DNA from: a virus | Taxonomy: Duplodnaviria; Caudoviricetes | Length of the DNA: 64,000 nucleotides | Reading direction: 5' to 3' (one strand) | Virus record (IMG/VR): IMGVR_UViG_3300047545_000306 | Span: 1 to 64,000 of that record | Shown here: piece by piece, positions 1-64,000 of the stretch | Position numbering within the stretch: the stretch's first letter is position 1 | How the letters are laid out: each line of letters starts with the position of its first letter | Notes under the pieces: generated by a model | Database searches by the model: none | The model's input: the letters and a program-made list of their open reading frames with translations, nothing else | Told to the model about the DNA's origin: nothing | Position numbers and translations under genes: made by a program

Positions 1-547
1 ATAGCAAATTGGTAACGAATTTATAACATTACGAAGGACCTTTAAAATTTCCTGGAAGTTGGCAAGGTATTACGATCAGACATTACGATCCCCTATATAC
101 AATTCCCTAGTATAGTGATATAATGTATGTATGAGCCCTAGAAACTATGAAAAGATAAATAAGCTTCCTATATCAAAGGATGTCATAGATAGGCTACAGC
201 CAGGTATGAATGCATGGTATATGTTCTTTGCTATTACAGGTATAGATAAGACTATTACGAAGCTGTTCTCATATACCCCACAACAAATCAAAACTAATCC
301 TGTTAAGGATTCGCAAAGCGGTACAGAGTAAACCATCTCTGATCTCCCTAGTATAACAAACACCCCTAGTAATAATACATTACGATGGGGTTTTAAATTA
401 TCCCAAATAATATATATGTTTGTTTAAATAACATTACGATAATAACAAATTATCCCCAGAAAGATATATGTTTTGGCAAATATTTATTATAACAATTTGG
501 ACAAAAAGCTTGACAAATTTGGTATTTTGTGTATAGGGATTTGGGGC

Positions 548-576
548 TTGACAAAAGTTTGGCTTTAAGATATAAT
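548..576 (+). promoter_or_regulatory. Perfect sigma70/sigmaA consensus promoter
   Basis: TTGACA(548-553)-17 nt-TATAAT(571-576); no credible ORF downstream. Confidence 0.8.
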
Positions 577-586
577 GAATAATTCT

Positions 587-620
587 CCACTCTTCTCCAC
601 TTACATCCACTTCTACTCCA
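587..620. promoter_or_regulatory. 10-bp-phased CCAC/GTGG boxes (MraZ/DCW-box-like)
   Basis: CCAC at 587, 597, 607 (GTGG-N6-GTGG-N6-GTGG on the minus strand) plus partial CCA at 618. Confidence 0.5.
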
Positions 621-648
621 TATCAGAATATATTCAGTAAGATCTACT

Positions 649-792
649 TGTGGATAACTCTTGCTTTTCTGTGGATAACTATGTGTAAAACTTAAAACTA
701 ATTTTAAGAATTTCTTTAAAAATCAGGGGTATCTAGATCCTCTGATATGTGGTTGTTTGTGGAAAGCTTTGTGGATAACTATCTGTGAATAA
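649..792. other. Cluster of DnaA boxes, candidate replication origin
   Basis: TGTGGATAA at 649, 670, 770; TGTGTAAAA at 682; TGTGAATAA at 784; near-match TGTGGAAAG at 758; all in the same orientation (TTWTNCACA on minus). Confidence 0.75.
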
Positions 793-891
793 CCAATCAA
801 AGAGCTATGCCATACGATTGTTTATGAGCTTAACCAATCATAAGCAAGTGTTTGTGCTAGGGGTTATATCTTATACTAGGGATTACGAAGC

Positions 892-1107
892 TTACTCCTG
901 ATACCCCGAAAGTTTTACCCAATGGAGTCCTACATAGCGAGTATTCTTTATCTCGTAGATAGCGTTACAGTCATCACATTGCCATTGAGTTTCTTCTAGT
1001 AGTTTACGATTTCTCCATTTATATAGATCAGGCTTCTCACAATAGTGTGGATTGCCTATCTTAATTATCTTACCTGTCACTATTCCACCAACCAGGCTTC
1101 CATCCAT
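892..1107 (-). CDS. hypothetical protein (CxxC)
   Basis: ORF in a tightly packed minus-strand run. Confidence 0.5.
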   Translation of the reverse strand: MDGSLVGGIVTGKIIKIGNPHYCEKPDLYKWRNRKLLEETQWQCDDCNAIYEIKNTRYVGLHWVKLSGYQE

Positions 1108-1309
1108 TAGCGTTATCCATCATTTCAATACCATCCCAGCCATCTACATTTTGCATAGCCCAGCTAGCATCTTTCTTTAGATAGTCAATAATAGTATCTA
1201 TATCTGTTATACCAGATTCTTGCATATCAGCAATACGGTGAATTGCTTCATAAATGCCTGCAGGAATTCCAGTTTGGTATCCTAGACCATAGGTCATCTT
1301 AGTGCTCAT
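1070..1309 (-). CDS. hypothetical protein
   Basis: AAGGA RBS and its own promoter upstream. Confidence 0.65.
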   Translation of the reverse strand: MSTKMTYGLGYQTGIPAGIYEAIHRIADMQESGITDIDTIIDYLKKDASWAMQNVDGWDGIEMMDNANGWKPGWWNSDR

Positions 1310-1416
1310 TGTTTTCCTTAAATGAAAAATATATTGCGTTTAATACAAGTATATCTAACCCATGGAGTATTGTCAATACTTGTGTTGGGTTAGGTTACTC
1401 TATTTTACCGCCGAAC
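1310..1416 (-). promoter_or_regulatory. Conserved promoter cassette, copy 1
   Basis: TTCGGCGGTAAA..AGAGTA..TTGACA-17-TATACTTGTATTAA..AAGGAAAACA; repeated at ~4228-4313. Confidence 0.75.
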
Positions 1417-1431
1417 TTTTTCCGCCCGAAC

Positions 1432-1683
1432 TTAGTTAAATTTTCCAGACTTTATAGCCTTAATCAAATCGTCCGAACTGAAGTGATCTCTAATAATTAC
1501 ACCATCGCCCTGTTCGTCTAGATCCATAATAGTTCTATTTCTCTCTATCCAGTCAATGATCTCAGCATTACGAAAGCCCTGACCTTTTGTCCAGCCATTC
1601 CAATAATGCTCACAATTCTTCTGATGTCCACCACATTCATCACAATAGCGTAGTGAGTAATAAAGCTCTATCATCTCAGTCAT
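1432..1683 (-). CDS. hypothetical protein
   Basis: ORF, coupled to neighbours. Confidence 0.55.
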   Translation of the reverse strand: MTEMIELYYSLRYCDECGGHQKNCEHYWNGWTKGQGFRNAEIIDWIERNRTIMDLDEQGDGVIIRDHFSSDDLIKAIKSGKFN

Positions 1684-1900
1684 TTCTAATCTTCTCTACC
1701 GCTTTACAGAACCAGCATTCCATACCATAATAATGTGTCTTGCCCATATGTCTAGTAGCCTCATTAAAAATATCAATAGCCCTGTCTTGTCCGTCTTGCT
1801 GAGCGTTCCAAATATCCCTGTCATAGAACATTGCCTTCTTCATTGGCTTAATCAGAGGATTGTTTACCCAATAGTCGTATGGATCAATCACTCTAGCCAT
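1676..1900 (-). CDS. hypothetical protein
   Basis: ORF with overlapping start/stop. Confidence 0.55.
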   Translation of the reverse strand: MARVIDPYDYWVNNPLIKPMKKAMFYDRDIWNAQQDGQDRAIDIFNEATRHMGKTHYYGMECWFCKAVEKIRND

Positions 1901-2082
1901 TCCTCAATATAGTCTTCAATATAGGTTCCAAACTCTTCACAGTTATCGTCCTTGCCGCAAGACTTTAGGTCTATTACCCTAGACATAATATTAGTCTTAA
2001 TACGCTCTTTTGCTAACTTTACCGCATTATCTGCAGCAGCTAGTTCAAGCCAGTTTACCTGGTCCCATGTAAGATCAATCAT
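1888..2082 (-). CDS. hypothetical protein
   Basis: ORF with overlapping start/stop. Confidence 0.55.
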   Translation of the reverse strand: MIDLTWDQVNWLELAAADNAVKLAKERIKTNIMSRVIDLKSCGKDDNCEEFGTYIEDYIEEWLE

Positions 2083-2290
2083 TGTCTTTGCCTCTTAATA
2101 GTCTTCTTAGTCTTTCATTTACCTTTGGTGGTTCAGCTAGACGTTTTTCTAACCAAGCATACTCTTCTGGAGATACCTTGAAAATTTGTGGCTCCATAGT
2201 GATTAACTCATCAAATGCTGCAAAGTGTGAAGCCTGGTTATTTAAATGCTTGCAGCTACCTGCCTGGCAATTAGGACAGTCTGGCTTCAA
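2075..2290 (-). CDS. hypothetical protein (C-terminus resembles DUF1778-type antitoxin tails)
   Basis: VSPEEYAWLEKRLAEPPKVNERLRRLL. Confidence 0.45.
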   Translation of the reverse strand: MKPDCPNCQAGSCKHLNNQASHFAAFDELITMEPQIFKVSPEEYAWLEKRLAEPPKVNERLRRLLRGKDND

Positions 2291-2450
2291 TCTATTACCT
2301 CTACCTGCTTTATCATAATGTTATGATAGTTCTCGTATAACTCTTTAATCTCTGGATGATTACTATCCCATAGTGCACCCTCTAGCCACTTTATGAATAA
2401 AAACTCTTCAATCTCTTTCTTCATTGTGTGAATTGTATAGTTAGTTAGTT

Positions 2451-2723
2451 TCACTTGTCTGTTCCTTTGTGTTCTCCAAAAGTTTTGTGAAAAGTATATG
2501 GAAATCTCTTTTCTTCAAGTTCATTACGAACTTCTTGCTTATACTCATCAAGTGCCGTAGCTATACCAAAAGCCATATCCTTCGAGATAGCCACTTCTTC
2601 ATCATTTACAACCAGGATATATTCTAGTTCTAGTTTGGGAAGGTCAAGGTTATCTGTATAGGGTGGATAGTTAAGTTTGTATGCTGATTTATTGATTGTC
2701 TTAATGCTAATATTATTTTTCAT
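2451..2723 (-). CDS. hypothetical protein
   Basis: Likely start MKNNIS at 2723, overlapping the upstream gene's end. Confidence 0.5.
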   Translation of the reverse strand: MKNNISIKTINKSAYKLNYPPYTDNLDLPKLELEYILVVNDEEVAISKDMAFGIATALDEYKQEVRNELEEKRFPYTFHKTFGEHKGTDK

Positions 2724-3003
2724 CTTTAGCTTCTTTCTTTTGAAATTCAATTCCTGCCTCAAAAGCAACCCAATAGCCATTGGACACTCCAGAGTCATAG
2801 GCTTTTGCCTCTAGTGGGGTAGCCTTACGCCAGTCAAGCACTGGACCACCACCACTACAACTATGTAGGTGGTCTGCATCTACTTCTACTTCACAAGTGC
2901 AATCAACAAATTCTTCATCGATCTCTTCGTAGTATTCTCCACAGCAGCCAGGGTCTCCACATCCCCAAACGGTGTTATCTTGTTTTACATAGTATAGAGT
3001 CAT
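2713..3003 (-). CDS. Cys-rich hypothetical protein
   Basis: CGDPGCC..CTC..HSC; GGAGA RBS. Confidence 0.6.
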   Translation of the reverse strand: MTLYYVKQDNTVWGCGDPGCCGEYYEEIDEEFVDCTCEVEVDADHLHSCSGGGPVLDWRKATPLEAKAYDSGVSNGYWVAFEAGIEFQKKEAKDEK

Positions 3004-3105
3004 TTACTTCTCTCCTTTGATAAGAGCGATAACGCTAACGCCTACTTTGGTTATGATTGGTGACAAAACAATTCCAATGCAGATACCCTGCAAAATTTCA
3101 GGCAT
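3004..3105 (-). CDS. small hydrophobic protein (33 aa)
   Basis: MPEILQGICIGIVLSPIITKVGVSVIALIKGEK fills the gap exactly; GGAG RBS. Confidence 0.5.
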   Translation of the reverse strand: MPEILQGICIGIVLSPIITKVGVSVIALIKGEK

Positions 3106-3651
3106 TTACTCTCCGTTAGATATATCTCTGAATCGTCTAGGTGGGCTTGTCTCCATTAGGTCTTCAATAGGCTTTAGGTCTGATACATCCATTACTAGAC
3201 GTTCTCCATAACCGTAGTCTTTCTTATAGTGATTAGCCTTGAAGGTTGACTTATCAATGTACCCCCAGATTATAAAGCGTGGATCAGCTTCTGACTTAGT
3301 CTTATCATTACCTATGTACTGTACGTGGATAGCAATGTCAGATTTGAATAGCCATGAGGCATTGAAGATTAGGCTCTTGAGTTGGCTTGTCTTGACCTGG
3401 ATGGTCATTCCATTAGCCTTCATGTCAGAGCCATCATCTCCACCTACCATAACGGTTGTGTCTACTTCAAAGCCTAGTGCCTGTCCTACTGCTTGTTCTC
3501 CTAGGTGTCCAATGATATTGATACCTTCGGAAGTATTATTACGATCAAACATCTTATCGGCAACGTTGTGCTTCTCTTTAGCCAGACGCATGTTCTTTAC
3601 AAACGTCAGTGTTTCTTCTACACGCTCTGGGCTTACAGTTACTTCAATCAC
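3106..3651 (-). CDS. PD-(D/E)xK-like endonuclease
   Basis: GHLGEQAV...DDGSD...IQVKT motif. Confidence 0.55.
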   Translation of the reverse strand: MIEVTVSPERVEETLTFVKNMRLAKEKHNVADKMFDRNNTSEGINIIGHLGEQAVGQALGFEVDTTVMVGGDDGSDMKANGMTIQVKTSQLKSLIFNASWLFKSDIAIHVQYIGNDKTKSEADPRFIIWGYIDKSTFKANHYKKDYGYGERLVMDVSDLKPIEDLMETSPPRRFRDISNGE

Positions 3652-3881
3652 TTAGTCCATCCTACAGGCTCTTTGTCCAACACATGTTTCTCTACTACAG
3701 ATACCAGCTCTTTACGAGTGTATGGGTCTTCCTTTAGCCAGTCAACATCATGTATATGCTTATTAAGAAGATCAATGATCTGCTTGTGGTTCTCATCCAT
3801 ACCAGCACTAAAGCCATGCTTCCAACCTAAGTCGTATGCTTCCTGTAGCTGTGTAAGTTTCTTTTTAAATATGCTTTTCAA
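3648..3881 (-). CDS. hypothetical protein
   Basis: ORF coupled to neighbours. Confidence 0.55.
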   Translation of the reverse strand: MKSIFKKKLTQLQEAYDLGWKHGFSAGMDENHKQIIDLLNKHIHDVDWLKEDPYTRKELVSVVEKHVLDKEPVGWTK

Positions 3882-4132
3882 AACATCTCCAATTCATCAA
3901 AGTCTTCCTTACGTGCAATGTACGTAGTCTGGAAGTCTAGTTGCTTACCCCATACAATAATCTCTGGCACCAGTGGGTGCATGCGATAGCCATCACGCTC
4001 TAGTTCTTTAAGGATCTTGTCGTCATACTCTACAAGGAATAGCATGTCTTCGCTATCCCATTCCATCTCATAGTCTAGGTTGTTAGTACATACAAGAATG
4101 GTAGGCTTGTTTGCTCTAAGAAGCTGTGCCAT
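3878..4132 (-). CDS. hypothetical protein
   Basis: ORF coupled to neighbours. Confidence 0.55.
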   Translation of the reverse strand: MAQLLRANKPTILVCTNNLDYEMEWDSEDMLFLVEYDDKILKELERDGYRMHPLVPEIIVWGKQLDFQTTYIARKEDFDELEMF

Positions 4133-4227
4133 TAGAGCTTCCTGTTAATTGCAATAATGATAATTGCTATAATAATGCCTACCCCATATGCCCAAGCACT
4201 TCCAAAGGTTGCTGCCATAAAGCTCAT
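4132..4227 (-). CDS. small membrane peptide (31 aa)
   Basis: MSFMAATFGSAWAYGVGIIIAIIIIAINRKL directly after promoter cassette 2 and an AAGGA RBS. Confidence 0.6.
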   Translation of the reverse strand: MSFMAATFGSAWAYGVGIIIAIIIIAINRKL

Positions 4228-4313
4228 TTGTTTTCCTTAATATCGTGTTAATACAAGTATACTAGAGGACATGGCTTGTGTCAAGCCTATGGTACTCTTA
4301 TTTACCGCCGAAT
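4228..4313 (-). promoter_or_regulatory. Conserved promoter cassette, copy 2
   Basis: TTCGGCGGTAAATAAGAGTA..TTGACA-17-TATACTTGTATTAA..AAGGAAAACA. Confidence 0.75.
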
Positions 4314-4349
4314 TTATTATAGTATTGAACCTTTTTTGGCATGGTTCAA

Positions 4350-4619
4350 TTAAAATGGTGGTTCGTCGAAGCCTTCTTCTTTAAGCTTCTTAAGGATAGT
4401 CTCTATCGTAACATACTTAATACTAATAAGCTCCTGTGCCCAGGCTGCATTCTTTGAACCAGACTCTTCTAGGACACGTAGGCAGCGTTCATTCTCGTCT
4501 ACCTCACCCATACGCTTATATGCTTCAATATAGAAGCCAAACTCAGGGAATAGTTTCCAGGCTAGCCACTCACGGAATGGTTCAGTCCACCCCTCAAGGT
4601 AGTTACGCAACGTTCTCAT
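4350..4619 (-). CDS. hypothetical protein
   Basis: GGAGG RBS. Confidence 0.6.
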   Translation of the reverse strand: MRTLRNYLEGWTEPFREWLAWKLFPEFGFYIEAYKRMGEVDENERCLRVLEESGSKNAAWAQELISIKYVTIETILKKLKEEGFDEPPF

Positions 4620-4824
4620 TTGTGTCCTCCCCTAGGTATCCAGACAACTGAATGGTATCAATTGCCTTGGCAAGATCAGTATAGATAACATACTCAGACT
4701 TTCTACCAGATCTTGATGCAATGTCTGCGAACTGCTTGATAGCCATTACGATGGCTTGCTTGGTATCTGAACTACCTCTGTCATAGCTGTAACGTGCTAG
4801 ACGCTCTAACTCTTCCTGTATCAC
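4603..4824 (-). CDS. hypothetical protein
   Basis: ORF coupled to neighbours. Confidence 0.55.
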   Translation of the reverse strand: MIQEELERLARYSYDRGSSDTKQAIVMAIKQFADIASRSGRKSEYVIYTDLAKAIDTIQLSGYLGEDTNENVA

Positions 4825-5045
4825 GGAATGTTCCCCTTAACTGCCTGTAGACCCTCAGAGAGGTCGTAGTAGGCTTTACACACATCATGCTGGCATTCAC
4901 CGTCAGCATTGTAGTCCTCGCAGATTTGATTTGATAATAGCTTTATCACTGTTGTTAGTGCAGCGGCAAAGCCTTTGTTATACTGATCCTTACCGATATT
5001 CTCAAAGTCGGATAGCTTCATGTTCGCTAAATTATTAATGTCCAT
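4821..5045 (-). CDS. hypothetical protein (leaderless)
   Basis: TTGACA-17-TATACT-6 nt-ATG. Confidence 0.65.
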   Translation of the reverse strand: MDINNLANMKLSDFENIGKDQYNKGFAAALTTVIKLLSNQICEDYNADGECQHDVCKAYYDLSEGLQAVKGNIP

Positions 5046-5103
5046 ATATAGAGTATACCCCCAATCGCAAGGGTTGTCAAGTGATATGTGATACTATTAA
5101 TAC

Positions 5104-5886
5104 ATGAAAAAAGTAATAGTAACATCATTCGATGAAAAGTATATGGACTACTCTCGTGTAGCAATAAAGTCTATAGGTATCAATTACCATAGTGATGAGG
5201 TGCTGGATGTTGTCTGTCTTGTACCCGAAAATCTCCTTGACAGCGTGGATGCATACCGATCATCCGTGTCTCAGCCCAACCTCAACATTCGGTTTAAGAC
5301 CGCTAATAAGTTTATTAAGCTTGTAGAGGATGGCATGGGGTATGCTGTTAGACACCTCAGTGTCAGTTCATTCCACAGAATCTTTGTTGGATCTGCCCTG
5401 GAGGATTACGATATGGCTATCTATATAGACCCAGACACAATCGCCCTGCGTGACATAGAGCCAATGCTAAGCTATAAGAGTCGTAGCCCTTTCCTGGCTG
5501 TAGTTGAGACTGTCAACATGGGGAAAATAGTCTTTGACTCTGACGATATCCCATACTTCAACAATGGTGTGTTCATTGCTGATCTCAATTGGTGGCGTAA
5601 TGATGGCATAGAGGACAGACTTCTAGACTGGATTAGCACCACTGGCTACTCTGAGCTTGCTGAGCAGGATGCTATGAATGCAGTCCTAAGAGACTACCTA
5701 GCCCCACTACCATTCTCATTTAACTTCTTTGAGTGGATTATAGACAACAACAAGCTTATGGCAGAAGAACACAGCAACCCAATGATTGTTCATTTTGTTG
5801 GTGATCAGAAGCCTTGGGGTCCAATAGCTATGTCCAAGTATGCACTCCTATGGAGAAACCTATACTCGGAAATAACAAATGCGTAA
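5104..5886 (+). CDS. glycosyltransferase family 8
   Basis: YIDPD (DxD), YFNNGV, AEQDAMN, HFVG..KPW motifs. Confidence 0.9.
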   Translation: MKKVIVTSFDEKYMDYSRVAIKSIGINYHSDEVLDVVCLVPENLLDSVDAYRSSVSQPNLNIRFKTANKFIKLVEDGMGYAVRHLSVSSFHRIFVGSALEDYDMAIYIDPDTIALRDIEPMLSYKSRSPFLAVVETVNMGKIVFDSDDIPYFNNGVFIADLNWWRNDGIEDRLLDWISTTGYSELAEQDAMNAVLRDYLAPLPFSFNFFEWIIDNNKLMAEEHSNPMIVHFVGDQKPWGPIAMSKYALLWRNLYSEITNA

Positions 5887-6694
5887 AGTAATAGTCACAT
5901 CGTTTGATCAGAACTATATTGATTACTCTCGTGTTATGCTTCACACTCTTAGCATAAACTATCATGAGCAGACTCCTCTAGATGTGATTTGCCTGGTGCC
6001 TGCAAACATTCTGCACATGCAAGATTATTACACCAAGTCTTTGGGGTTGGATAATCTAAATATATCTTTTGTAACATCTGAAAAGTATCTGTCTATGGTG
6101 GAGGATGGCATTGACACCAGCCACAAGGATGCCGCAAGTAATTGTAACCATAGGATGTTTATTGGGTCAGCCTGTGCTGATTATGATGTTGCTATATACA
6201 TAGATCCAGACACTATAATAATGAGAGAAGTTTCTCCCCTACTTACATACCCCCTCAGAAATGATTTCATGGCTATGGTGGAGATGACAGACGCTAACGT
6301 GGTTAGTTTTAATGATCCAGATAGACCATACTTCAGTAACGGAATATTTATGGCAGACCTAAACTTCTGGAGAGAAGAAGGAATAGAGGAAAAGCTTATT
6401 GATTTAATAAAGAATGGCGGTCCACTCTTCCTTGCAGAGCAAGATGCAATGAACTCTATACTTATAGACTACTGGTCACCATTGCCAATGAGCTTCAACA
6501 TGTTTGACTGGATGGTGTACGCAAACCCACACATTGCAGAAGCCAACAGCAACCCACTAATAGTTCACTTTGTTGGCGTAGAGAAGCCCTGGAAGTCTAG
6601 GACCATAACTCCATACAGTAACTACTGGAGAAAGGTCTACTCAGATCTTTCTTCTTGGGATAGCCAAATATCAAACATGAACTCTGCCCAGTAG
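5879..6694 (+). CDS. glycosyltransferase family 8 (tandem paralog)
   Basis: YIDPD, YFSNGI, AEQDAMN, HFVGVEKPW. Confidence 0.9.
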   Translation: MRKVIVTSFDQNYIDYSRVMLHTLSINYHEQTPLDVICLVPANILHMQDYYTKSLGLDNLNISFVTSEKYLSMVEDGIDTSHKDAASNCNHRMFIGSACADYDVAIYIDPDTIIMREVSPLLTYPLRNDFMAMVEMTDANVVSFNDPDRPYFSNGIFMADLNFWREEGIEEKLIDLIKNGGPLFLAEQDAMNSILIDYWSPLPMSFNMFDWMVYANPHIAEANSNPLIVHFVGVEKPWKSRTITPYSNYWRKVYSDLSSWDSQISNMNSAQ

Positions 6695-7452
6695 TCGTGG
6701 AATGATGTTCCTGGGTGTGCACCCTTGTCTGCTGCAATAAGTGAATAGGTCTTGTCTGCACCCTTCTTAGCGGAGTCAAACTCAAACACTCTTTTTATAA
6801 GCGTTGCCTTGTCTACCTCGTAGTAACTGTGGAATGACTTAAGCAGTGGTGTTGGTGACCCACCAAGCTGGTGAGCCCAGTGTGGTCGCTCTACCGTACT
6901 ATTAGGATAGAATAGCTTCTTATCCTTTCCAGGAAGAATGTGGTCACCATTGCCATTAATGTCTTCTGCCCAAGTTGAGGTGATAAGCTTAATTCCCCTA
7001 CCCTTGCAGTACGTGTCTAGGTGCAAATAGAATGAATAAACATATGAGTCTAAGGCTTCTTTCCTATCCGCCACATACTTCATATCTCTACCGTGGTCTG
7101 GCAAGAAAAGGAATATGGCTTCTGGATCTCCAAACTCCCTGATGTACATAAAGATGTGATGAATCGATTCGCCAATAGACCAGCCAATTCTTCCAACATT
7201 GTAGAATCCATCTACAGGGTATTTCTCTGCTATCTTCTTATACGTCTTGTAAGACCAAGAGTCTTCCATTTCCAAGCCTTCGCCCCACGTGAAGGAGCAT
7301 CCAGCAAAAAGAATGTGCTTTCCATTTGGATGGCTTTGTCTGAAGTCATCAGTTCTAAACACTCTGCCAGCATTGGGATTTGCTTCAAGCCTATCTACAT
7401 AAGCCTGTGTTATTAGTGGTGCTTTTCCGTACCAAGTTTCATTCTTCGTCAT
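6637..7452 (-). CDS. SGNH/GDSL-like hydrolase or acyltransferase
   Basis: ILFAGCSFTWGEG (block I-like) and D..AHPG C-terminal motif; paralog at 26305. Confidence 0.6.
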   Translation of the reverse strand: MTKNETWYGKAPLITQAYVDRLEANPNAGRVFRTDDFRQSHPNGKHILFAGCSFTWGEGLEMEDSWSYKTYKKIAEKYPVDGFYNVGRIGWSIGESIHHIFMYIREFGDPEAIFLFLPDHGRDMKYVADRKEALDSYVYSFYLHLDTYCKGRGIKLITSTWAEDINGNGDHILPGKDKKLFYPNSTVERPHWAHQLGGSPTPLLKSFHSYYEVDKATLIKRVFEFDSAKKGADKTYSLIAADKGAHPGTSFHDYWAEFMFDIWLSQEERSE

Positions 7453-7636
7453 AGACTACCTCATTCTTTGGGAATGCCTCGTGGCATCCGTAGCAATAGT
7501 GTGTTGGTTGATCTGGACCAAAGTCCATGCCACCAAGGGCTACACCCTCTTGTCTTGCTAGATCAATTAGTTTGGCTGTTGGGAAGCCGTATATTACGTT
7601 TACCATCTCATGGTTACATTCAGGACAATTATTCAT
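7439..7636 (-). CDS. zinc-ribbon protein (leaderless)
   Basis: CPEC..IYGFP..LGG..CYGC. Confidence 0.65.
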   Translation of the reverse strand: MNNCPECNHEMVNVIYGFPTAKLIDLARQEGVALGGMDFGPDQPTHYCYGCHEAFPKNEVVYDEE

Positions 7637-7671
7637 AATTAAAGTATATCATAGGCTGGTATAATTGATGG

Positions 7672-7881
7672 ATGGATCAAGAAGAAATCCTGCAATATTC
7701 CGCCAAAATAATTGAACAAATTGGACCCCTAGGCGAAGACATCTTTAGTCTTGGAATCCACTATGAGCGAATCCACCTATTCTCAAAGCTACGAGATGCC
7801 ATCCAAGAAAAGGATTCTACTAGCGATGCGATTGCTGTAGAGGTGCTATCTTGGATCTGGGATCGCCTAGCCTCTGACTAG
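7672..7881 (+). CDS. hypothetical protein (leaderless, plus strand)
   Basis: TGGTATAAT-6 nt-ATG; fills the gap between minus-strand genes. Confidence 0.55.
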   Translation: MDQEEILQYSAKIIEQIGPLGEDIFSLGIHYERIHLFSKLRDAIQEKDSTSDAIAVEVLSWIWDRLASD

Positions 7882-8501
7882 TATGGAAACTTTACCTCTA
7901 GGGCTTTGTCTGTTGTAAACCAGCATGGTAGGCAATATCTATCTGAGCCTATCTTGTTAACCTCGTGGTCGTAAATAATTCCATCGTATGCTGGAAAGGT
8001 TATGAACTGATTCTTCAATGGCTTGACAGAGTATTGTAGGTTTGGAAATCCCAGGTCTCCACCGTCTTCTACAGTGTTTAGGTAGAGTATGCCACTATAC
8101 TTAAACTGTGGATTAACGTCTACAGCACCGTCCAGGTGCCTTAGAACTTTGGCTCCAGCACCCTGCTTACCCATGTGAAATGATGTCAAGTAGATCTCTT
8201 CGTCACCGTAAAGCTCCTTGACCTTCGCAACCATGATATCTCTATACTTGTTGACAATATCTTTTATGTCTGCGATCAGGGACATGTCTGGCTTAGAGTC
8301 TTCCCAGACCTCATCGTATCCGAAACGTAAGATGTGTCTGTTTGGTATCTCTCTGGAGGCATCAGTAACAAACTTATCTAGGTTATTGTCTATGTAGTCC
8401 ATGAAGAGCTGTGAGTCTTCATCCGTGATTAGATTATCAGTTACCTTGATCTTCGCTATTGATAGTGGTGCCCACTTCATTCGTTCTGCATGCATATCCA
8501 T
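7878..8501 (-). CDS. 2OG-Fe(II) oxygenase, prolyl-4-hydroxylase-like
   Basis: HLD..YSGILYLN..GGDL.F..HEV..G.RY; start moved to 8501 (TATAAT-6-ATG) because the longer ORF overlaps a tRNA. Confidence 0.85.
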   Translation of the reverse strand: MDMHAERMKWAPLSIAKIKVTDNLITDEDSQLFMDYIDNNLDKFVTDASREIPNRHILRFGYDEVWEDSKPDMSLIADIKDIVNKYRDIMVAKVKELYGDEEIYLTSFHMGKQGAGAKVLRHLDGAVDVNPQFKYSGILYLNTVEDGGDLGFPNLQYSVKPLKNQFITFPAYDGIIYDHEVNKIGSDRYCLPCWFTTDKALEVKFPY

Positions 8502-8526
8502 ATAGTTATTATACCTTATCTCGTTG

Positions 8527-8599
8527 TCCCCCCAGCTGGGATCGAACCAGCGACGCACGGATTAGAAGTCCGACGCTCTATCCACTGAGCTATGGGGGG
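8527..8599 (-). tRNA. tRNA-Arg(TCT)
   Basis: Cloverleaf, anticodon loop CTTCTAA, T-loop GTTCGAT. Confidence 0.92.
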
Positions 8600-8608
8600 G
8601 TGATGCCC

Positions 8609-8998
8609 CTACTTATTGTTTAGTTTAAACAGACGCAAGTTGTTGCAGTTGGAGCATAGCAAATCACTGTTACTATACTTTAGCTTGATGGATTCTAGGT
8701 CCTCGGCGTTCTTGATGCCAGAAATTGCTGCAGAAAGATCTGCAATGTCTACAAAGTTCATTTGAGAAAAGTGTAGGTACTGGCTACATCCACGACAAGG
8801 CTTTGCCATTAGAAGGTTCTCGCCTAGATTTGCTGCCTTTTCTTGGTACTTGTTTGTTTCAATCATGACCACTTCTTTCTTTTTGTTGTTGCCTAAATAA
8901 TAAGAGATGGTTCCTCTAGAGCATCCCAAGATCTTTTCAATCTCTCTGTAGCTCTTGCCTTCATCTCTAAGTCTAAAAATATCTTCTTTATATCCCAT
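8609..8998 (-). CDS. HTH protein with degenerate HNH-like zinc finger
   Basis: GKSYREIEKILGCSRGTISYY; CxxC..LLCSNC lacking the catalytic His. Confidence 0.6.
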   Translation of the reverse strand: MGYKEDIFRLRDEGKSYREIEKILGCSRGTISYYLGNNKKKEVVMIETNKYQEKAANLGENLLMAKPCRGCSQYLHFSQMNFVDIADLSAAISGIKNAEDLESIKLKYSNSDLLCSNCNNLRLFKLNNK

Positions 8999-9033
8999 GT
9001 ATTAAGTATATCAGAATCATTGTATTTGTCAAG

Positions 9034-9114
9034 TACTCCTGGTGGGATTCGAACCCACACAACTTTCGTCTCCAGATTTTAAGTCTAGTATGTCTGCCAT
9101 TCCATCACAAGAGC
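9034..9114 (-). tRNA. tRNA-Leu(TAA)
   Basis: Loop CTTAAAA, long variable arm. Confidence 0.92.
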
Positions 9115-9115
9115 G

Positions 9116-9189
9116 TACTGCGACTGGGACTTGAACCCAGATATCCCAACTTATAAGATTGGTTCATTAACCTGTTATGATATCGCAGA
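9116..9189 (-). tRNA. tRNA-Ile(TAT)
   Basis: CCAAT-CTTATAA-GTTGG anticodon arm; T-loop TTCAAGT; U1:U72 mismatch. Confidence 0.8.
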
Positions 9190-9190
9190 G

Positions 9191-9264
9191 TGGGGAGTGT
9201 GGGACTTGAACCCACGACCGACGGATTATGAGTCCGCTGCTCTAACCAGCTGAGCTAACTCCCC
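9191..9264 (-). tRNA. tRNA-CAT (Ile2 or elongator Met)
   Basis: GCGGA-CTCATAA-TCCGT; no initiator features. Confidence 0.9.
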
Positions 9265-9366
9265 TGGCGATACTGCTTTATCCTTTTCTTAATCGCAGGC
9301 TTGACAAAGCAGTACCAGCGGTTTTTAAACATAAAGATATACGATCTAATTGGGTACTTGAGAAGT

Positions 9367-9591
9367 CTATACTTCTGTCTGTGACTTCTCTTCGATGCTT
9401 TTAATGACTGCCTTGATAGCATATTCATAATAAGAGTCTTCGCCCTTGTTAGCATACAATTCGCTTTCTAGATGTTTAATAATTTCATTATATGTGGCTG
9501 CTCGGTAAAACTTTTTTTGGTCATCCAGCAGTGCTTGCGTTACATGCAAGTATGACTCTGGAAAGTTGCATAGAACGTCAGTACTTGTCAT
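9367..9591 (-). CDS. hypothetical protein
   Basis: ORF. Confidence 0.5.
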   Translation of the reverse strand: MTSTDVLCNFPESYLHVTQALLDDQKKFYRAATYNEIIKHLESELYANKGEDSYYEYAIKAVIKSIEEKSQTEV

Positions 9592-9799
9592 GTGTCACAC
9601 CGTGCTTGTCATCAATGTACTTGTGAATCTTTCGCAGTGCTACCGCCTTTGAAACGGCAAAGCCTACCAACAGAAATACAGCGTTCCAAAAGAACTCTGA
9701 CACCATGTGTTCAAGTCCGAATGTTACCTCAATGATTGTAGAGAACAGGTCTCCACCATCGTGATCATGTTCATCCATTAGAAATAGCTCTGTTAGCAT
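9578..9799 (-). CDS. small His-rich membrane protein
   Basis: One hydrophobic helix flanked by HDH and HKYIDDKHGVTH. Confidence 0.55.
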   Translation of the reverse strand: MLTELFLMDEHDHDGGDLFSTIIEVTFGLEHMVSEFFWNAVFLLVGFAVSKAVALRKIHKYIDDKHGVTHDKY

Positions 9800-10095
9800 T
9801 AGTCCTCCTGGACTACCGCAAAGATGTCACGGTAAGGCAGAATGACAAGCTCTTCGTTCTTGTGCTGAATCTCAGTACCTGAGTACTTTGAATAGATTAC
9901 CTTGTCGCCAACTGACACCTGCATATCCATTAGGGATCCGTCTGCAAACTTAGCACCTGGACCTACGGCAATAACAATGCCCTCAGTTGGCTTCTCCTTG
10001 GCTGTACCTGCAATGATAAGACCTGACGATGTCTTCTGCTCTTCTTCAACGATTGGCTTAACGACAATCTTGTCTTCTAGTGGCTTCAAGCTCAT
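9799..10095 (-). CDS. groES: co-chaperonin GroES
   Basis: LKPLEDKIVV..TSSGLII..AKEKP..AVGPG..VGDKVIYSKYSGTEI. Confidence 0.97.
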   Translation of the reverse strand: MSLKPLEDKIVVKPIVEEEQKTSSGLIIAGTAKEKPTEGIVIAVGPGAKFADGSLMDMQVSVGDKVIYSKYSGTEIQHKNEELVILPYRDIFAVVQED

Positions 10096-10304
10096 TTGTG
10101 CTCCTTAATTAGTTGAATTGCTTTTTCAATTCCATGTTTATAGTCAATGTTACCAGTTGCTAGCTCTTTTTGCAATACCTTAATGAAAACTTTTTTAGAT
10201 TCTTTTAGTGCTGCTGAGGTGCCAGTGTCAAATCCCTCTTGCCATCCATCGCTATGACCCTTGTCATAATAATTAATAGTCTTACGTCTAAGTAAGATAG
10301 CCAT
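10092..10304 (-). CDS. hypothetical protein
   Basis: AAGGAG RBS. Confidence 0.6.
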   Translation of the reverse strand: MAILLRRKTINYYDKGHSDGWQEGFDTGTSAALKESKKVFIKVLQKELATGNIDYKHGIEKAIQLIKEHK

Positions 10305-10305
10305 A

Positions 10306-11028
10306 CTACTCCTTGATATTTGCTAAAACTTCCATTGTGGCTGGGAAGGCTTCCTTTGTCAATGCCTCTACCGCCTTTGCATACTCCTGGATCTCAACCT
10401 GTGCATCGTGCCCCAGACGCTGATCCAGGAATGTCATTGCTCCCTGTAGGGATACAGTCCAACGCCAACGAACATACATTGCGTATGCTGGTAGGAATAG
10501 ACGTGCAATCTCTGGGGCAACGTTGTCTTCCATAGCCTCATGGTAAAGCTTTACGCCTTCAACGATAGACTCACGAAGCTTGTTAGTATAGTGAGCACCA
10601 TTGCTAAAGTGAATTGGATCTCCACTACCCTGCTTGCTATTTTCTGGCTTAGAACGCCATGAGGATGCAGATGGTACATAAAACTCTTCGTCCTCAGTTA
10701 TATATCGACGTGAAGACTCGTTCCAACCATTCTGGTCATCTACATGAGTGGAGGATACTGCGTACTTCCACCACTGTCTTGCGACAAAGAGTGGGGCATA
10801 GACCTCAAATGTAAGTGCTGCATGTCTGAAAGGACTTGTGTGTCCTTCTTTAATAAGGAATTTAATGAGCTTTGAATCTCGTTCAGAGAATCCGTCACTT
10901 TCCTTATCATAACTAACACGAGCAGCGTTAACAACGCTAAGGTCATCTCCAAGAGTATCAACCAGTCTGACATATCCCTTATCCAATACTTTAATAGGTT
11001 CTGGTGTTGCTTTAATAATTGTTGTCAT
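10306..11028 (-). CDS. thyX: flavin-dependent thymidylate synthase
   Basis: VVNAARVS..GHTSPF..APLFVARQ..NESSRRY..PEIARLFLP..AQVEI; start at 11028 (GGAGAG RBS, TTGACA-17-TATAAT upstream). Confidence 0.93.
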   Translation of the reverse strand: MTTIIKATPEPIKVLDKGYVRLVDTLGDDLSVVNAARVSYDKESDGFSERDSKLIKFLIKEGHTSPFRHAALTFEVYAPLFVARQWWKYAVSSTHVDDQNGWNESSRRYITEDEEFYVPSASSWRSKPENSKQGSGDPIHFSNGAHYTNKLRESIVEGVKLYHEAMEDNVAPEIARLFLPAYAMYVRWRWTVSLQGAMTFLDQRLGHDAQVEIQEYAKAVEALTKEAFPATMEVLANIKE

Positions 11029-11085
11029 TGTCTCTCCCATGATTGTTATATGTCTATTATACGGCTGCCCTGCTTGGTTGTCAAG

Positions 11086-11157
11086 CACTCCCATCTGGAC
11101 TCGAACCAAAAATACCAGATCCAAAATCTGGGGTGTTGCCAATTACACCATAGGAGT
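11086..11157 (-). tRNA. tRNA-Gln(TTG)
   Basis: CCAGA-TTTTGGA-TCTGG. Confidence 0.9.
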
Positions 11158-11160
11158 ATT

Positions 11161-11245
11161 GCTCCCAGCATATTGGCTACTAATACCTGGGACTGTTGGG
11201 TGTGCATTACTTTCGCAATTGCACTCATTTAAGAGTGTAGCCACC
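11161..11245 (-). ncRNA. putative structured, pseudoknotted ncRNA between tRNA-Leu and tRNA-Gln
   Basis: GNRA-capped hairpin, plus a 3' hairpin whose loop GUAGCC is complementary to the 5' GGCUAC. Confidence 0.55.
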
Positions 11246-11246
11246 G

Positions 11247-11319
11247 TGCTTCCCATAGGATTCGAACCTATACTGATCAGTGTTTGAAGCTGATGTCTCT
11301 ACCGTTGGACTAGAGAAGC
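11247..11319 (-). tRNA. tRNA-Leu(CAA), short-variable-arm actinobacterial type
   Basis: D-arm GTCCAACGGTAGAGAC, loop TTCAAAC, short variable region, A73. Confidence 0.8.
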
Positions 11320-11393
11320 TGGGGTGAGCGAGGGGAATCGAACCCCCATTCTATGGACCACAACCATATGTTCTACCATTGAACTACGCACAC
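11320..11393 (-). tRNA. tRNA-His(GTG)
   Basis: TATGG-TTGTGGT-CCATA; C73 and encoded CCA. Confidence 0.9.
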
Positions 11394-11395
11394 AG

Positions 11396-11478
11396 TGGAA
11401 GTGGTCAGATTCGAACTGACTTAGGTGCACCCAACGGTTTTACAGACCGCCTCGCCTCTCCAACTGCGACGCACTTCC
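11396..11478 (-). tRNA. tRNA-Tyr(GTA)
   Basis: GCGGT-CTGTAAA-ACCGT; long variable arm. Confidence 0.9.
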
Positions 11479-11503
11479 TTGTATTTATATATTTAGTTAT
11501 CAG

Positions 11504-11575
11504 TACCAATAAAAGGATTCGAACCTTTAACCCTCTGCTTCGTAGGCAAATGCTCTTCCGTTGAGCTATATTGGT
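11504..11575 (-). tRNA. tRNA-Arg(ACG)
   Basis: TTTGC-CTACGAA-GCAGA. Confidence 0.9.
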
Positions 11576-11576
11576 T

Positions 11577-11650
11577 TGGCATAGTCTGTAAGAATCGAAC
11601 TCACGCTAAGAGGTTTGGAATCTCTTGTGCTACCATTACACTAAGACCAC
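11577..11650 (-). tRNA. tRNA-Trp(CCA)
   Basis: Loop TTCCAAA, G73, encoded CCA. Confidence 0.88.
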
Positions 11651-11680
11651 ATATGTTTATTAAATTATAGATTGTTTGAT

Positions 11681-11770
11681 TTATAGTGAGCGAATGCTCT
11701 GGAGGCTGGCTTGATGTTGCCACGAGTGTGCCAAGCTATATCGCTGTCGCAATTGCTGGTTTGACTTCAT
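11681..11770 (-). CDS. 29-aa peptide leading the tRNA array
   Basis: MKSNQQLRQRYSLAHSWQHQASLQSIRSL with GGAGA RBS and TTGCAA-17-TACAAT promoter. Confidence 0.55.
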   Translation of the reverse strand: MKSNQQLRQRYSLAHSWQHQASLQSIRSL

Positions 11771-11818
11771 AGTTATCTCCATGTATTTATTGTAGCATAT
11801 GTTTTGTTTTATTGCAAG

Positions 11819-11890
11819 TAGTCCCAAGGGGAATCGAACCCCTCCCACCGCCGTGAAAGGGCAGCGTTCTAACCGATAAACTATGAGACC
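11819..11890 (-). tRNA. tRNA-Glu(TTC)
   Basis: CTGCC-CTTTCAC-GGCGG. Confidence 0.92.
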
Positions 11891-11917
11891 AAGAAAACCT
11901 CCCCTGTGAAATCGTTC

Positions 11918-12871
11918 TTATGAGTGATGCTTGGAGAGGTTCTCCATATAAGTATAACAAAAATCTTGCCACTCGTCAAGCAAACCTATCGATTTATAAA
12001 AATCTTCTATGGATCTTTCTGGATTGACGACCGAGAACTTCCCAGTGTTATTTATAAATAGTTTATCAATCTCTGCTATGGTCTCTTTGTCGTCCGACTT
12101 GTAGGTAAACTTTGATCTGTATGTTGGATATGGTTCACCAAATACTGCCATTCGATACTCCTGGTCCATGTGACCAACATGGTTTCTAAAGTTCATTGCA
12201 TATATGTCCCAGCCACTCAGGAATGCCCTTATCGACATCGACTGTTCTTCTGATCTAATGCTAGCTGCATTGATGATGCCAACCTCTTTTACATACCTAC
12301 CCTGCGTAAAAAAGAAATGTGAGGATGAGTAGTTAGTTAAAAAGAAATCTTCTGTGGTCTCTACACTCTGTTCCATTCTTCCAACTAGATTCCCACTGAT
12401 GTATCCTATGGCTGTACGATCTGCTTCTAGGAATTTCCACAGTGTCTTTTCATTTGGACTGTATGGCATGTTGCCATGTACCCCTGGAATCTGCTTAGAC
12501 AGAATAACCTTGTCCTGCTTTAATGATTGCAGCCTGGCGTAGTCATTAATAATTAGCTCATCCCAGTTCTTCATAAATGTCATGTGAGAATCTATCATCA
12601 TGAAGTAGTCTTCATTGTCATAGAACTTTAAAAGCTCATGTCTAACTAAATTAATGCTTGGTCTAGTGTCAACATCATACGAAATCAAATTGGAGGTATA
12701 CTGAGATACGTCTGGAATTGGTTTTGCCTTGTACTGGAGGGCTATGGCGAACCTGATACGCTCTGGATGCCTAGCGTTAGATATTGCTGACTGAAGTGTT
12801 GGAACTAAAAGCAGATCTTCGTATGCTGGAATGGTTATAAATATAGTTGGGTGCCCCATAAGGCTATCCAC
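11918..12871 (-). CDS. GT60-like (Skp1/Gnt1-type, GlcNAc domain) glycosyltransferase
   Basis: TIFITIPAYED..A.HPERIRFAI..YFMMIDSHMTF.KNWD..EEQSMSIRAF..GWDIY. Confidence 0.75.
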   Translation of the reverse strand: MDSLMGHPTIFITIPAYEDLLLVPTLQSAISNARHPERIRFAIALQYKAKPIPDVSQYTSNLISYDVDTRPSINLVRHELLKFYDNEDYFMMIDSHMTFMKNWDELIINDYARLQSLKQDKVILSKQIPGVHGNMPYSPNEKTLWKFLEADRTAIGYISGNLVGRMEQSVETTEDFFLTNYSSSHFFFTQGRYVKEVGIINAASIRSEEQSMSIRAFLSGWDIYAMNFRNHVGHMDQEYRMAVFGEPYPTYRSKFTYKSDDKETIAEIDKLFINNTGKFSVVNPERSIEDFYKSIGLLDEWQDFCYTYMENLSKHHS

Positions 12872-13447
12872 CTATACTATCTTTGAAGACTTTGTGTAGT
12901 CTTTGCCGAAGTCAGAGAATAGGCTCTTGTCTGTCTCACGATTTACAATGCCTCGTGACCAAGAGAACCCTGCGTCTCCACCCCATGCAAGCCACATGAT
13001 GTAGCCATTAGATGGGTTAGCCTGGTTAGCCCAATCCTTACCCTTCTTATCTACTTCGTGGCGTGAGAAGTATGAGTACATACGCTTAACAGTACTAAGA
13101 GAGATAGACTCTCCTCTTGCTAGTTGCCCTGCACGAGTCCAGCCTACAGATGTTCCAGCTCCATTAGCCTTGCCATCTTCCTTAAACTTAATAGCCTTAC
13201 GTGCTGCTGCACGTGCACCTGCTGGAGGAGAGTACCCATCAGCCTTTTCAATAGAGTCAGTATCATAGACTACATCATCAGAGTCTTCGAAGAGGTCGTC
13301 TGCCTTCTCAACTGGCACACAGTTTGGAACCATGTTACCATTGTCTCCTGGCTTCATCCCTCTTTGGGTGTAGCCGTCCCAGCATGCTTTTGTTGTTGTC
13401 ATGCATTTTTCGCATTCACATGCTGGATTATTCTCGTCGTGCTCCAT
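12872..13447 (-). CDS. conserved phage protein (CWDGY..VPNCVP motif plus TVKRMYSYFSRH..LAWGG domain)
   Basis: Motifs recurrent in phage proteins; function unclear. Confidence 0.7.
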   Translation of the reverse strand: MEHDENNPACECEKCMTTTKACWDGYTQRGMKPGDNGNMVPNCVPVEKADDLFEDSDDVVYDTDSIEKADGYSPPAGARAAARKAIKFKEDGKANGAGTSVGWTRAGQLARGESISLSTVKRMYSYFSRHEVDKKGKDWANQANPSNGYIMWLAWGGDAGFSWSRGIVNRETDKSLFSDFGKDYTKSSKIV

Positions 13448-13896
13448 TAGTCCATTTCCTCTGTCTCAATACTTGCTCTGATTTGCCAGCAGAACTTCTG
13501 AGAAGCTGTCTGACGATCTGCGAAGAAGTTTGCCAATCCAAATTCATTAGATGCTGTGGCAAGCTTTCCTGCAATAATAAGGTCTTCGATGTGCTTCTCA
13601 ATAGACATATACAGGTCTACAAGCATAGGCTGTGGGTCCCCAACAATTGTTGGCTCCTCTACGGTTGACATGTCGAAGAAGTCTGTTAGTCTATATGGTG
13701 AGTATACCTTCATGATCCTAAGCCACTCAGCGTATGTATCTGTTGCTGCATCGTAGCTCTCGTAGATGTCACCAAAGAACTCGTGGAACTGCTTGAAGTC
13801 ATCCCCCTCAACATTCCAGTGGTAGCCGTGTGCCTTAAATTTAAGAGCAACGTTATCGGCAAGTAGTTTTTTTAATAGATTAGTTAATTCATTCAT
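13447..13896 (-). CDS. dps: Dps/ferritin-like protein
   Basis: KAHGYHWNVEG..F..HEFF..YE..D.YAE. Confidence 0.9.
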   Translation of the reverse strand: MNELTNLLKKLLADNVALKFKAHGYHWNVEGDDFKQFHEFFGDIYESYDAATDTYAEWLRIMKVYSPYRLTDFFDMSTVEEPTIVGDPQPMLVDLYMSIEKHIEDLIIAGKLATASNEFGLANFFADRQTASQKFCWQIRASIETEEMD

Positions 13897-13925
13897 AGTA
13901 AAATTATATCATAGGTATGGGGATA

Positions 13926-13952
13926 GAGCAGTTTAAACTCATGCTCAGGAGT
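13926..13952 (-). ncRNA. compact H-type pseudoknot in intergenic region
   Basis: ACUC-CU-GAGCA-U-GAGU-UUAAAC-UGCUC. Confidence 0.45.
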
Positions 13953-13966
13953 ATGTTTTTGCTACC

Positions 13967-14302
13967 TTACTTAGTAGGAGCTTTCTTAGCTGCAGGCTTC
14001 TTAGCAGGAGCCTTCTGAGCTGCTGCGTTTGCTGCCTTTACGTATGCTTCTGTAAGTACCTTAACAGCGTCAGACTCTGCGTTTGCGGTTGCTAGTGCAG
14101 CATCAACGTCCTCTACCTTTGGTACCTTACCGAATGCCTTATCGTTTGGATTAAAGTATCTAATCGCTACTGGTGCAACTGCTGCTACCAGCGATAGTGC
14201 AAGCTTGCCTGGATCAGTTACCCCAGACATATACAATGCGATTGCTGCACCAAGGACTGATCGTCCATATGATTCTAGCAATGCTTTTAGTTGTGCATTC
14301 AT
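13967..14302 (-). CDS. putative holin / membrane protein
   Basis: Two hydrophobic segments, R..NPND.AFG motif, basic Ala/Lys tail. Confidence 0.55.
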   Translation of the reverse strand: MNAQLKALLESYGRSVLGAAIALYMSGVTDPGKLALSLVAAVAPVAIRYFNPNDKAFGKVPKVEDVDAALATANAESDAVKVLTEAYVKAANAAAQKAPAKKPAAKKAPTK

Positions 14303-14312
14303 GTTTTCTCCT

Positions 14313-14498
14313 TTACCACGAAAAGCGGTTGTTTTCTAGATGTCTACTATGACTATAGCAAACATCAATTATACGGTCATCTTCCGTATAAAGATCGGTA
14401 GCCTCTTCCTCACAGGAAGAGATTTCACAAACCTTGTAATTATACTCATCAAGATCTGTGTAGTCTTTTAGTCCTATCATAAATTCCTCCTCTGGCAT
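14313..14498 (-). CDS. hypothetical protein
   Basis: C..C..C..H pattern. Confidence 0.5.
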   Translation of the reverse strand: MPEEEFMIGLKDYTDLDEYNYKVCEISSCEEEATDLYTEDDRIIDVCYSHSRHLENNRFSW

Positions 14499-14524
14499 TA
14501 GCCAAAATCAGTTTATCATAGTTT

Positions 14525-14932
14525 TTATTGCTTTGGAAGCACTCTCTTGAGTTCCTCGTAAGCCTCCGATACCTGCTTAGTTAGATCCACGTGCAAACCA
14601 TCTATAGTACTTCCAAAAGTAGAATAGTACTCTAGTGTTGGAGAGATCTTTTTATCAAAGTCTTCCAATGCTTGTTGAACATCCTCAATGTACTGAAACG
14701 CCCAGTCTCTTGAGTCAGATATGAACTTTACGAATCCATCATTCTTTTCAATCTTCTGGTCAGCAAGCTCTGTAAAAACTTTTTCATACTCTTGCTTGAG
14801 TGTTTCTAGGTTGAGTGCAGACTCCACGTATAGCTCTAGAGCCTTACGGTAATGCTTGCGTTGGATGATCTTATCTCCAACCAAGACTAGTACCGTTATG
14901 ATTGAGGCGATGTGCAGTAGGGCATCTGTCAT
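14525..14932 (-). CDS. membrane-anchored hypothetical protein
   Basis: N-terminal TM, coiled coil, SRDWAFQYIE. Confidence 0.65.
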   Translation of the reverse strand: MTDALLHIASIITVLVLVGDKIIQRKHYRKALELYVESALNLETLKQEYEKVFTELADQKIEKNDGFVKFISDSRDWAFQYIEDVQQALEDFDKKISPTLEYYSTFGSTIDGLHVDLTKQVSEAYEELKRVLPKQ

Positions 14933-15171
14933 TAGATTTCCTCTCCACCGTCTCTAACAAGAAGAACGATTGCACCGTTTTGTTCTAGTGCATCCTTCAC
15001 TCTTACCATATACTCAATAGCACTACGCTTCTCTTCGTCAAGCAGCCTCATGAATATCTCTTCCTTAGCCTTGACAGTAATGAAATGATCATTGTCGATT
15101 ATCTGTACCCCAAAGTTTTTGGGTGGTGTGATTGACCGAAAAGCAGTCTTCATCGCATCTGTGTACATCAT
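14932..15171 (-). CDS. hypothetical protein
   Basis: Start MMYT coupled to the whiB stop. Confidence 0.6.
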   Translation of the reverse strand: MMYTDAMKTAFRSITPPKNFGVQIIDNDHFITVKAKEEIFMRLLDEEKRSAIEYMVRVKDALEQNGAIVLLVRDGGEEI

Positions 15172-15458
15172 TACTCCGTATCTGTTGTTAGGTTTTGCCA
15201 GGTCTCTGCCCATTGCTGTTTTGTTTTGTGTCTGTTAAACTCTCTAGAGATCTTACCATTTTCAAAGTAGACCCCTCCCCAGACTCCCCATCCCTTAGAG
15301 GATACGGATACTGCAAAACATTTTCTAGCAACAGGGCATCCACCACAAAGCTTGTCTATGGCTGGTCTGAGCTGCTCATCTTCCTCGTACTTGTCAAAGA
15401 AGAATTCTGTGTCAAAGTTTAGACATGCAGCTTCCTTTTCCCATTCATGCTTATCCAT
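15171..15458 (-). CDS. whiB: WhiB-family Fe-S transcription factor
   Basis: W...AAC..FF..CGGCPVARKC..GVWGG. Confidence 0.9.
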   Translation of the reverse strand: MDKHEWEKEAACLNFDTEFFFDKYEEDEQLRPAIDKLCGGCPVARKCFAVSVSSKGWGVWGGVYFENGKISREFNRHKTKQQWAETWQNLTTDTE

Positions 15459-15461
15459 GAG

Positions 15462-15671
15462 TTACCTCACAAACTTGCTAGGGATCTCCCAACCATCAGC
15501 AGTTGCCTCGTAACGCTTTTGTACGATCCATTTGCCATTAACGTATGCACCGTCTTTTGACATTATGCCGTTTTCTTTGGTTTTGTTTTCGACGACTGTC
15601 CAGCCATCCCAAAAAAGAAACTTGTTATATCCAACAATTTCTTCCATTTTTTCAAGTGAGCTAATTATCAT
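15462..15671 (-). CDS. hypothetical protein
   Basis: GAGGAG RBS; WDGW motif. Confidence 0.65.
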   Translation of the reverse strand: MIISSLEKMEEIVGYNKFLFWDGWTVVENKTKENGIMSKDGAYVNGKWIVQKRYEATADGWEIPSKFVR

Positions 15672-15707
15672 AATTACTCCTCATGTTGTATTTTTATATT
15701 TATTTTA

Positions 15708-16058
15708 TTAGTATCTATAAACGCCAACTTCAACATCCTTCTCATCGGCTGCAGTAACCTGGCTTGATAGCGGTTCCTTTGGCTTGCTGAAGTATGCGAA
15801 GTAGTCTATAATAGACAGGTTTTTGTCAATCCACGTTGGTGGAACCTTGACAAGCTTAATCTTGATTCCTCTTGCTTTTAAGCTACGCTCTGAAACATTG
15901 GAAAACTCTGATGCCATAGCATTTATGTTCATCGGTCCTGCAGAGAATATGGTTATGCTTCCATCTCCATCTTTTAGAGATGCCATAGCTGTTCCCATAG
16001 CTCTTAGGAATACTGAATAATCGTTAAATCCTTTTGTTCCCTGTATTACCAAGATCAT
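15708..16058 (-). CDS. SLOG/YspA-like protein
   Basis: MILVIQGTKGFNDY resembles the GSR.F.DY start of YspA-SLOG. Confidence 0.45.
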   Translation of the reverse strand: MILVIQGTKGFNDYSVFLRAMGTAMASLKDGDGSITIFSAGPMNINAMASEFSNVSERSLKARGIKIKLVKVPPTWIDKNLSIIDYFAYFSKPKEPLSSQVTAADEKDVEVGVYRY

Positions 16059-16455
16059 TTTGTCTTCCCTCCGTTAGCTTATCTACAATAAAAATCATCT
16101 TATCCAATTGTACATCATCGATAGCCATCATGTCAACTACTCTTGCAGAATCATTATCGATATAGCCATCCTCAATGTCTGCAGAGTATACAGAATTATC
16201 CTTAATCCAGTACGCCTTTTCTTCAGCTATTATCACCCTGACAAACATAGACTCATTGTGTATTGATGCCTGTGTTGGTGCTGCTACAGGAGCCAACTCC
16301 CAGTTAAACGGAAGAATGCCTTTGATAAGTTCGTGAGTCTTTGACTGAGACTGTCTTAGATTAACAACTGGTAGTTTTGATGACTGAATAACTACCCTCT
16401 TTGCAACAAAAATCATTGTGAGGATAGTTACCAGCGATCCAATAAAGTAGTCCAT
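16024..16455 (-). CDS. membrane-anchored hypothetical protein (leaderless)
   Basis: N-terminal TM; TATAAT-5-ATG. Confidence 0.65.
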   Translation of the reverse strand: MDYFIGSLVTILTMIFVAKRVVIQSSKLPVVNLRQSQSKTHELIKGILPFNWELAPVAAPTQASIHNESMFVRVIIAEEKAYWIKDNSVYSADIEDGYIDNDSARVVDMMAIDDVQLDKMIFIVDKLTEGRQNDLGNTGNKRI

Positions 16456-16466
16456 ACCTAATTATA

Positions 16467-16871
16467 CTACTTATGTAAAGCACGTTGCTTGGCTAGGGCA
16501 TCAAAGTCTTTCACCTTTGTGTCACCCATGTATCCCCAAGCATACCCCTTTTCAATCATTTCATTATTGATTGAGTTACCAGAGCCATCTAGGTATACCC
16601 AACCAAGAATGCGACCATACTTCTCAGATGAATCCATCTTCTCAGTCTTAATAACAACGGTCTTGGCAGCCTTGATAGCCTTCTTTAGGTATTCCTTAGA
16701 CTCTAGTCCCAGTGCCTTCTCTGCCTTATCGGTAGTGCGTGACTCTGGGGTATCGATACCAGCCAGACGAACTCGTGAACTAAAGCTAATGTCAAACCCT
16801 AGGTCGATTACAACGTCAATGGTATCTCCATCTACTACGTTGGTTACTTCTTTTACATAATACTCAAACAT
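16467..16871 (-). CDS. thermonuclease (SNase) family nuclease
   Basis: VVDGDTID..RVRLAGIDTPE..KYGRILG..GYA. Confidence 0.92.
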   Translation of the reverse strand: MFEYYVKEVTNVVDGDTIDVVIDLGFDISFSSRVRLAGIDTPESRTTDKAEKALGLESKEYLKKAIKAAKTVVIKTEKMDSSEKYGRILGWVYLDGSGNSINNEMIEKGYAWGYMGDTKVKDFDALAKQRALHK

Positions 16872-16886
16872 ATTATTACTCCATTA

Positions 16887-17345
16887 CTACGATAACAAGC
16901 CAACCAGATCGCTACAAACATAGTTTGGCTTGTAGAAATCGATTGCATCCTGTATGTCTATATAATCTATCTCTGGCATTACCAGGACAGAAGTTGGTCC
17001 AATCTGCTTACCTGGATAGGTCCAGATATGCCCCTGACTGGTTAGGGTAAAATCATCATGTTGGTGCCAAAAATAATTTAGGTGAGGAAAGGTGTTGTTA
17101 AAGAAGTTTAACGCCTCAAAGTTTTTGCAGTGAAACCAGGCAGCATGACCTATTTCAAGAAGAAAACTTTCTGGAATGAATAGGTACTTAGGACCGTCGT
17201 GACCAAAAGATATTTCCTCATTCCTAACCCAGACATCAACCTCTACATCAAAGCCAGACTGGATAGCCTCCATCAAATACTTTGGGCTATTCTCTAGTTC
17301 TGGATCGGAACCTGTTGTGTTTCCACGGTGAGCGATCTTAATCAT
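16887..17345 (-). CDS. GDPD/PLC-like phosphodiesterase-fold protein
   Basis: IAHRGN..EN..GFDVEVDVW..GHD..HCKN. Confidence 0.7.
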   Translation of the reverse strand: MIKIAHRGNTTGSDPELENSPKYLMEAIQSGFDVEVDVWVRNEEISFGHDGPKYLFIPESFLLEIGHAAWFHCKNFEALNFFNNTFPHLNYFWHQHDDFTLTSQGHIWTYPGKQIGPTSVLVMPEIDYIDIQDAIDFYKPNYVCSDLVGLLS

Positions 17346-17674
17346 CTGTCTCTCCTTACCGATATCTTGTCATTAGTAAAATTGGGAAGCTTTACACAAA
17401 CTACCTCGCAGTCTTCGTGAAAGACTGGGTCAGCTATCTCCATTGGTTCTAATATAAACACATCTCCAGGGCATATATCTACCCCCTGAATCGTCATGGA
17501 GCCACGTACGAGAAGGTTTATCTCGTCTAAGTGCTCATGATAGTGCCAATCCCATACTTCCCCAGCCTTGTGGATTTTGAAAGATACTTCTGCACCCTTT
17601 GTTTGATAAGCAGCATTTGGAAAGTTTCCAACATACCAACCACCTATAGAATCGTCTAGCTTCTTTAGTATCAT
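17342..17674 (-). CDS. cupin-domain protein
   Basis: GWYVGNF.P..HYH...DEINLLVRG. Confidence 0.75.
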   Translation of the reverse strand: MILKKLDDSIGGWYVGNFPNAAYQTKGAEVSFKIHKAGEVWDWHYHEHLDEINLLVRGSMTIQGVDICPGDVFILEPMEIADPVFHEDCEVVCVKLPNFTNDKISVRRDR

Positions 17675-18888
17675 AGATCAATGCTCCCCAAAACTTTATC
17701 AACAGCTTTTATAATTGTATCAGAGTAAAAGGTTTTTGCATAGTTTTCTGGCTCTCTTTTGTCAAAAAATATATTTGCATTTGGTTTAATTACTTCTAGG
17801 ATGTCCTCGTGCGGAAAACCGTATGACATTCTTGGTGCAATGTAGATGAACGTGCAGCTATCCTGAACGAATAGGGATTGTAGCTCTGATGCCCCTGCCC
17901 ATACAGCCACGACAGCTGCCTCTGACATGATATCCATCTGCTCCCTAAGACTCATGCCATCGATTGTCAGTATCTCAAATCCTTTAGACTTAAAAAAACC
18001 TTCTATCGCTTCTTCTTCGGAAGACGAAAAGTATCTAAGGTACACGTCCTTGACCCCAGAATTAAATTCTGCTGGATGAAAGGCTGATAGATCTACTCCA
18101 TCTATCCTGCCAGTATTTTCTGCAGTTCTCCAGTCTTTCGACCAAATGACCCCATTTGACTCTAAAAATTTGTACAAAAGATTTGCTTTGTCAAAGAATT
18201 CTCTTTTATGCTTTACGCTAACAAATATTTTTCTATGTGGTTTTTTCTTTTTTCTAATTCCTGCAAAGAAGTTTTTCATTGCTAGAGTTACTGCAAACTT
18301 ATAAGAGTAGGATGCATCATTATCTCCATCTAAAAGACCGCCTGTTAGAAGCCTGTCTACTGCAGAGAATATTTCTGTCTTTATTCCATCTCCCCATAAG
18401 CTTATGGCATATAGATTTTCAACCACCAGGTTTCCGTCACTGGGGAAAAACAAGAAATTCTCATAATCAAAATCAATGGTGTCTAGTAGCTCTGTCACCA
18501 GCTTTGGGTTCCTTGAGTGGTACTTGCAGAATTCTGCAAAGATTAACCTTGGGTGTGTCAGCTCTCCAGTATACATTATCACTGGCTTAAGGTCTGGGAC
18601 TGATTCTTTGATCAACAGGTACTCACCAATGATGTCGTGCATCAGGTGAAAGAACGGTCTCTGCCACTCTATGATATATGCGTTGCCAGACACCTTAACT
18701 ATTGGCTTATGTGGATCATTAATAATGCTTATTCCAGAAGCCTTGTAAAAAAATAGGTCCTCTCCGCCATCCCGATAAGACAACAACCCCCACTCTTCGG
18801 ATCTTTTGAAGTGGTCTGTTTTTATTGGCTCTGCTTTTGTAAATGATATCTTGGATACATCTAAGTGGTAGTTAGTGTCATAGCCCAT
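17671..18888 (-). CDS. glycosyltransferase family 61-like
   Basis: FFHLMHD..RKIFVS..EE...FF...GF..MSLREQ..GA. Confidence 0.7.
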   Translation of the reverse strand: MGYDTNYHLDVSKISFTKAEPIKTDHFKRSEEWGLLSYRDGGEDLFFYKASGISIINDPHKPIVKVSGNAYIIEWQRPFFHLMHDIIGEYLLIKESVPDLKPVIMYTGELTHPRLIFAEFCKYHSRNPKLVTELLDTIDFDYENFLFFPSDGNLVVENLYAISLWGDGIKTEIFSAVDRLLTGGLLDGDNDASYSYKFAVTLAMKNFFAGIRKKKKPHRKIFVSVKHKREFFDKANLLYKFLESNGVIWSKDWRTAENTGRIDGVDLSAFHPAEFNSGVKDVYLRYFSSSEEEAIEGFFKSKGFEILTIDGMSLREQMDIMSEAAVVAVWAGASELQSLFVQDSCTFIYIAPRMSYGFPHEDILEVIKPNANIFFDKREPENYAKTFYSDTIIKAVDKVLGSIDL

Positions 18889-19981
18889 AGGTTCCCCACG
18901 AAACTGATGAAAATCCAGAATCTGTTATGACATTAATTCCAACAGCCCTGTCTCTGTCTGCATCCTGCAACTTATCATTAACCAAGAATCTTTCACCCTT
19001 TGACACATCCATGACCATATAGTCCCAGTGGAGCCCCAACTCTCTAAGCTGCGACTCTACTACTGCCCTATTCACTTCTCTTCTTGCCGTGGTTATAACT
19101 ATTTTGTGACCAGACACGATCCACTCATTGATCTTGTCTAGTACTCCTGGCAGAAGCGTTGGCTTAGAGTCTTCATGGTTTGGGAAATGATGTGCGTGTT
19201 GTAGGATTGTTCCATCCAAATCTAAGAATATTGTCTTTGGCTTTTCTGCATAATACTCATCTATCTTAGATTGATATATCTCTAGATCCCTTGGAGTTCC
19301 AAGAGGAATGTATTGGTTGGCAGGAATGCTGTGAGATATGATCTTCTTGCCATCATTTATTAAATAGTTATATGTCAGAGAGACGTATGACTCCCTGCCG
19401 TCCTTGATGCAATCTGCAACCAAGCTTTCTGCAGACTTAACAAAATCTTTTCCTTGCTTCCAGTAATGGAGTCCAACCAGAGCATTGTCACTAATGGGAT
19501 TCTTTTCAGCTAGGTGTGTGACAAGCCCATTCTGAACTACTGCATAGCTGTGCTTGTGGCTTGATGATGGGTGTACCAAGATGCTGCCATCTATACCATG
19601 AGATCTAGACATTCTTAAAAAGTCTTCTGGGTCCCACTCAAGCCTCTGGTCACAATTGGTAAGGATAAGTTCATCATCATTGTTTATGTAGTCTTTGGCA
19701 ATTAGTGCAGAGAACGATGTTCCAAATTGCTTACCCTTGGCACGTAGCTCAACGTGTCCAGGTGCTACGCTGTGAAGTATCTCTGTCAGCTTCTTGTTAT
19801 GATCTGGATCATCATATTCTCTTGTAATAAAAATGAACCTACCCTGAATCCCTAGGGTCTCTACTGAGTGCTGAATTAGTGTTTTGCCATCTATTTCAAT
19901 TAGTGGCTTTGGAACCTCAAACCCTGCGTCACTAAATCTTGATCCTAGACCTGCCATAGGAATTATTATATTAACTGTCAT
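18878..19981 (-). CDS. sugar nucleotidyltransferase fused to a C-terminal HAD-like domain
   Basis: IIPMAGLGSRF...PKPLI, NCDQ, EK, LGTP.D; then DLDGT..TTAR..NDK. Confidence 0.85.
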   Translation of the reverse strand: MTVNIIIPMAGLGSRFSDAGFEVPKPLIEIDGKTLIQHSVETLGIQGRFIFITREYDDPDHNKKLTEILHSVAPGHVELRAKGKQFGTSFSALIAKDYINNDDELILTNCDQRLEWDPEDFLRMSRSHGIDGSILVHPSSSHKHSYAVVQNGLVTHLAEKNPISDNALVGLHYWKQGKDFVKSAESLVADCIKDGRESYVSLTYNYLINDGKKIISHSIPANQYIPLGTPRDLEIYQSKIDEYYAEKPKTIFLDLDGTILQHAHHFPNHEDSKPTLLPGVLDKINEWIVSGHKIVITTARREVNRAVVESQLRELGLHWDYMVMDVSKGERFLVNDKLQDADRDRAVGINVITDSGFSSVSWGTYGL

Positions 19982-19988
19982 ACTAAAA

Positions 19989-21197
19989 TTATAGCCTATC
20001 TAGGTGCTTTTGTTCTAGCTCTTTGATTATTTGCCTTGCTGAAAACTCTCCTGGATTCTTTCTTTTATCAAACACAATGATTGGATCATCCATCATAGAG
20101 CTAACAACATCTTCGTGGTAGAAGGTATACCCAGAGTTATTTGCTATTAAGATAAATACACCATCATTTTCTAGATACATTGAGTTTAGAGACCCTGCTC
20201 CTGTGATTGTTGCTATGTGCGTACAGCTAGAGAATAGCTCCATCTGATCTTCTAACGGCATCATTGATACCTCCATGATGTCGTAGCCCAGGAAAGCGAA
20301 ATAGTTTTCTATTAGCTTTTCTTCACTCTCCAGCATGTATCTGTGCCTTGCCTCAAAAAGTAGTTCTGCTGGGGTAGCTGGCTTAAACTTATCTAGGTTA
20401 GTCTTAGCTATGCCATTCGGATCGTTAATTAGTGATGGGTTGTTCATTTCCCAGGTTACGCCATTTTCTTCCAAAAACTTAATTAGATCATAATTCTTTT
20501 TAAAAGTCTCAGTTCTCTCTTTTCTGGATATAAAAATCTTTCTTGACCTGGCTTTCCCAGCCTCTTGGTTACGCTTTAGAATAAATTCCTTGAGCTCTCT
20601 TGAAAATAAATAAACCTGCTTGGTTGTTTCAGCCCACCTAATATCCATTGGTAAATCATAATTGGTTTCAGCCATTGAGCTAATGATTCCAGACATGATG
20701 TTGTTACAGGATGTGGTAATGAACGATAACTTTTCAAAAGTTATTTTCTTAAACATACGATAATGAACAATTTCATCTGGACTAACTCCGCACATCTCAA
20801 GAACTTGCGTCTTGTAGTGACTGTTTAGATAGTCTAAGTTGTTGTATGGAAAGTCTCCAACCATTGCTAGTGGCTTTATGTCTGGCAAATATCTTTTAAG
20901 TGCAAGATACTGTCCAAAATTGTCAAATAATGCGTGGAAAAAGGACTGATTTACATCTACCAGATAGACATGACCTGGGACATGCAGCTCCAGCTCTCCA
21001 GAGCCATCGATCTCTATGCCTAGATTCTTAATGGTGAATATTCCAACGTTGTCGTGCTCTACATGGTTGTCAAAGGTGCTAACGTCCCTCTTCTTCCAGT
21101 CATCCGACTCTAGAAAGTCTCTAACTCTTGTTGTCTCTATACTATCGAAGGTAGCTGAGACTAGTGGGATTGGTCCTGGTCTATATCCTGGCTTCAT
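19989..21197 (-). CDS. glycosyltransferase family 61-like (paralog)
   Basis: FFHALFD..RKIFISRK..EE...YF...GY..EDQMELF..GAG. Confidence 0.72.
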   Translation of the reverse strand: MKPGYRPGPIPLVSATFDSIETTRVRDFLESDDWKKRDVSTFDNHVEHDNVGIFTIKNLGIEIDGSGELELHVPGHVYLVDVNQSFFHALFDNFGQYLALKRYLPDIKPLAMVGDFPYNNLDYLNSHYKTQVLEMCGVSPDEIVHYRMFKKITFEKLSFITTSCNNIMSGIISSMAETNYDLPMDIRWAETTKQVYLFSRELKEFILKRNQEAGKARSRKIFISRKERTETFKKNYDLIKFLEENGVTWEMNNPSLINDPNGIAKTNLDKFKPATPAELLFEARHRYMLESEEKLIENYFAFLGYDIMEVSMMPLEDQMELFSSCTHIATITGAGSLNSMYLENDGVFILIANNSGYTFYHEDVVSSMMDDPIIVFDKRKNPGEFSARQIIKELEQKHLDRL

Positions 21198-22384
21198 TAG
21201 TCATTCCAAACCCATACCCTGGCACTGCTGCCAGACTGCCTAATCTTATCTAGGATTTCGTTATAAATATTCCAAGAAAATATGATAATGTCGTCTGGGT
21301 TCTTGCTTAGCATGTCTGCAGTGCTGACGATAGGGATCATTGGTCCTGGGACTATGTGTCCCTGCTTCTCCTTAACATCATCCGCTATTGCCTCTATGTA
21401 CCCTGGCTTAATCTTAGCAAAGTTAAGAGTTATAGTTGACTTAGCAGATGCAGCAAATCCACAGATAACGTTTCCAGCTAAGTAAAGGTTTGCCACCTTT
21501 TGACGGAACCTATCTATCTTAGATGAGATTCTATCTTGTGTAATCCCCCAAGCGGTTTCAGACAGAAGTCCGTCAGATAGCTCCTTGGCTATGTGCTCTG
21601 CCACGTGTGCCTGGACCTGCTCTGATTTTGACAACCAGTATCTGTTAGATCCACCCTGCGTGTCTACCCAGTCAAGACCGAATAGCTTCATGTCGTTCTT
21701 GCTTGCCAGCTTAGATACAGCCATTGCAGATAGGTATGAATAATGTTCGTGGAAGATTACATCGAAGTGGTCATGGTTAAGAATGTTCATTATGGTAGGG
21801 TTCTCTATAGTAACGACAGTGTTTCTGTTCGATAGGATTGAGATGCCCTCCATAAAGCTCTGAATGTCTGGAGTGTGTGCCATGACGTTGTTTGCGACGA
21901 TCCACCTTGGATACCCCTTCTTCTCAAGGATTTGTCTTGCAATGTCAGCGTTAAAGAATTCTGTAATCACTGGAACGCCAGAGCAAATGGCATACATAGA
22001 AATGTTTTTGGCTGGGTCAACGCCCAGCACGTCAACCCCTTGTGCTGCCAAATATTTCAGGAGATATCCGTCATTGCTAGCGATCTCAAGAACCCAGTCG
22101 TCAGCCGATACGTTTGGAAGTATGTGCTTATTAGCAAACATCTGTGCATACTCAACATAAGACTTGCTAGTAGAGGTTCTCCAGTTGTAGGTGCTGTACA
22201 GCTCCTCTGGTGACATGTCTAGCGATATCTGTCCTAGACCACAAGACTTGCACACAAGCATCTTAGTCTCGTACTCGTCATATGAATCGTTGACGCTGTT
22301 TAGGAAAGCACCAGCAACAGGAAGGTTGCCAAGATCAATTGCAGCAAATAGGTTATTGCTATCACACGCACGACACTTCATCAT
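21197..22384 (-). CDS. NDP-sugar C-methyltransferase
   Basis: CRAC..DLG..P..CKSCGLGQ zinc site, EIASNDG, NVMAH, FHEH.SYLS, GGS.R, FAASAK; ATGA overlap with rmlB. Confidence 0.88.
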   Translation of the reverse strand: MMKCRACDSNNLFAAIDLGNLPVAGAFLNSVNDSYDEYETKMLVCKSCGLGQISLDMSPEELYSTYNWRTSTSKSYVEYAQMFANKHILPNVSADDWVLEIASNDGYLLKYLAAQGVDVLGVDPAKNISMYAICSGVPVITEFFNADIARQILEKKGYPRWIVANNVMAHTPDIQSFMEGISILSNRNTVVTIENPTIMNILNHDHFDVIFHEHYSYLSAMAVSKLASKNDMKLFGLDWVDTQGGSNRYWLSKSEQVQAHVAEHIAKELSDGLLSETAWGITQDRISSKIDRFRQKVANLYLAGNVICGFAASAKSTITLNFAKIKPGYIEAIADDVKEKQGHIVPGPMIPIVSTADMLSKNPDDIIIFSWNIYNEILDKIRQSGSSARVWVWND

Positions 22385-23385
22385 AGCCACTCCAAATTGT
22401 TTAGGTACCACATAACGGTACTGTCTAAGGATTGCTTCAGGTCGTAGTCTGGTGTCCATCCCAACGATCTTAGCTTTGAGTCATCTAGTGCGTACGAAGG
22501 ATCGTATCCTGGTCTAGATATACTAGAGTCCTTGAGGTTATACCACAAACCTGTGCCCATGATTTCAGATATCATCTCTGCCCATTGTAGGTTGGTAAAG
22601 TGATCATCTCCAGCAATGTTAAAACGCTCTGGCTTATTAGAGTCTGCTGGTAGCAACGGCTCAACTGTTTTCAAAATGTGAACAATGGCTGATGCCTTGT
22701 TGCCAGCATATATCCAGTGGCGAGAACCAATCTTGCCACCATCATATGTGTGAATATCTACAGGCTCACTGTTTAACAATCTCTTGATAACCATTGGAGT
22801 AAACTTCTCTACGCCCTGGGCTTCTCCAATGATATTCATTGTGTTGGTAATGATTAGCGGAATGTTGTAGGTACGCCAATACGCAAAGGCAATGCTTTCT
22901 TGTGCAGCCTTGCTAGCACTGTACGGATTGCTTGGTAGGTGTGGGTCCCACTCAATTGACTTTCTATTCTGGTACGGTCCATATACCTCATCAGTAGATA
23001 TCTGAATAAATTTCTCTAGCTTAGCCTCACGTGCCCAGTCTAGCAGGTTGCAGATTAGTGCTACGTTATTAATAATAAATGGTGTAGGAGAGTTTACGCT
23101 TCTATCTACATGGCTTTCGCTAGCAGAATTAATAACATAATCAATCTTACCAATCTTCTTAGATGTGACTGAGGATATGGGTGACGATAGATCGCAAAGA
23201 ATTACCTTTACCCTGGCAAGTTCTGGATCTGATTCCTCGGTTGCAAAGGTAATCCTATCCTGAATTCCATGGTGTGTGAATGTCGATAGACATACGACTT
23301 CCCAGTCTGTGTGCTTTAGTATGTGCTTTAGTATGTGTGCACCCACAAAGCCTGAAGCTCCTGTCAGGAGTACTCTCTTAGTCAT
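22381..23385 (-). CDS. rmlB: dTDP-glucose 4,6-dehydratase
   Basis: TGASGFVG, ESHVDRS, STDEVYG, PSNPYSASKA. Confidence 0.9.
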   Translation of the reverse strand: MTKRVLLTGASGFVGAHILKHILKHTDWEVVCLSTFTHHGIQDRITFATEESDPELARVKVILCDLSSPISSVTSKKIGKIDYVINSASESHVDRSVNSPTPFIINNVALICNLLDWAREAKLEKFIQISTDEVYGPYQNRKSIEWDPHLPSNPYSASKAAQESIAFAYWRTYNIPLIITNTMNIIGEAQGVEKFTPMVIKRLLNSEPVDIHTYDGGKIGSRHWIYAGNKASAIVHILKTVEPLLPADSNKPERFNIAGDDHFTNLQWAEMISEIMGTGLWYNLKDSSISRPGYDPSYALDDSKLRSLGWTPDYDLKQSLDSTVMWYLNNLEWL

Positions 23386-23608
23386 CGCCCTGTAACCTAT
23401 TTTCTACGAGTCTTTCTCGTTCATCAGTGATGTTGTATGCAAACTTCATCATCTTTTCATATCCGCTTGGGCTGTCCATAATCTTATTGTAGTGATGATT
23501 GCAGAACACAAGGTCTCCAGTAATTCCTGTTACCTGAACATATGCTTGTGCTCCACAACTGTCACAACGATCTAAAGCAGTAAGTACCCACTCAACTGTC
23601 TCTACCAT
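23378..23608 (-). CDS. small zinc-binding actinobacterial-type protein
   Basis: LTALDRCDSCGAQAYV..L.FCNHH..DER. Confidence 0.7.
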   Translation of the reverse strand: MVETVEWVLTALDRCDSCGAQAYVQVTGITGDLVFCNHHYNKIMDSPSGYEKMMKFAYNITDERERLVENRLQGDD

Positions 23609-23784
23609 TACTTATCCTTGCTGTAGAATCCGCTACCCTTAAATTGAATGCCAATGCCACCGATGACCTGGTTCATTCTGTACCCACACTTTTCACACAT
23701 GTGCTCTGGTGATGGGTCGTGAATGCTTCTTGTTTCTACTAACTTAGTTTCACATTCTCTACAAACGTATTCGTATACTGGCAT
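23608..23784 (-). CDS. FmdB-family zinc-ribbon protein
   Basis: MPVYEYVCREC..CEKCG..IQFKGSGFYSKD (58 aa, not in the ORF track). Confidence 0.85.
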   Translation of the reverse strand: MPVYEYVCRECETKLVETRSIHDPSPEHMCEKCGYRMNQVIGGIGIQFKGSGFYSKDK

Positions 23785-23987
23785 TACTTTACTTTCTTTC
23801 CAAACTTACTCCAAAGTCGTTCATGCACGAAGTATCCAACGGCTTCCCAGCCAATGTAAAGCAGTGCACCCCAGGTTGCATACTCCCATTCACCAGTAAA
23901 AAGGTAAATGACTCCTGCAACGCCAACCAAATGGAAGGCTTCCCAGCTCAGCGTCTTAAATAATGTTTTCTTTTTTGAGTCTGACAT
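23784..23987 (-). CDS. DUF2061-like membrane protein
   Basis: DS.KK.LFKTLSW..YFVHERLW. Confidence 0.75.
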   Translation of the reverse strand: MSDSKKKTLFKTLSWEAFHLVGVAGVIYLFTGEWEYATWGALLYIGWEAVGYFVHERLWSKFGKKVK

Positions 23988-24811
23988 TATCCCAGCAGCT
24001 TCCAGGTTAGTGGACCAACTGATCCATCTGGCTTTGTAATTTGCTTATGCTTATTCTGGAAGATTACAACTGCGTTGTGAGTCTCATCGTCAAAGGTTCC
24101 AGATGGTGCTACGCCAAGTTTGTGCTGCAAGTACTTGACAGCATCTCCAGTTGAGCCCTTCTTTAGCTCTCCAAGTAGTGCAGGCTTCACAGGCTTTACG
24201 GCTGCCTTGGTTGCCACACGCTCTACTTCAACTGCTGCTGCTTGTGCCTCGTCGTGAGTTGGTGCTGCTGCTACTGGGTCTCTATCGGTTGCAACAACTG
24301 CTGCTGAAGCGATAGAAGCCTCTTGTGCGATCAGTGCTTTGAAGAATGCGATAGGTTCAATATAGTTCTTTCCGTTTGCATCCCAGATGTGTTCCTTGCC
24401 AAGACGAAGCTCCCAGTGTAAGTGCTTACCAGTAGACATACCAGTAGTACCCATCTTGCCGAGAGGAGTTCCAGCGGTGATCTTGTCACCCTTTGCCACC
24501 TTTAGAGAGCCCTTTTGCATGTGTGCAAATAGAGATGTGTACATCTTGCCATTAATCTTCATTAGTAGGATTACGTAGTACCCAAACCCACCAACAGATC
24601 CGTCTGGATTTTTTGACTTCGATGGTCCTGCGTAGATAACCTTGGCATCAAATGGTGCCTCAATCCAGCACGGCTCGTGAGCTGACCAGATGTCTGTGCC
24701 GTTGTGGTGCTTCTTTTGCTTAGTAACAGGGTGAATTCTCATCCCCATCAGAGATGTAGCCTTGAAATCTTTTCCAAGCTTTCCATCTATTGGAAATTGT
24801 GCCTTTGCCAT
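23987..24811 (-). CDS. endolysin: M23 peptidase plus peptidoglycan-binding domain
   Basis: HNGTD..FAH..GTTG.STG.HLHWE; LKKGSTG.AV..LQ..DG.VGP.TW. Confidence 0.88.
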   Translation of the reverse strand: MAKAQFPIDGKLGKDFKATSLMGMRIHPVTKQKKHHNGTDIWSAHEPCWIEAPFDAKVIYAGPSKSKNPDGSVGGFGYYVILLMKINGKMYTSLFAHMQKGSLKVAKGDKITAGTPLGKMGTTGMSTGKHLHWELRLGKEHIWDANGKNYIEPIAFFKALIAQEASIASAAVVATDRDPVAAAPTHDEAQAAAVEVERVATKAAVKPVKPALLGELKKGSTGDAVKYLQHKLGVAPSGTFDDETHNAVVIFQNKHKQITKPDGSVGPLTWKLLG

Positions 24812-24831
24812 ATAAATGACCTCCTATTTTA

Positions 24832-26244
24832 TTAACGACATATCTTCATGCCGTAAGTCTTTTCCCATTCAAGTATATCAGACTCATCATTCAGCAGAGG
24901 CTGACCCTTAATATTAAGGCTAGTATTTAGCAGTATTGGTATACCTGTTCTATTATAGAACATTTCCAGTAGTTTGTAAAGACCTGGATGCTGATCTTTA
25001 TTGACAGTCTGCACTCTAGAAGTACCGTCCTGGTGGACGACTGAGGGAATTAGGTCTGGCTTAAGGCATTTAGGTGTATATTGCATGTAAGGGCTTGTAT
25101 AGTCCATATCGAACCATTCAGAGGCATGCTCTTCCATTACCACAGGGGCAAATGGTCTGAAGAGCTCACGCTTCTTTATTCTATTAACCTTATCCTTAAT
25201 GTTTGGATCTCTTGGATCTGCAAGGATACTTCTATTTCCCAATGCTCTTGGTCCATACTCAGCTCTTCCTGTAGCTACCGCTGCGACTCCAGAAGACATT
25301 ATGCTATCAAATATCTCCTGAACTGGATACTCACCACCAAGGTCGTGTCCCAGATAGGGACCCTTCCAGTCAACATGCTTTCCGTATAATGCGGCAGCGG
25401 CTCCCAATGAGCTTCCTGCATCTCCTGGATTAGGCATTATCCAAACATCTGGGAAGATATCCCAAAGCATTGTGTTAGCCTTGCTATTCAAGGCACAGCC
25501 ACCCATAAATACTAGGTTAGGGCTATCAAGCTCCTGCCTAACTATGTACATAAAGTCCCACAATCTATCTTCATAAACTCTTTGGACTGCAGCCGCTATA
25601 TGAAATTTATCATTTTCAGTAATGTCCTGATCCCAGTCAATGATGCCCTTGTGGAAGTTATACTTTTGCTTATAGACTGATTGGAAGTATTCTGATACCT
25701 TTTCAAAATAAAGATCTGGATCTCCGTAGGCTGCCATCCCCATCATGATATACTCTTCTTGATTTGGCATCAGTCCAATTAGCTCTGTAAAGGCAGAATA
25801 GAACAGCCCAAAGCTGAATGGATAGTTCCATTTCTTATGTAGCGTTATCTTGTCTCCGTTGCCAACCCAGACGCTAGAGGTAGTAAACTCTCCTATTGCA
25901 TCCAACACTACAATTGCTGCATCCTTAAAAGGACTGGTATAATACCCTGCAGCTGCATGAGAGTAGTGGTGTGAAAATGATTTGTCAATATGTCTGGTTG
26001 GCTTCCAGTCTGCAAGACCTCCGTGCAGTGCTAGCCGAAATCTCTTGAGCAATGGCTTTTCATAGTATGCGACTACATCTGGAGTTCCATAGCTGATTGC
26101 ATCATTAATTAGATCATCATTCACATACCAGTCATTCTTTTCTTTGCTATACCTCTCTGCGTGACCAGCGAATAGAATCTTTCTGCCGTCAAGCAGGCAG
26201 ACTGCTGCATCGTGAGACGTTTCATTAATGCCCAAGACCTTCAT
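24832..26244 (-). CDS. carbamoyltransferase (NodU/CmcH/TobZ family)
   Basis: HDAA..ERYS..HHYSHAA..MGMAAYG..GGCALN..GDAG..EYGPRALGNRS..FRPFAP..DGTSRVQTV..NTSLN. Confidence 0.95.
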   Translation of the reverse strand: MKVLGINETSHDAAVCLLDGRKILFAGHAERYSKEKNDWYVNDDLINDAISYGTPDVVAYYEKPLLKRFRLALHGGLADWKPTRHIDKSFSHHYSHAAAGYYTSPFKDAAIVVLDAIGEFTTSSVWVGNGDKITLHKKWNYPFSFGLFYSAFTELIGLMPNQEEYIMMGMAAYGDPDLYFEKVSEYFQSVYKQKYNFHKGIIDWDQDITENDKFHIAAAVQRVYEDRLWDFMYIVRQELDSPNLVFMGGCALNSKANTMLWDIFPDVWIMPNPGDAGSSLGAAAALYGKHVDWKGPYLGHDLGGEYPVQEIFDSIMSSGVAAVATGRAEYGPRALGNRSILADPRDPNIKDKVNRIKKRELFRPFAPVVMEEHASEWFDMDYTSPYMQYTPKCLKPDLIPSVVHQDGTSRVQTVNKDQHPGLYKLLEMFYNRTGIPILLNTSLNIKGQPLLNDESDILEWEKTYGMKICR

Positions 26245-26304
26245 CAGTATGTATACTTTCTTGGCTTTAGCTTTTTCCTATTCTTAATCTTCCAGAAAAA
26301 GAAT

Positions 26305-27114
26305 CTAATTTTTGTTATCATCGTTACTCCTATATATATTGTATGCAAATTCTGCATAAAAATCATGCATCGCTACCCCTGGATGAGCCTCATCTAGAGC
26401 ATACTCAAAATAGTCCTTGAGCTGATGCTTGCCGTTTTTCTTGGCAAAGTCATACATGTGGCGGTGCATCCTATCCATGTCGTACTGATAGAAATCATCA
26501 AGGTCTCTTCTGAAATCAGCTACCTCAGATCTTATAGACATATCATCCCAAGTAAATGTTATCAGTTTTATGCCTCTTTGTCTACACATCTTGGCTAGCT
26601 GCTGGTACTTTCCGAATATCAGCAAGCCTGTTGCGTTCCTTGTGCATTCATCGTCTGACTCTGATCCAGATCTTAGGTATCGATCTTCACGATCTAGGTC
26701 TGGCAGATTTAAAAATATCACGTCTGGATCTCCGAAGGTACCGATATATGTGAGTATCTGGTTACAAATGCCTATCACTGTTCCGCCAGGCTGAGCAATA
26801 TTAAAGTATCCAGACAGACTCTCTTCTCTAGATATTCTGTCGTATACAAGCTTGCTCCATACAAAATCTAATGGCATCCCTTCGCCTGCAGTTACAGAAC
26901 AACCTGCAAATAGAACATGCTTGCCGTTGTGAATCCTTGTTAGGTCATCCGATCTAGTTCCATAGTTGTTAAACTGATAGAAGGTGCTAGGATCTAGCCC
27001 CAACTTTTCAATAGACTCAAAGGTTTTATTCAGGCTATCGTCGCAGAAAGATATGGAAACCATGTTGTCTTTTATTGAGTGGTACTCTGGCACCCCCATA
27101 ATATCTCTTATCAT
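26305..27114 (-). CDS. SGNH/GDSL-like protein (paralog of 6637-7452)
   Basis: HNGKHVLFAGCSVTAGEG..DEAHPG..HDFYAEF. Confidence 0.6.
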   Translation of the reverse strand: MIRDIMGVPEYHSIKDNMVSISFCDDSLNKTFESIEKLGLDPSTFYQFNNYGTRSDDLTRIHNGKHVLFAGCSVTAGEGMPLDFVWSKLVYDRISREESLSGYFNIAQPGGTVIGICNQILTYIGTFGDPDVIFLNLPDLDREDRYLRSGSESDDECTRNATGLLIFGKYQQLAKMCRQRGIKLITFTWDDMSIRSEVADFRRDLDDFYQYDMDRMHRHMYDFAKKNGKHQLKDYFEYALDEAHPGVAMHDFYAEFAYNIYRSNDDNKN

Positions 27115-27980
27115 GCGATCCCCTTAGCATTATTGGTAAATCTTTGCCTTTGCACATTACTTGTAGCACTGACCACCTCAAGCTTGTTTGGATCATAGTC
27201 AACATCATTAGTTGGATACGGTAGCTTCAGCAGCCTTTCCTTTATACCGTGCAGCTCTAGAAAATCTGGCAGGAAGTTTTCGTATAGCAGATACTCATCC
27301 CTGTTTACTCCACGATCTGGATATAACTCATCCACCATCAGGTTATAGTTGTGTTCTAGAGAGAATGGCGAGTAATACTTTTCTAAATTTCTGGTTCCTA
27401 GATCTGTATAGAGTGATTTTGGAATACAGCACACCTCAATGCCGTGCCTAAAGAACTCCAGGCTACATAGTTCACTATAACCATAGTACTTTAGACTAAT
27501 GGGATATTCGATTCTATTCATAAGTTCCAGTCTACCAAACAGAGAATGTCTGCTTACCCAGCCAGTTATTTCAAATGAGTCCGATGTATTAGTGGCTACG
27601 TCGAAGCTGAACAGGTCTTTGTAGGATATAGAAACTTGACCATTGCCAGAAAAGACAATGTCTCTGTCAGCTGCGTAATCGATCAGTGCTGTGTCCCAGC
27701 CTTTCGATAGCGTTGCTTCATCTGACAATAGTAGAACGTACTCTGCCTGTACGCTTTGCAAAAACTCGTTATGAAAATATCCCAGACCATACTGGTGGTC
27801 CCATGGCACGTGTCTGTAGGTGATGCGATCATCATACGCAAACGAATCAATCCTGTTAAGCGAGTTCTGATCTATTACGACAATCTCAAAATCACTATCA
27901 GTATTGTCAATGATAGAACGGACTGACTGCTTTAGGTTTTTACCCTTGTAGGAGTAGAGCAGTATGCTAAGCTTTCTCAT
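27111..27980 (-). CDS. divergent GT-A fold (GT2/GT60-like) glycosyltransferase
   Basis: LSILLYSYK..EIVVIDQ..EYVLLLSDE..KGWD; DxD degenerate. Confidence 0.55.
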   Translation of the reverse strand: MRKLSILLYSYKGKNLKQSVRSIIDNTDSDFEIVVIDQNSLNRIDSFAYDDRITYRHVPWDHQYGLGYFHNEFLQSVQAEYVLLLSDEATLSKGWDTALIDYAADRDIVFSGNGQVSISYKDLFSFDVATNTSDSFEITGWVSRHSLFGRLELMNRIEYPISLKYYGYSELCSLEFFRHGIEVCCIPKSLYTDLGTRNLEKYYSPFSLEHNYNLMVDELYPDRGVNRDEYLLYENFLPDFLELHGIKERLLKLPYPTNDVDYDPNKLEVVSATSNVQRQRFTNNAKGIA

Positions 27981-28719
27981 TCTTGCCTACCCCCATAAAA
28001 ATTTTCTTTATCCAGGTTGTTCTTTTGTAATGTGCATAGATAGATGATCGTCTATTCTCTGCAAGTAACTCCTGGTAGTCGTGTGTCTCTTCACTATCAT
28101 CTATCTCCATCTGCCAGTCATCACGCTTGAACGGTATCATCTGGAATATAGGAGTGCCCTTGGGAATTGTCCCACGAAAGTTTCTTTTTAGGAAGAACGT
28201 TATTAATACTGACAAACCCCAGACATCTGATTCTACTATCCCAGACTGAATAAAGAATGGTAGGTCATACCTGTTCATGGGATGGGTTATGAGAACTGAG
28301 TAACCTGGTGGTGTCTCATAGTACCAGTTCATCTTGATCCCATAGTGAATTGGATGACAGCCTTCTGGTACTGGCAAGTCTAGGTCTGGTCTAACATCTG
28401 CTAGGAGCATGTCTGCATTCCAAGATAGTGTTGGTTTTCCATGCTCATCTAAAGAGACATGTAGGTCATCCTCTAGCAAATACATGTATCCAGCAGTCAT
28501 AGCATCCAGAAATGGTGGACACATCTTTGTAGAAACATTTGCAGAATCTGTACCTGCAGTATTTTCTGGATAAAGACTTTTTTCGCTGTTACTATCTATA
28601 TGCTTTGCCAGGCTTTTGTACCATTCTGGAACATGCTTGGAAGCTGGTTCTGGTGGAATTAAAAAATTTTTATAGTCAATCTTTGCAGGTATAAATTTAA
28701 ACTTTAAAAAGTTTTTCAC
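27967..28719 (-). CDS. DUF6065/dUTPase-like beta-fold protein
   Basis: TKMCPPFLDAM..GY..TPPGYS..HPMN..G.V.SD..IPKGTPIFQMIPFKR. Confidence 0.6.
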   Translation of the reverse strand: MKNFLKFKFIPAKIDYKNFLIPPEPASKHVPEWYKSLAKHIDSNSEKSLYPENTAGTDSANVSTKMCPPFLDAMTAGYMYLLEDDLHVSLDEHGKPTLSWNADMLLADVRPDLDLPVPEGCHPIHYGIKMNWYYETPPGYSVLITHPMNRYDLPFFIQSGIVESDVWGLSVLITFFLKRNFRGTIPKGTPIFQMIPFKRDDWQMEIDDSEETHDYQELLAENRRSSIYAHYKRTTWIKKIFMGVGKNEKA

Positions 28720-29435
28720 TTATACTCTTTCTTTGATCTAAACTTATTCTTATAAGCATTTGAAAACACACTTCGTAGAGACAGCCTTTGCTTCTTTAGT
28801 ATTGGAAGTGCCTGAGCTTCTGTCAGCACTTCTGATGTCCACTCTTCTCTCTTAAATGGTATTACCTGCACTAGTGGAGTGCCCTGCTTAATGATCCCAT
28901 CGAAGTCCTTCTCCACAAGGAACGATAGATGACCCTCTGAAACAAAGGCATCTGTGTCAATAATTGCACTGAATGCAAACAGTGGGCTAGATCTGTGGAA
29001 TGGATTTGCGAACATTGTGCTGTAGCCTTCTGGTGTACCTACAGACCAGAATGGTTGAATACGCAACAGGTCCTTGTGATATCTATTTAGATCAATCGGG
29101 TATTCACTGTACTGCTCTGCAGCATGTGTTGAGAATAGGTCTCCCTTAAACTGTCTGATGTGCTCTGGAATAGAATATGTAAGCTTGTTTGGATCAGTAG
29201 CGTTAACATAAATGTCGCATGGGGCTGCTAAAACATACCCTGCTACTGTGATATCAAACACTGGCATGCACTTCTTAATTGTGGTTGCCACTACACCAGC
29301 ATCTAGATTAGTCTTACCTGGAGTCTGACTTGGCTGCTCTCTGTACCATTCTGGCATGTGTTTTGCAGCAGGCTTCGGAGCTTCTGCGAAGTCAGACGTT
29401 ACGTCTGTGAATGGGTGAAACTTGATAACTGGCAT
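28716..29435 (-). CDS. DUF6065/dUTPase-like protein (paralog)
   Basis: TIKKCMPVFD..GY..TPEGYS..IIDTD..IKQGTPLVQVIPFKR. Confidence 0.6.
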   Translation of the reverse strand: MPVIKFHPFTDVTSDFAEAPKPAAKHMPEWYREQPSQTPGKTNLDAGVVATTIKKCMPVFDITVAGYVLAAPCDIYVNATDPNKLTYSIPEHIRQFKGDLFSTHAAEQYSEYPIDLNRYHKDLLRIQPFWSVGTPEGYSTMFANPFHRSSPLFAFSAIIDTDAFVSEGHLSFLVEKDFDGIIKQGTPLVQVIPFKREEWTSEVLTEAQALPILKKQRLSLRSVFSNAYKNKFRSKKEYK

Positions 29436-30057
29436 AAAAATCCCTTACTTTCTTTTCTATATCTTTATTAGACTTTATTATTATATCAAACATTGGTGTA
29501 CCAACCTTGATAATGCCAAGGTTATTTTCCTTCATATGCTTACCAGTCTTACTAAAGCTGAACGGTATCATGATTGGCTCAATGGCTCCTATGTCTGGCT
29601 TTATCTTAATAAAATTAGTCATTGAGTTTCTTATTACAAAAGGTGATTCTGGTACATTCCTGAACTCTACGTCAGCATCTAGGTCTATTATCCATGGTAC
29701 GTATGCCCTGTATACCCCAGGAAAGCAGTTCTGAGAGTGTGGTGGCAACTTTGACTGATAGTACTGTCTAACCCAAGGTCTGTCTACGTTATAGAAGATA
29801 CCATCTTCATTAACCAGCAAATAGATTTCTGCATGGTTTGACTGTCTCAACACTATGCGATTGGAGTCTGCAGATATAAGCTCTGGCACTGGATATAGCA
29901 TTTCAGCATACCTGTTAATTGGTTTTATTATGGAGTCTTTATACTTGTTGCTTATGCCGTCAAAGGACATCCACTTTTTGGGAACTCTGGATTCCCAGCT
30001 AATTTTTAGAAATGGCTCATCAAATGATTCATACCATACGTTATGGTTTACACTCAT
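29392..30057 (-). CDS. distant paralog of the two downstream proteins
   Basis: PW..SPF..IIKVGTPMFDI. Confidence 0.5.
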   Translation of the reverse strand: MSVNHNVWYESFDEPFLKISWESRVPKKWMSFDGISNKYKDSIIKPINRYAEMLYPVPELISADSNRIVLRQSNHAEIYLLVNEDGIFYNVDRPWVRQYYQSKLPPHSQNCFPGVYRAYVPWIIDLDADVEFRNVPESPFVIRNSMTNFIKIKPDIGAIEPIMIPFSFSKTGKHMKENNLGIIKVGTPMFDIIIKSNKDIEKKVRDFYASYQVSPIHRRNV

Positions 30058-30076
30058 TACTATCCCATCTATTCCG

Positions 30077-30148
30077 AGCCTTCTGTCAGGATTGAACTGA
30101 CGACCTACGCATTACAAGTGCGTTGCTCTACCACTGAGCTAAGAAGGC
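30077..30148 (-). tRNA. tRNA-Thr(TGT)
   Basis: ACGCA-CTTGTAA-TGCGT. Confidence 0.93.
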
Positions 30149-30218
30149 AATGTCCCTTGCGATAGCGACGAAACACTATCCGTAGTTACCAGAGTGACGA
30201 GGGACCAATCACTCACAG

Positions 30219-30292
30219 CGATCCTGACCAGACTTGAACTGGCGACCCCTACCGTGACAGGGTAGTGCTCTAACCAACTGAGCTACAGGACC
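30219..30292 (-). tRNA. tRNA-Asp(GTC)
   Basis: CTACC-CTGTCAC-GGTAG. Confidence 0.93.
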
Positions 30293-30297
30293 AAAAT

Positions 30298-30609
30298 AGC
30301 TATGATGATCGGTCATAGCCCAGAATCCTAATAGTCTATAGTGCGGACCATAGACGAAGTAATTCTGTTTGTAGACTTGTCGGATTTGCACCGTTTGACA
30401 TGGCTTCACCTGGAGTGCTTCCAGTTACCATACAAGTCCTAGTGGGATATCAGACTAATCAGATCCACATCCCTGAGTCGTTTCCTAAGACGAGTGACCA
30501 GCTCCGAACCTATGTCGTGAGGTGCTTACACGCCAGATTAACTACTGCCTGGACAGCAACAAGTGTTGACAATTTTACGTGCACTTGTACACGTACAGGT
30601 GATTAGCCT
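30298..30609 (-). ncRNA. run of putative structured ncRNAs between tRNA-Gly and tRNA-Asp
   Basis: Multiple long complementary segments, pseudoknots and a T-loop-like element; no credible ORF. Confidence 0.6.
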
Positions 30610-30613
30610 ATAG

Positions 30614-30684
30614 AGCAGACGACCAGAATCGAACTGGCACCTTCAACTTGGAAGGATGAGGCACTACCATTATGCAACGTCTGC
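30614..30684 (-). tRNA. tRNA-Gly(TCC)
   Basis: Loop CTTCCAA, U73. Confidence 0.9.
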
Positions 30685-30736
30685 GTTTGCTTGCTTTTAT
30701 CTCATACCCAGAGAGTGGTGCAGGCGGAACCATGAG

Positions 30737-30809
30737 CTGGGACAGCAGGGATCGAACCTGCGACATTTCGATTAACAGTCGAACGCTCTGCCAGCTGAGC
30801 TATGTCCCA
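30737..30809 (-). tRNA. tRNA-Asn(GTT)
   Basis: TTCGA-CTGTTAA-TCGAA. Confidence 0.93.
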
Positions 30810-30841
30810 ATTGTCCGTTTGAGGATGGACTTCCCTTATAT

Positions 30842-31636
30842 CTAGTTTAACACATTGACAAGCTTGTTGTCCAGAGATCCAGACAAATATTTTGCAGCTA
30901 CTGCGACATTGCCAGCAGAAGTTGTATTTGCGATTAGACCCAAGACTGATGACTTGTATGAATAGACAGCCGAGTTAGCGTAATAGTCAGTCGTTGCGTT
31001 TGCAGCGAACGCACTTACAAACAATCCAGACTTGTTTACTGACCCAACAGATACAGACTCAGTGTCTTCGATACAAGCTGGATAGCTAATATTTGTCCCA
31101 CGAGTATTTCCTGTGGCAACGAAGACCTTGATTCCAGACTGCTTTAGTGATGTGATCAGTGTTCGGATAGTTGCATCTGCCTTAGACACTCCACCGTATG
31201 AAGCAGTATTTACGCTAGATGGAGTGCACCCAGCTGAACCATTAAAATACCTAGACATTGCTACAGCACCGACGCTAGATGAGTTGTTGACCACCCAGTT
31301 AAGTGCGTCGATAAAGTTGCCTGCGTTAACATCTGAAACCGATGACTTACTTGGTGAACCTGCTCTCAATGCAATGATAGGCAATGATGGGTTTTGCCTT
31401 TTAGCAACCTCTACCATAGCGTTTCCGTGATTAGCGTTATCAGAAAGGCTCTTTGACTTCTTAGTCACTACATCGGTACATGGTTGGCTTTGCAAGGTGA
31501 TGCAAGACACATTTCCACCAACCACTTGTGAATCAAAGTATGAGTCAATAATGACTAGTGACTTTGTTTCTGCGTGGGCTGGGATAGTTGTTGCTGAAAG
31601 TGCTAGGACTGATAGTGCAATAATTAGTTTTTTCAT
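30842..31636 (-). CDS. secreted subtilisin-like (S8) protein
   Basis: Signal peptide (AHA); IIDS, NHGNAM, ATGN, YPAC..SVG, TTSA. Confidence 0.75.
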   Translation of the reverse strand: MKKLIIALSVLALSATTIPAHAETKSLVIIDSYFDSQVVGGNVSCITLQSQPCTDVVTKKSKSLSDNANHGNAMVEVAKRQNPSLPIIALRAGSPSKSSVSDVNAGNFIDALNWVVNNSSSVGAVAMSRYFNGSAGCTPSSVNTASYGGVSKADATIRTLITSLKQSGIKVFVATGNTRGTNISYPACIEDTESVSVGSVNKSGLFVSAFAANATTDYYANSAVYSYKSSVLGLIANTTSAGNVAVAAKYLSGSLDNKLVNVLN

Positions 31637-31648
31637 ACCCTTATTTTC

Positions 31649-31837
31649 TTATACTAGAATTTTGATTACTGGGGCACACGGATCTCCGCCGTCTTCCCAT
31701 TCTTTTTCTTCTTCTTCCGTCATGTACGGATCTCCGTCATGCGTGTAGCAGAATGGCTCTGTGATCCATCCATTGTCAATTCCTACCTGAAGCCATTCCC
31801 AGACTTCAGACGTGTCTACTAATTGTTTTTCGTTCAT
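31649..31837 (-). CDS. hypothetical protein (leaderless)
   Basis: TTGACA-17-TATACT-6-ATG; C.THDG..GGDPC. Confidence 0.7.
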   Translation of the reverse strand: MNEKQLVDTSEVWEWLQVGIDNGWITEPFCYTHDGDPYMTEEEEKEWEDGGDPCAPVIKILV

Positions 31838-31875
31838 ATATATAGTATACGCTCTGTGTACTGCGTTGTCAAGTG

Positions 31876-32265
31876 TTATTCTGAACTTAGTAGATAGTCT
31901 GATACCGCTGGATTTTCACGTAGCACTAGCAGCATTGTGTCTTCGTACATGGCAATGAAGTAGTGTTCCCAAATAGCAATCTGATCATCTGACTGAGCGT
32001 CTTCAATGTTTGGCTTGATTCCGCTTGATCCATTAGAGAAGCGAATAGCATGAAACAGTTCGTGGAATAGCGTCTGACGCTTTCTGGATGGTGGACAGTG
32101 CTTGTCCAATACAATTGTGTTGCTCTTTTGAAGGGTATAGCCATAGCTGTCGTCGTTGATCAAGCCATCTTCGTCACGAGTACGCTCTATGACTATCCAG
32201 TCTTGTGCTCCAATCTTAATCTTGGTAGGCACTTTTGGATGCTTAATAGTTTTATTTGTTGCCAT
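31876..32265 (-). CDS. HExxH metallopeptidase-like protein
   Basis: YGYT...I.LD...QTLFHELFHA. Confidence 0.7.
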   Translation of the reverse strand: MATNKTIKHPKVPTKIKIGAQDWIVIERTRDEDGLINDDSYGYTLQKSNTIVLDKHCPPSRKRQTLFHELFHAIRFSNGSSGIKPNIEDAQSDDQIAIWEHYFIAMYEDTMLLVLRENPAVSDYLLSSE

Positions 32266-32271
32266 GCGAAA

Positions 32272-32326
32272 ACCCCTCCTAAATAGTATTTACGATTAGT
32301 ATACACCACCCAGGAGGGGCTGTCAA
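32272..32326 (-). promoter_or_regulatory. Promoter nested in an RBS-sequestering RNA hairpin
   Basis: TTGACA-17-TATACT; spacer arm GCCCCUCCUGGGUGGUGU pairs with AUACUAUUUAGGAGGGGU, which contains the SD. Confidence 0.65.
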
Positions 32327-32340
32327 GGGGTTGCCAGGGC

Positions 32341-32616
32341 TTAGTTCTGCTCTGAGTTTTTGTCAATCTTAGAGAAAGCCTGGTTGATCTCGTCTAGGGA
32401 TAGCTTGCCATCCTCTAGGAAGAATCTTGCTAGCTTCTCTACTACAGTAGCCACACCTAGAATACCAGCCATGAATACTGCTGATAGCAGGTCAATTCCA
32501 ACCACTGCTCCAGCACCTAGAACTGACAGTCCTGATGCTGCAAATACTGCTAGGATTCTCCATAGCACGTTTTTAATTGTAGCAAGTCCTCCTGCTACAC
32601 CTGTTTCTTCTTCCAT
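32341..32616 (-). CDS. membrane protein (holin-like)
   Basis: Two TM segments, DGKLSLDEIN. Confidence 0.6.
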   Translation of the reverse strand: MEEETGVAGGLATIKNVLWRILAVFAASGLSVLGAGAVVGIDLLSAVFMAGILGVATVVEKLARFFLEDGKLSLDEINQAFSKIDKNSEQN

Positions 32617-32651
32617 TTTATTGCCTTTCGGGGTTAGTGAGACTTTTTCAG

Positions 32652-32819
32652 TTAGTCATCGTTGCTTCTAAGAGGGTAAGTTAATGCCCACAAAGCTAGC
32701 GTACCTAAGATACAATAGCCTACAATTGTCTTGGCAGATCCTTCAAGGACTACCCAAGCTACAAACATACCCAGTAGCGTCCAAGCCTGTCCTAGTATGT
32801 CATTTAAAAATTTCTTCAT
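32652..32819 (-). CDS. small two-TM membrane protein
   Basis: MKKFLNDILGQAWTLLGMFVAWVVLEGSAK.. Confidence 0.65.
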   Translation of the reverse strand: MKKFLNDILGQAWTLLGMFVAWVVLEGSAKTIVGYCILGTLALWALTYPLRSNDD

Positions 32820-32820
32820 G

Positions 32821-34869
32821 TTATTCTTTTCTCCTTGTTGATCCTGATCCACCTGAAGATCCTCCAGATGCCCCACCTCCAGATGAACCTGTAGATGTGG
32901 ATGCCGCTGCTGTTGCTGAGGCAACTGCATTTACAGCTGCTCCAGTAGCAATAACGGATGCGATAACTGTCTTCTCTGCTTCCTCACGGACTGCAGGTGC
33001 CATGTCAGCACCGACGTTACCAATATTATTAAACACTTCAAGTGCTGCTCCTGCAACATCTCCAAGTAGTGGAATTGCTGCAAGCTCTGCTGATAGCTCT
33101 GCATCGTCTGCCTCTGCTGCTACTGCAAGTGCCTCTAGGGCTTGTTCGTAGGCTGGGGATCCCTGCTCTGCAGTTTCAAATACAACTAGGGCAGCTTCTA
33201 CAAGCTGTTCTACCTGGGCATCTGTTAAATCTTCTGGTGCAGTCTCTACTAGATTTGCAATCTCTCCTACTGCAGCCTCTTCTGTTACAGGTAGCTCAGG
33301 TTCTGGTTGTACTTCTGGGGTTGCTGACGGCTCTGGCTCTGGTAGCGGCTCCACGACATCCTCTGTTGGCTCTGGAGTAGGTTCCGAGCTCTCCGCAGGT
33401 GCAGGTGCTGGCTCTTCAACAGGTGGCGTGGTTGGTTCGGGATCCACTGTTGGTTCTGGTGTTGGTGCAACTGGCTCCTCTGTTGGTGTAGGTGTTGGTA
33501 CTATTATAACTGGCGTTTCAGTTGGTGTCGGAGAGGGCTGTGGCTCTGGAGAAGGAAGAGGAATTGGCTGTGGCTGCGGTTGAGGTTCAATTGCTGGTGG
33601 AGTTACTACTGGTGGAACCACCACCTGTAATGGCACTATTGACCAAGTAAATCTAGTAACCTTTACTACTCCTCCACAAGGGTCACCAAAGGTGCCGTTG
33701 TCTAATGCTACAGTTATGGTTGTCTGACCGATCATCATACCGCCAAGAACTGAAGAAACGTCTGCTCCACATGTAGTGTCATCTGGTGAGCCGTACCATG
33801 CACGTACAGAGTAGAACTCCCATCCTGCAGGTGCTGTGATGGTTACAGTTTCGCCTTCCCAGTTTTGCTGAGCCCACCATGGCTGCTCTACAACCGTTGT
33901 CGGTGTTGGAGTTGGTGTAGGCTCTGGTGTTGGAGTTAGTGCTAGAATGGCAGCCTCTAGCCCAGGGATTGCAGCTAGAGCTGTGCTCAAACGTGCCTGG
34001 GCTGCCTGATTAGCATTTAATGCTGAGCTGTAGGCAAGCTGTGCAGTTGCCAAGGCTGTCTGGGCTGATACAACTGCTGCAGACTCTGTCTCGCCATAGG
34101 TAGTTGTTTCTGGTATGGTGGTTGTAACGCTAGCAACAAGACTAACATTGTCAATGCTTCCAGCGAAGTTGCCGTTCCAATAACCGTTGTCCACTAGTCG
34201 GAATCCGATGTCCCATCTAACCGCATCGTCAGACAGGCTGTAGGTTGCTGCAAAGTGTGTCCAAGGGAATATGTCAGCACGATCTCCAGTATTGTAGTAG
34301 TTTAGTCTCTGTCCTGCTGCGTTGTATGTGCGAAACTCTACACGATATCCATCAGCCTGTGGGCGATTGCCATCGTTAAAGTTGTTGTTTGACATATCGT
34401 ATGAGAATGTAACTTGTCTAACTGGTGATGGAAATGTTCCAGTTTGAGATATAAAGTTGTATATGTAAGACCCAACCAAGACACCGTCATATACACGAGC
34501 TATGTTAGAGTTGATTACAGTTTCTGGATACCCCATGGCAATGTTTGACCAGTTAGATGCTGTGTCGAATGTTCCATTTATCACCTGTTGCTGTGCTACT
34601 GATGTAGTAACGGATGGCGTTACTACTGCTGTTGCCAACTTGGCAACTAGTGCAGAATCGTAGGCTGCCTGAGCGTCTAAAACATCCTGACTAGCAGAAG
34701 CCAGTCTGGCTGCTGTGTCGATTGCGTCTTGGCTAGCAGCAGCGACCTCCTGCTGTCCAGCAACTAGGGCTGACTGAGCCTCATCTAAGGTTTGAGCATG
34801 AGCTGGGGTAGCAAAAAACAATGGCAGGAATGCCATCGATAGTGCTGCTAAGAATCTTGGGGTTTTAAT
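32821..34869 (-). CDS. secreted protein with carbohydrate-binding-like and SUEL/Gal-lectin domains and a long Pro/Thr/Glu linker
   Basis: Signal peptide (AHA); NGTF beta-sandwich; A.YG..C..N..FGDPC.GV.K lectin motif; PTPEPTP repeats; probable ATT start at 34869 (ATG alternative at 34836). Confidence 0.75.
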   Translation of the reverse strand: MKTPRFLAALSMAFLPLFFATPAHAQTLDEAQSALVAGQQEVAAASQDAIDTAARLASASQDVLDAQAAYDSALVAKLATAVVTPSVTTSVAQQQVINGTFDTASNWSNIAMGYPETVINSNIARVYDGVLVGSYIYNFISQTGTFPSPVRQVTFSYDMSNNNFNDGNRPQADGYRVEFRTYNAAGQRLNYYNTGDRADIFPWTHFAATYSLSDDAVRWDIGFRLVDNGYWNGNFAGSIDNVSLVASVTTTIPETTTYGETESAAVVSAQTALATAQLAYSSALNANQAAQARLSTALAAIPGLEAAILALTPTPEPTPTPTPTTVVEQPWWAQQNWEGETVTITAPAGWEFYSVRAWYGSPDDTTCGADVSSVLGGMMIGQTTITVALDNGTFGDPCGGVVKVTRFTWSIVPLQVVVPPVVTPPAIEPQPQPQPIPLPSPEPQPSPTPTETPVIIVPTPTPTEEPVAPTPEPTVDPEPTTPPVEEPAPAPAESSEPTPEPTEDVVEPLPEPEPSATPEVQPEPELPVTEEAAVGEIANLVETAPEDLTDAQVEQLVEAALVVFETAEQGSPAYEQALEALAVAAEADDAELSAELAAIPLLGDVAGAALEVFNNIGNVGADMAPAVREEAEKTVIASVIATGAAVNAVASATAAASTSTGSSGGGASGGSSGGSGSTRRKE

Positions 34870-34978
34870 TCTGTCTCCTTGTTAGTGGGGTATGTCTAAC
34901 AAGACTATTATACCATTATTTCGGTAAAGCAAAAGAGGACCAGAACTTAATCCGATCCCCCTTAGCGATATACAAGAA

Positions 34979-38053
<3,075 letters not shown>

Positions 38054-38064
<11 letters not shown>

Positions 38065-38449
38065 ATAATAACCCTAACCTTTCCTTTACCTTAATTACAT
38101 CATCGTCTGTGCCAAAGATTTCTACCCTGGCAATTACTGGTACCCCAGTTTTTTGTGAGACTATATCTGCAGCCTTGCAGTAATGCTCTCCAAAATTTGT
38201 GTTCCCTAAACCGATAACCCCACGAATGAGGTCCCTGTTCTCAGGAACATTTAAAAACTCTCGCACTTGGCGAGGAATGGCAGACTTTGTACTGCCTCCA
38301 CCATAGGTGGGAACGCAGAGAACATACTCTCCACTAGCCCTTGGGCTATCCCCTTTGATAGGGATTCTAACGGCTGAATCCGTTAGCTTTTCTACAAATC
38401 TCTTGGTATTTCCCGAATAATTTGAGAAGTATACGATTTGGATAGACAT
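38054..38449 (-). CDS. nrdI: NrdI flavodoxin
   Basis: YFS..SGNTKRF..PTYGGG..GNTNFG. Confidence 0.95.
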
Positions 38450-38480
38450 CTATTCTACCTCCGTTTTTTATGTTTTGGGG

Positions 38481-38513
38481 AAACTAAAGGGGAGGATTTT
38501 TTAGGTCCTCCCC
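38481..38513 (-). terminator. intrinsic terminator
   Basis: GGGGAGGA/TCCTCCCC stem followed by TTTAGTTT. Confidence 0.7.
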
Positions 38514-38532
38514 AATAGTCTTTAGCACCGAT

Positions 38533-39471
38533 TTACTTGCGGAGGGCAATCTTGCTCTTAGGGAACTTCTTGTTCCACTTAGCAGCAAGTGCGTTGTACT
38601 TCTTGATCTCTGCAGCCTGTAGGGCTACTAGCTGAGCCTTTAGGTCAGCAATGGTTGCGTTTGCAACAGCTAGCTCTGCATCCTTAGTTGCTACTAGAGC
38701 AGCTAGGTCTACAACCTTTAGAGTTCCACGAATGAAACCAGCAGGAACGGTTAGACCAGTTACAGCAGTTGCTACGGTAGCAGTTGCAATTAGGTCATAG
38801 GTGTCTACTGATAGACCAGTTAGGTCCTTCACAGCAGTACCGTCAGCAGTGGTGGTCAACGAGTAGGTGTTTGTACCCTTAGCATTGATAACCTGTAGCG
38901 ATACAGTTGCACCAGAAACAGCATTACCAAATACGTCAGTACCAGTAGCGGTTACCTTTGCGGTAGTTCCTAGAGCAGCAGTTGGAGCTGATAGGGTGAT
39001 GGTGTTTAGTGCACCAGCGTTACCCTTTACATAATAGGTTACTGGAGTTGCAGTACCAACAGTAATAACAACCTTGCCTACCTTAGTAGTCTTGGTGTAT
39101 ACCTTGAAACCTGCAGTGGTACCAGTACCAGTTGAGATGTTGAGAGTTGCCGAACCAGATGATGCAGTGATGGCACCAGTAGTTCCAGCAGCAATAAGAG
39201 TTGCATCGGTTGCAGCGACAGCAACAGTTTCACCAGCAGTGATACCAGTTAGAGCAAAGTCTAGGGTGTCTGTGGTGTCTACAGAGTTGTCTGCAGGCAC
39301 TGGAAGTGCGATTGCAGATGCTTCTGTGGTTCCAGCAGTAGCTGGAGCTGAGCCTGCAACGGTTAGTGCATAGGTTGCACCAACTGCAAGTGCAGGACCT
39401 GCGACTAGTGCAGAGGTGGTTAGTGCGATTGCAGCTGCAATAGCGATAAGTGGCTTCTTTAGTGAAGTCAT
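38533..39471 (-). CDS. secreted Ig-like-domain surface protein with C-terminal coiled coil
   Basis: Signal peptide; Thr/Ala-rich beta strands, TDVFGN.V; KKYNALAAKWNKKFPK. Confidence 0.7.
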   Translation of the reverse strand: MTSLKKPLIAIAAAIALTTSALVAGPALAVGATYALTVAGSAPATAGTTEASAIALPVPADNSVDTTDTLDFALTGITAGETVAVAATDATLIAAGTTGAITASSGSATLNISTGTGTTAGFKVYTKTTKVGKVVITVGTATPVTYYVKGNAGALNTITLSAPTAALGTTAKVTATGTDVFGNAVSGATVSLQVINAKGTNTYSLTTTADGTAVKDLTGLSVDTYDLIATATVATAVTGLTVPAGFIRGTLKVVDLAALVATKDAELAVANATIADLKAQLVALQAAEIKKYNALAAKWNKKFPKSKIALRK

Positions 39472-39499
39472 AATTTATTTTTCCTTTTCTTCTTTGTTT

Positions 39500-41275
39500 T
39501 TAGATTAGATCGAATCTAGCCAAGTATTCTTTTACATCTTCTGGCATAGGCTTATATGTTATCACATTATTCCTATCCATGTCAAGTGTTGATTTTGGTC
39601 TATCCTTGAAAGTATGTATTTCAATTTCCTGATTTAGATCTTTTGGAGTATGCGAGATAGCTCCGAAGATAGCACCACATACAGCATCCGCAAGGTCCTT
39701 TGAGGACTTGCGAGGGTGGTCTACCCTATTCTGTTTGACAATTTTAAGCTCGGTAAGCTCCTCAAACAAGAGTTCTATGGCTGGCATAACAAGTCTATCC
39801 TCATAGACAAGCATAGCCATGTCTTCGTAATGCTTCTTGGCAACAGAAACAGTCTCAGTACGAATACCTACCTGCTTAAGTTCATTCTGAATATCGAACG
39901 ACTGCCAGCGGTCAAATGAGACCATTCCGATATTGAAGCCCTGTCTACGCAGGTTCTGAATCCATTGCTTAACCTCTGACAGGTTAACAGGACCTTCAAC
40001 ACGTGGTTCCCAGTATACCACAGCATCTACTACTACGATAGGTGCAACTTGCTCATAATCCTTAACTACTTGAATATTTACCCACTTTTCTACGTGGGCA
40101 ATTGCAACGGCACACTTGTCATGCTTCTGTGCAAGGTCAGCATGGACATAGTAGGTCTTGTCTGGATCTGGCACAAATGATGGCTCAAATCTTTTTGCAG
40201 TGTCAATCGGATTTCTGATGGTCATACAGGCACGAACCTTGTCCTGCTGCTTGAAGAATGCATCAGACATGTAAGTAGGTACACAGGCGAAACGCTGCAT
40301 AGCGTCTCCAAGGTCAGTGAAGAACGAAACCTTAAAGTCTTCGATACTACGAGTCGGATTGACTACCCAAGTAGGACGCTTAAGGGCAAATACACCAGGA
40401 TACTTGTAAGAGAGGACTGTGTCTTCTTCCCACTCAATCTCTAGAGAGTTTCCATCTGCATCTGCTGGCAAGTCCTCATTCATAATAAACTTATGAGTCT
40501 TGTGTACAACATCTTTTTCTGCAATTACTGCATCGTACCTCTGAGAGATAAAGTCTCCTGGATAACGTGGGAACGAGAGAAGAGCAACTTTGCCCAGGTC
40601 TGGGAAACGAGAGTCAACTGACGCACGAAAAGCCTTGTAAATGTTATCTGCAGTCTTGCCCTGGTCATTTCCTGTTCCAATTTCTTGAGCAAATCCTGAG
40701 ATCTCGTCCAGTACTGCAAGTATAAGGTTGAGACCCTCGTGTGATTCACGCTCGGAGTGACCAGAATAAACTGTGATAGCGTGATCAAACTCAATGCTTT
40801 CTGCTTTAGGGTTAAATTTGCCAGCGAACCACGGAGATCTTTCAATCTTCGACTTAAAGCCCTTAAAGAAGACGTTCTTAGCCTGCTGTGCGTTAATCGC
40901 AACATTGATAATATCGATAGCGTCACCTGAAGGTTTACCGAAATAACGAGCAGGATCCTTAAGACAAAGTAGTTTATATACAATGTAGGAACAAGCAACA
41001 GTTGAGGTAAAGTCTTTACCAGAACCCTTGCCAAGCTGTAGAATAACTTCATTCTTAGTGTATTTTTTGTAATAACGTCTACCCTCTTCTTCACCCATGA
41101 TGTCAATAACGTCTTCTAGCTTGTAAATCTGTGACATAGCCTCAACGATGTCGTACTGTACCTGTGAAAGAGGTGGCTGACCAAGATAGTCTTCACCTTC
41201 AACAAACGTCTTAGCATCTACTGGTCTTTCAGCAAAGTTAGTATCCTTGAGTACCTCAAAGAACTCATTGAACAT
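39500..41275 (-). CDS. terminase large subunit
   Basis: Walker A GKGSGKD, Walker B AVLDE, nuclease HADLA..FDRW..DHP..SKDLADA. Confidence 0.9.
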   Translation of the reverse strand: MFNEFFEVLKDTNFAERPVDAKTFVEGEDYLGQPPLSQVQYDIVEAMSQIYKLEDVIDIMGEEEGRRYYKKYTKNEVILQLGKGSGKDFTSTVACSYIVYKLLCLKDPARYFGKPSGDAIDIINVAINAQQAKNVFFKGFKSKIERSPWFAGKFNPKAESIEFDHAITVYSGHSERESHEGLNLILAVLDEISGFAQEIGTGNDQGKTADNIYKAFRASVDSRFPDLGKVALLSFPRYPGDFISQRYDAVIAEKDVVHKTHKFIMNEDLPADADGNSLEIEWEEDTVLSYKYPGVFALKRPTWVVNPTRSIEDFKVSFFTDLGDAMQRFACVPTYMSDAFFKQQDKVRACMTIRNPIDTAKRFEPSFVPDPDKTYYVHADLAQKHDKCAVAIAHVEKWVNIQVVKDYEQVAPIVVVDAVVYWEPRVEGPVNLSEVKQWIQNLRRQGFNIGMVSFDRWQSFDIQNELKQVGIRTETVSVAKKHYEDMAMLVYEDRLVMPAIELLFEELTELKIVKQNRVDHPRKSSKDLADAVCGAIFGAISHTPKDLNQEIEIHTFKDRPKSTLDMDRNNVITYKPMPEDVKEYLARFDLI

Positions 41276-41795
41276 CGTGGACAATTGTAATTACCTCTCG
41301 CTCTTTTGCTACGTCAGATAGCCTACGCATAATCTTGTCACGGATCTCTGGGTGCTCTGTTGCGATATCTTTAAGAATGTTAACAAGGATTTCTTGCTTA
41401 CGCTCAATCTCTAACATCTCTTCTGCAAGTTCCTTGTTCTCAAGAAGTCCTGCCTTCTGTAGCATGTCGATACGAGTCTTCTCAAGGTCCATAACAAGCT
41501 TAATACCTGCAGTCTTAGCATTTAGGTTTGCTACAGTTGTTGCCTCATCGATTACTTCGTATGCCTTTGAGATTAGCTTGCTATAGTGTGTGTCTGCACC
41601 TACCAGGGCTTCCTTGGCACGAGCACGAATAGCTGCATTGTCTGCAGCCATCGTTCTCCACTCATCGATGTAAGCAACGACCTTTTGGCGAGGCAGCTGC
41701 AACTCTTTCGAAATCTGTGTAGGCTCTGCACCTGCTAGATACTTCTCAACAACCTTGTTTACTTGATCAAGGTGCTCTATTAGATTATCTTCCAT
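41265..41795 (-). CDS. putative terminase small subunit (HTH plus coiled coil)
   Basis: N-terminal HTH-like region, directly upstream of terL. Confidence 0.55.
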   Translation of the reverse strand: MEDNLIEHLDQVNKVVEKYLAGAEPTQISKELQLPRQKVVAYIDEWRTMAADNAAIRARAKEALVGADTHYSKLISKAYEVIDEATTVANLNAKTAGIKLVMDLEKTRIDMLQKAGLLENKELAEEMLEIERKQEILVNILKDIATEHPEIRDKIMRRLSDVAKEREVITIVHDVQ

Positions 41796-42543
41796 ATTTA
41801 AAAGCCGTCTTCATTCTGTCATCTATCTTCTTCAGGGCTACTGGATCGTTTTTCTGCTCCTCGGTTGGTGCAAACAGTGCTCTGTATGTCTTGTCCTTGT
41901 CGCTCTCATCTGGCTTGGTGTAGTAGAATAGGGCAATGCTCTTTCTCTGTTCGCCATCTGGTGCATGGATTGCATCATTGTTTGGTAGTCCATGCCAAGA
42001 GTTTTGGGTTGTGTCAAAGATGAAGGCTGTGTTAAACATCGGAGAAACTTCCTTAACCTTTTCTAGTGGCTGACCGTCTTCTGGATTGTTTGACCATAGT
42101 TCTAGTGCACCACCCCACTCCTCTTTCCAATTACTGTTTAGATAAACAATTATGTTTAGCTTACGCTTGAGGTTTAGCTTTGGGTGCATCTCTGCATCCC
42201 TGTGTAGGTTAAGTCTTCCATTGCTTGGGTGAATGTGCATGCCGCCTGCATGTAGACCGAAGTCAGCGTATAGATCTTCTTCAATTCCAGTAAGCTTCTT
42301 TAGCTCCGCAATGAACTCGTTTGAGCATAGGTAGTAGAATGCACGATAGAAGCTGCCTGGATACCAATCCCAGTGGGTGGCAAGACGCTTCTGCTCAAAC
42401 TCAGTGTGATTTCTGGTTAGCCAACGCTCGTCATCATACTCGTAAAAGTCTGTCTCTAGCTCCTTAGCTGTTTCATCGCTAAAAAAGTTTGGGATGACCC
42501 AGTGATCAAATGGGTTGTTACTGTGCTGAGCTTTTTCTAACAT
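41785..42543 (-). CDS. 2OG-Fe(II) oxygenase
   Basis: LHAGGMH..LNLHRD..LNIIVYLN..W..EWGG.LELW..SWHG..RKSIA. Confidence 0.9.
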   Translation of the reverse strand: MLEKAQHSNNPFDHWVIPNFFSDETAKELETDFYEYDDERWLTRNHTEFEQKRLATHWDWYPGSFYRAFYYLCSNEFIAELKKLTGIEEDLYADFGLHAGGMHIHPSNGRLNLHRDAEMHPKLNLKRKLNIIVYLNSNWKEEWGGALELWSNNPEDGQPLEKVKEVSPMFNTAFIFDTTQNSWHGLPNNDAIHAPDGEQRKSIALFYYTKPDESDKDKTYRALFAPTEEQKNDPVALKKIDDRMKTAFKYGR

Positions 42544-42787
42544 TTTTCTTTATCCTTTTCTTTGGTATACGTTTAATTCTATCAGACTTGAAGCTTCTAA
42601 ATGCCCCAGTTTGACCACGGAATACTTCAAAGCAGTCTACCCAGGAGGTTCCAGTTGCCGAGTTTACAGTGAAGCTGTCGAACTTAAACTTGACACCGTA
42701 CTCTCCGCTTACCCGAAAGATCTCTCCCTTAACGATTGTCTTTCCGTCTGGAAGAGTTATCTGCGGTTCCTTTATTAGGTGGGTCAC
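42518..42787 (-). CDS. hypothetical protein
   Basis: ORF; WVDC..FRSF motif. Confidence 0.6.
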   Translation of the reverse strand: MTHLIKEPQITLPDGKTIVKGEIFRVSGEYGVKFKFDSFTVNSATGTSWVDCFEVFRGQTGAFRSFKSDRIKRIPKKRIKKNVRKSSAQ

Positions 42788-43026
42788 TTGGCTTGCTCCT
42801 CAAGTCGTTTAATCTCGTCATTAATGTAAAAGATTGCTTTCTTGAGATCTTCGATGTGCTTTCCTTCATTCTTTAATCCTGCTCTCCATAGATACTTAAT
42901 TGCATTTCCAATATTAAAATTGCGGTGACGAGTAATCTGAATGCACTCTACCCCACTAGGATCTGAAATATAGTGCTGTGGGTGGTTTACCTGATCTACC
43001 ACAATGTCCAAGTCTGCTAGACTCAT
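42784..43026 (-). CDS. DUF3310 (T7 gp1.7-like) protein
   Basis: VNHPQHY..ECI..GNAIKYLWRAGLK..EDLKKA.FYI. Confidence 0.85.
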   Translation of the reverse strand: MSLADLDIVVDQVNHPQHYISDPSGVECIQITRHRNFNIGNAIKYLWRAGLKNEGKHIEDLKKAIFYINDEIKRLEEQAK

Positions 43027-43175
43027 CTTCTTGACCTTCTTAATTTAAATTTAGCTAGATATACGTAGATAGTTTCTACGCTTGCTCCGCATTCTTTTGC
43101 GATCTCTTCTGGACTCTTTTTGTCCATCCAATAGCGTTTCTTTAACCACGCCTCATTAGTATACAGCTTTGCCAT
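43023..43175 (-). CDS. small HTH protein (50 aa)
   Basis: MAKLYTNEAWLKKRYWMDKKSPEEIAKECGASVETIYVYL. Confidence 0.7.
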   Translation of the reverse strand: MAKLYTNEAWLKKRYWMDKKSPEEIAKECGASVETIYVYLAKFKLRRSRR

Positions 43176-43751
43176 TTACTTGTCAATCTTTTCCCAGTTG
43201 TGAATTGCATAGTGTCCAATACCGACAGCATCTGCAACGTCATCATCACTAATTGCTTTATCATAGTAAGTGTTAACAAACTTAATTGTCTTTTGCTTAC
43301 GCAATTCTCTAGACTTGTTCTGATACCAGTTCTTTGACTTGCCTGGAAACTCATTGACTATTGCTTGCTTCTCTGCTGCAGTCAGCTTGCCGTTGCCTAT
43401 AAAGGTCTGCCAGGTTATGGGATTGATAGATCCTGCTGTTCTGATGCCGCTTATCTTTGCAGCTCCCAGGAGAGCTCCCTGAATAAGGGCTAGGTCAGAC
43501 GCTGTCTTTGGGCTGTTGATAAAAATTGTGTGCTCAATAACAATTGCGTCAATCTCAAACTGCTTCAGAAATGGCATTGACTTTCTTGCAGCGTCTCCAA
43601 GCTTCTGGTAGGCATTGGCACCGTCGAATCGGATCTTTCCGTATCTGACTAGGGTATTACCAGAAAAGATAGCAAAAGCAAGACTGTTAGTGCTAGCATC
43701 GATAGCACAAATATTTTTGGGTTTTGCATTAGAGCGTCCAATCTTTACCAT
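43176..43751 (-). CDS. RuvC-like Holliday junction resolvase
   Basis: AIDAS..IVIE..DDVADAVGIG. Confidence 0.85.
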   Translation of the reverse strand: MVKIGRSNAKPKNICAIDASTNSLAFAIFSGNTLVRYGKIRFDGANAYQKLGDAARKSMPFLKQFEIDAIVIEHTIFINSPKTASDLALIQGALLGAAKISGIRTAGSINPITWQTFIGNGKLTAAEKQAIVNEFPGKSKNWYQNKSRELRKQKTIKFVNTYYDKAISDDDVADAVGIGHYAIHNWEKIDK

Positions 43752-44028
43752 TCATTAATCCTTTGATTTCTTTAAGTATCTTGGAAACCTCCTTGGGGTC
43801 AGCTACACATGCTTGACAAATTGCATCGTCGTTATACATGGACAGCTGACCACCACAGGAAGTGCACTTTCTATTTTTTCCGTGACGTTTGTTTCGTCTT
43901 ATAATTTGATACCTGGCAGCAATTTTTTCTTTTGTTGCTAGGTCCCTACACGAGGAAGAGCAATATATCTGATACGATACAGTTGCGTCGAACGAGGTGT
44001 CACACCATTTACAGTGTTTGCTTATCAT
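43729..44028 (-). CDS. zinc-finger protein
   Basis: CKWC..YCSSSCR..CTSC..CQAC. Confidence 0.7.
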   Translation of the reverse strand: MISKHCKWCDTSFDATVSYQIYCSSSCRDLATKEKIAARYQIIRRNKRHGKNRKCTSCGGQLSMYNDDAICQACVADPKEVSKILKEIKGLMNGKDWTL

Positions 44029-44815
44029 CAATTGGCTCCAGAGATTTGATCTTGATCTCTCCAGAACCAGCATTGTCACAAGCCTCACGGATTGGACATG
44101 TCTTGCATATTTTTGAATTTGAACGATAGTTCTTTTCTGGCAGGGTTTTATCGTCCCATGCCTTACGAACATTTCTCATCCACTCAAAAGCGTTCTCTAC
44201 CCACTCATAATAGTACTGATTCAATTCTACAGGAAAAATCAAAAGTTCGTGATTGTTCTTGTTTTCATATATCAGAACAGCTTTGCTCTTGTTGAGGATC
44301 TTCATATAGATCAGAAGCTGTACGAGGTGACCAGTCTTTGGCTTACCTGCTAGCTTCCTATACTCAAAGCCCTCATTAGGCATAGTCTTAATTTCACCAA
44401 GAAGGTCTGAGCCTTCCCAGTTAAGGATAACGTCACCATACCCGAAGATTGGTGGGTTCTCATAGGTTACCTTAAACTCTGAATCTACAAGGAAGCCTGG
44501 GACGTTTCCCATAGCCTCCTGAATACGCTCGTGAGACTTGGTACCAGCAGTCATGTTGGCACCACCATATGCATCTGCATTGTCTGAGAAGACAGCTCCA
44601 TTAAAGGCTAGATACCAGTAGCGAGGACACTCTCCGTGAGAGAACGCAATCGTGCTTGGTGCAAAAGTCTTCTTAGTCTGAAACTTGTCTACACGATTAA
44701 TTGTGTATCCAGATTTAATTTTTTCTATAAGTGCATCTTTGTCGATGAATGAAGGTCGTGAAGAAACTTTATCTTCTACCTTAAGCATGACCTGTTGCAG
44801 TAAATTTTTTGCCAT
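44009..44815 (-). CDS. Cas4-like PD-(D/E)xK exonuclease
   Basis: CPR..GT..HE..GDV..EIKT..QLLIYM..C..CP...C. Confidence 0.85.
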   Translation of the reverse strand: MAKNLLQQVMLKVEDKVSSRPSFIDKDALIEKIKSGYTINRVDKFQTKKTFAPSTIAFSHGECPRYWYLAFNGAVFSDNADAYGGANMTAGTKSHERIQEAMGNVPGFLVDSEFKVTYENPPIFGYGDVILNWEGSDLLGEIKTMPNEGFEYRKLAGKPKTGHLVQLLIYMKILNKSKAVLIYENKNNHELLIFPVELNQYYYEWVENAFEWMRNVRKAWDDKTLPEKNYRSNSKICKTCPIREACDNAGSGEIKIKSLEPIDDKQTL

Positions 44816-44854
44816 TTTTTATTAAACTCTTTTCTTTGTTATGTCTATTGTACA

Positions 44855-45160
44855 CTATCGTGTAATATATTTCAACGCAGAAACGAGGCTATTGATTGAC
44901 TCTGCAGCAGTATAGTAAATGTTCTTCTTTGCTCTATCACTTTTATCGACATTAGTTAGCCATGTTGCTTTAAAAGCCATCTTTGCTGCAATCGCCTGTA
45001 GTCTTACAATCTCTACAGTAGCAACGTTAAGTGGCACGTCTGGCTTAATGATTAGCTTAGCGATAAACGTAAGTGCAGTTGTGAGCTCTTCGTCATCCAT
45101 GTAGTCAGCGATCTCTGTGAGACCATTGACCATCTCAAGTGTTGTTTGTTCCATTCTCAT
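44855..45160 (-). CDS. hypothetical protein
   Basis: ORF in the replication block. Confidence 0.65.
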   Translation of the reverse strand: MRMEQTTLEMVNGLTEIADYMDDEELTTALTFIAKLIIKPDVPLNVATVEIVRLQAIAAKMAFKATWLTNVDKSDRAKKNIYYTAAESINSLVSALKYITR

Positions 45161-45168
45161 TACCCTAT

Positions 45169-46170
45169 CTATTTAAGATACTTTTTATTTTTAGGATCTT
45201 TGATTTCTTGATCATACTTTATATTTTGACTTGGATCATTGGCACGTTCAAACAAGAAATCTATTGGTGGCACATTATCGTGCTTTGTGTTTATCGGAGA
45301 GTCCGTTGGGTTGCCAGCTTCGTCAATAATGATTCCATACTGGTCTAGTGGTATTCCGTCTGCCAAGCCATCTAGCTGATACTTCTGGAATGATCTAGCG
45401 TATGCAAACGTTGACTGAAACTCCGTTCCATGCTGTCTACGCTTCATTGCCCTGGAGAATGGGTGTATAGGATCTAGCTTTCCAGTGAATACCCAGTCAT
45501 CTGCTGGCGAGTAGTTTAGAGATATAATCTTTACGAACTCCCCCTCTTTCCACTTACGCTTTGGTCTCCAGTGTACATGGTTCACAGCACTAAAGACTAT
45601 AGCATCCCCTGGACGAAGCTTGTAGTTCTCTTCATCTACACAGACTTCCCAGTCTATGTTTCCGTCTAGCATGTAGTTAAAAGTTATAAGTGCGTTGCTG
45701 GCATCGATATGTGGCTGTAGTGCTGGTACGTACTCCCCATTTCCATACTCAAGATTGTAGTCTAGGTAGTTGTAGTGAGAAAGCTTTATTTCGTGCTTAT
45801 ACATTGGCTTAATAATAGCGTCTATCTTTGCCTCAATTTCTTTAGGCATGATGAAATCAATGACCTGTCTTGATAGCTCTATCATCTGTCTTGGCACTCT
45901 AACGTCATTGTCAACGATCTCTTTGTGCCCTGGGACCACCTTGCTAGAGGTTCTCTGCAAAGACTTGTGCCAGTCCAGAATTCCATTTAACTTAGTAACG
46001 TCCCATGGAGCCAATGGCTTTTCCAAATATACTGGTGGAACAGCATTGTACTCGTCAAAGTTGGTTAGCCACTCATGCATTGGTGCATAAGCCTCTTCTG
46101 GGTAAATGTCGTATTGCTTGATTAGCTCTTGGTCTAGATCACTGTCTAGTTCATTATTTTTTTCATTCAT
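45169..46170 (-). CDS. 2OG-Fe(II) oxygenase (leaderless insertion)
   Basis: LQPHID..TFNY..DW..HWRP; TATAAT-6-ATG. Confidence 0.75.
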   Translation of the reverse strand: MNEKNNELDSDLDQELIKQYDIYPEEAYAPMHEWLTNFDEYNAVPPVYLEKPLAPWDVTKLNGILDWHKSLQRTSSKVVPGHKEIVDNDVRVPRQMIELSRQVIDFIMPKEIEAKIDAIIKPMYKHEIKLSHYNYLDYNLEYGNGEYVPALQPHIDASNALITFNYMLDGNIDWEVCVDEENYKLRPGDAIVFSAVNHVHWRPKRKWKEGEFVKIISLNYSPADDWVFTGKLDPIHPFSRAMKRRQHGTEFQSTFAYARSFQKYQLDGLADGIPLDQYGIIIDEAGNPTDSPINTKHDNVPPIDFLFERANDPSQNIKYDQEIKDPKNKKYLK

Positions 46171-46177
46171 GATATTA

Positions 46178-46471
46178 TTATACACCATCCAATCGTTCTA
46201 GTATTTGTTCAAGTAGCGAAAGTTCAATTACAGCCAGTCTAGTTTTAGCCATGGAATCGCCAATGACAACCACAATAGCAGGGTCATTGCCATTACGAAT
46301 AGCATCCGTAGTAGCTTTAGCCCACACATCCTTATTGATCGTAAAGGACTTTCCGACTTCTTTGAAATCAACCGTGAAGTTCTCCCAGGTTGCATCCCCC
46401 TTGTGGGTTCCTCTGCCTGAGTTCTTGTGCTGCTTCGCACCGATACGCTTGCTTTCACTTGCCTCACTCAT
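46178..46471 (-). CDS. small PD-(D/E)xK resolvase-like nuclease
   Basis: SE..NSGRG..KGDA..VDFKE. Confidence 0.65.
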   Translation of the reverse strand: MSEASESKRIGAKQHKNSGRGTHKGDATWENFTVDFKEVGKSFTINKDVWAKATTDAIRNGNDPAIVVVIGDSMAKTRLAVIELSLLEQILERLDGV

Positions 46472-46634
46472 AATCTTTTTTACTTCTCTTTGTTTTTAGG
46501 CTAACAATGCTCATGTGCTTATCTTTACACATCCAGGTTAGCTCCTTGGTTTCTGGATATGAGCGTAGGGATGTTACCAATGCCCCACACTGCTGGCACT
46601 TGAACTCACCCTGATAGATGTTATACTTCGCCAT
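46464..46634 (-). CDS. small zinc-ribbon protein (56 aa)
   Basis: MAKYNIYQGEFKCQQC..WMCKDKH; fills the gap. Confidence 0.65.
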   Translation of the reverse strand: MAKYNIYQGEFKCQQCGALVTSLRSYPETKELTWMCKDKHMSIVSLKTKRSKKDYE

Positions 46635-47634
46635 TTACCTTAGCCTTAATTGAGTCCTGAAGATCTACGTCTTCTCTTACACGATTAACAAATGCTTCTC
46701 TACCCTGGACCTTAGAGCCGTCGGGAAGGATGTACCAGGCTCCTGTACGCTCTACAATGCCCATCATCTCTGCAGTATCAACTAGATCTCCGACCTCGTC
46801 TATGCCCACTAGAGGACCTCTGAAGTAGAAGTCGTATTCACCAGACTGAAAGCCTGGAGATGTCTTGGAGAACTGGACTTCCCATCGGACCTTGCGTCCT
46901 ACCTTCTCTTCAATGAGCTTATCTCCCACCGCAATCTTGCCTTTAATAGCTTGATTGTCTGACTCAGAAGAGAAAAGCTTGATAACGGTTGAGCTATAGA
47001 ACTTAGTAGCCTGCCCACCCGAAGGCTGCTGACTTGTGTACATAGCACTAATATTGTTACGAGATTGACTAATAAGAACAAGCATCGTTGGCTTAACCTT
47101 GTTATTGGCATAGTTGAGCATCTTCCAGGCGTTACTAAAGTCTCTAGACTCTGCTCCAATTTGCTTTGTGTTTTCAAGTTCTTTAAGTTCATCAGTGCCC
47201 TTTTCAAAATAGATAGCAGGTAGTAGCGATGTAATGGAGTCGATTACAATTAGGTCTACTCCAGCATTCATCAATGCTGTACCAACATCTACCATCTCAT
47301 TAATGGTACGTGCTTGAGATACGATTAGCTTGTCTGTATCGACCCCCAGAGACTTTGCCCACTCCTCGGAGTACGACATCTCGGCATCGATCCAGGCACA
47401 AAGCTTTCCCTCTGCCTGAGCGTTGCCAATCATCTGTAGGCATAGTGACGACTTGGCTGACGACTTAGAGCCCCAGATAAGAATCTGTCTGCCCATAGGA
47501 AGCCCACCATTCAGTGCACGGTTTAGTCCGTGGCTTGGAGTCTTCAAAAACTCTGTCTTGAATCCAACGCCATTAGATAGACGCTTGCGTATGCGTGGAT
47601 CCAATGCTGCCAAAGCTTCTTCCATTGTTGTCAT
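46621..47634 (-). CDS. recA: RecA/UvsX-like recombinase
   Basis: GGLP.GR..WIDAE..LGVD..VIDS..GGQA.KFYSS..GAWY..QGRE. Confidence 0.92.
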   Translation of the reverse strand: MTTMEEALAALDPRIRKRLSNGVGFKTEFLKTPSHGLNRALNGGLPMGRQILIWGSKSSAKSSLCLQMIGNAQAEGKLCAWIDAEMSYSEEWAKSLGVDTDKLIVSQARTINEMVDVGTALMNAGVDLIVIDSITSLLPAIYFEKGTDELKELENTKQIGAESRDFSNAWKMLNYANNKVKPTMLVLISQSRNNISAMYTSQQPSGGQATKFYSSTVIKLFSSESDNQAIKGKIAVGDKLIEEKVGRKVRWEVQFSKTSPGFQSGEYDFYFRGPLVGIDEVGDLVDTAEMMGIVERTGAWYILPDGSKVQGREAFVNRVREDVDLQDSIKAKVNGEV

Positions 47635-47867
47635 TATATGCTCTCTTCTACTAGTTTTGCAAGCTTGGTTGGGTTAAACCCTGCCCAAGAATCTTTGTCT
47701 GTGATCACTACAGGAGCAGCCTTAAAGCCCATTTCGATAATCTTGTCGAAAGCTTCTGTATCTACTGTGATATCTATTGTTGAGTATTCAATGTTACTCT
47801 TGTCCAAGAATCGCTTGGTCTGGTCACACTGTACGCATGACGGCTTTGTGTATACTACTACTGACAT
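47634..47867 (-). CDS. nrdH: NrdH-redoxin
   Basis: YTKPSCVQC..APVV..WAGF. Confidence 0.93.
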   Translation of the reverse strand: MSVVVYTKPSCVQCDQTKRFLDKSNIEYSTIDITVDTEAFDKIIEMGFKAAPVVITDKDSWAGFNPTKLAKLVEESI

Positions 47868-48202
47868 TAGAATTTTACTCCGTGCTTCTCTGGTCGTGAC
47901 TTGTTAAATGCAGTCTTGTTTTCGAATGCCTCATCTAGCGATACGTGAGTGTACTCATGCTCTACCAGACCAGCATATAGGTCAAAGGTGCGGATCAGAA
48001 TGTCTGCCATTTCATCGGCAATCTCTCCTGGACCTCGTGACTTGCGGATTGCCTCCATAACCTCTACAGCTTCTGATACAATCATCATTAACTGCTTAGT
48101 CATAAATATATCCTTTTGTTCCTGCGATGCTCCCTCTAGAACATCCCAGAAACCCTTTTCTACTGCAATCTCGTGCAAGTGATCTGATATCTCATCAAAC
48201 AT
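47867..48202 (-). CDS. MazG-like nucleotide pyrophosphohydrolase
   Basis: SEAVEVMEAIRK..EMADILIR..NKSRP.KHG. Confidence 0.85.
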   Translation of the reverse strand: MFDEISDHLHEIAVEKGFWDVLEGASQEQKDIFMTKQLMMIVSEAVEVMEAIRKSRGPGEIADEMADILIRTFDLYAGLVEHEYTHVSLDEAFENKTAFNKSRPEKHGVKF

Positions 48203-51200
48203 TTTCTACATCCTCCATAATCATTGTTCCATCTTTTGTTTTGCCCAAAGTAAACTTATAGGCAGTGCCCTCGTCAATCTTCATGTATGCCCTTGAGAAG
48301 GCAGTTGGGAATACTGTAACTGAGTGCAAAGTTCTTGATGCATCTGCTAGGACTAGAGATGCCATCTTCTTGCCAGCCTTTGTAATGCGTGGCTTAAATG
48401 ATACCACGAATAGCTCATCATCCTTAAAAGGTAGCTGCCTGTAGTTTAGAATCTTGATTAGACCAGAGGCATTACCCTGAATCTCATCTGCAGGAATTGC
48501 AGTAACAATTCTGTTATCGCTTGCCAAGATGATATAGGTCTTACCAGACTCAATGGCTGTCTGCTCTTCGTCAAAGATGCCAACGCTACCAGTCTTGTCA
48601 AGTATTTCTACACGACTCCAGCCCTTGCCACGCTTGATTGTCTTTACCATACCCATCAATACGAATGACCCCTTTTCCTCAAATTCATCTACCTCATTTA
48701 TAAATGCGTAGTAGTGCTGCGGAATAGAGACATTAAACTCTGGCAGGTTAAGATACTCATACAGGTTCTCTTTTACCTCTTCGTCGTTACGAGGATTATC
48801 ATCGAACGTAGCTGCCCCGATGAGTCTGAGAGCCTGTAGAGCTCTTGAGTTTACTCCGCTGCCCTTGGCAAAGGTAAATTCCTCAAGCTCCTTGTAATTC
48901 TTGAATGGTCGTGACTCCATGTACTTGTTGGCAATGTTATCGCTAATGTACTTGATTGAAGACAGTCCAAATCTGATTCCCTTACCTTCAATCTTGAAGT
49001 CAGTGTCTGACTCGTTGATGTGTGGCAGACGAACTGGAATACCCATACGCTTTGCCTCAATCAGGTACTCTGTACGTGCATCCTTGTCTCCCTCGTTCTT
49101 TAGTAGGGAGTACATGAAGTCTAGTGGGTAGTAGTACTTCAACCATGCAGTCCAGTATGAAAGCGTTGAGTAAGCCACGGCGTGAGACTTGTTGAAGGAG
49201 TATCCTGCGTGAGCCTCAAAGTCGTGCCACAGCTCTTCTGCGACTGGCTGAGCCACAAATCTGACTGCTCCTGACACAAACTTGTCTCTAAACTGGTCGA
49301 ACTCCTTGGCATCTTTCTTCTTACCAATGATCTTACGAACCTTATCAGCCTCTGCCATGGTCATTCCACCAAGTTCAGTACAAGCCTGCATAACCTGTTC
49401 CTGGTATAGAATACATCCGTAGGTCTCGGCAGTGAACGCCTTCATCACCTGGTGGTGGTAGGAGATGTTCTGCTTGCCGTGCTTACGAGCAATGTAGTCC
49501 TTACCAATGGTATTCATGGCACCTGGGCGAACCAAAGCGTTCGATGCAGCAAGTTCAGCAAAGCTGTTTACACGCATCTTGATCAGCAGATTGGTATATG
49601 GAGTAGCTTCACACTGGAACACGCCCTTGGTGTAGCCATCTGACAACATGTTGTAGACATTCTTGTCTTCCATATTAATCGTGTGCAGGTCGATCTTGTC
49701 TCCGACACGCTTCTCAATATTCTTCAAAGTGTCCTGAAGCACTGACAGAGTCTTTAGACCAAGTGCGTCAATCTTAATAAGACCAATACGCTCTGCTTCT
49801 GCCATGTCTACTGCCACTACTGGAATGCGTTCCTTGGTTCCTGGTGCCGTGCGAGTTTCTAGTGGAGCAAACTTAAAGATGGGCTCCTTAGAAGTTACAA
49901 CACCTGCAGCGTGAATACCAGTACCACGAATGCGTCCACGAAGCTTTTCTCCATAGACCTCAATCTCTGGATACTTCTCACGGAACTCTTGAGTCTGCTT
50001 TGAGTTGCAATAGTCATCCCAGTCATCAACTAGCTTAAGTACCTTGTTAACATCTGGTAGTGGAATGTTTAGAACACGAGCAATGTCTCGTACCATGCCC
50101 TTGCCCTTGAACTCAAGAAATGTTGCGATAGACGCAACGTGGCGATACTGGCGTACCAAATAGTCTTTAACCTCTTCACGGCGTGAGTCCTGGATGTCTG
50201 TATCGATATCTGGGAAGTCTGCACGTTCTGGATTAATGAAGCGGAAGAACAGCAGTCCGTGCTGGATTGGATCGATGTCTGTAATCTCTAGTGCGTAGCA
50301 GAGTAGCGAACCAGCAGCAGAACCACGACCTGGACCAACCATGATATCTTCCTTCTTAGCCCACGCAATCATTGAGCGTACGACTAGGAAGTATGGTCCG
50401 AAGTTCTTGTCCTTGATTACCTTTAGCTCTTCGTCTAGACGATCTAGGTATTCCTGATTGTCTGCTAGCCCCTTAGCCTTTAGACCAGCAATAGCAAGCT
50501 CATAGAGCTCTCCGTCTGGGTCTTGGTACTGTACAGGTAGCAGGTCCTGGTGGTCCTGAATGTCGTAGTCCTCAATCTTGTTTACAATATCCAGGGTAGC
50601 CTGATACATGTCTTCACGATCAATGCCCTGAGCCTTCATGGCATTGTGCATCTCTTCGTCAGATAGTAGGTGGATGTCGAACTTGTTGAATGACATCTGT
50701 CGGTCTGCACCATATAGGTAGTCTAGACGCTCCATTAGGGTGTCGTACTTGGTAGACTCCTGGTAACTAACATCCTTCTCAGTCTTGTTAGAGTATGAGT
50801 TAAGGATTAGCTTTAGCTCCTGGATCTCTTTCTGAGAGGTGTCTGCGTGGTGACAGTCTGGAGTTACTACTGGAGTTACCCCAAATTCATCTGCAAGGTC
50901 AAGTAACAGCTTGTTTACTTCTGCAGGGTTGTGTGGCATTACTTCAATGTAGTAGTCGTCTCCAAAGGTCTTCTTTGCCCACTGGATGTGCTCTTTTGCT
51001 ACAGCAAGGTTCTCTGCTTCAATTGCCTTGGCAAGAAAGCCAGATAGGCAGCCAGAGGTAATGATTAGTCCCTCTTTATACTGCTCTAGAATCTGCCAGT
51101 CCATGCGAGGCTTCTTGTAAAAACCCTCAGTCCAAGCAAGTTCGTTTAGCTTGTTAAGGTTCTCAAGACCCTTGGCATTCTTAGCAAGAATAATAAGGTG

Positions 51201-51473
51201 GTTATAGTTAAGGTCAAGGAGGTCGTTCTTTTCCTTCTTGTCTTCATGGTTGAAGCGGTCCTTAGTGATGTACCCCTCAATACCCAGAATAGGCTTGATG
51301 CCAGCTTCCTTTGCTGTACGGTACATTTCACGGTGTCCCGATAGACTTCCGTGGTCTGTGATAGCGATTGCATTCATCCCAAGCTCTACAGCACGATCCA
51401 CATATTCCTGTGGTGTTGCAATGCCATCGAAGAGGCTGTAGTGGGTGTGTACGTGGAGACCTACGTAACTCAT
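48195..51473 (-). CDS. dnaE: DNA polymerase III alpha subunit
   Basis: PHP domain HVHTHYSLFDG..TDHG; GRGSAAGS; PDIDTD; HAAGV; YQEQ; FNKSH. Confidence 0.97.
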   Translation of the reverse strand: MSYVGLHVHTHYSLFDGIATPQEYVDRAVELGMNAIAITDHGSLSGHREMYRTAKEAGIKPILGIEGYITKDRFNHEDKKEKNDLLDLNYNHLIILAKNAKGLENLNKLNELAWTEGFYKKPRMDWQILEQYKEGLIITSGCLSGFLAKAIEAENLAVAKEHIQWAKKTFGDDYYIEVMPHNPAEVNKLLLDLADEFGVTPVVTPDCHHADTSQKEIQELKLILNSYSNKTEKDVSYQESTKYDTLMERLDYLYGADRQMSFNKFDIHLLSDEEMHNAMKAQGIDREDMYQATLDIVNKIEDYDIQDHQDLLPVQYQDPDGELYELAIAGLKAKGLADNQEYLDRLDEELKVIKDKNFGPYFLVVRSMIAWAKKEDIMVGPGRGSAAGSLLCYALEITDIDPIQHGLLFFRFINPERADFPDIDTDIQDSRREEVKDYLVRQYRHVASIATFLEFKGKGMVRDIARVLNIPLPDVNKVLKLVDDWDDYCNSKQTQEFREKYPEIEVYGEKLRGRIRGTGIHAAGVVTSKEPIFKFAPLETRTAPGTKERIPVVAVDMAEAERIGLIKIDALGLKTLSVLQDTLKNIEKRVGDKIDLHTINMEDKNVYNMLSDGYTKGVFQCEATPYTNLLIKMRVNSFAELAASNALVRPGAMNTIGKDYIARKHGKQNISYHHQVMKAFTAETYGCILYQEQVMQACTELGGMTMAEADKVRKIIGKKKDAKEFDQFRDKFVSGAVRFVAQPVAEELWHDFEAHAGYSFNKSHAVAYSTLSYWTAWLKYYYPLDFMYSLLKNEGDKDARTEYLIEAKRMGIPVRLPHINESDTDFKIEGKGIRFGLSSIKYISDNIANKYMESRPFKNYKELEEFTFAKGSGVNSRALQALRLIGAATFDDNPRNDEEVKENLYEYLNLPEFNVSIPQHYYAFINEVDEFEEKGSFVLMGMVKTIKRGKGWSRVEILDKTGSVGIFDEEQTAIESGKTYIILASDNRIVTAIPADEIQGNASGLIKILNYRQLPFKDDELFVVSFKPRITKAGKKMASLVLADASRTLHSVTVFPTAFSRAYMKIDEGTAYKFTLGKTKDGTMIMEDVENV

Positions 51474-51544
51474 TAATATCCTTTATTAGTTTTATATGAT
51501 GTGTAAAAATTATGACATATTTTTTGCATGTTGTCAAGACATGT

Positions 51545-51584
51545 AAAGCAAATGGGGGCACCCTTTACAGATACCCCCACAAGC
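51545..51584 (-). terminator. intrinsic terminator after ssb, followed by the dnaE promoter
   Basis: TGGGGGTATC/GGTGCCCCCA stem plus TTTGCTTT; TTGACA-17-CATAAT at ~51511-51538. Confidence 0.65.
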
Positions 51585-51591
51585 TTAGTTA

Positions 51592-52245
51592 CTACCAGTC
51601 CATGTTACTTGAGGTAACCGATGGAGTGTCGAAGCCAAAGTAGAAGGCTTCCTGCTCTGCATAGGCAACTTCACGAACTACCTTCTCAAGGTTGAAAGGC
51701 TCTAGAGCTGACCAGTCGTATGGCTCCGAGTCTGGCTTGGTTGGTAGCAAGGTAAAGTTGGTCTCAATACCCTGACCATTACGCTTTAGCTTCCACTCAA
51801 GGTTTGAGATAGATCCAGTCTCTAGTGCATACTCACGAATAGTGTTGAATGCAGACTGCTTTGAGATGCCCTGTGACCACACAGCGACGTATGGATCCTC
51901 TAGACCATCCTCTACTAGAACGTTGCAGTAGAAGCGAAGCTTTGAACGCCATCCTGCCTTTGGCTCCTTACGAGCCATCTCACAACCGAAGCAGCGACCT
52001 TCGCTGTCTAGGGTACATGCAGCCATTCGCTTGTAGTCTTTTGGATTGGTGTGCTGTGCGATAACTACAGACAGACCTCGTGCCTCTGAATAGTTTGCAG
52101 AGTCCTGATCAAGCTCCTCAAGGAAGCGAATCTTTGCTGACTGACCGTCCGCTAGCTTTACCCAACGAACCTTGGTTCCTGTTGATTCATACTTTGGCTT
52201 ATCGAGAATTGCACCGATATCTTTTAGCCCTCTAATAATACTCAT
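51592..52245 (-). CDS. single-stranded DNA-binding protein (gp32-like)
   Basis: KIRFL..C..C..C..KLKRNG.G..T.F; acidic C-terminus; lies between dnaE and primase. Confidence 0.7.
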   Translation of the reverse strand: MSIIRGLKDIGAILDKPKYESTGTKVRWVKLADGQSAKIRFLEELDQDSANYSEARGLSVVIAQHTNPKDYKRMAACTLDSEGRCFGCEMARKEPKAGWRSKLRFYCNVLVEDGLEDPYVAVWSQGISKQSAFNTIREYALETGSISNLEWKLKRNGQGIETNFTLLPTKPDSEPYDWSALEPFNLEKVVREVAYAEQEAFYFGFDTPSVTSSNMDW

Positions 52246-52273
52246 TTGTTTTCTCCTATTTTTTATTGGTTTC

Positions 52274-53218
52274 TTAGTTTAGCATACTGGCAATTGATTT
52301 GTCAAATGATTCATCAAGGTTCTTGATATCTTCATCGGACATATCTCCAATATCCTTATATTGTTTATCTAGTTTTACTACGCTAACACGACTGCCAAGA
52401 CGTTCTACGATCTTGGTCTTCATGTTACCGCCTGCTTCATCATTGTCTGCAATAACAATAACGTTATTGAAGTATTTTTGTAGTAGGTCTGTTTGAAAGT
52501 TAGACACATTTGCACCTAACGTTGCTACCGCTGGGAATCCACACTGGTCTAAGCGAATAGCATCGAAAGATGATTCTACCACATAAACCTTGCTGGATGT
52601 TTTAACACGGTGTAAATTAAATAGGGTCTTGCTTTTAGGTAGACCAGGAGTGTTCTTAAACTCTTTGCCCTCAATGGATCTACCAACAAATCCGATTTCC
52701 ATGCCATCTGGTGAGTGAACTGGGATAGTTACCATGTCCTGCTTCTCAGAGAAGCCTAACTGGAACTTCTTTACAGATGCCTCTGTGATAAGTCTTCCAG
52801 AATAATATCGCAATGCACGTGGGGACTCCAATGCTTGCTGGTTTAAACGCTTAATAATTATCTGGTCATACTGGGTGTACTGTGGTTTTTCCTGTAGAGT
52901 TCTGCTAACAGTCTTCTCTATATCTGACTCTGTCTCTTTTGACTTGATGTATCTAGCCGATTCAAAGTAGGTTCTTCCAGATGTGTGCATGATTAGTTCT
53001 ATTAGACCACATACATGCTGGCAGGAAAAGCAGAAAAAGAATCCAGAAGTTTTATCAACTTCTCCAGCAGGTGAGCGTGAGTTGTTGTGGAATGGACAAA
53101 AGATGATATAGTCAGAGTCTACTTCTGACTGGATTTCGATTCCTGATCCAGTAATGACTCTTTGGATTTGTTCTTTTGTGTATAGATTGCCGTGCTTCCG
53201 TCTATTCCCTGTATACAT
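52274..53218 (-). CDS. dnaG: DNA primase (DnaG-type)
   Basis: CPFH..CFSC zinc finger; GR; VESSFD; DNDEAG; KD. Confidence 0.9.
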   Translation of the reverse strand: MYTGNRRKHGNLYTKEQIQRVITGSGIEIQSEVDSDYIIFCPFHNNSRSPAGEVDKTSGFFFCFSCQHVCGLIELIMHTSGRTYFESARYIKSKETESDIEKTVSRTLQEKPQYTQYDQIIIKRLNQQALESPRALRYYSGRLITEASVKKFQLGFSEKQDMVTIPVHSPDGMEIGFVGRSIEGKEFKNTPGLPKSKTLFNLHRVKTSSKVYVVESSFDAIRLDQCGFPAVATLGANVSNFQTDLLQKYFNNVIVIADNDEAGGNMKTKIVERLGSRVSVVKLDKQYKDIGDMSDEDIKNLDESFDKSIASMLN

Positions 53219-53463
53219 TCGCTCTGTCTCTTTCCTACATATATTCCATATACTGATAATTTAAATTTAAAGTTCTCTTTTTCTTCATTATAGCTTATTG
53301 TAAAGTCTGGGTCAATATCTATTTTTGGGACATACCCTGCTATTCTCATCTCTGATACCAATAGCCTGATGTACTCAATCTTTAGCCGTGGAGTCATTGC
53401 TTCATCGTGGATTGTCCCATCCAAGCTAAAACGCTTAATTGCCTTATGGTGATAATTATCCAT
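53119..53463 (-). CDS. hypothetical protein (leaderless)
   Basis: TATAAT-6-ATG; overlaps the primase 5' end. Confidence 0.6.
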   Translation of the reverse strand: MDNYHHKAIKRFSLDGTIHDEAMTPRLKIEYIRLLVSEMRIAGYVPKIDIDPDFTISYNEEKENFKFKLSVYGIYVGKRQSECIQGIDGSTAIYTQKNKSKESLLDQESKSSQK

Positions 53464-53475
53464 ACGACAATTATA

Positions 53476-54696
53476 CTACTTATCTTCGAAGTCCTTGTAC
53501 TTGTACCAGCCCTTATCAAAGTCTGCCTGAACAATAAATTCCCCCATAAAACCATTGCGGTTTTTACGGAATACGCATTCAATGATGTCCGAGTTGGTTG
53601 CACGACCAAGTGCTAGGACCCAGTCAGCATCGTATGCGATCTGGCGTGACCAAGCAGTCTGTCCTAGAGTAGGAACAGTATCAAGCTTGTTAACGTCGTC
53701 TGGCGTTGCTGATGAGATTGCAATGATAGGCATCTCTTCTCCAATAGCCATAAGTTTTAGCTCACGAGAAAGGTTCTTCATGCGAACTGTTTCGTTATCT
53801 GATTTTTGGTTAGGACTCATTAGCTGCAGATAGTCAACGATAATTAGGTCAGGCTTGTACTGATCAATCTTTCCTCTAATAACGCTTGGTGTTACTTCTC
53901 CACCGCCATCATTTGAGATGATGTGGAACTCTGGCTTACCAACAAGCTCCTTTGAGTGCCAACGTCGGAGATCGTCAATTTCTACTGCACCTGCAGAAAG
54001 CTTTCTGTGTGACCATAGACCCTCACCCATAATGGTAAATACACGGTTGCGAACTTCTGTCTCACTCATCTCAAGCGAAATAATGAGTGGTGACTTGCCA
54101 GACTTCCATGCCTGTACCGCAAAGTATAGTGCCATCCATGACTTACCAATACCTGGATAGGCTAGGAATACACCAAGCTGTCCTGGGGTGATTCCAGCAG
54201 GCAAGTAGTTGTCAAATCCTGCTAGACCAGTCTTAATACCCACGGATCCAAGTTCGTTCTGTCGCTTTACATTCTCATAGTAGGCGACTGCATCTTCAAT
54301 GTCAGTGGCATCGATATCACGAATGACTGAGGTGTTTTTCTTGAGTGCGGATGTCTTTGTAATGATATCTTCAAGAGCCTTGACTCCCTGACCTGCCTGG
54401 ACCTCTCCAGCAGTAGTTCTTAGAATATCCTTGAGGCTGTCGGTTAGGTACTCTGACTGTAGCTCTTCTAGGTGATACTTAGTTGCACCAATGCCATCCT
54501 GTGGCTGGAAGTCACGGAACTTATCAACAACCAAAGATACTGGTGGAACAGTTCCATTTATCTCGGAATAGTTACGAATAAAGTTCCAAATATCATTGTG
54601 AGTACGCAAGATATTGTCCACGTTTGCCTGTAGCAACACGTGTACCTGCTTGTCCTGCAATACCGCAGATATTAACTTGGCTTCTGTATTATTCAT
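53476..54696 (-). CDS. dnaB: DnaB-like replicative helicase
   Basis: AYPGIGKS, SLEMS, VDYLQLM, SRELKLMA, DAD, KNRNG. Confidence 0.93.
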   Translation of the reverse strand: MNNTEAKLISAVLQDKQVHVLLQANVDNILRTHNDIWNFIRNYSEINGTVPPVSLVVDKFRDFQPQDGIGATKYHLEELQSEYLTDSLKDILRTTAGEVQAGQGVKALEDIITKTSALKKNTSVIRDIDATDIEDAVAYYENVKRQNELGSVGIKTGLAGFDNYLPAGITPGQLGVFLAYPGIGKSWMALYFAVQAWKSGKSPLIISLEMSETEVRNRVFTIMGEGLWSHRKLSAGAVEIDDLRRWHSKELVGKPEFHIISNDGGGEVTPSVIRGKIDQYKPDLIIVDYLQLMSPNQKSDNETVRMKNLSRELKLMAIGEEMPIIAISSATPDDVNKLDTVPTLGQTAWSRQIAYDADWVLALGRATNSDIIECVFRKNRNGFMGEFIVQADFDKGWYKYKDFEDK

Positions 54697-55000
54697 TTAA
54701 CCACTGCTGAGCTAACTTGCGTCGCTCTGCTCTCTCCTCTAAGTCTCGTTTGTAATCTTCTCGTGCTTCGACAATCTTGTCTGCGTAGTTGGCGAAGTAT
54801 TTCCATGTTGGGCTTTGTGCTGTGCTGAAATAATATTCTAGCAGATCATAGCAAAAAGGTAAAGTATAAGATTCAATGAGTGCGTCTGCAGCCCACTGCT
54901 CTACGTTTAAGTTTAATAGTGGCTTTTGCTCATACCTAGCAGTGTGTAGCTTGCTGTAGCGAGAAAGCAAAGCCATTCGGTCTTTGCGTTCTACAGCCAT
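54689..55000 (-). CDS. hypothetical protein
   Basis: ORF upstream of the helicase. Confidence 0.65.
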   Translation of the reverse strand: MAVERKDRMALLSRYSKLHTARYEQKPLLNLNVEQWAADALIESYTLPFCYDLLEYYFSTAQSPTWKYFANYADKIVEAREDYKRDLEERAERRKLAQQWLNE

Positions 55001-55209
55001 TATTCTAGTTCAGACTTAGAGTCGTTAACCTTTTCGGTTAGCTTAGCTTCTACAAATCCATACACACGGTCAAAGGCTTCTCCTGTGGTTTCGCCCTCAC
55101 GCTTGTTGTCTGTTACGCTTAGATCAATCCTGAGTGACTGAAAGTTGCCTAGATTTAGCGTATACCCTAGACCAACTGATACCTTGGTTTCTTCGTTATT
55201 CATTCTCAT
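55000..55209 (-). CDS. hypothetical protein (TLNLGNFQSLRID motif)
   Basis: Recurrent phage motif. Confidence 0.7.
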   Translation of the reverse strand: MRMNNEETKVSVGLGYTLNLGNFQSLRIDLSVTDNKREGETTGEAFDRVYGFVEAKLTEKVNDSKSELE

Positions 55210-55221
55210 ACCCTTTCAAGG

Positions 55222-55764
55222 CTAAATAGATTCGGACCAGATTGGGATAAAACGTCCGTCTTCTGTTCTTGTATATGTAAGCATACCATCTCCCATACGT
55301 CTTGTCAACTCCTGTTTTGTTGGAGTCATATTGTTTGTGATAAGTCCGTCTTTGCGTGGTTGACCAATATGATAAGATGCAAGTATATCACGAATCTCTC
55401 TTACCTGGGACTCTGAATAGTAGCTTCTCACCTGCCAGCCAGTTTCTCCACCCTTTTGCGATCCAGTTGGATGTGGTATTACTCCACGCTTCATCAGGGA
55501 TGGCATGTATTTCTTGTGTCTGTTTACAAGTGTTGCTGTTTCTCCGACAGTGAAAGCACGTTCACGATTCTTTTTAAAGTCACTAATAAGACAGCTTTCG
55601 ATCTGGTCTTTAATTATGTTGTAGACAGACATGATTCCGTTTGACTTATTGAGATGGTGAATTCTAACAAGATCTCCATTAAGGAACCAGACTTTCTTGT
55701 TGCCTGGAATCACTTGTGCTTCGTTATATCCCTCTGCAGCTATGCTACCCTTTTTAATACCCAT
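55222..55764 (-). CDS. MerR-like HTH DNA-binding protein
   Basis: FTVGETATLVNRH..RGVIPHP..SYYSE. Confidence 0.6.
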   Translation of the reverse strand: MGIKKGSIAAEGYNEAQVIPGNKKVWFLNGDLVRIHHLNKSNGIMSVYNIIKDQIESCLISDFKKNRERAFTVGETATLVNRHKKYMPSLMKRGVIPHPTGSQKGGETGWQVRSYYSESQVREIRDILASYHIGQPRKDGLITNNMTPTKQELTRRMGDGMLTYTRTEDGRFIPIWSESI

Positions 55765-55772
55765 GGCACAAC

Positions 55773-56219
55773 CTAGTTTGGAATGCCAACAGCAATGATG
55801 TTTAGCCCTAGGGTCATCGTTCCTGTTGTGTTAAACGTCACGACAAAGCTAACCTGTGACGAATTTACCTCTTTGATTACTACAGAAACATTCTTACCTG
55901 CTGGCGTGTTTCCAATATTGACAGGACTTACAGTAACAATTGGAGCATACTTAAAGTCCTTAATTGGAAATGGGTAAACATACTCTAGAGATGTTGTTGC
56001 ATTCATGTTGGTGTTTGAGACTATCTCCAGATACCCTGCAATTATCTTAGACTCAGCAGCACGTACATTTTGGACACCATTGTTTTTTGTGTCTACTGTA
56101 ACCTGCTTATTCGTTGACGGAGATACTTGCTTTGCTAGATCATTGATAGCATTTGCAATTTCATACATGTAGGCAACGTCAATTGGCTGACCTCTGGTTG
56201 GTGGAGATATCTTTGGCAT
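55773..56219 (-). CDS. putative tail protein
   Basis: F.YAPIVTVS..LNIIAVG (H-type-lectin-like C-terminus). Confidence 0.55.
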   Translation of the reverse strand: MPKISPPTRGQPIDVAYMYEIANAINDLAKQVSPSTNKQVTVDTKNNGVQNVRAAESKIIAGYLEIVSNTNMNATTSLEYVYPFPIKDFKYAPIVTVSPVNIGNTPAGKNVSVVIKEVNSSQVSFVVTFNTTGTMTLGLNIIAVGIPN

Positions 56220-56244
56220 AGTAGTTCTATTATAGCAGAAGAAA

Positions 56245-56964
56245 CTATATTACTGTTGGTTCTACTGGACCATTTGGGTCTGGGAATATCTGAAGATGTG
56301 AACTAAGCTTTTTAGAGTTTAGCCTATTGGCAGTTGTTTCTGATCCATTTAGTGACTGCCCCTCTATCTGTACAATAGCCTTGAGGTAGGTTGCACCAAT
56401 TGGATTTAGGAAAGAGTAAAAATGTATCTTTGAAGTTCCGTGATAAAAGAAGTCTGGCTCTAGGTTTCCTACCGTTGCAGTCTCTGCAATGTCTGCGTGA
56501 GTCAGGGCGAAGCTGACTATCGTTATTGGATTATCGCTGTCGTCTACATCATTAGAGGTTGAGGTGACTATGTGAGTACCATTAAAAATAGAGTCCATTC
56601 CAGTTACATATATTTCATCGCCTACATAGGTACCTACTGTTCCAGTAACCTTAATAGTTGCAACGTTTGATGTGATTGACTTTCCAAAAATGTCGTATCC
56701 GAAGGTTGCAAAAATATCATACCCTGGACGATCTAGTTCGTCTCCCCAGGTAACTGTAGTGGTTACTTTATTGGTTGACACATTTATGGAGCCTCTGACA
56801 GTAGATATTGGGTCTGACTCAACAATGTGTATTTGTGACCATGCAGAGGTCCTGTTCTTGTCATCAGACACTATCCTGTAGCGAACATAGTAATCATTCA
56901 TCTTACCGACTGGAGGAAGACTTGCCTTTTTGACCATAACCTTCTTAATAATTCCAGATGCCAC
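56245..56964 (-). CDS. putative minor tail protein
   Basis: VRYRIVS.DKNRTS.WS; FNGTH.VT repeat-type insert. Confidence 0.55.
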   Translation of the reverse strand: MASGIIKKVMVKKASLPPVGKMNDYYVRYRIVSDDKNRTSAWSQIHIVESDPISTVRGSINVSTNKVTTTVTWGDELDRPGYDIFATFGYDIFGKSITSNVATIKVTGTVGTYVGDEIYVTGMDSIFNGTHIVTSTSNDVDDSDNPITIVSFALTHADIAETATVGNLEPDFFYHGTSKIHFYSFLNPIGATYLKAIVQIEGQSLNGSETTANRLNSKKLSSHLQIFPDPNGPVEPTVI

Positions 56965-58097
56965 TACTGTACATCCATTCCAAATCTAAATTCTGCCATG
57001 TTGGACGTGTTAAGCCCCTTGATTACTGGAAGTGCGTCGTCTGTCTTTATAACTGAGTAGCCAGTCATGCCGTACAGCGGATTGGTTGATGTGGTGTTTT
57101 CTAGTCTTAACGCATCTATGCCTATCAGATAGTCTGGGGATGGTACCCCACCGTTTATAACTGTGGCAAATATTTTTATGACTGCAACATCTTGCCAGTT
57201 AAAGGATGACGACTTTGCCAGCTCTTCAAGCTTGGCTTTTGCAACCACGTATCTATTAGCAGAAAGGTCCTGCCTTCCAATACCAAAGCCATTTGTTACC
57301 TCTATCTGGAACTTTGCCCTGTCACCAGTTGATGCCGAGTCAGATGTTGCAAACTCAACTATAATCCTAACTGCATCTGGTACGTCTGTGCTTGCGGCTG
57401 ACTTATTTATTACAGAGAATGCAAGCCTTAGTTCGTCAAGTGGGCTGTTCTTGCTTAAGTTAAAAGATCTTCCTGTTAGGTGAATGTGGTCTGAGTTATC
57501 TGTAGTGTCAAAGTCTTCATCAATTGACGACAGGTCTCCAGAAAGAAAAATTGTGTTGTTCAAAAATCTTGGTCGTTCATGTCTATTTACTCTAAGACTG
57601 TTTTGGAATGTTACGTTATCTGCATTGGCAGTAAAAACCTTTTGCACAACGTCACCGTTCTTGACAACAATAATATTGTTAGAGTCTTCGTGTAGTGGAC
57701 CTGACGCAGCATAGATTGATGTCGAAAGAGTGTCTGTGTGATACTCCCAGTTTTCTGTAGAAGAAAAAGATACTAGAGTTCTACTGTCTGTTGATGTTAG
57801 TGCTGGGTCAGCCTTGGCAGAGAATACTCCCACCTCTGTGACCTCGTAGCGTTCTTCTGTTGGCAGCTCTGCCGTAAACACAATCTTCTGTACGTCATCT
57901 TCAACTACATATCCACGAGATGTGATTGGCACCCTTAGCATTTCAAATGTAAGATTCTCCCTATTAGAGTAGTCTCCGTATTGTGAGGATGTTCCCAGTG
58001 GCTTTTCTCCACAACCAAATGCCATGTATGAGGCATATGCAGGTGCTTGACCAATTAAAAATTTGGCAATAATATTTTTTCCAGTATTAGTAATCAT
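56964..58097 (-). CDS. putative tail/baseplate protein
   Basis: MITNTGK..FTAELP..TEVGVFS (tail-collar-like N-terminus). Confidence 0.6.
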   Translation of the reverse strand: MITNTGKNIIAKFLIGQAPAYASYMAFGCGEKPLGTSSQYGDYSNRENLTFEMLRVPITSRGYVVEDDVQKIVFTAELPTEERYEVTEVGVFSAKADPALTSTDSRTLVSFSSTENWEYHTDTLSTSIYAASGPLHEDSNNIIVVKNGDVVQKVFTANADNVTFQNSLRVNRHERPRFLNNTIFLSGDLSSIDEDFDTTDNSDHIHLTGRSFNLSKNSPLDELRLAFSVINKSAASTDVPDAVRIIVEFATSDSASTGDRAKFQIEVTNGFGIGRQDLSANRYVVAKAKLEELAKSSSFNWQDVAVIKIFATVINGGVPSPDYLIGIDALRLENTTSTNPLYGMTGYSVIKTDDALPVIKGLNTSNMAEFRFGMDVQ

Positions 58098-58594
58098 GTA
58101 TATATTGTACCATTAAGTGTCGTTCCTGCTGACAGGATCTGAATCTCTACCTGCTGATCTGCTGGCAAACCAACTATGTTTACCACTAAGTCTCCAGTCC
58201 CCTCTTCCACATATACCGACTGGTTCTGCGGACCTGTTCCTGCACCTGGCTCTGGAAGATGATTCTCTAATCTAATTGGATAGTTCTCAAAGTATTCAGT
58301 AGAGGTGTTTTGTAGAGACAGGATGTTCTGTGGGTTGTACTGAGAAAAGACTGTTGATAAGTTTTTGATAGGGCTGTAGACGACATCCTGACCATTAACC
58401 AGATCGTGTCTGGCTATAGATATTAGCTCTTGTCCAGATATTCCTTCAAAGTCCATAGAAGGTAGTGCGGCTGTCTCAAGACTTGACATCCTATCCGCTT
58501 GTCTAGCTAAGATATCTGGTGATGCAATTTTTATATTACTATTGTTAACTGCAGACAAGTATTTGCCAGGAGACGCTGGAGTTGGAGTTACCAT
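58094..58594 (-). CDS. putative tail protein
   Basis: Position in the tail module. Confidence 0.55.
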   Translation of the reverse strand: MVTPTPASPGKYLSAVNNSNIKIASPDILARQADRMSSLETAALPSMDFEGISGQELISIARHDLVNGQDVVYSPIKNLSTVFSQYNPQNILSLQNTSTEYFENYPIRLENHLPEPGAGTGPQNQSVYVEEGTGDLVVNIVGLPADQQVEIQILSAGTTLNGTIYT

Positions 58595-58595
58595 A

Positions 58596-61500
58596 TTAAA
58601 TTACCTCACTAAGATATGCTGTCATGTCTGGTCCAGAGTTTGTTCTTGCATACTCTATGTTGTAAACCACAAACCTTGAATCATTTGGCTGGATGTCAAC
58701 TCCGTTGGTATCCTTGTAGTCAATAGAGACAACGTCTCCCAGCTGTAGCGTTGGCATTGCAAAAAGCTTCATACCAACTGATCTCTTTGGCTTCATGATC
58801 TTTGATGTCATCCACGTCATGATTGCTTCCGCATCGTCCTGGTTTTGAATATATGTTCCAGTTATGTTGAATTCATTTCTACCGAACATGTTTCTGCTAT
58901 TCTTTATCTTTAGGTACTTGTCTGCTTGGTCTTTTGGAGATATTAGCCTTGTACCGTTTTCGTATTCTGGATCTGAGAAGTCGCTTCTCTTAGAGAAAAA
59001 ATCATCTACGGATAGCTCGTTTTGAGACTGATTTGTAAAAGCTATTCCAGATATGACAAGATAGTTTCCGCTACCACTACCAAGACTGATTGCCGAGTCG
59101 GTGGCGTTGAAGATAAGGAACTCTGCACCGTATGCACCTGCGATAAATCCAGAAGTAGAATATGACTTTAGGCTATTGTATGTTGGTGCAATGTAAGCAT
59201 ATAGTGCTGGATATGTCTTGTCATATCGAACCTTAAAGTAGGCAGCTTCCCTCATGATAGTCCCGAACTCGTCATAGTATATGTTGTACTTTGGTGGAGA
59301 CGATGCTCCAATTCCAGAAAGGTATACTGACCTTACCAAGCCGCTCATAGCATACTTGTTTAGAGCAGCATCTGTAGTGATATGATCATCCAAGAATACA
59401 GAATTGACAGGAGTATCTATGGCTTCTGATGTTTTGATTGCATAGTTTTCAGCCAATGCATACACATTTTCAAACATACATCTGGCACCGCCACGAACGA
59501 ACAAGACCATATTGTTGTTGTTAACATGTGGTAGTGGGTCTGTGTCATCGACTACACCAACTAGAGAGCTGTTTATGTATAGATAGAATCTTCTAAGGTT
59601 GGCATTGATATCTATGTACTCTACCGCAAGGTCATAGACAGAAACGTCCTTATCGCCAACAAGCTTTGCCTGACCAGTTTGAATTCCAGCATCTACCACA
59701 ATACCGTGGTTTTGCCCCCAGAGCTTGACTGGGATTGCAACGCTAGTTCCAGACTCTTTCATGACCTTGTAGAATATTACATCGTCTGCACCAGCCGTAG
59801 TAGACCAGCCTATCAGCTCAAAGAAATATCCGTTATTTGTTTTTGGATTTACGAGCACTCCCAAACCACCTGACGCAGCGTCCACATCTGTTGCTGTATT
59901 TGACTGAGAGCTAATTGCAGATAGGTATGCGGATGCTCCATTTGGAGTTTGGTTTTTAAAGTTTGAATTTTCTAGCCTACCAATGACCCTCATCCTGGTA
60001 CCAAAGTGCTTAAACTTATTTGAGAAACCATCTAGCGGTTTATTGACATATGAAATCAGGCTGGTTGGATTATACGAGTTTGTCAGCGATGGACCATTGA
60101 TGATTAGGGCTGAAGATTGGATTGAGCCAGGGATGGCACTACTATATTGTGTAATATCTGAGTCTGGAATGTTTGTCGAACTGAGGAACGTTTTCATGAT
60201 TCCATTTCTAGTGGCTTTCTTGGATAGCCCTGATGCATCTAGACCAGCTGCACCTGGCTCAACAAGCGTATCGGTAGTTACTGATATGGTTGCGTTTAGC
60301 AAGGCAACTACTGGGGTATTGTCTATGGTGACCGAGTACTTAAAGGTAATTGGATTAATTACTGTATTTATTGCCGATATCCTAGTTGTTTCTGTTGCAT
60401 GTAGCTGACCAGTGCCACCAAGTAGATTAACTACCTGGTTAATTTTTAGAGATGTGATGTCTGAAACGTATAGTGTCTTCCCAGAGGATGAGACACCCTG
60501 AACCGTTGTAGTCTTCTTGCTTGGGTCAAACAAGTACTCTGAGTCCATAATGCAGCCATATACGTTTGCGTCACTTGTCCAGTGGCTATTTAGACCTGCG
60601 TCGTGCGAGACTATGTCTGTTCCAAATTGACCACGACCGTGTTTGATAACGCTACCATTCTTTATTTTTGTAACACCATCTACGACTTCGTAGTTTGGCT
60701 CTGAGTAAATTCTGACTAGACCAGTTCTATATATCTTTCCGTTAAAAGGAACCTTTGAGAAGTACTTCTGATACTCCTGAACGCTTGATATCCAGACGTT
60801 GCTTCCCTCTAGTAGCTCTGATGGAACATCCATCTGCTGGATTCCAGGTATACTAAACTGGACTGCATCATATTTTATAATCTCTCCGTTTGCATAGAAG
60901 TAGCCTTTATACCTGTTTCCAACCCAAGAAATATTTTCGCCAAGGTCGATAATATTATTTTTTATTTTTCCATCCACAACGACTGGAACATCTGCGGTTA
61001 GCGTAGTGTTAAGTGGCACTGCTGATAGTGCATACTCATGAGTTCCTGCGTTACCAGAGTGATCTGGAGTAGTGTCTGGATCTGCTGGGAGGTTCCATAG
61101 CTCTGATATCTTGTACGTCCAGTTCTTATCTATGTCTAGCGATTGTGCTGAGTCTAGCGTTCCATAGTTTCTCTGAATAGATCTTTCAGTATAAATAATT
61201 TTGCCGTCATTGAATACCGAGTTTGTTTGAGAGCTTAGGTCAATAATGTTAGACATATTTCCAGAATCTGGAGATCCGTATAGGACCATGTCCGTATCTC
61301 TTTCTGATGTTGTTGGGAGCATGTACTCTCTGCTCATCATTACGAAATTATTGTACTCGTCAAAGAACATCGCTGTTTGGGTTGACATGGCTATGTCGTT
61401 TAGAACCTGAGCAATTGTTTGGTCCTGCTGGATAAAGAAGAAAGGTATTATGGACTCTGACTCTCCAGACACTCTCTTAAATAGATAGTTAGAGAATCCG

Positions 61501-63107
61501 ATAGAGTCTAGCAGAATTGATACTGCAGAGCTTACAGAAATATCTCTTAGAAGCATCTGTGGTGCTGTAAGGGATTCGAAGTAGAAAAACATGTCTCTTA
61601 GGGACATCGTTACTTTTCTTTCTGAGCTCTTTTGCTCTGGGAATCCCTCGGAATATAGCGTCTTGATTGGAACAAAATAATTGTATCCATCCACATCTAA
61701 GATCTCTTCGTAAAACTTTAGCTGAATGTTGTTGCCAACATACTTAGAGATTATACTGTCTTCGTTGTTGTGATTGAATGATTGATCATAATCAAATATT
61801 TCTAGGTTTCCTGTTGAGGCTAGTAGTTGGCTTACTGGCAATCCAGATACCCCAAGATCTGAGGCAACCTTGGTAACAGAATAGCTTGTGACTCTATCTG
61901 ATAAGTCTACCGCTAATCTTGGTGATAGTTCTATCAGGTCGAAGGTGGAGTCGAACTTGTTCATTGTATCAACCACAATTCTTAGACCGTCAACATACAT
62001 GAACTCTCTGTAATTAATTCTGCTAGAGTTGTCTGTATACTGTGGTGGATTAGTGAGAGATTTTACGTACCCAAGTCTAGAGGTCACGTCTGCCTCATTT
62101 AGGTACCATCCATAACGTGCTGGGAATGACTTGTACTCTGTGCCAGTCCAGATGTAGTATTGACCAATGTCTTGACTATTCTGCCTAACCAAGTATGCAT
62201 ATCCTGTTATAGATTCTGTTGGCAAAAGCTCTGCATCTGGGAACTCTTCAGCTTCTATAAAAATACTTGAGTATTCGTTTGGAACGATTAGACCGTAGGA
62301 AATTTCTACGTATCCGTCAGAGCCGATCACTGAGTCGCCGTTGGTCTTTCGTGAGTTCTCGTCGAACTTTATAGCATCTATCCAGTTAGTACCATCCAGA
62401 TACTGAACCTTCCAACGCTTTGGCGTAGTCTGGTTTGCTTGACCATAAAACGGATCTGAAGATGATCCAGCGTCAGTGGACAGGGCTCCTAGGTCAACCG
62501 ACCCAACCCCTGTCTGCATCTTTACAATGACCCTGTTGGCTGGAACCTTGTCCTTGTACACCACAAAAGGTGCGGCATCTTCTATGTGATAATTGCTTCC
62601 AATTGTTATATTTGATATTCCTCGCTCACCATTTTCGGTTCTATACGATGTCCAGTATTTAAACTTATCCTCTGGATCTGCGAGATAGTACCGTGGTCTT
62701 TTTGCCATGTCTGGATTTGGATTTGATAGGTAGTGACTTTCAAAGAACCTTAGCTTATTGATGCCAGATCGTGGTCTGAATCTATCGAAGCACTCGTCTA
62801 GCGAATATAGCAACTTTTCTTTGTCTCTGGGCTTTGTAAAGATAATTGGAATATCTTCGGTAGTTCTTCCAGCATCGATTGAAGCACTTGCGTCAGTTGC
62901 TCCAGTGTAAAAATTTCCCTGATCATATTCGTCAAATGAGTTTGCCAGAGTTCTGTACTGATCAGAGGTGGTTGGTCTGTATCTATAGTTTCCAACCTTA
63001 AAGATGTTGTCTGCAATGTTTAAGTTCCATTCTGCAACAACTAAAGCCTGTGCCTTAATTGAAGAAGATGTCTGCAGGTGATTTAGAAGATCATCATTCT
63101 GGAACAT
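58596..63107 (-). CDS. large minor tail / baseplate hub protein
   Basis: 1503 aa; FFDEYNNF hub-like region; P.LQLGD.V C-terminus. Confidence 0.65.
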   Translation of the reverse strand: MFQNDDLLNHLQTSSSIKAQALVVAEWNLNIADNIFKVGNYRYRPTTSDQYRTLANSFDEYDQGNFYTGATDASASIDAGRTTEDIPIIFTKPRDKEKLLYSLDECFDRFRPRSGINKLRFFESHYLSNPNPDMAKRPRYYLADPEDKFKYWTSYRTENGERGISNITIGSNYHIEDAAPFVVYKDKVPANRVIVKMQTGVGSVDLGALSTDAGSSSDPFYGQANQTTPKRWKVQYLDGTNWIDAIKFDENSRKTNGDSVIGSDGYVEISYGLIVPNEYSSIFIEAEEFPDAELLPTESITGYAYLVRQNSQDIGQYYIWTGTEYKSFPARYGWYLNEADVTSRLGYVKSLTNPPQYTDNSSRINYREFMYVDGLRIVVDTMNKFDSTFDLIELSPRLAVDLSDRVTSYSVTKVASDLGVSGLPVSQLLASTGNLEIFDYDQSFNHNNEDSIISKYVGNNIQLKFYEEILDVDGYNYFVPIKTLYSEGFPEQKSSERKVTMSLRDMFFYFESLTAPQMLLRDISVSSAVSILLDSIGFSNYLFKRVSGESESIIPFFFIQQDQTIAQVLNDIAMSTQTAMFFDEYNNFVMMSREYMLPTTSERDTDMVLYGSPDSGNMSNIIDLSSQTNSVFNDGKIIYTERSIQRNYGTLDSAQSLDIDKNWTYKISELWNLPADPDTTPDHSGNAGTHEYALSAVPLNTTLTADVPVVVDGKIKNNIIDLGENISWVGNRYKGYFYANGEIIKYDAVQFSIPGIQQMDVPSELLEGSNVWISSVQEYQKYFSKVPFNGKIYRTGLVRIYSEPNYEVVDGVTKIKNGSVIKHGRGQFGTDIVSHDAGLNSHWTSDANVYGCIMDSEYLFDPSKKTTTVQGVSSSGKTLYVSDITSLKINQVVNLLGGTGQLHATETTRISAINTVINPITFKYSVTIDNTPVVALLNATISVTTDTLVEPGAAGLDASGLSKKATRNGIMKTFLSSTNIPDSDITQYSSAIPGSIQSSALIINGPSLTNSYNPTSLISYVNKPLDGFSNKFKHFGTRMRVIGRLENSNFKNQTPNGASAYLSAISSQSNTATDVDAASGGLGVLVNPKTNNGYFFELIGWSTTAGADDVIFYKVMKESGTSVAIPVKLWGQNHGIVVDAGIQTGQAKLVGDKDVSVYDLAVEYIDINANLRRFYLYINSSLVGVVDDTDPLPHVNNNNMVLFVRGGARCMFENVYALAENYAIKTSEAIDTPVNSVFLDDHITTDAALNKYAMSGLVRSVYLSGIGASSPPKYNIYYDEFGTIMREAAYFKVRYDKTYPALYAYIAPTYNSLKSYSTSGFIAGAYGAEFLIFNATDSAISLGSGSGNYLVISGIAFTNQSQNELSVDDFFSKRSDFSDPEYENGTRLISPKDQADKYLKIKNSRNMFGRNEFNITGTYIQNQDDAEAIMTWMTSKIMKPKRSVGMKLFAMPTLQLGDVVSIDYKDTNGVDIQPNDSRFVVYNIEYARTNSGPDMTAYLSEVI

Positions 63108-63736
63108 TATGCCTCTTCCAGCTTTATGCTTACATTCCAGAAGTCGTGTGTTCCTGTACCACGCTTAGATACCGTGTAGGAGAAGTCTGCTATAAACATC
63201 TCAACGAGATGTGAGTACTGATTTAGATGCCCATATGAAGAGTCTCCAGATCCAAAGCTTGATGGCTTGTCGTAGGCTAAGAATACCCAGAAAGATCCTG
63301 TGTGATTGTTGTACCAGTCTAGGAGGTCAGCTCCGCCTGCACCGCCATCGGTAGTGTATCCGTAGGCATCTAGGCTAGCTTTTCCATCTGTTCCAAAATT
63401 TGGCTTTACCGCAAATGATCTTGATGGCAAGTTTTCCCAAGATAGCGATAGAGAGATTTTGTCTGCAACGTGATACGATCTCATTCTACCATTGACCATT
63501 CGCTCACGCTTTTCTATTCTTTGCTTGCCCATATCTATTGGCGAACGGTTGTCATCTGAAAGAATCAGGAATTGATCAACTAGCGAGAGGTCGGTGTCTT
63601 CTGGAACATCAGCATTTATCTCATACCCAAGTGGAACATACTTACCGTTCTCTAGGGTTCCAGAGTTTTCAGAAAACAGAATGCCCTGTGGTCTTCCGTA
63701 CTTCTGTCTTCCAGACATGTAAGCTGCTGTTGCCAT
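63107..63736 (-). CDS. putative distal tail protein
   Basis: Follows the tape measure gene; RM.NG.MR..W..L..WNV.I.LEE. Confidence 0.55.
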   Translation of the reverse strand: MATAAYMSGRQKYGRPQGILFSENSGTLENGKYVPLGYEINADVPEDTDLSLVDQFLILSDDNRSPIDMGKQRIEKRERMVNGRMRSYHVADKISLSLSWENLPSRSFAVKPNFGTDGKASLDAYGYTTDGGAGGADLLDWYNNHTGSFWVFLAYDKPSSFGSGDSSYGHLNQYSHLVEMFIADFSYTVSKRGTGTHDFWNVSIKLEEA

Positions 63737-64000
63737 TATAGCCTATTCCCTCTAATTCTTTGTGAGTCTATTTGCTTGATCTTTGACATTACTACATCTG
63801 CTACATCGTTGGCATTCATGTTTGATCCGTTTAGACTTACGCTTAGATTATAATTATACACTGATTCGCCGTTGTATGTTCCATTGTTTATAGCCTTAAG
63901 GTTATCTACCCCAAAATTATCTACAGCATACTTACGAACTATAAACTCTCCAGGAGTAAGCATCGCAGGAATCGTGTCTGTGCCCTTTGCAAAACCACCA
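63736..64000 (-). CDS. tape measure protein, C-terminal fragment (runs off the window)
   Basis: GG..GTDTIPAMLTPGEFIV..AV..G..L.AIN. Confidence 0.75.
   Translation of the reverse strand, partial: GGFAKGTDTIPAMLTPGEFIVRKYAVDNFGVDNLKAINNGTYNGESVYNYNLSVSLNGSNMNANDVADVVMSKIKQIDSQRIRGNRL

What the first reader, a model, noticed from the sequence alone, without database searches (positions are those of the whole stretch)
5104..46170. Candidate phage-encoded proline hydroxylation plus O-glycosylation system (Skp1-pathway-like)
Seen: three 2OG-Fe(II) oxygenases (7878, P4H-like; 41785; 45169), a GT60/Gnt1-like transferase with the DSH motif (11918), a second related GT-A (27111), two GT8 and two GT61 genes, plus a secreted protein with long PTPEPTP/PQPQP tracts (32821). 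Established: in protists, Skp1 is modified by a prolyl hydroxylase, then GT60 Gnt1 on hydroxyproline, then further GTs including a GT8; GT61 includes protein O-GlcNAc transferases; some actinophages glycosylate their virions. Inference: this phage may hydroxylate and build a multi-sugar glycan on virion or exported proteins, possibly O2/iron-dependently. The genes are dispersed, so the linkage is hypothetical, and DNA base modification is an alternative role for the oxygenases.
Basis: partly seen in the sequence, partly recalled or inferred. Interest (0 to 1): 0.8.

Follow-up and report, generated by a model that had tools for sequence, protein, structure and literature searches.

The report
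Phage protein hydroxylation and glycosylation toolkit
An uncultured phage of actinobacteria carries, scattered over about 40 kb, proline-hydroxylase-type oxygenases and many sugar transferases that related phages keep side by side or fused, so it probably sugar-coats Pro/Thr-rich phage proteins, which nobody has tested in any phage.

Summary
Observation confirmed. The window holds two GT8 genes, a GT60/PF11397 transferase with the DSH motif, a divergent GT60 paralogue, two GT61-like genes, three 2OG oxygenases and an exported Pro-rich protein.

Interpretation partly supported.
- The GT60-like model (pLDDT 92) matches only polypeptide GalNAc-transferases.
- Two oxygenases belong to the prolyl-hydroxylase family.
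- In related WhiB-bearing phage contigs the dispersed genes form one cassette.
- The GT60 paralogue is followed directly by a P4H-like oxygenase in 14 of 14 loci.
- Canonical GT60 and P4H-like genes abut in four other contexts.
- One 817-aa protein fuses both.
- Some relatives add HPAT, O-FucT and PLOD-type transferase domains.

Weak points.
- In this phage the oxygenases are not beside the transferases; its cassette has lost the oxygenase pair.
- Canonical GT60 does not co-occur with P4H-like genes more than expected (p = 0.40).
- The substrate and the linking residue (hydroxyproline or threonine) are unknown.
- Skp1 is absent.
- The GT8s are LgtC-like.
- DNA modification is not excluded.

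The scan has noted this theme before in at least 29 other genomes. I found no paper on it.

The parts
5104..5886 (+). GT8 glycosyltransferase a
   Evidence: Pfam PF01501 95.2 bits. Nearest solved relatives are LgtC, WbbM and GlyE. Homologues lie inside the cassette in L011 and L012.
5879..6694 (+). GT8 glycosyltransferase b, tandem paralogue of a
   Evidence: PF01501 92.9 bits. Paralogue of GT8a at E 5e-90. A homologue opens the cassette in L012.
6637..7452 (-). Unknown protein, paralogue of 26305-27114; an SGNH-like GxS motif (GCSFTWGEG) seen by eye only
   Evidence: No Pfam or PHROG hit. Paralogy at E 1e-34. Homologues sit between the oxygenase pair and the carbamoyltransferase in L010, L013, L014 and L167.
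7878..8480 (-). P4H-like 2OG-Fe(II) oxygenase; the ORF runs to 8558 but overlaps tRNA-Arg
   Evidence: PF13640 33.6 bits. HxD...H...R conserved: H141, D143, H198, R207. The family profile hits P3H1 at 1e-15 and P4H at 5e-13 in PDB. Orthologues lie near ThyX in L008, L017 and L090.
11918..12871 (-). GT60-type (PF11397) GT-A glycosyltransferase; probable start at ATG 12859
   Evidence: PF11397 93.4 bits. D94, H96 and H234 are invariant in 27 homologues. Model pLDDT 92. All listed Foldseek PDB matches down to rank 47 are polypeptide GalNAc-transferases. No transmembrane segment.
12872..13447 (-). Cys-rich protein abutting the GT60 gene; part of the system only tentatively
   Evidence: phrog_2859, unknown function. 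Found in 27 of 80 GT60 loci, but also common in loci without GT60.
17671..18888 (-). GT61-like glycosyltransferase a
   Evidence: PF04577 26.5 bits, just under the cut-off. Paralogue of 19989-21197.
18878..19981 (-). Nucleotidyltransferase plus HAD phosphatase (sugar activation)
   Evidence: Weak NTP_transf_3, IspD and HAD hits. Travels with the GT61 genes in L017, L105 and L160.
19989..21197 (-). GT61-like glycosyltransferase b
   Evidence: PF04577 36.9 bits.
21197..22459 (-). NDP-sugar C-methyltransferase
   Evidence: Methyltransf_14 94.4 bits and Methyltransf_13 47.2 bits.
22381..23385 (-). NDP-sugar epimerase/4,6-dehydratase
   Evidence: Epimerase 146 bits and GDP_Man_Dehyd 143 bits.
24832..26244 (-). 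NodU/CmcH/TobZ-type O-carbamoyltransferase
   Evidence: Carbam_trans_C 179.7 bits and Carbam_trans_N 153.6 bits. It is the commonest family within two genes of GT60-like genes (6 of 136 neighbours). It is paired with the GT60-like gene in Xanthomonas phages XacN1 and Xoo-sp13.
26305..27114 (-). Unknown protein, paralogue of 6637-7452. It occupies the slot where relatives have the two P4H-like oxygenases
27111..27980 (-). Divergent GT60-family GT-A, with DxH replaced by S-x-D/E
   Evidence: PF00535 35.7 bits. hhalign to the GT60 alignment: probability 98%, E 1e-13. In 14/14 other loci a P4H-like gene follows within 0-32 bp.
27967..29435 (-). Two DUF6065 paralogues (27967-28719 and 28716-29435), core of the cassette, function unknown
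   Evidence: phrog_7084. Atlas clusters carry DUF6065 on 12-23% of members. No PDB relative by sequence. Always upstream of the GT in the cassette.
29392..30057 (-). First gene of the conserved cassette, function unknown
   Evidence: No family hit. Conserved position in L010, L012-L015, L022, L105, L116, L127 and L160.
32821..34878 (-). Exported Pro/Thr-rich carbohydrate-binding protein, a candidate substrate only
   Evidence: PTPEPTPTPTPT at residues 301-312 and about 110 Pro-rich residues at 405-517. The signal peptide MKTPRF...AHA|Q requires an ATT start after AGGAGA. Rhamnose-binding-lectin hit 5h4s, E 8e-6, residues 347-394. Orthologues lie upstream of the cassette in L012 and L022.
41785..42543 (-). 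Prolyl-hydroxylase-family 2OG oxygenase among the replication genes
   Evidence: PF13640 58.5 bits and PF13661 47.8 bits. Best solved relative is DdPhyA 6T8M, E 3.5e-6 over 61 residues, then OGFOD1. Not linked to GT genes in the relatives seen.
45169..46188 (-). 2OG-oxygenase-fold protein of its own family
   Evidence: Model pLDDT 80 with a double-stranded beta-helix fold (HygX, PHD2). H160, D162, H206 and R208 conserved. A homologue lies between two GT60-like genes in L016 and between the two oxygenases in L160.

Best explanation
The window holds a dispersed copy of a protein hydroxylation and O-glycosylation toolkit that is widespread in uncultured phages. All the enzymes are soluble, so they would act in the infected cell's cytoplasm. 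Proposed order of events follows. (1) Prolyl-hydroxylase-type Fe(II)/2OG oxygenases hydroxylate residues, most likely Pro, in Pro/Thr-rich linkers or collagen-like repeats of phage-encoded proteins. (2) The GT60-type transferase, a polypeptide-GalNAc-transferase-like GT-A with DxH...H, adds the first sugar to the polypeptide, on hydroxyproline or on Thr/Ser. (3) The GT8, GT61-like and GT60-related transferases extend the glycan, using among others a C-methyl-branched deoxysugar made by the phage's own nucleotidyltransferase, dehydratase and C-methyltransferase. (4) The carbamoyltransferase, and possibly the two paralogous unknowns, decorate sugar hydroxyls. Shown here: the family and fold assignments, the catalytic motifs, and the linkage or fusion of these families in related sequences. 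Inferred: the acceptor is a protein; the oxygenase and transferase share a substrate; the order of steps; which protein is modified. Candidates are the collagen-like and other fibre proteins of the virion, or the exported Pro-rich lectin-like protein.
For: GT60 membership and fold. Oxygenases in the prolyl-hydroxylase family: A2 profile versus PDB gives P3H1 1e-15, P4H (3itq/5hv0) 5e-13, PPHD 5e-8, PHD2 about 1e-7 and vCPH 5e-5; 41785 is nearest DdPhyA. Linkage: the dispersed genes are contiguous in L010, L012-L015, L022, L105, L116, L127, L160 and L167. GT60-related GT directly followed by a P4H-like gene in 14/14 loci. In 42 control loci anchored on a neutral neighbouring gene, any GT60-family GT versus P4H-like gives 9/5/6/22, OR 6.6, p = 0.009. 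Canonical pairs abut in L009 (6 bp, divergent), L074 and L076 (1-3 bp), L097 (overlapping) and L105. Fusion P0188 = PF13640 + PF05050 + PF11397. L074 has P4H-like, then an HPAT + O-FucT + GT60 fusion, DUF5672, a carbamoyltransferase, GT60 and GT_PLOD; the characterised members of HPAT, GT60 and PLOD-GT, and of part of O-FucT, act on proteins, and HPAT and PLOD-GT act on hydroxylated residues. No enzyme has a transmembrane segment. The genome offers candidate substrates: two Pfam Collagen tail-fibre-region proteins with Pro in the Y position and the Pro/Thr-rich exported protein. (PT)n proteins occur in 18/80 GT60 loci versus 3/78 control loci (confounded by lineage).
Against: In this genome no oxygenase abuts a transferase, and the cassette here has lost the oxygenase pair. 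Canonical GT60 versus P4H-like co-occurrence in the control set is not significant (4/5/11/22, p = 0.40). Within-locus proximity is weak (p = 0.03 for three genes or fewer, p = 0.27 for adjacency). P4H-like genes are simply very common in this phage group (15 of 42 windows). The 14/14 adjacency is one inherited cassette, not 14 independent events. The GT60-related paralogue lacks the DxH...H ligands. The Pro-rich protein is Sec-exported, which fits poorly with cytoplasmic glycosylation. The capsid and tail-tube proteins have no Ser/Thr-rich C-terminal extension. No chemistry has been measured.
Confidence: 0.5

Rival explanations
1. Mucin-type Ser/Thr O-glycosylation of virion or exported proteins without any hydroxyproline. 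The GT60-type enzyme glycosylates Thr in Pro/Thr linkers, as Dictyostelium and Trypanosoma GT60 enzymes do and as mycobacteriophage transferases do on capsid and tail-tube proteins. The oxygenases do something separate, for example stabilising collagen-like tail fibres or hydroxylating other targets.
For: The fold is that of polypeptide GalNAc-transferases, which use Ser/Thr. Canonical GT60 is not significantly associated with P4H-like genes. L090 keeps the P4H orthologue, but the 15-kb stretch held has no GT60 gene. Earlier scan note e1-5744141 reports a lineage where GT60 tracks with poly-Thr linkers rather than the hydroxylase (not checked here). (PT)n proteins are enriched near GT60. Collagen-like fibre proteins are present. 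Virion O-glycosylation in mycobacteriophages is published (Freeman et al. 2023, PMID 37329881, cited in PMC12582341; the paper itself is not held).
Against: Repeated direct adjacency and one fusion of P4H-like with GT60 domains. HPAT and PLOD-type GT domains in the same clusters point to hydroxylated acceptors.
Confidence: 0.2
2. DNA hypermodification, analogous to base J or to 5-carbamoyloxymethylcytosine. Oxygenases hydroxylate a base, GT-A enzymes glycosylate it and the carbamoyltransferase caps it, protecting phage DNA from host nucleases.
For: A phage carbamoyltransferase of this family was shown to carbamoylate 5hmC in DNA (PMC8670742). In Xanthomonas phages XacN1 and Xoo-sp13 the GT60-like plus carbamoyltransferase pair lies near the DNA polymerase, RNase H and NUDIX genes. 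ThyX lies next to the P4H-like and GT60 genes in L097 and near them in the window, L008 and L017. DUF6065 homologues in haloarchaeal viruses sit beside thymidylate synthase and DNA polymerase. The A2 profile also hits Naegleria Tet at 6e-7, and one cassette oxygenase has a sub-threshold Tet_JBP hit.
Against: No ThyA-like hydroxymethylase, no Tet_JBP and no C5 DNA methylase in the 103-kb record, which is 88% complete. The oxygenase profile scores prolyl hydroxylases eight to nine orders of magnitude better than Tet. The GT60, HPAT and PLOD-GT families, and part of O-FucT, have protein acceptors in every characterised member. In the MetaGPA study, carbamoyltransferases flanked by glycosyltransferases were on unmodified contigs.
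Confidence: 0.12
3. Synthesis or remodelling of a non-protein glycan: host cell-envelope polysaccharide or teichoic acid for superinfection exclusion or lysis control, or a small glycosylated metabolite. The oxygenases would act on sugars.
For: The cassette lies next to the M23/PG-binding endolysin and to genes for exported proteins. The GT8s resemble LPS and O-antigen enzymes LgtC and WbbM. 45169 is structurally nearest HygX, an oxygenase acting on an aminoglycoside. The C-methyltransferase, dehydratase and carbamoyltransferase resemble antibiotic deoxysugar pathways.
Against: There is no membrane-bound transferase, flippase, polymerase or polyprenyl-phosphate glycosyltransferase among the genes examined, and all enzymes are soluble. 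The GT60 fold and family point to polypeptide acceptors.
Confidence: 0.1

Closest known systems
Skp1 hydroxyproline glycosylation pathway of Dictyostelium and Toxoplasma (PhyA prolyl 4-hydroxylase, Gnt1 GT60, PgtA, Glt1/Gat1)
   Same: A cytoplasmic prolyl-hydroxylase-family 2OG oxygenase together with a soluble PF11397/GT60 transferase carrying a DxH motif, plus GT8 enzymes. One window oxygenase has DdPhyA (6T8M) as its nearest solved relative.
   Different: No Skp1. The GT8s are nearest LgtC, WbbM and GlyE. The genes are not adjacent in this genome. There are many more transferases, an unusual-sugar pathway and a carbamoyltransferase. The acceptor is unknown.
Plant and green-algal hydroxyproline-rich glycoprotein pathway (P4H, then HPAT GT95 and other Hyp glycosyltransferases)
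   Same: Relatives of the window's GT60 gene are fused to HPAT and O-FucT domains and follow a P4H-like gene, with an (APTPTPTP)n protein two genes upstream (L074). Pro/Thr dipeptide repeats resemble arabinogalactan-protein motifs.
   Different: The window itself has no HPAT or O-FucT domain among the genes scanned. The enzymes are cytoplasmic rather than in the ER or Golgi. Nothing has been tested.
Mycobacteriophage virion O-glycosylation (Che8, Corndog and others; Freeman et al. 2023, PMID 37329881)
   Same: An actinophage encoding several soluble glycosyltransferases and sugar-modifying enzymes, with a polypeptide-GalNAc-transferase-like initiating enzyme.
   Different: The capsid and tail-tube proteins here have no Ser/Thr-rich C-terminal extension. 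Here prolyl-hydroxylase-like oxygenases and a carbamoyltransferase travel with the transferases. Details of the published system are recalled from memory, because the paper is not held.
Giant-virus protein hydroxylation: PBCV-1 prolyl 4-hydroxylase (vCPH, 5C5T) and mimivirus L230 (lysyl hydroxylase plus glucosyltransferase on viral collagen)
   Same: Virus-encoded 2OG hydroxylases acting on the virus's own Pro-rich or collagen-like proteins, and a PLOD-type GT domain in relatives (L074, P0182). The genome encodes two collagen-repeat proteins.
   Different: This is a bacterial virus. No lysyl hydroxylase domain was identified. No hydroxylase-collagen adjacency is seen here.
5-hydroxymethylcytosine carbamoyltransferase and base-J-type DNA hypermodification
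   Same: Same carbamoyltransferase family, and an oxygenase plus GT-A logic.
   Different: No dCMP hydroxymethylase, Tet/JBP or C5 methylase. The oxygenases are of prolyl-hydroxylase type.

Membership tests
CAZy GT60 / Pfam PF11397 (GlcNAc) | Sequence match above the curated Pfam threshold | tested here: met
   93.4 bits against a cut-off of 21, E 2.6e-26, in two stretches covering profile positions 1-53 and 116-262.
CAZy GT60 / Pfam PF11397 (GlcNAc) | GT-A fold with a DxH metal motif and a downstream His, related to GT27 polypeptide GalNAc-transferases | tested here: met
   D94, H96 and H234 invariant in 27 sequences. Model pLDDT 92. All listed Foldseek matches down to rank 47 are ppGalNAc-T chains, E down to 4e-11.
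CAZy GT60 / Pfam PF11397 (GlcNAc) | Transfers alpha-GlcNAc from UDP-GlcNAc to a polypeptide hydroxyl (Hyp in Gnt1, Thr/Ser in pp-alpha-GlcNAcT) | not testable with these tools
   Needs an enzyme assay.
Skp1 modification pathway (PhyA-Gnt1-PgtA-Glt1/Gat1) | Skp1 substrate present | tested here: not met
   No PF01466 match in the 103-kb record, but the control genomes did not ring either, so the search is weak. Skp1 is a eukaryotic SCF subunit (established knowledge).
Skp1 modification pathway (PhyA-Gnt1-PgtA-Glt1/Gat1) | PhyA-type cytoplasmic prolyl 4-hydroxylase | tested here: inconclusive
   41785-42543 is nearest DdPhyA 6T8M, but only at E 3.5e-6 over 61 residues. 7878 is nearest Bacillus-type P4H at E 0.009 alone. 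The family profile is nearest P3H1 and P4H.
Skp1 modification pathway (PhyA-Gnt1-PgtA-Glt1/Gat1) | Glycogenin-like GT8 (Gat1) as the terminal transferase | tested here: not met
   The nearest solved GT8s are LgtC, WbbM, 3tzt and GlyE; no glycogenin or Gat1 hit at E <= 0.001.
Prolyl 4-hydroxylase family (Pfam PF13640, P4Hc) | Match above threshold and an HxD...H...R/K 2OG-Fe(II) triad | tested here: met
   33.6 and 58.5 bits against a cut-off of 27. H141 and D143 invariant, H198 and R207 nearly invariant, with a YLN motif.
Prolyl 4-hydroxylase family (Pfam PF13640, P4Hc) | Hydroxylates peptidyl proline | not testable with these tools
   Needs a peptide assay or proteomics.
TET/JBP DNA-base dioxygenases (PF12851) | Match to Tet_JBP above threshold | tested here: not met
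   No match in the genome, though the control genomes did not ring either. One cassette oxygenase in L013 scores 21.6 bits against a cut-off of 34.9.
Mycobacteriophage-type virion glycosylation | Ser/Thr-rich C-terminal extension on the capsid or tail-tube subunit as acceptor | tested here: not met
   The putative capsid protein (genome 77316-78473) and tail-tube protein (73391-74029) end without such a tail. Their identities were inferred from position and size only.
5hmC carbamoyltransferase DNA-modification system | Carbamoyltransferase co-occurring with a ThyA-like dCMP hydroxymethylase | tested here: not met
   No PF00303 in the record; only ThyX. The criterion comes from PMC8670742.

The most novel reading that the evidence does not exclude
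This actinophage and its many uncultured relatives run an O2-, Fe- and 2-oxoglutarate-dependent hydroxyproline glycosylation pathway of the kind known only from eukaryotes. Pro in Pro/Thr linkers or collagen-like fibres would be hydroxylated, a GT60-type enzyme would start the glycan on Hyp, and a heteroglycan containing a C-methyl-branched, carbamoylated deoxysugar would be built on it. That would make the phage's fibre or exported proteins a bacterial-virus counterpart of plant hydroxyproline-rich glycoproteins.
Probability: 0.3. Interest if true: 0.85.

Novelty: new variant of a known kind. Interest (0 to 1): 0.6.

Why it matters
Hydroxyproline-linked glycans are regarded as a eukaryotic invention (Skp1 in protists, extensins and arabinogalactan proteins in plants). 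Phage virion glycosylation has only recently been shown, in a few mycobacteriophages.

If these cassettes hydroxylate and glycosylate phage proteins, several things follow:
- They would add a new class of virion or secreted-protein modification in abundant environmental phages.
- They could explain part of the long-unexplained wealth of 2OG-Fe(II) oxygenase genes in aquatic phages.
- They would tie phage particle properties to oxygen, iron and 2-oxoglutarate supply.
- They would provide soluble, compact enzymes for glyco-engineering.

The comparative result here is directly testable. It comprises a conserved cassette of o29392, two DUF6065 genes, a GT60-related GT and two P4H-like genes; natural oxygenase-GT60 fusions; and GT60 plus carbamoyltransferase pairs in cultured Xanthomonas and Stenotrophomonas jumbo phages.

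Tried and rejected
All context therefore comes from IMG/VR loci of +/-10 kb, which limits the co-occurrence tests.
- A single-protein scan of viral contigs with the GT60 gene found nothing. The alignment A1 was needed.
The narrower A4 gave only 9 loci.
- A scan of bacterial and archaeal genomes with A1 found no relative.
- PDB sequence searches with the GT60, GT60-related and DUF6065 profiles gave nothing.
- DUF6065 is not detectably related to the oxygenases.
- Testing whether the Pro-rich protein travels with the cassette gave an apparent negative association. I reject this as an artefact of geometry: when the cassette is present it pushes the gene beyond the 10-kb flank, as in L012 and L022.
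- The within-locus permutation test for proximity was weak.
- Pfam on Pro/Thr-repeat proteins near other GT60 genes showed no common domain.
- Tet/JBP, ThyA-like, C5-methylase and Skp1 searches of the genome were negative.
- No cultured phage carries the GT60-related GT. The P4H gene has only weak cyanophage matches.
- Literature searches found no paper on phage hydroxyproline glycosylation or phage GT60 function.

Full report
**What the window is.** The 64-kb window is the first part of a 103,150-bp IMG/VR virus record, estimated 88% complete, with about 42% G+C. Nearly all genes lie on the minus strand. It encodes a DnaE polymerase 55% identical to those of Streptomyces BE-cluster phages and a WhiB regulator. 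It also has class Ib ribonucleotide reductase with NrdI, ThyX, RecA, a ferritin-like protein and 15 tRNAs. The rest of the record holds a 2,832-aa tape-measure-sized gene and other structural genes. WhiB marks actinobacteria and their phages (established knowledge), so this is a large siphovirus of an actinobacterium. That the host is a low-G+C aquatic one is inference only.

**Checking the observation.**
- The third 'oxygenase' (45169-46188) gets no valid Pfam hit. With 58 homologues from the representative library it folds at pLDDT 80 into a double-stranded beta-helix. That fold matches 2OG oxygenases such as HygX and PHD2, and the HxD...H...R residues are conserved.
- The 'second GT-A' (27111-27980) is a real but divergent member of the GT60 superfamily. 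hhalign of its family against the GT60 family gives probability 98% and E 1e-13 over 254 columns. However, S-x-D/E replaces DxH and the downstream His is missing.
- The system is larger than described. It also includes a carbamoyltransferase, a sugar C-methyltransferase, an NDP-sugar epimerase/dehydratase, a nucleotidyltransferase-HAD, two DUF6065 paralogues and two paralogous unknowns.
- None of these proteins has a transmembrane-like segment.

**The GT60-like enzyme.** It scores 93 bits on PF11397. In 27 homologues D94, H96 (the DSH motif) and H234 are invariant. The model built on that alignment has pLDDT 92. All listed Foldseek PDB matches down to rank 47 are polypeptide GalNAc-transferases of family GT27. 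GT27 is the family to which GT60 is known to be related. The family is common in uncultured viruses (366 confirmed stretches in IMG/VR) but rare in cultured phages. There it occurs only in the Xanthomonas and Stenotrophomonas jumbo phages XacN1, Xoo-sp13, CM1 and RAS14. In the two annotated Xanthomonas records examined it sits directly beside a carbamoyltransferase.

**The oxygenases.** An alignment of the window's 7878 and 41785 proteins with homologues from related loci keeps H141-x-D143, H198 and R207 and a YLN motif. Its profile finds protein prolyl hydroxylases first in PDB:

| PDB relative | E-value |
|---|---|
| P3H1 | 1e-15 |
| P4H 3itq/5hv0 (Bacillus anthracis, from memory) | 5e-13 |
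| PPHD | 5e-8 |
| PHD2 | about 1e-7 |
| Naegleria Tet | 6e-7 |
| PBCV-1 vCPH | 5e-5 |

These figures are; the PDB identities come from PMC7864055. On its own, 41785 is nearest the Dictyostelium Skp1 hydroxylase DdPhyA (6T8M), but only over 61 residues. These are prolyl-hydroxylase-family enzymes. The substrate cannot be read from sequence.

I fetched 80 viral loci around GT60-like genes and mapped all window proteins onto them.
- In the closest phage group (WhiB-bearing contigs L010, L012-L015, L022) the dispersed genes form one block. Its order is o29392, DUF6065, DUF6065, GT60-related GT, P4H-like, P4H-like, then variably the 6637 homologue or GT8, the carbamoyltransferase and the canonical GT60. 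The M23 endolysin and the sugar genes follow.
- A second, neutral sample of 78 loci anchored on a conserved neighbouring gene (A6) shows the same core in L105, L116, L127, L160 and L167.
- In all 14 loci that have the GT60-related GT, a P4H-like gene follows within 0-32 bp. The window is the only exception: the paralogous unknown 26305-27114 takes that slot.
- Canonical PF11397 genes abut P4H-like genes in four further contexts. These are L009 (6 bp, divergent), L074 and L076 (1-3 bp), L097 (ThyX, then P4H-like, then GT60, overlapping) and L105.
- Among longer proteins, P0188 (817 aa) carries PF13640, an FkbM methyltransferase domain and PF11397 in one chain. Its HxD...H...R residues are visible by eye.
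- In L074 the gene after the P4H-like one encodes HPAT (hydroxyproline O-arabinosyltransferase family), O-FucT and GT60 domains in one 1,039-aa protein. It is followed by DUF5672, a carbamoyltransferase, a second GT60 and a PLOD-type GT. P0182 and P0184 fuse PLOD-GT, O-FucT and GT60.

**Statistical caveats.**
- P4H-like genes are very frequent in this phage group: 15 of 42 control windows of at least 12 kb.
- Canonical GT60 is not associated with them (4/5/11/22, p = 0.40).
- The association appears only when the GT60-related paralogue is counted (9/5/6/22, OR 6.6, p = 0.009; paralogue alone 7/0/8/27, p = 0.0002).
- That signal is largely one inherited cassette.
- A within-locus permutation gives p = 0.03 for three genes or fewer and p = 0.27 for direct adjacency.
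- The case for coupling therefore rests on conserved synteny across 26-37% protein identity, several independent adjacencies and one fusion. It does not rest on co-occurrence statistics.

**Substrate.**
- The Pro-rich protein (32821-34836 as listed) most likely starts at ATT 34878, five bases after AGGAGA. That start gives a classical signal peptide, MKTPRF...AHA|Q.
- By eye it has a carbohydrate-binding-module-like domain. It also has a rhamnose-binding-lectin-like domain (5h4s, E 8e-6), PT/PEPT linkers and a hydrophobic C-terminus ending RRKE.
- Orthologues sit upstream of the cassette in L012 and L022.
- Being Sec-exported, it is an awkward substrate for cytoplasmic enzymes. Gram-positive serine-rich adhesins are a precedent for cytoplasmic glycosylation before export (recalled from memory).
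- The structural region offers alternatives. Two Pfam Collagen proteins have Gly-X-Y runs that include Y-position Pro (genome 99847-100545 and 100563-101489). There is also a Pro-rich stretch near the end of the tape-measure-sized protein.
- Across loci, (PT)n proteins occur in 18/80 GT60 loci versus 3/78 control loci, and collagen-like proteins in 11/80 versus 2/78. The two sets differ in phage lineage, so this is only suggestive.

**Rivals.**
- DNA modification cannot be dismissed. A carbamoyltransferase of this family makes 5-carbamoyloxymethylcytosine (PMC8670742). The Xanthomonas phage pair lies by the DNA polymerase. ThyX is a frequent neighbour. DUF6065 lies by thymidylate synthase and DNA polymerase in haloarchaeal viruses.
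- Against the DNA reading, the record has no ThyA-like hydroxymethylase, Tet/JBP or C5 methylase. The oxygenases are prolyl-hydroxylase-like. The transferase families involved mostly have protein acceptors.
- A purely Ser/Thr-linked glycosylation, and a non-protein glycan, are the other rivals.

**Comparison and novelty.** The logic matches the protist Skp1 pathway and the plant HRGP pathway, but membership of the Skp1 pathway fails. There is no Skp1, the GT8s are LgtC-like and there is no adjacency here. I found no paper describing hydroxyproline glycosylation or GT60 function in phages. Earlier notes of this scan report the same theme in at least 29 other genomes. So this window is a further, dispersed and in part degenerate, example. 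It adds the conserved actinophage cassette with a GT60-related paralogue and DUF6065, and a very elaborate sugar toolkit. I rate it a new variant of a known kind, with interest 0.6.

Noticed in passing
window 34836-34900 (minus strand): The Pro-rich protein probably starts at a rare ATT codon (34878), 5 nt after a perfect AGGAGA. The listed ATG start at 34836 has no ribosome-binding site and would cut off the charged part of the signal peptide.
   Followed up: partly
window 8480-8599: The first 26 codons of ORF 7878-8558 overlap tRNA-Arg (8526-8599). The 'conserved' N-terminus MRRxFDP shared with L008 is probably a translation of the tRNA T-arm (GGTTCGATCC-like) rather than protein. ThyX ORF 10306-11142 similarly overruns tRNA-Gln.
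   Followed up: partly
L135:9550-16028: One related contig carries six P4H-like oxygenase genes, most of them in a row (five on one strand, one opposed), plus two GT60-like ORFs: an oxygenase array.
   Followed up: no
L006 (Xanthomonas phage XacN1) 5992-9709 and L007 (Xoo-sp13) 5995-9690: Cultured jumbo phages carry a 450-aa GT60-like protein directly followed by a 765-aa carbamoyltransferase, close to the DNA polymerase, RNase H and NUDIX genes. This gives an experimentally tractable handle on the GT60-carbamoyltransferase pair.
   Followed up: partly
L176 (halovirus HSTV-2) 5848-6717: DUF6065, a core member of the cassette, has homologues in 46 Halorubrum/Haloarcula-named records (of 56 matching) and a few cyanophages. 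In HSTV-2 the homologue sits next to thymidylate synthase and DNA polymerase.
   Followed up: partly
genome 99847-100545 and 100563-101489 (L004:16847-17545 and 17563-18489, minus strand): Two adjacent collagen-repeat (PF01391) proteins in the tail-fibre region, with GPP, GDP, GKP, GFP, GAP and GEP triplets. They are natural candidates for a prolyl hydroxylase.
   Followed up: partly
window 30842-31636 and 32341-32616 (minus strand): A 264-aa protein with a clear signal peptide and subtilase-like motifs by eye (no Pfam hit), and a 91-aa holin-like membrane protein. They lie between the Pro-rich gene and the cassette, and the M23/PG-binding endolysin (23987-24811) lies just after the cassette.
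   Followed up: no
window 13447-13896 (minus strand): A ferritin-like gene two genes upstream of the GT60 gene. It could serve the iron needs of the oxygenases or of the class Ib ribonucleotide reductase. It is present in 7 of 80 GT60 loci.
   Followed up: no
P0188 (817 aa, metagenomic): A natural fusion of a P4H-type oxygenase domain, a GT60 domain (residues 215-512) and an FkbM-type methyltransferase domain, from an AT-rich unknown organism.
   Followed up: partly

Follow-up and report, generated by a model that had tools for sequence, protein, structure and literature searches.

Position of the element in the tRNA operon

What occupies the 88 nt (11245..11158) between tRNA-Leu(CAA) and tRNA-Gln in the tRNA array of the phage analyzed here? 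Phage tRNA arrays are mostly annotated as tRNAs only, and an earlier note on this DNA had placed a novel non-coding RNA in this slot. The window, that is the whole 64,000-nt stretch that was analyzed, covers the first 64 kb of an IMG/VR virus record of 103 kb. The phage DnaE shares 55% identity with the DnaE of large Streptomyces phages, e.g. Wakanda and BillNye. IMG/VR contains many related viral contigs, and close relatives are also present in JGI, ENA, NCBI and Logan metagenome assemblies. The carrier is an uncultured freshwater (lake) phage related to actinophages.

ARAGORN and Rfam identified the array, which is on the minus strand, as Glu, Trp, Arg, Tyr, His, Leu(CAA) and Gln(UUG). The operon is headed by a TG-extended promoter-like site, TTGCAA-17-TACAAT (11789..11817, minus strand), which was located by a consensus scan and inspection of the sequence and is a consensus match only. 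It is followed by a 29-aa ORF and then by Trp-Arg-Tyr-His-Leu-element-Gln. A perfect TTGACA-17-TATAAT was found at 11056-11084 (minus strand), right after tRNA-Gln and ahead of thyX, so the tRNA operon and thyX are apparently promoted separately. With a promoter-like site before tRNA-Trp and the thyX promoter after tRNA-Gln, the element lies inside the tRNA operon. It is a non-tRNA gene there, on the same strand as the tRNAs. The 29-codon ORF (MKSNQQLRQRYSLAHSWQHQASLQSIRSL) has a GGAG Shine-Dalgarno sequence and is located at 11681-11770 (minus strand), between tRNA-Glu and tRNA-Trp. It is conserved in two relatives (L004 and L066) and may encode a leader peptide for the operon.

The element is a folded 83-base RNA (minus strand, 11245..11163) with a tail of 3-5 nt. 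Its upstream neighbor (11246..11319, minus strand) is a 74-nt class-I tRNA with the Leu anticodon CAA, called by ARAGORN and scoring 51.8 bits with the Rfam tRNA model; it ends in A73-C74 and its CCA is not encoded. The 3′ end of this tRNA is at 11246 according to ARAGORN and at 11247 according to Rfam, and G1 of the element is at 11245. The downstream neighbor, called by both programs, is tRNA-Gln(UUG) (11085..11157, minus strand). A conserved core, positions 1-83 (11163..11245, minus strand; G1 = 11245, A83 = 11163), is common to both alleles described below and extends from just after A73-C74 of the tRNA to the base of hairpin H3. Homology between the alleles stops at A83; the variable tail before the next tRNA (11158..11162, minus strand) is GCAAU in the window and AUU in allele B. 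The earlier note had put an RNA at 11161-11245 and this placement was borne out, as the element starts directly after A73-C74 and the proposed end at 11161 is 3 nt ahead of tRNA-Gln (11157). The offset of G1 after A73-C74 is the same as that of tRNA position +1 in sister arrays, one base past the discriminator. Every copy of the element is preceded by a class-I tRNA-Leu type ending in A73-C74.

Class-I tRNAs of 74 nt that lack a long variable arm and carry Leu anticodons CAA, UAG or UAA were observed in the window (11246-11319, minus strand) and in L083, L102, L105 and L112. They share the acceptor GCUUCUC, A73 and the D-arm, and a normal class-II tRNA-Leu(UAA) is encoded alongside at 9033-9114. 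To our knowledge bacterial tRNA-Leu genes are class II, so the class-I tRNAs with Leu anticodons may or may not be charged with leucine.

Predicted fold of the element

Folding of the element suggested a Y-shaped 5′ domain formed by P1, H1 and H2, and a bulged 3′ hairpin, H3. The RNAfold minimum free energy (MFE) of the window allele is -25.5 kcal/mol (z = -2.0) and the second allele has z = -2.8; the predicted fold thus appears modestly more stable than expected by chance. In the nested ensemble pair probabilities are about 0.8-0.99 for P1, H1, H2 and outer H3. The three hairpins described earlier were all recovered, both in the sequence and in the computed fold, and the 5′ domain was kept when the element was folded together with both flanking tRNAs.

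All parts of the fold are on the minus strand. The 5′ strand of P1, GGUGGC (11240..11245), pairs with 11199-11205 (GC.ACACC) in both the MFE and the centroid structure, with probabilities of 0.89-0.94; it is invariant and overlaps the putative pseudoknot strand GGCUAC (11237-11242). H1 (11222..11237) is the hairpin CACUC-UUAAAU-GAGUG, predicted by MFE and pair probabilities. H2 (11206..11219; probabilities 0.86-0.99) is the hairpin AUUGC-GAAA-GUAAU, which has a GNRA tetraloop and stacks directly on P1. P1 (6 bp) and H2 (5 bp, GAAA cap) together form a minihelix of 11 bp into which the H1 arm is inserted, and the strands of the three-way junction are UA, CA and none (2, 2 and 0 nt). The linker CAACAG (11193..11198) is unpaired in the MFE and centroid structures and invariant in both alleles. 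H3 (11163..11192), again predicted by MFE and pair probabilities, has 11 bp, a bulged G77 and the 7-nt loop AGUAGCC (11175-11181); its sequence is UCCCAGGUAUU-AGUAGCC-AAUAU(G)CUGGGA.

The earlier note had also paired the 5′ end of the RNA with the H3 loop. The complement is indeed present: GGCUAC (element positions 4-9) can form 6 Watson-Crick pairs with AGUAGCC, with a duplex energy of -8.2 kcal/mol, and a 6-bp complement of this kind, between the loop and a sequence outside it, occurs in 3.3% of dinucleotide shuffles. The pairing itself is unproven. P1 and the pseudoknot compete for three bases, G4-C6, and the formation of six pairs by a 7-nt loop requires opening of five inner H3 pairs, at a cost of only about 1.6 kcal/mol. 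Covariation speaks neither for nor against the pseudoknot, because neither allele varies at these bases. We consider such a pseudoknot possible. The same complement (-8.2 kcal/mol), its frequency in shuffles (3.3%) and the low cost of melting inner H3 (~1.6 kcal/mol) could also be explained by a bistable switch, in which the 5′ end would alternate between P1 and the H3 loop and sense a ligand or partner. This is highly improbable, since P1 is strongly preferred in the nested ensemble, covariation and an Rfam riboswitch match are absent, and there is no regulated gene downstream, thyX having its own perfect promoter (11084-11056).

Comparison with known RNAs and search for coding capacity

Rfam models detected no family on the element at the gathering score, nor on its strand at E<=10 in a 1-kb search. 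This agrees with the earlier note, where no riboswitch or ribozyme had been recognized. In the same search the seven neighboring tRNAs scored 44-69 bits and the tRNA family RF00005 was absent over the element. ARAGORN, run at thresholds of 80-90% and with introns allowed, found no tRNA on the element strand; relaxed settings gave a single spurious metazoan-mitochondrial call on the opposite strand. Descent from a tRNA was not detected by alignment either: the best local alignments to 264 distinct tRNAs of the clade scored 18-19, against a mean of 21 for shuffled sequences. On the basis of covariance model, ARAGORN and alignment statistics we rejected a tRNA or a degenerate tRNA. Resemblances to tRNAs that were noted by eye, namely CUUAAAA, the GAAA-capped arm and CUGGGAGCA as in the 3′ end of tRNA-Gln(CUG), are at chance level.

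The earlier note had suggested a ribozyme as one form of the novel RNA. Theta ribozymes abut phage tRNAs, often tRNA-Leu (PMC10879173), which made a search for HDV-like folds relevant. We used a permissive descriptor with P1 starting from +1, P3 (3 bp)/L3 directly before the P1 3′ strand, P2 extending to the 3′ end and a C at the start of J4/2. It gave 0 solutions between the tRNA 3′ end and the end of tRNA-Gln, and the HDV-like/theta fold was rejected. Hammerhead, twister, pistol and hatchet models had no Rfam match at E<=10, and CUGA is absent from the element sequence. A self-cleaving ribozyme, of a new class or HDV-like, that cuts its own 5′ end and frees the upstream tRNA would fit the place directly 3′ of tRNA-Leu, as in tRNA-associated theta ribozymes (PMC10879173), the high sequence conservation and the possible pseudoknot involving the 5′ end. 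Yet Rfam ribozyme families are absent at E<=10, the permissive HDV-like descriptor is without solution, the CUGANGA box is missing, junction strands of 2, 2 and 0 nt leave no space for a catalytic core, and processing of the neighboring tRNAs already accounts for release. We regard this explanation as extremely unlikely. The ribozyme part of the earlier proposal thus found no support, as the element has no known self-cleaving core, a 2/2/0-nt junction and no nested HDV-like fold. What was retained of that proposal is a non-tRNA, non-coding structured unit in a tRNA slot which would be set free by processing of the tRNAs on either side, has homologs and matches no Rfam family.

Coding candidates were rejected. 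The sole ATG of the element heads a 15-codon frame and is missing in allele B; a 60-aa ORF at 11046..11228 crosses tRNA-Gln and is spurious. A search of the 103-kb phage genome for antisense targets gave chance matches only, of up to 12 nt, and neither a target nor a partner protein came to light. Exact-match searches for a host copy or CRISPR-repeat mimic found neither the H3 20-mer nor the core 22-mer in 185,579 GTDB species genomes. No homolog, T4 RNAC and RNAD included, was detected by blastn against 50,697 phage records (E<=10), where only chance fragments in coding regions were found, and cultured phages gave no match. The element is non-coding and structured, and is neither a tRNA nor a catalogued RNA.

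Occurrence and allelic variation

The element was found in five assemblies as two alleles: allele A in the window, L111 and L066, and allele B in L083 and L125. L111 is a Logan contig identical to the window and L125 is also a Logan contig. Among 80 thyX-linked relatives L066 alone carries the element, with 100% identity; pattern scans of IMG/VR added L083. A covariance model, CM R1, was used to search 82 sources (the window and 81 loci), 35 complete records of relatives and 31 further loci obtained via neighboring proteins. It recovered only the known copies and L125, scoring 118 and 110 bits on the core. Weak hits of this model in L030 and L099 are in coding sequence and were discarded.

Searches of IMG/VR with exact 18-20-mers (positions 1-18, 32-51 and 61-78) detected only the two known contigs and a chance match of L084 to the 32-51 probe; matches of 20-21 nt in L084 and L049 correspond to a coding region and a gene start (SD-TAATG). 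All 12 hits of an 18-mer scan of JGI metagenomes and all 5 hits of a loops-only pattern, the latter unstructured, were due to chance. Anchoring on the upstream tRNA revealed 6 further arrays, and the element is present in 0 of the 4 that reach past that tRNA. In total about 130 related arrays, including those of very close relatives, are without the element, which is therefore dispensable, i.e. accessory.

The two alleles are identical at 80 of 83 positions; for orthologous tRNAs from these arrays the identity is only 70-89%. Allele B differs from allele A by U19A, by C57U together with G80A, and by its tail. U19A creates a sixth pair in H1 and leaves a UAAA loop; the double change converts C57:G80 of H3 to U:A and is compensatory. 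All three substitutions fit the fold, and three random substitutions would contain a compensatory double change and leave every pair intact with a probability of P = 0.005. Evidence for covariation comes from one pair, because there are only two alleles; for the same reason a shuffle control (241/500), which had only two distinct rows, was uninformative. Allele B is the same in L083 and L125 despite clearly different adjacent tRNA-Ser(gct) genes. The high identity points to strong constraint, recent cassette exchange, or both. The check for homologs and covariation proposed in the earlier note yielded homologs, exact boundaries and one compensatory pair, with two alleles being far too few for proof of the R-scape type.

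Exchange of the element with a tRNA

Four contexts of the element (E) were observed: His-Leu(caa)-E-Gln, Ser(tga)-Leu(caa)-E-Gln, Leu(tag)-E-Ser(gct) and Ser(tga)-Leu(caa)-E-Ser(gct). The edges of the cassette are exact, with the end of a tRNA on one side and the base of H3 on the other. In two sister arrays, L112 and L113, the order is Ser(tga)-Leu(caa)-AAA-Leu(taa)-Ser(gct), which shows that the element takes the slot held elsewhere by a class-I tRNA-Leu(UAA). A slot of a tRNA array can therefore hold a non-tRNA RNA cassette, which trades places with a tRNA among sister phages and has its first base exactly where that of a tRNA would be.

Other unusual sequences in the window and in related arrays

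Several further sequences of unusual kind were noticed in the arrays of relatives. A 92-nt class-II tRNA-like gene, reported by ARAGORN as '???' and having a 2-nt anticodon (6-nt anticodon loop), is present in L066 (1935-2054) and also in L005, L009, L065, L070, L123 and L125; it follows tRNA-Leu(caa/tag) and is always succeeded by a 28-nt hairpin, GGUAAAG...CUUUACC. A 110-nt non-tRNA element lies between tRNA-Trp and an uncalled tRNA-Tyr (L012:2307-2417, L005:1898-2005, L009:1931-2038). It contains a UUGCGAAAGCA hairpin, and its 5′ CCAGG is complementary to the loop of its own 3′ hairpin, a topology which is the same as that of the window element. CM R1 detected no homology between the window element and this 110-nt element of L005, L009 and L012.

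In the gap between tRNA-Met and tRNA-Leu(taa) of L009 (103 nt) and in L021 (82 nt) there is a gene in the position of tRNA-Ile(UAU) that was missed by ARAGORN; its acceptor and T arm are normal, the D-arm is missing and an extra region of 22 nt is present. ARAGORN also left uncalled a number of cloverleaf-like sequences whose T arms are good, one resembling tRNA-Tyr(GUA) among them; they are located in the Trp-Arg gap of L066 (76 nt) and in gaps of 80-85 nt in L004, L025 and L049. Because of these uncalled sequences tRNA counts in the clade are underestimated. The second array of the window has a 320-nt gap between tRNA-Gly and tRNA-Asp (30293-30612, minus strand), in which CM R1 found no match; in relatives the Asn-(Gly)-Asp-Thr stretch retains gaps of about 150-190 nt. 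The array of L034 is headed by a tRNA (2605) whose anticodon is UCA; it is 'SeC' according to ARAGORN and is a possible UGA suppressor.

Proposed explanation and alternatives

The reading that we prefer, and hold with about even confidence, is that the element is a selected structured small RNA, an accessory non-coding cassette in a tRNA slot that would be excised by tRNA-maturing enzymes and act in trans. It would be co-transcribed with Trp-Arg-Tyr-His-Leu(CAA) and Gln, and the enzymes that mature the adjacent tRNAs may excise it as an RNA of about 83-89 nt. As in ordinary tRNA processing, the RNase P cut at position +1 of tRNA-Gln would set its 3′ end. In sister arrays the A73-C74 end of a tRNA is set when RNase P cleaves the tRNA downstream of it. 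We propose that RNase P could likewise be recruited by the P1/H2 stack and cut between C74 and G1, because P1/H2, starting at G1, resembles the acceptor/T-arm minihelix of a pre-tRNA. Model hairpin substrates have about 12 bp from the cleavage site and a single-stranded 3′ flank; P1 and H2 together provide 11 bp from G1 (probabilities 0.86-0.99) and the flank is CAAC, not RCCA. A single cut at C74/G1 would then finish the 3′ end of the upstream tRNA and free the element, whose 5′ end could re-pair with the H3 loop after release. Speculatively, the freed RNA would most likely be a trans-acting, protein-binding structured RNA, a role also supposed for RNAC and RNAD of phage T4; a binding or decoy role for a protein is a guess by analogy with these, and the decoy or anti-defence role suggested in the earlier note is equally speculative.

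The data could also be explained by a neutral passenger, i.e. a functionless spacer, heavily decayed tRNA or recombination scar that moves with tRNA cassettes and owes its near-identity to recent exchange. The element is sporadic and dispensable, being present in five assemblies and missing from about 130 arrays, and its slot is held by tRNA-Leu(UAA) in sister arrays. Moreover, the CUUAAAA of H1 in allele B equals the 7-nt anticodon loop of class-I tRNA-Leu(UAA), H2 is like the GAAA-capped variable arm of the class-II tRNA-Leu(UAA) of the window, and the outer H3 stem with the tail (CUGGGAGCA) has a match in the tRNA-Gln(CUG) of relatives, at the 3′ end of the acceptor. Against tRNA decay, alignment to the 264 clade tRNAs was no better than that of shuffles (18-19 vs a mean of 21), and neither Rfam at E<=10 nor relaxed ARAGORN gave a tRNA match. 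A scar or spacer is also hard to reconcile with cassette boundaries that coincide exactly with helix ends, with three substitutions that keep the fold, compensatory pair included (P = 0.005), and with an allele B unchanged beside clearly divergent tRNA-Ser genes. On balance, we find a neutral passenger rather unlikely. Less likely still is an element that acts in cis only, as punctuation, its fold guiding processing or protecting the neighbors, especially during 3′ maturation of the CCA-less class-I tRNA-Leu, and the excised piece being degraded. The constant presence of the same tRNA type, ending in A73-C74, upstream and the start of P1 at exactly the tRNA-like +1 offset would be expected in that case. 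Phages do use RNA elements beside tRNAs for 3′-end formation, e.g. theta ribozymes, often by tRNA-Leu (PMC10879173). However, in most cases this tRNA type has another tRNA directly behind it and does without the element, and H3 and the linker are conserved as much as the 5′ domain, which is beyond the needs of a cleavage guide.

A more specific version of a trans-acting role is that the cassette is a tRNA mimic which replaces class-I tRNA-Leu(UAA), is released by RNase P via P1/H2 and serves as a decoy for a tRNA-directed enzyme of the host, presumably an actinobacterium, for instance an anticodon nuclease of the VapC or another type. H1 bears CUUAAAA (allele B) or CUUAAAU, comparable to the anticodon-loop sequence of class-I tRNA-Leu(UAA). 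Such a cassette would be a new RNA-based, exchangeable form of counter-defence, but we judge this version very doubtful.

Comparison with known systems

The preferred reading, a selected small RNA released from a tRNA operon, has precedents. The T4 species RNAC and RNAD (species 1 and 2) are about 120-140 nt long. They are small non-tRNA RNAs within the phage tRNA cluster, co-oriented with the tRNAs, and their role is unknown (PMC3014915); they were validated by Northern analysis (PMC9697503). The element is likewise a non-tRNA RNA in a phage tRNA cluster and in the same orientation, but it is shorter, has no sequence similarity to RNAC and RNAD and is a predicted transcript, in a freshwater phage with actinophage relatives. 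Theta ribozymes are HDV-like and abut phage tRNAs, often tRNA-Leu (PMC10879173). The element similarly adjoins a phage tRNA at its 3′ end and a pseudoknot of its 5′ end is conceivable; unlike theta ribozymes, it has no HDV-family Rfam hit, and no nested double pseudoknot, P3/L3 or J4/2 cytosine can be placed in it.

With regard to a possible entry of RNase P, its hairpin and minihelix substrates include acceptor/T-arm mimics, the 4.5S RNA precursor and the precursor of phage phi80 M3 RNA. In contrast to these substrates, the helix of the element is broken by H1, its GAAA cap is not a T-loop and CAAC is not RCCA; in common with them, it has an 11-bp coaxial P1/H2 helix from the putative cleavage site, an uninterrupted 3′ strand and a capped end. 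If P1/H2 is truly an RNase P entry site, this would provide a simple rule for the delivery of arbitrary small RNAs from tRNA operons, and a defined construct for asking what such RNAs do, a question that has stood since T4 RNAC and RNAD. The practical weight of the element itself is modest, because on present evidence its family is very small and any role is speculative. In kind, non-tRNA small RNAs in phage tRNA operons are already known; within that kind the element is a new and very small family, outside those catalogued so far.

What the first reader, a model, noticed from the sequence alone, without database searches (positions are those of the whole stretch)
16887..26244. Pathway for a C-methyl-branched, possibly carbamoylated deoxysugar
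Seen: a tightly coupled run rmlB - C-methyltransferase - GT61 - nucleotidyltransferase/HAD - GT61 - cupin - GDPD-like, with a carbamoyltransferase ~1.4 kb upstream. Established: this enzyme logic (activation, 4,6-dehydration, epimerisation, C-methylation, O-carbamoylation) builds antibiotic sugars such as carbamoyl-noviose. Inference: the phage makes an unusual sugar for virion, host-surface or DNA decoration. No ketoreductase is visible here, so it may come from the host or elsewhere.
Basis: partly seen in the sequence, partly recalled or inferred. Interest (0 to 1): 0.75.

Follow-up and report, generated by a model that had tools for sequence, protein, structure and literature searches.

The report
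Phage sugar operon: two mobile cassettes
An uncultured lake phage carries a tightly packed set of sugar-building genes, including a rare enzyme that adds a methyl branch to a sugar's carbon skeleton, but the set is two independent gene cassettes joined together and lacks the finishing enzymes, which the likely host bacteria encode.

Summary
On the minus strand, 23385-16887, overlapping genes encode an RmlB-like 4,6-dehydratase, a TylC3/TcaB9-family sugar C-methyltransferase, two paralogous GT61 glycosyltransferases, a nucleotidyltransferase-HAD fusion, a small cupin and a 152-aa GDPD-like protein. A carbamoyltransferase lies 1.45 kb upstream.

The single-pathway, noviose-like reading is only partly supported. 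The run is a composite of two cassettes.
- Cassette A is the dehydratase plus C-methyltransferase. The dehydratase is adjacent in 13 of 18 close phage relatives, without GT61, nucleotidyltransferase, cupin or GDPD directly following it.
- Cassette B is HAD + nucleotidyltransferase + mini-GDPD, often with GT61 and sometimes the cupin. It is a largely virus-borne module also found in Synechococcus myoviruses, and almost always lacks A.

The cupin resembles minimal phosphomannose isomerases, not RmlC. The carbamoyltransferase sits beyond a lysis cassette and occurs independently of A.

The phage record has no 3,5-epimerase and no second SDR. The phage methyltransferase clade groups with Nanopelagicaceae (acI) homologues. 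There the gene is followed by an RmlC-type epimerase and a reductase-sized SDR, in CDP-glucose-based operons.

This is a new variant of the known phage glycan-gene clusters. The acceptor (phage proteins versus host envelope) and the role of the mini-GDPD remain open. The scan had not noted this on other DNA.

The parts
22381..23385 (-). Cassette A, gene 1: RmlB-like NDP-hexose 4,6-dehydratase (334 aa). Nucleotide specificity unknown.
   Evidence: Pfam PF01370 1.5e-42. TIGR01181 222.9 bits, below the 365.1 cut-off. 10 of the 12 PDB hits at E<=1e-20 are dTDP-glucose 4,6-dehydratases. GxxGxxG, T-D-E and YxxxK motifs are present in the translation.
21197..22384 (-). Cassette A, gene 2: TylC3/TcaB9/MtmC-family NDP-hexose C-methyltransferase (395 aa from the ATG that overlaps the SDR stop).
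   Evidence: PF08421, PF13489 and PF08484. PDB 4rv9 3.5e-48, 3ndi 2.4e-42. Four Cys and the H-E-H stretch are invariant in 14 sequences. Forms one clade with acI homologues.
19989..21197 (-). GT61-family glycosyltransferase a (402 aa).
   Evidence: PF04577 36.9 bits, cut-off 27. Paralogue of GT61b. No hydrophobic segment.
18878..19981 (-). Cassette B: sugar-phosphate nucleotidyltransferase (residues 1-240) fused to a HAD phosphatase/mutase-type domain (residues 245-330).
   Evidence: PDB 4evw 1.4e-17. phrog_3980 1.3e-58. rmlA_long 41 bits and HAD-IIIA 29 bits, both below cut-off. G-x-G-x-R and DxDGT motifs. HAD-NT or NT-HAD fusions make up 54 of 72 NT-bearing ORFs near mini-GDPD genes.
17671..18888 (-). 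GT61-family glycosyltransferase b (405 aa).
   Evidence: PF04577 26.5 bits, just below the 27 cut-off. 28% identical to GT61a, E 3e-32.
17342..17674 (-). Cassette B: 110-aa single-domain cupin, closest to minimal phosphomannose isomerases.
   Evidence: Cupin motif 1 conserved. Model pLDDT 90.8. Foldseek 7zvm E 3.6e-6, TM 0.66-0.69. Profile hit to 7zvm at 0.0047. Fused to a HAD-IA domain in L014 and L015.
16887..17345 (-). Cassette B: 152-aa compact GDPD-like phosphodiesterase ('mini-GDPD'), a largely virus-borne family.
   Evidence: HRG..EN..ExD..GHD invariant. PDB profile hit 7e0v at 4e-4. pLDDT 94.9. Foldseek top hits are GDPDs at probability 0.97-1.0. 7779 relatives among 8000 candidates. 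Atlas clusters are 89-100% viral.
24832..26244 (-). NodU/Nol-type carbamoyltransferase. A separately conserved tailoring gene, not linked to cassette A.
   Evidence: PF16861 4.5e-53 and PF02543 1.2e-44. phrog_1601 1.5e-99. Distribution.
23378..24811 (-). Intervening genes: M23 peptidase with PG-binding domain (23987-24811), DUF2061 small membrane-type protein (23784-23987), DUF7455 (23378-23608). A probable lysis cassette plus a conserved small gene that marks the insertion site of cassette A.
   Evidence: Pfam. PHROG endolysin/peptidase hits. DUF7455..SNase adjacency without A in L007 and L009-L012.
16467..16871 (-). Staphylococcal-nuclease homologue. The conserved downstream flank of the insertion site.
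   Evidence: PF00565 1.5e-18. 70-89% identical in relatives.
26305..30057 (-). Upstream glyco-genes of the same island: a 269-aa protein that looks SGNH-like by eye (paralogue at 6637-7452), a GT2, two phrog_7084 paralogues and a 221-aa unknown.
   Evidence: No PDB sequence match for the 269-aa protein or phrog_7084a.

Best explanation
The stretch is a cytoplasmic glycan-building operon of a roughly 100-kb lake phage. Its likely host is a low-GC freshwater actinobacterium of the Nanopelagicaceae/acI type. The operon is two separately mobile cassettes that happen to be joined here.

Cassette A is an RmlB-like 4,6-dehydratase followed by a TylC3/TcaB9-type SAM-dependent methyltransferase. It should turn an NDP-glucose into an NDP-4-keto-6-deoxy-C-methyl-hexose. 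C-3 is the most likely position, by analogy with the solved relatives. The phage has neither the 3,5-epimerase nor the 4-ketoreductase needed to finish such a sugar. These sit directly after the nearest cellular homologues of the methyltransferase in Ca. Planktophila/acI genomes. The most likely course is therefore that host enzymes finish the sugar, and that the phage gene was taken from that lineage.

Cassette B is a nucleotidyltransferase-HAD fusion, a phosphomannose-isomerase-like cupin, a compact GDPD-like phosphodiesterase and two GT61 transferases. It is an independent, largely virus-borne donor-supply-and-transfer module. The proposed logic is: isomerase makes a hexose-6-phosphate, HAD acts as mutase or phosphatase, the nucleotidyltransferase activates the sugar, and GT61 transfers it. 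The job of the phosphodiesterase is unknown.

The carbamoyltransferase belongs to a third, separately inherited tailoring set.

Shown here: gene identities, motifs, folds, the separate distribution of the cassettes, the absence of finishing enzymes in the phage, and the phylogenetic link to acI.

Inferred: the chemical steps, the nucleotide carrier, completion by the host, and the acceptor. I think the acceptor is most likely phage-made proteins such as virion or fibre proteins (about 0.45), ahead of host envelope glycans (about 0.35).
For: Identities.

Cassette A distribution:
- Among 18 close relatives (47-62% identity), the dehydratase is adjacent in 13.
- In none of the 18 is the methyltransferase directly followed on the same strand by GT61, NT, cupin and GDPD.
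- A GT61 gene lies within 7 kb in 5 of the 18. The NT-cupin-GDPD set lies nearby in 2 of the 18, on the opposite strand.
- L007 and L009-L012 keep the DUF7455..SNase flanks without A.

Cassette B distribution:
- NT+cupin+GDPD occurs in 12 of 12 loci found with the NT query.
- Among 80 loci chosen by the mini-GDPD, NT is within 6 kb in 70, HAD in 62, GT61 in 54, cupin in 32, an SDR in 13 and a C-methyltransferase in 1.
- HAD is fused to NT in either order (34 HAD-NT, 18 NT-HAD, 2 HAD-NT-HAD ORFs). HAD is fused to the cupin in L014 and L015.
- B occurs in Synechococcus myoviruses S-SM2 and B23.

Finishing enzymes:
- The phage record has one extended SDR and no PF00908 hit.

Host link:
- The best four cellular homologues are two Ca. 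Planktophila MAGs, acI isolate IMCC26103 and a Mycobacterium MAG, at 39-43% identity.
- In all four the methyltransferase is followed by an RmlC-type epimerase, and an SDR of 284-317 aa comes next (on the opposite strand in the Mycobacterium MAG).
- A CDP-glucose 4,6-dehydratase scores above cut-off in two of them. A G1P cytidylyltransferase is present in two: above cut-off in the Mycobacterium MAG, and at 284 bits, just under the 300.25 cut-off, in Planktophila locus L164.
- In the tree, the 10 lake-phage sequences form one clade (100/100). They join the 3 acI sequences (100/97) and then Mycobacterium (100/99).

Acceptor:
- No enzyme in the cluster has a hydrophobic segment.
- The record has no priming phosphoglycosyl transferase and no Wzx flippase.
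- The same genome has two P4H-like oxygenases, a PF11397 transferase and collagen-like GXY proteins.
- In 4 of 41 distant viral loci the methyltransferase homologue lies next to capsid-module genes, and in 21 of 41 it lies next to GT2, GT4 or other glycosyltransferases (counted by eye).
Against: - The phage dehydratase is of the dTDP-glucose type (222.9 bits, against 52.8 for the CDP-glucose model). It is only 24-25% identical to the dehydratases of the acI operons, which are CDP-glucose based. If the carriers differ, host enzymes may not accept the phage product.
- None of 3 acI-type genomes has an RmlB or RmlD above the curated cut-off. A dTDP-rhamnose route that could finish a dTDP sugar is therefore not evident there.
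- 5 of 18 close relatives have the methyltransferase without the dehydratase in the held stretch.
- The record is only 88% complete, so a missing reductase or epimerase could lie in the unseen part.
- The joint operon in this phage, with overlapping reading frames, is what one would expect if B's nucleotidyltransferase did feed A here. Separate inheritance elsewhere does not exclude that.
- The roles given to the cupin and the HAD rest on weak similarities (24% identity; Foldseek E 3.6e-6). RuBisCO-like proteins take the place between cupin and GDPD in L011, L012 and L016, which does not fit a simple hexose route.
- Nothing links any GT to a named acceptor.
- The nearest cellular homologues sit in envelope-polysaccharide-like clusters with GT4, GT2 and an ABC transporter. 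This favours a host-surface target.
Confidence: 0.45

Rival explanations
1. First reader's reading. The whole run plus the carbamoyltransferase is one linear pathway. The nucleotidyltransferase activates glucose-1-phosphate and the dehydratase makes the 4-keto-6-deoxy sugar. The cupin epimerises it, the methyltransferase branches it and the carbamoyltransferase caps it. The GT61s then transfer a noviose-like sugar.
For: All genes are co-directional and overlapping. The nucleotidyltransferase's best NCBIfam model is rmlA_long, though only at 41 bits. The same enzyme classes build noviose (recalled knowledge, no call).
Against: The parts are not co-conserved. C-methyltransferase occurs in 1 of 80 cassette-B loci, and NT-cupin-GDPD in 2 of 18 cassette-A loci. 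The cupin always travels with NT and GDPD, has no PF00908 match and resembles phosphomannose isomerases. The carbamoyltransferase lies beyond a lysis cassette and occurs without A. No reductase is present.
Confidence: 0.12
2. Auxiliary-metabolic reading. Cassette A tops up or re-installs the early, committed steps of the host's own C-methyl-deoxyhexose route. The finished sugar goes into the host's envelope polysaccharide through host transferases. This changes the cell surface during infection, for example to block superinfection or to stop progeny re-adsorbing to debris. The phage GTs act on host glycoconjugates.
For: The phage methyltransferase clade groups with acI homologues that sit in polysaccharide-type clusters with GT4, GT2, UDP-glucose dehydrogenase and an ABC transporter. 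The phage lacks the finishing enzymes. Iyer et al. 2021 (PMC7824862, section 3.4.10 read) propose surface-polysaccharide decoration for comparable cyanophage clusters.
Against: The carrier mismatch between a dTDP-type phage dehydratase and CDP-type host operons. The phage brings at least six soluble GTs of its own but no lipid-carrier priming enzyme or flippase. Methyltransferase homologues lie next to capsid-module genes in 4 of 41 distant viral loci.
Confidence: 0.3
3. The products are not for glycoconjugates. Either the genes decorate phage DNA, or they make a small glycosylated secondary metabolite.
For: A nuclease gene flanks the operon. Iyer et al. 2021 raise a secondary-metabolite role for cyanophage clusters with carbamoyltransferases, halogenase, 2OG oxygenases, cupins and HAD. 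A tryptophan-halogenase gene lies near cassette B in L011.
Against: No hydroxymethyl-pyrimidine or other base-modification genes were seen among the window ORFs I scanned. A ThyX thymidylate synthase is present. GT61, GT8, GT2 and PF11397 are not known DNA glycosyltransferase families (recalled). No aglycone-forming enzymes were seen in the window.
Confidence: 0.08

Closest known systems
TylC3 / TcaB9 / MtmC / KijD1 NDP-hexose C-3-methyltransferases of actinomycete antibiotic sugar pathways (PDB 3ndi, 4rv9, 5t64)
   Same: Same three-domain architecture, zinc-binding four-Cys N-domain, SAM fold and H-E-H stretch. Full-length alignment with E values of 1e-42 to 1e-48.
   Different: The gene is phage-borne and about 30% identical or less by eye in the printed alignment. 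It is paired only with a 4,6-dehydratase. No 2,3-dehydratase, aminotransferase, epimerase or reductase is present. Its nearest cellular kin are in acI envelope-type clusters, not antibiotic clusters. The position methylated is untested.
CDP-glucose-based C-methyl-deoxyhexose operons of Ca. Planktophila / acI and a Mycobacterium MAG (found here: L161-L164)
   Same: The nearest cellular homologues of the methyltransferase (39-43% identity) form one well-supported clade with the phage genes.
   Different: The cellular operons are more complete. An RmlC-type epimerase follows the C-methyltransferase in all four. An SDR of 284-317 aa comes next, on the opposite strand in the Mycobacterium MAG. A CDP-glucose 4,6-dehydratase is present in two and a cytidylyltransferase in two. 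The phage has a dTDP-type dehydratase that is only 24-25% identical, and nothing downstream.
Cyanophage 'LPS'/sugar gene clusters (S-SM2, P-SSM2 type), described by Iyer et al. 2021, PMC7824862, section 3.4.10
   Same: Epimerase/dehydratases, cupins, nucleotidyltransferases, HAD phosphatases, many GT families and carbamoyltransferases occur together. S-SM2 and B23 carry the same NT/HAD/mini-GDPD(/GT61) module.
   Different: Those are myoviruses of cyanobacteria. No TylC3-type methyltransferase is named in the section I read, and the mini-GDPD is annotated only as hypothetical there. Function is untested in both.
Type II phosphomannose isomerase / GDP-mannose pyrophosphorylase enzymes and minimal archaeal PMIs (PDB 7zvm, 7zvy)
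   Same: A nucleotidyltransferase working with a small metal-binding cupin. The cupin's best fold and profile matches are these PMIs.
   Different: Only 23-24% identity. Separate polypeptides. Always accompanied by a GDPD-like protein and a HAD domain. Activity untested.
Glycerophosphodiester phosphodiesterases (GDPD, PF03009; e.g. PDB 7e0v, 1zcc, 1o1z)
   Same: The N-terminal catalytic pattern (His-Arg, Glu-Asn, Glu-x-Asp, His-Asp) and a barrel-like fold.
   Different: 150 aa instead of about 230-250. No Pfam match. TM-scores are only 0.44-0.55. The family is largely viral. Substrate unknown.
   Same: It uses a 4,6-dehydratase, a C-methyltransferase and a carbamoyltransferase.
   Different: The epimerase and ketoreductase of such a pathway are absent from this phage record. 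Here the carbamoyltransferase is inherited separately.
Mycobacteriophage virion glycosylation (recalled; seen here only in search listings and one abstract)
   Same: Actinophages that carry their own glycosyltransferases, thought to act on virion proteins.
   Different: Those cassettes sit by the capsid genes and, as far as I recall, include no sugar-nucleotide synthesis. Here the genes lie in the non-structural region and include sugar-modifying enzymes.

Membership tests
TylC3/TcaB9-type NDP-hexose C-methyltransferase | Three-domain architecture: Zn-binding N-domain (PF08421), SAM methyltransferase fold, C-terminal domain (PF08484) | tested here: met
   All three are above Pfam cut-offs. Full-length alignment to MtmC, TcaB9 and KijD1.
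TylC3/TcaB9-type NDP-hexose C-methyltransferase | Four zinc-ligand cysteines and the conserved His-Glu-His catalytic stretch (residue roles recalled from the TcaB9 literature) | tested here: met
   C4, C7, C45, C48, H212 and H214 are invariant in the 14-sequence alignment A3. They align with MtmC.
TylC3/TcaB9-type NDP-hexose C-methyltransferase | SAM-dependent C-methylation of an NDP-4-keto sugar | not testable with these tools
   Needs an enzyme assay.
dTDP-glucose 4,6-dehydratase (RmlB) | Extended-SDR fold with GxxGxxG, catalytic Thr-Asp-Glu and YxxxK (motif roles recalled) | tested here: met
   The motifs are present in the translation. 10 of the 12 PDB hits at E<=1e-20 are RmlB enzymes.
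dTDP-glucose 4,6-dehydratase (RmlB) | Score above the curated equivalog cut-off (TIGR01181, 365.1 bits) | tested here: not met
   222.9 bits. The homologue in L002 scores 223.8 bits. It is filed as RmlB-like, carrier unknown.
Complete 6-deoxy-C-methyl-hexose pathway (activation, dehydration, methylation, epimerisation, reduction) | RmlC-type 3,5-epimerase | tested here: not met
   PF00908 has no hit at E<=0.1 in the 103-kb record, while the control rings in 11 of 14 genomes.
Complete 6-deoxy-C-methyl-hexose pathway (activation, dehydration, methylation, epimerisation, reduction) | 4-ketoreductase (a second SDR) | tested here: not met
   PF01370 and PF04321 each hit only the dehydratase gene. 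The record is 88% complete.
Glycosyltransferase family 61 (PF04577) | Pfam gathering score | tested here: met
   GT61a scores 36.9 against 27. GT61b scores 26.5, just under, but is a clear paralogue at E 3e-32. Only the C-terminal part of the profile is matched.
Glycerophosphodiester phosphodiesterase (GDPD, PF03009) | Pfam family match over a full TIM barrel | tested here: not met
   No Pfam or NCBIfam hit. The protein has only 152 aa.
Glycerophosphodiester phosphodiesterase (GDPD, PF03009) | Catalytic His/Arg/Glu/Asp/His pattern and GDPD-like fold | tested here: met
   The columns are invariant. Profile hit to 7e0v at 4e-4 over residues 3-52. Foldseek top 12 hits are nearly all GDPDs, at probability 0.94-1.0 but E about 3e-3.
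   No PF00908 hit. The best fold hits are phosphomannose isomerases. An 'RmlC-like cupin' of unknown function appears only at rank 48.
NodU/CmcH/TobZ-type O-carbamoyltransferase | Both Carbam_trans_N and Carbam_trans_C domains | tested here: met
   153.6 and 179.7 bits. The NodU equivalog is not met, at 157.9 against 1000.
Sugar-1-phosphate nucleotidyltransferase (RmlA/GalU/ManC class) | Family score above cut-off and the G-x-G-x-R signature | tested here: inconclusive
   The signature is present. PDB 4evw 1.4e-17. All Pfam and NCBIfam scores are below cut-off. Substrate and nucleotide are unknown.

The most novel reading that the evidence does not exclude
The HAD + nucleotidyltransferase + mini-GDPD (+ GT61, sometimes a cupin or a RuBisCO-like protein) set is an uncharacterised, largely virus-specific pathway. 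It is spread through aquatic phages of unrelated hosts (cyanobacteria, freshwater actinobacteria) and builds and attaches a unit not yet described for viruses. Because a phosphodiesterase-fold enzyme is its most constant member, that unit could be phosphodiester-linked. In this phage it has been welded to a host-derived C-methyl-branching cassette, so the phage would display a branched-chain deoxysugar on its own proteins. I know of no earlier case of a branched-chain sugar made under viral control.
Probability: 0.2. Interest if true: 0.8.

Novelty: new variant of a known kind. Interest (0 to 1): 0.58.

Why it matters
Phage-encoded glycan genes are known, for example the cyanophage 'LPS' clusters and actinophage virion glycosylation. 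Three things here go beyond that.

1. A TylC3-type sugar C-methyltransferase is a stable gene of a lake-phage lineage. I found 61 viral loci and at least 120 close relatives in metagenomes. My two literature searches found no report of such an enzyme in a phage.

2. The gene's phylogeny ties these uncultured phages to Nanopelagicaceae. It also shows that this abundant freshwater lineage has CDP-based C-methyl-deoxyhexose operons. This gives a concrete host-phage surface-chemistry link that can be tested with the acI cultures now available.

3. The compact GDPD-like protein defines a large, unannotated, mostly viral family. I estimate about 2100 stretches in IMG/VR, and 7779 proteins among the 8000 candidates scored. 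It has a fixed gene partnership whose chemistry is unknown.

If the acceptor is the virion, this bears on how aquatic phages shield or target their particles. If the acceptor is the host envelope, it bears on superinfection exclusion in the most abundant lake bacteria.

Tried and rejected
- Megablast of 16000-27000 against GenBank phages gave no match.
- A tblastn of the C-methyltransferase against cultured or deposited phages gave only 7 records at 34% identity or less.
- Pattern scans for relatives of GT61a found none, either in viral contigs or in JGI metagenome contigs. I could not test whether the composite operon is conserved in near relatives.
- PDB sequence searches for the 269-aa protein, phrog_7084a and GT61a gave nothing useful.
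- Promoter and terminator scans were no better than shuffles: 38 against 37.5 and 11 against 10.1. Operon structure therefore rests on gene overlaps only.
- Our-findings look-ups by sequence and by words returned nothing.
- Literature searches for phage RuBisCO-like proteins with NT and cupin, and for cyanophage 'phosphoheptose isomerase', gave nothing bearing on the module.
- A heptose (GmhB/HddC-like) route for cassette B was considered. It is not adopted because no GmhA or kinase is present here. The 'phosphoheptose isomerase' labels in S-SM2 turned out to be small HAD-like proteins.
- A methionine-salvage-like chemistry was considered, because RLP, class II aldolase, HAD and cupin co-occur in variants. 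It is left as an unexplained resemblance.
- A compatible-solute (glycosyl-glycerol) role for GDPD + NT + GT + HAD was considered. It is not adopted because GT61 is not a known synthase family for these (recalled).
- DNA modification was rejected for lack of any supporting gene.

Full report
**Setting.** The window is the first 64 kb of a 103,150-bp IMG/VR virus record judged 88% complete. Nearly all genes lie on the minus strand. The DnaE-type polymerase is 55% identical to those of Streptomyces phages such as Wakanda and BillNye. A WhiB gene is present, and G+C is about 42%. This points to a phage of a low-GC actinobacterium.

**Observation.**
- The SDR at 22381-23385 is RmlB-like. TIGR01181 scores 222.9 bits, below the 365.1 cut-off. 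Of the 12 PDB sequences at E<=1e-20, 10 are dTDP-glucose 4,6-dehydratases. Its translation has the glycine-rich NAD motif, the Thr-Asp-Glu triad and YxxxK (the roles of these motifs are recalled).
- The next gene has the three domains of the TylC3/TcaB9 family. It aligns end to end with MtmC (3.5e-48), KijD1 and TcaB9. Its true start is probably the ATG at 22384, which overlaps the SDR stop codon.
- Two paralogous GT61 genes flank a nucleotidyltransferase-HAD fusion.
  - The 110-aa protein carries cupin motif 1 and folds as a cupin.
  - The 152-aa protein keeps the GDPD catalytic pattern, matches GDPD 7e0v by profile at 4e-4, and gives a confident model (pLDDT 94.9). Its best Foldseek hits are GDPDs, though at modest scores: E about 3e-3 and TM 0.44-0.55.
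- Gene spacing from DUF7455 to the GDPD-like gene is -8, -4, -1, +7, -11, -4, -4 bases.
- The carbamoyltransferase is at 24832-26244. An M23/PG-binding peptidase, DUF2061 and DUF7455 separate it from the run.

**The run is a composite.** I fetched relatives in three ways.

1. With the methyltransferase:
   - Among 18 close viral loci (47-62% identity), the RmlB-like SDR is adjacent in 13: L004, L101-L109 and L113-L115. It is absent from the held stretch in 5: L110-L112, L116 and L117.
   - In the common layout the order is DUF7455 - SDR - methyltransferase - nuclease - ... - WhiB. No GT61, nucleotidyltransferase, cupin or GDPD follows the methyltransferase.
   - GT61 lies within 7 kb in 5 of 18. 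The NT-cupin-GDPD set lies nearby in 2 of 18, on the other strand. The carbamoyltransferase lies within 7 kb in 7 of 18.
   - The arrangement of the window occurs in none of the 18.
   - Related phages L007 and L009-L012 have DUF7455 and the nuclease without the pair. The pair therefore behaves as a two-gene insert.

2. With the nucleotidyltransferase:
   - All 12 loci hold NT, cupin and the GDPD-like gene together.
   - None of the 12 has the SDR/methyltransferase pair.

3. With the GDPD-like protein:
   - About 2100 stretches in IMG/VR are estimated to hold a match. The best 80 were examined.
   - Within 6 kb, NT occurs in 70, a HAD domain in 62, GT61 in 54, the cupin in 32, an SDR in 13, a RuBisCO-like protein in 4, a methyltransferase in 1 and a carbamoyltransferase in 1.
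   - Three of the 10 loci without NT are cut within 700 bases upstream of the gene.
   - HAD is fused to NT in either order: 34 HAD-NT, 18 NT-HAD and 2 HAD-NT-HAD ORFs, against 18 NT alone. HAD is fused to the cupin in L014 and L015.

The family of the 152-aa protein is large and mostly viral. It has 7779 members at E<=0.001 among the 8000 candidates scored, none with a Pfam domain among the 120 listed. Its Atlas clusters are 89-100% viral. Among deposited phages it occurs only in 17 Synechococcus myovirus records. In S-SM2 and B23 it again sits beside NT, HAD and, in S-SM2, GT61-type genes.

**What the parts probably do.**

Cassette A has the first two committed steps of a C-methyl-branched 6-deoxyhexose route.
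- The rest of the route is missing. The record holds one extended SDR and no RmlC-type epimerase.
- The nearest cellular homologues of the methyltransferase are two Ca. Planktophila MAGs, the acI isolate IMCC26103 and a Mycobacterium MAG, at 39-43% identity. All other kept hits are at 36% or less.
- In all four the methyltransferase is followed by an RmlC-type epimerase, and an SDR of 284-317 aa comes next. That SDR is on the opposite strand in the Mycobacterium MAG.
- Two of them also have a glucose-1-phosphate cytidylyltransferase. It scores above cut-off in the Mycobacterium MAG, and 284 bits, just under the 300.25 cut-off, in L164. Two have a CDP-glucose 4,6-dehydratase above cut-off.
- I built a maximum-likelihood tree of 57 sequences. 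Eight of the 64 loci offered were dropped by a length filter or for lack of a full ORF. The 10 lake-phage sequences form one clade (100/100). That clade joins the three acI sequences (100/97) and then the Mycobacterium sequence (100/99).

This supports an actinobacterial, acI-type origin of the phage gene and an acI-type host. It also makes host completion of the sugar plausible.

Against a simple hand-over:
- The phage dehydratase is of the dTDP-glucose type and only 24-25% identical to the acI dehydratases.
- None of the three acI-type genomes has an RmlB or RmlD above cut-off.

The nucleotide carrier is therefore unresolved.

Cassette B is best read as a donor-supply-and-transfer unit.
- The cupin's best matches, both by profile and by fold (7zvm/7zvy, E 3.6e-6, TM 0.66-0.69, rmsd about 2.2 A), are the minimal phosphomannose isomerases of Thermococcus.
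- In L013 the HAD slot is taken by a eukaryote-type phosphomannomutase homologue (PF03332). In L014 and L015 it is taken by a beta-phosphoglucomutase-like HAD.
- The weaker PDB matches of the NT include mannose-1-phosphate guanylyltransferases.
- An isomerase - mutase - nucleotidyltransferase - GT61 chain from fructose-6-phosphate is thus a coherent inference. It rests on weak similarities.
- It leaves the most constant member, the GDPD-like enzyme, without a role.
- Variants with a RuBisCO-like protein (L011, L012, L016) or a class II aldolase (S-SM2) in the same slot suggest other substrates.

**Acceptor.**
- None of the cluster enzymes has a hydrophobic segment.
- The record has no PF02397 or PF00953 priming transferase and no Wzx-type flippase.
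- The genome also carries two GT8 genes, a GT2, a PF11397 transferase and two P4H-like 2OG oxygenases.
- It carries collagen-like GXY proteins near its far end, and a secreted Pro/Thr-rich protein at 32821-34836.
- I examined 41 distant viral loci with a methyltransferase homologue. By my own count of the table, glycosyltransferases are among the four nearest genes in 21 of them, and capsid-module genes in 4: L126, L130, L146 and L157.
- I therefore lean towards phage-made proteins as acceptors. The acI context of the nearest homologues (polysaccharide-type clusters with an ABC transporter) keeps a host-envelope target close behind.
- Iyer et al. 2021 (PMC7824862; I read section 3.4.10) describe comparable cyanophage clusters. 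They propose either surface-polysaccharide decoration or a secondary metabolite.

**Carbamoyltransferase.** It is a NodU/Nol-type enzyme. In relatives it is flanked by paralogues of the 269-aa protein, which looks SGNH-like by eye but has no database support. It occurs in L005, L011 and L012 without cassette A. Nothing ties it to the C-methyl sugar.

**Novelty.** This kind of thing, phage glycan-gene clusters, is known. A phage-borne TylC3-type methyltransferase was not found in print by two searches. The library searched does not cover most subscription journals, and I opened no supplements. The mini-GDPD/HAD/NT module is visible in deposited cyanophage genomes only as 'hypothetical' genes. 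I rate the finding a new variant of a known kind, of moderate to good interest.

Noticed in passing
L011:8985-10223, L012:8991-10229, L016:5020-6225; also L033, L046, L081, L092: RuBisCO-like proteins (PF00016, 401-412 aa) sit between the cupin and the mini-GDPD in some phage versions of cassette B. They take the slot that a HAD domain fills elsewhere. This is a phage-borne form-IV-type RuBisCO homologue in a sugar-nucleotide context.
   Followed up: partly
window 32821-34836 (-): A 671-aa protein with an N-terminal signal-like peptide, two long Pro/Thr/Glu-rich linkers and a Gly/Ser-rich tail. It has no Pfam family and is a candidate secreted or surface glycoprotein of the phage.
   Followed up: no
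genome 99847-100545 and 100563-101489 (-), beyond the window: Two proteins with collagen-like G-X-Y runs rich in Pro, in the tail-fibre end of the genome. They are possible substrates for the two P4H-like 2OG oxygenases (window 7878-8558, 41785-42543) and for the glycosyltransferases.
   Followed up: no
window 26305-27114 and 6637-7452 (-); three copies in L005: Paralogous proteins of about 270 aa with no family hit. By eye they show an SGNH-hydrolase-like first block and a D-x-x-H block near the end. In relatives they flank the carbamoyltransferase.
   Followed up: partly
window 5104-6694 (+): Two adjacent GT8 glycosyltransferase genes are among the very few plus-strand genes of the window.
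   Followed up: no
L011:12795-14342; L005:7062-7772: A tryptophan-halogenase homologue (PF04820, 3e-101) and a tetrapyrrole-methylase-family gene lie beside the glyco-genes in related phages. The halogenase recalls the cyanophage cluster described by Iyer et al. 2021.
   Followed up: no
L126, L130, L146, L157: In unrelated viral contigs, distant homologues of the C-methyltransferase sit with GT2 genes directly beside major-capsid, prohead-protease or SU10-adaptor genes.
   Followed up: partly
L017 (Synechococcus phage S-SM2) 6693-7004 and 8334-8663: The two small genes annotated 'phosphoheptose isomerase' match only a PNKP-type HAD phosphatase profile, and weakly. The annotation looks wrong.
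   Followed up: partly
L113, L114: In these two relatives the gene order is methyltransferase then dehydratase, the reverse of the window.
   Followed up: no
window 30842-31636 (-): A 264-aa Ser/Thr-rich protein with a signal-like N-terminus and no family hit.
   Followed up: no
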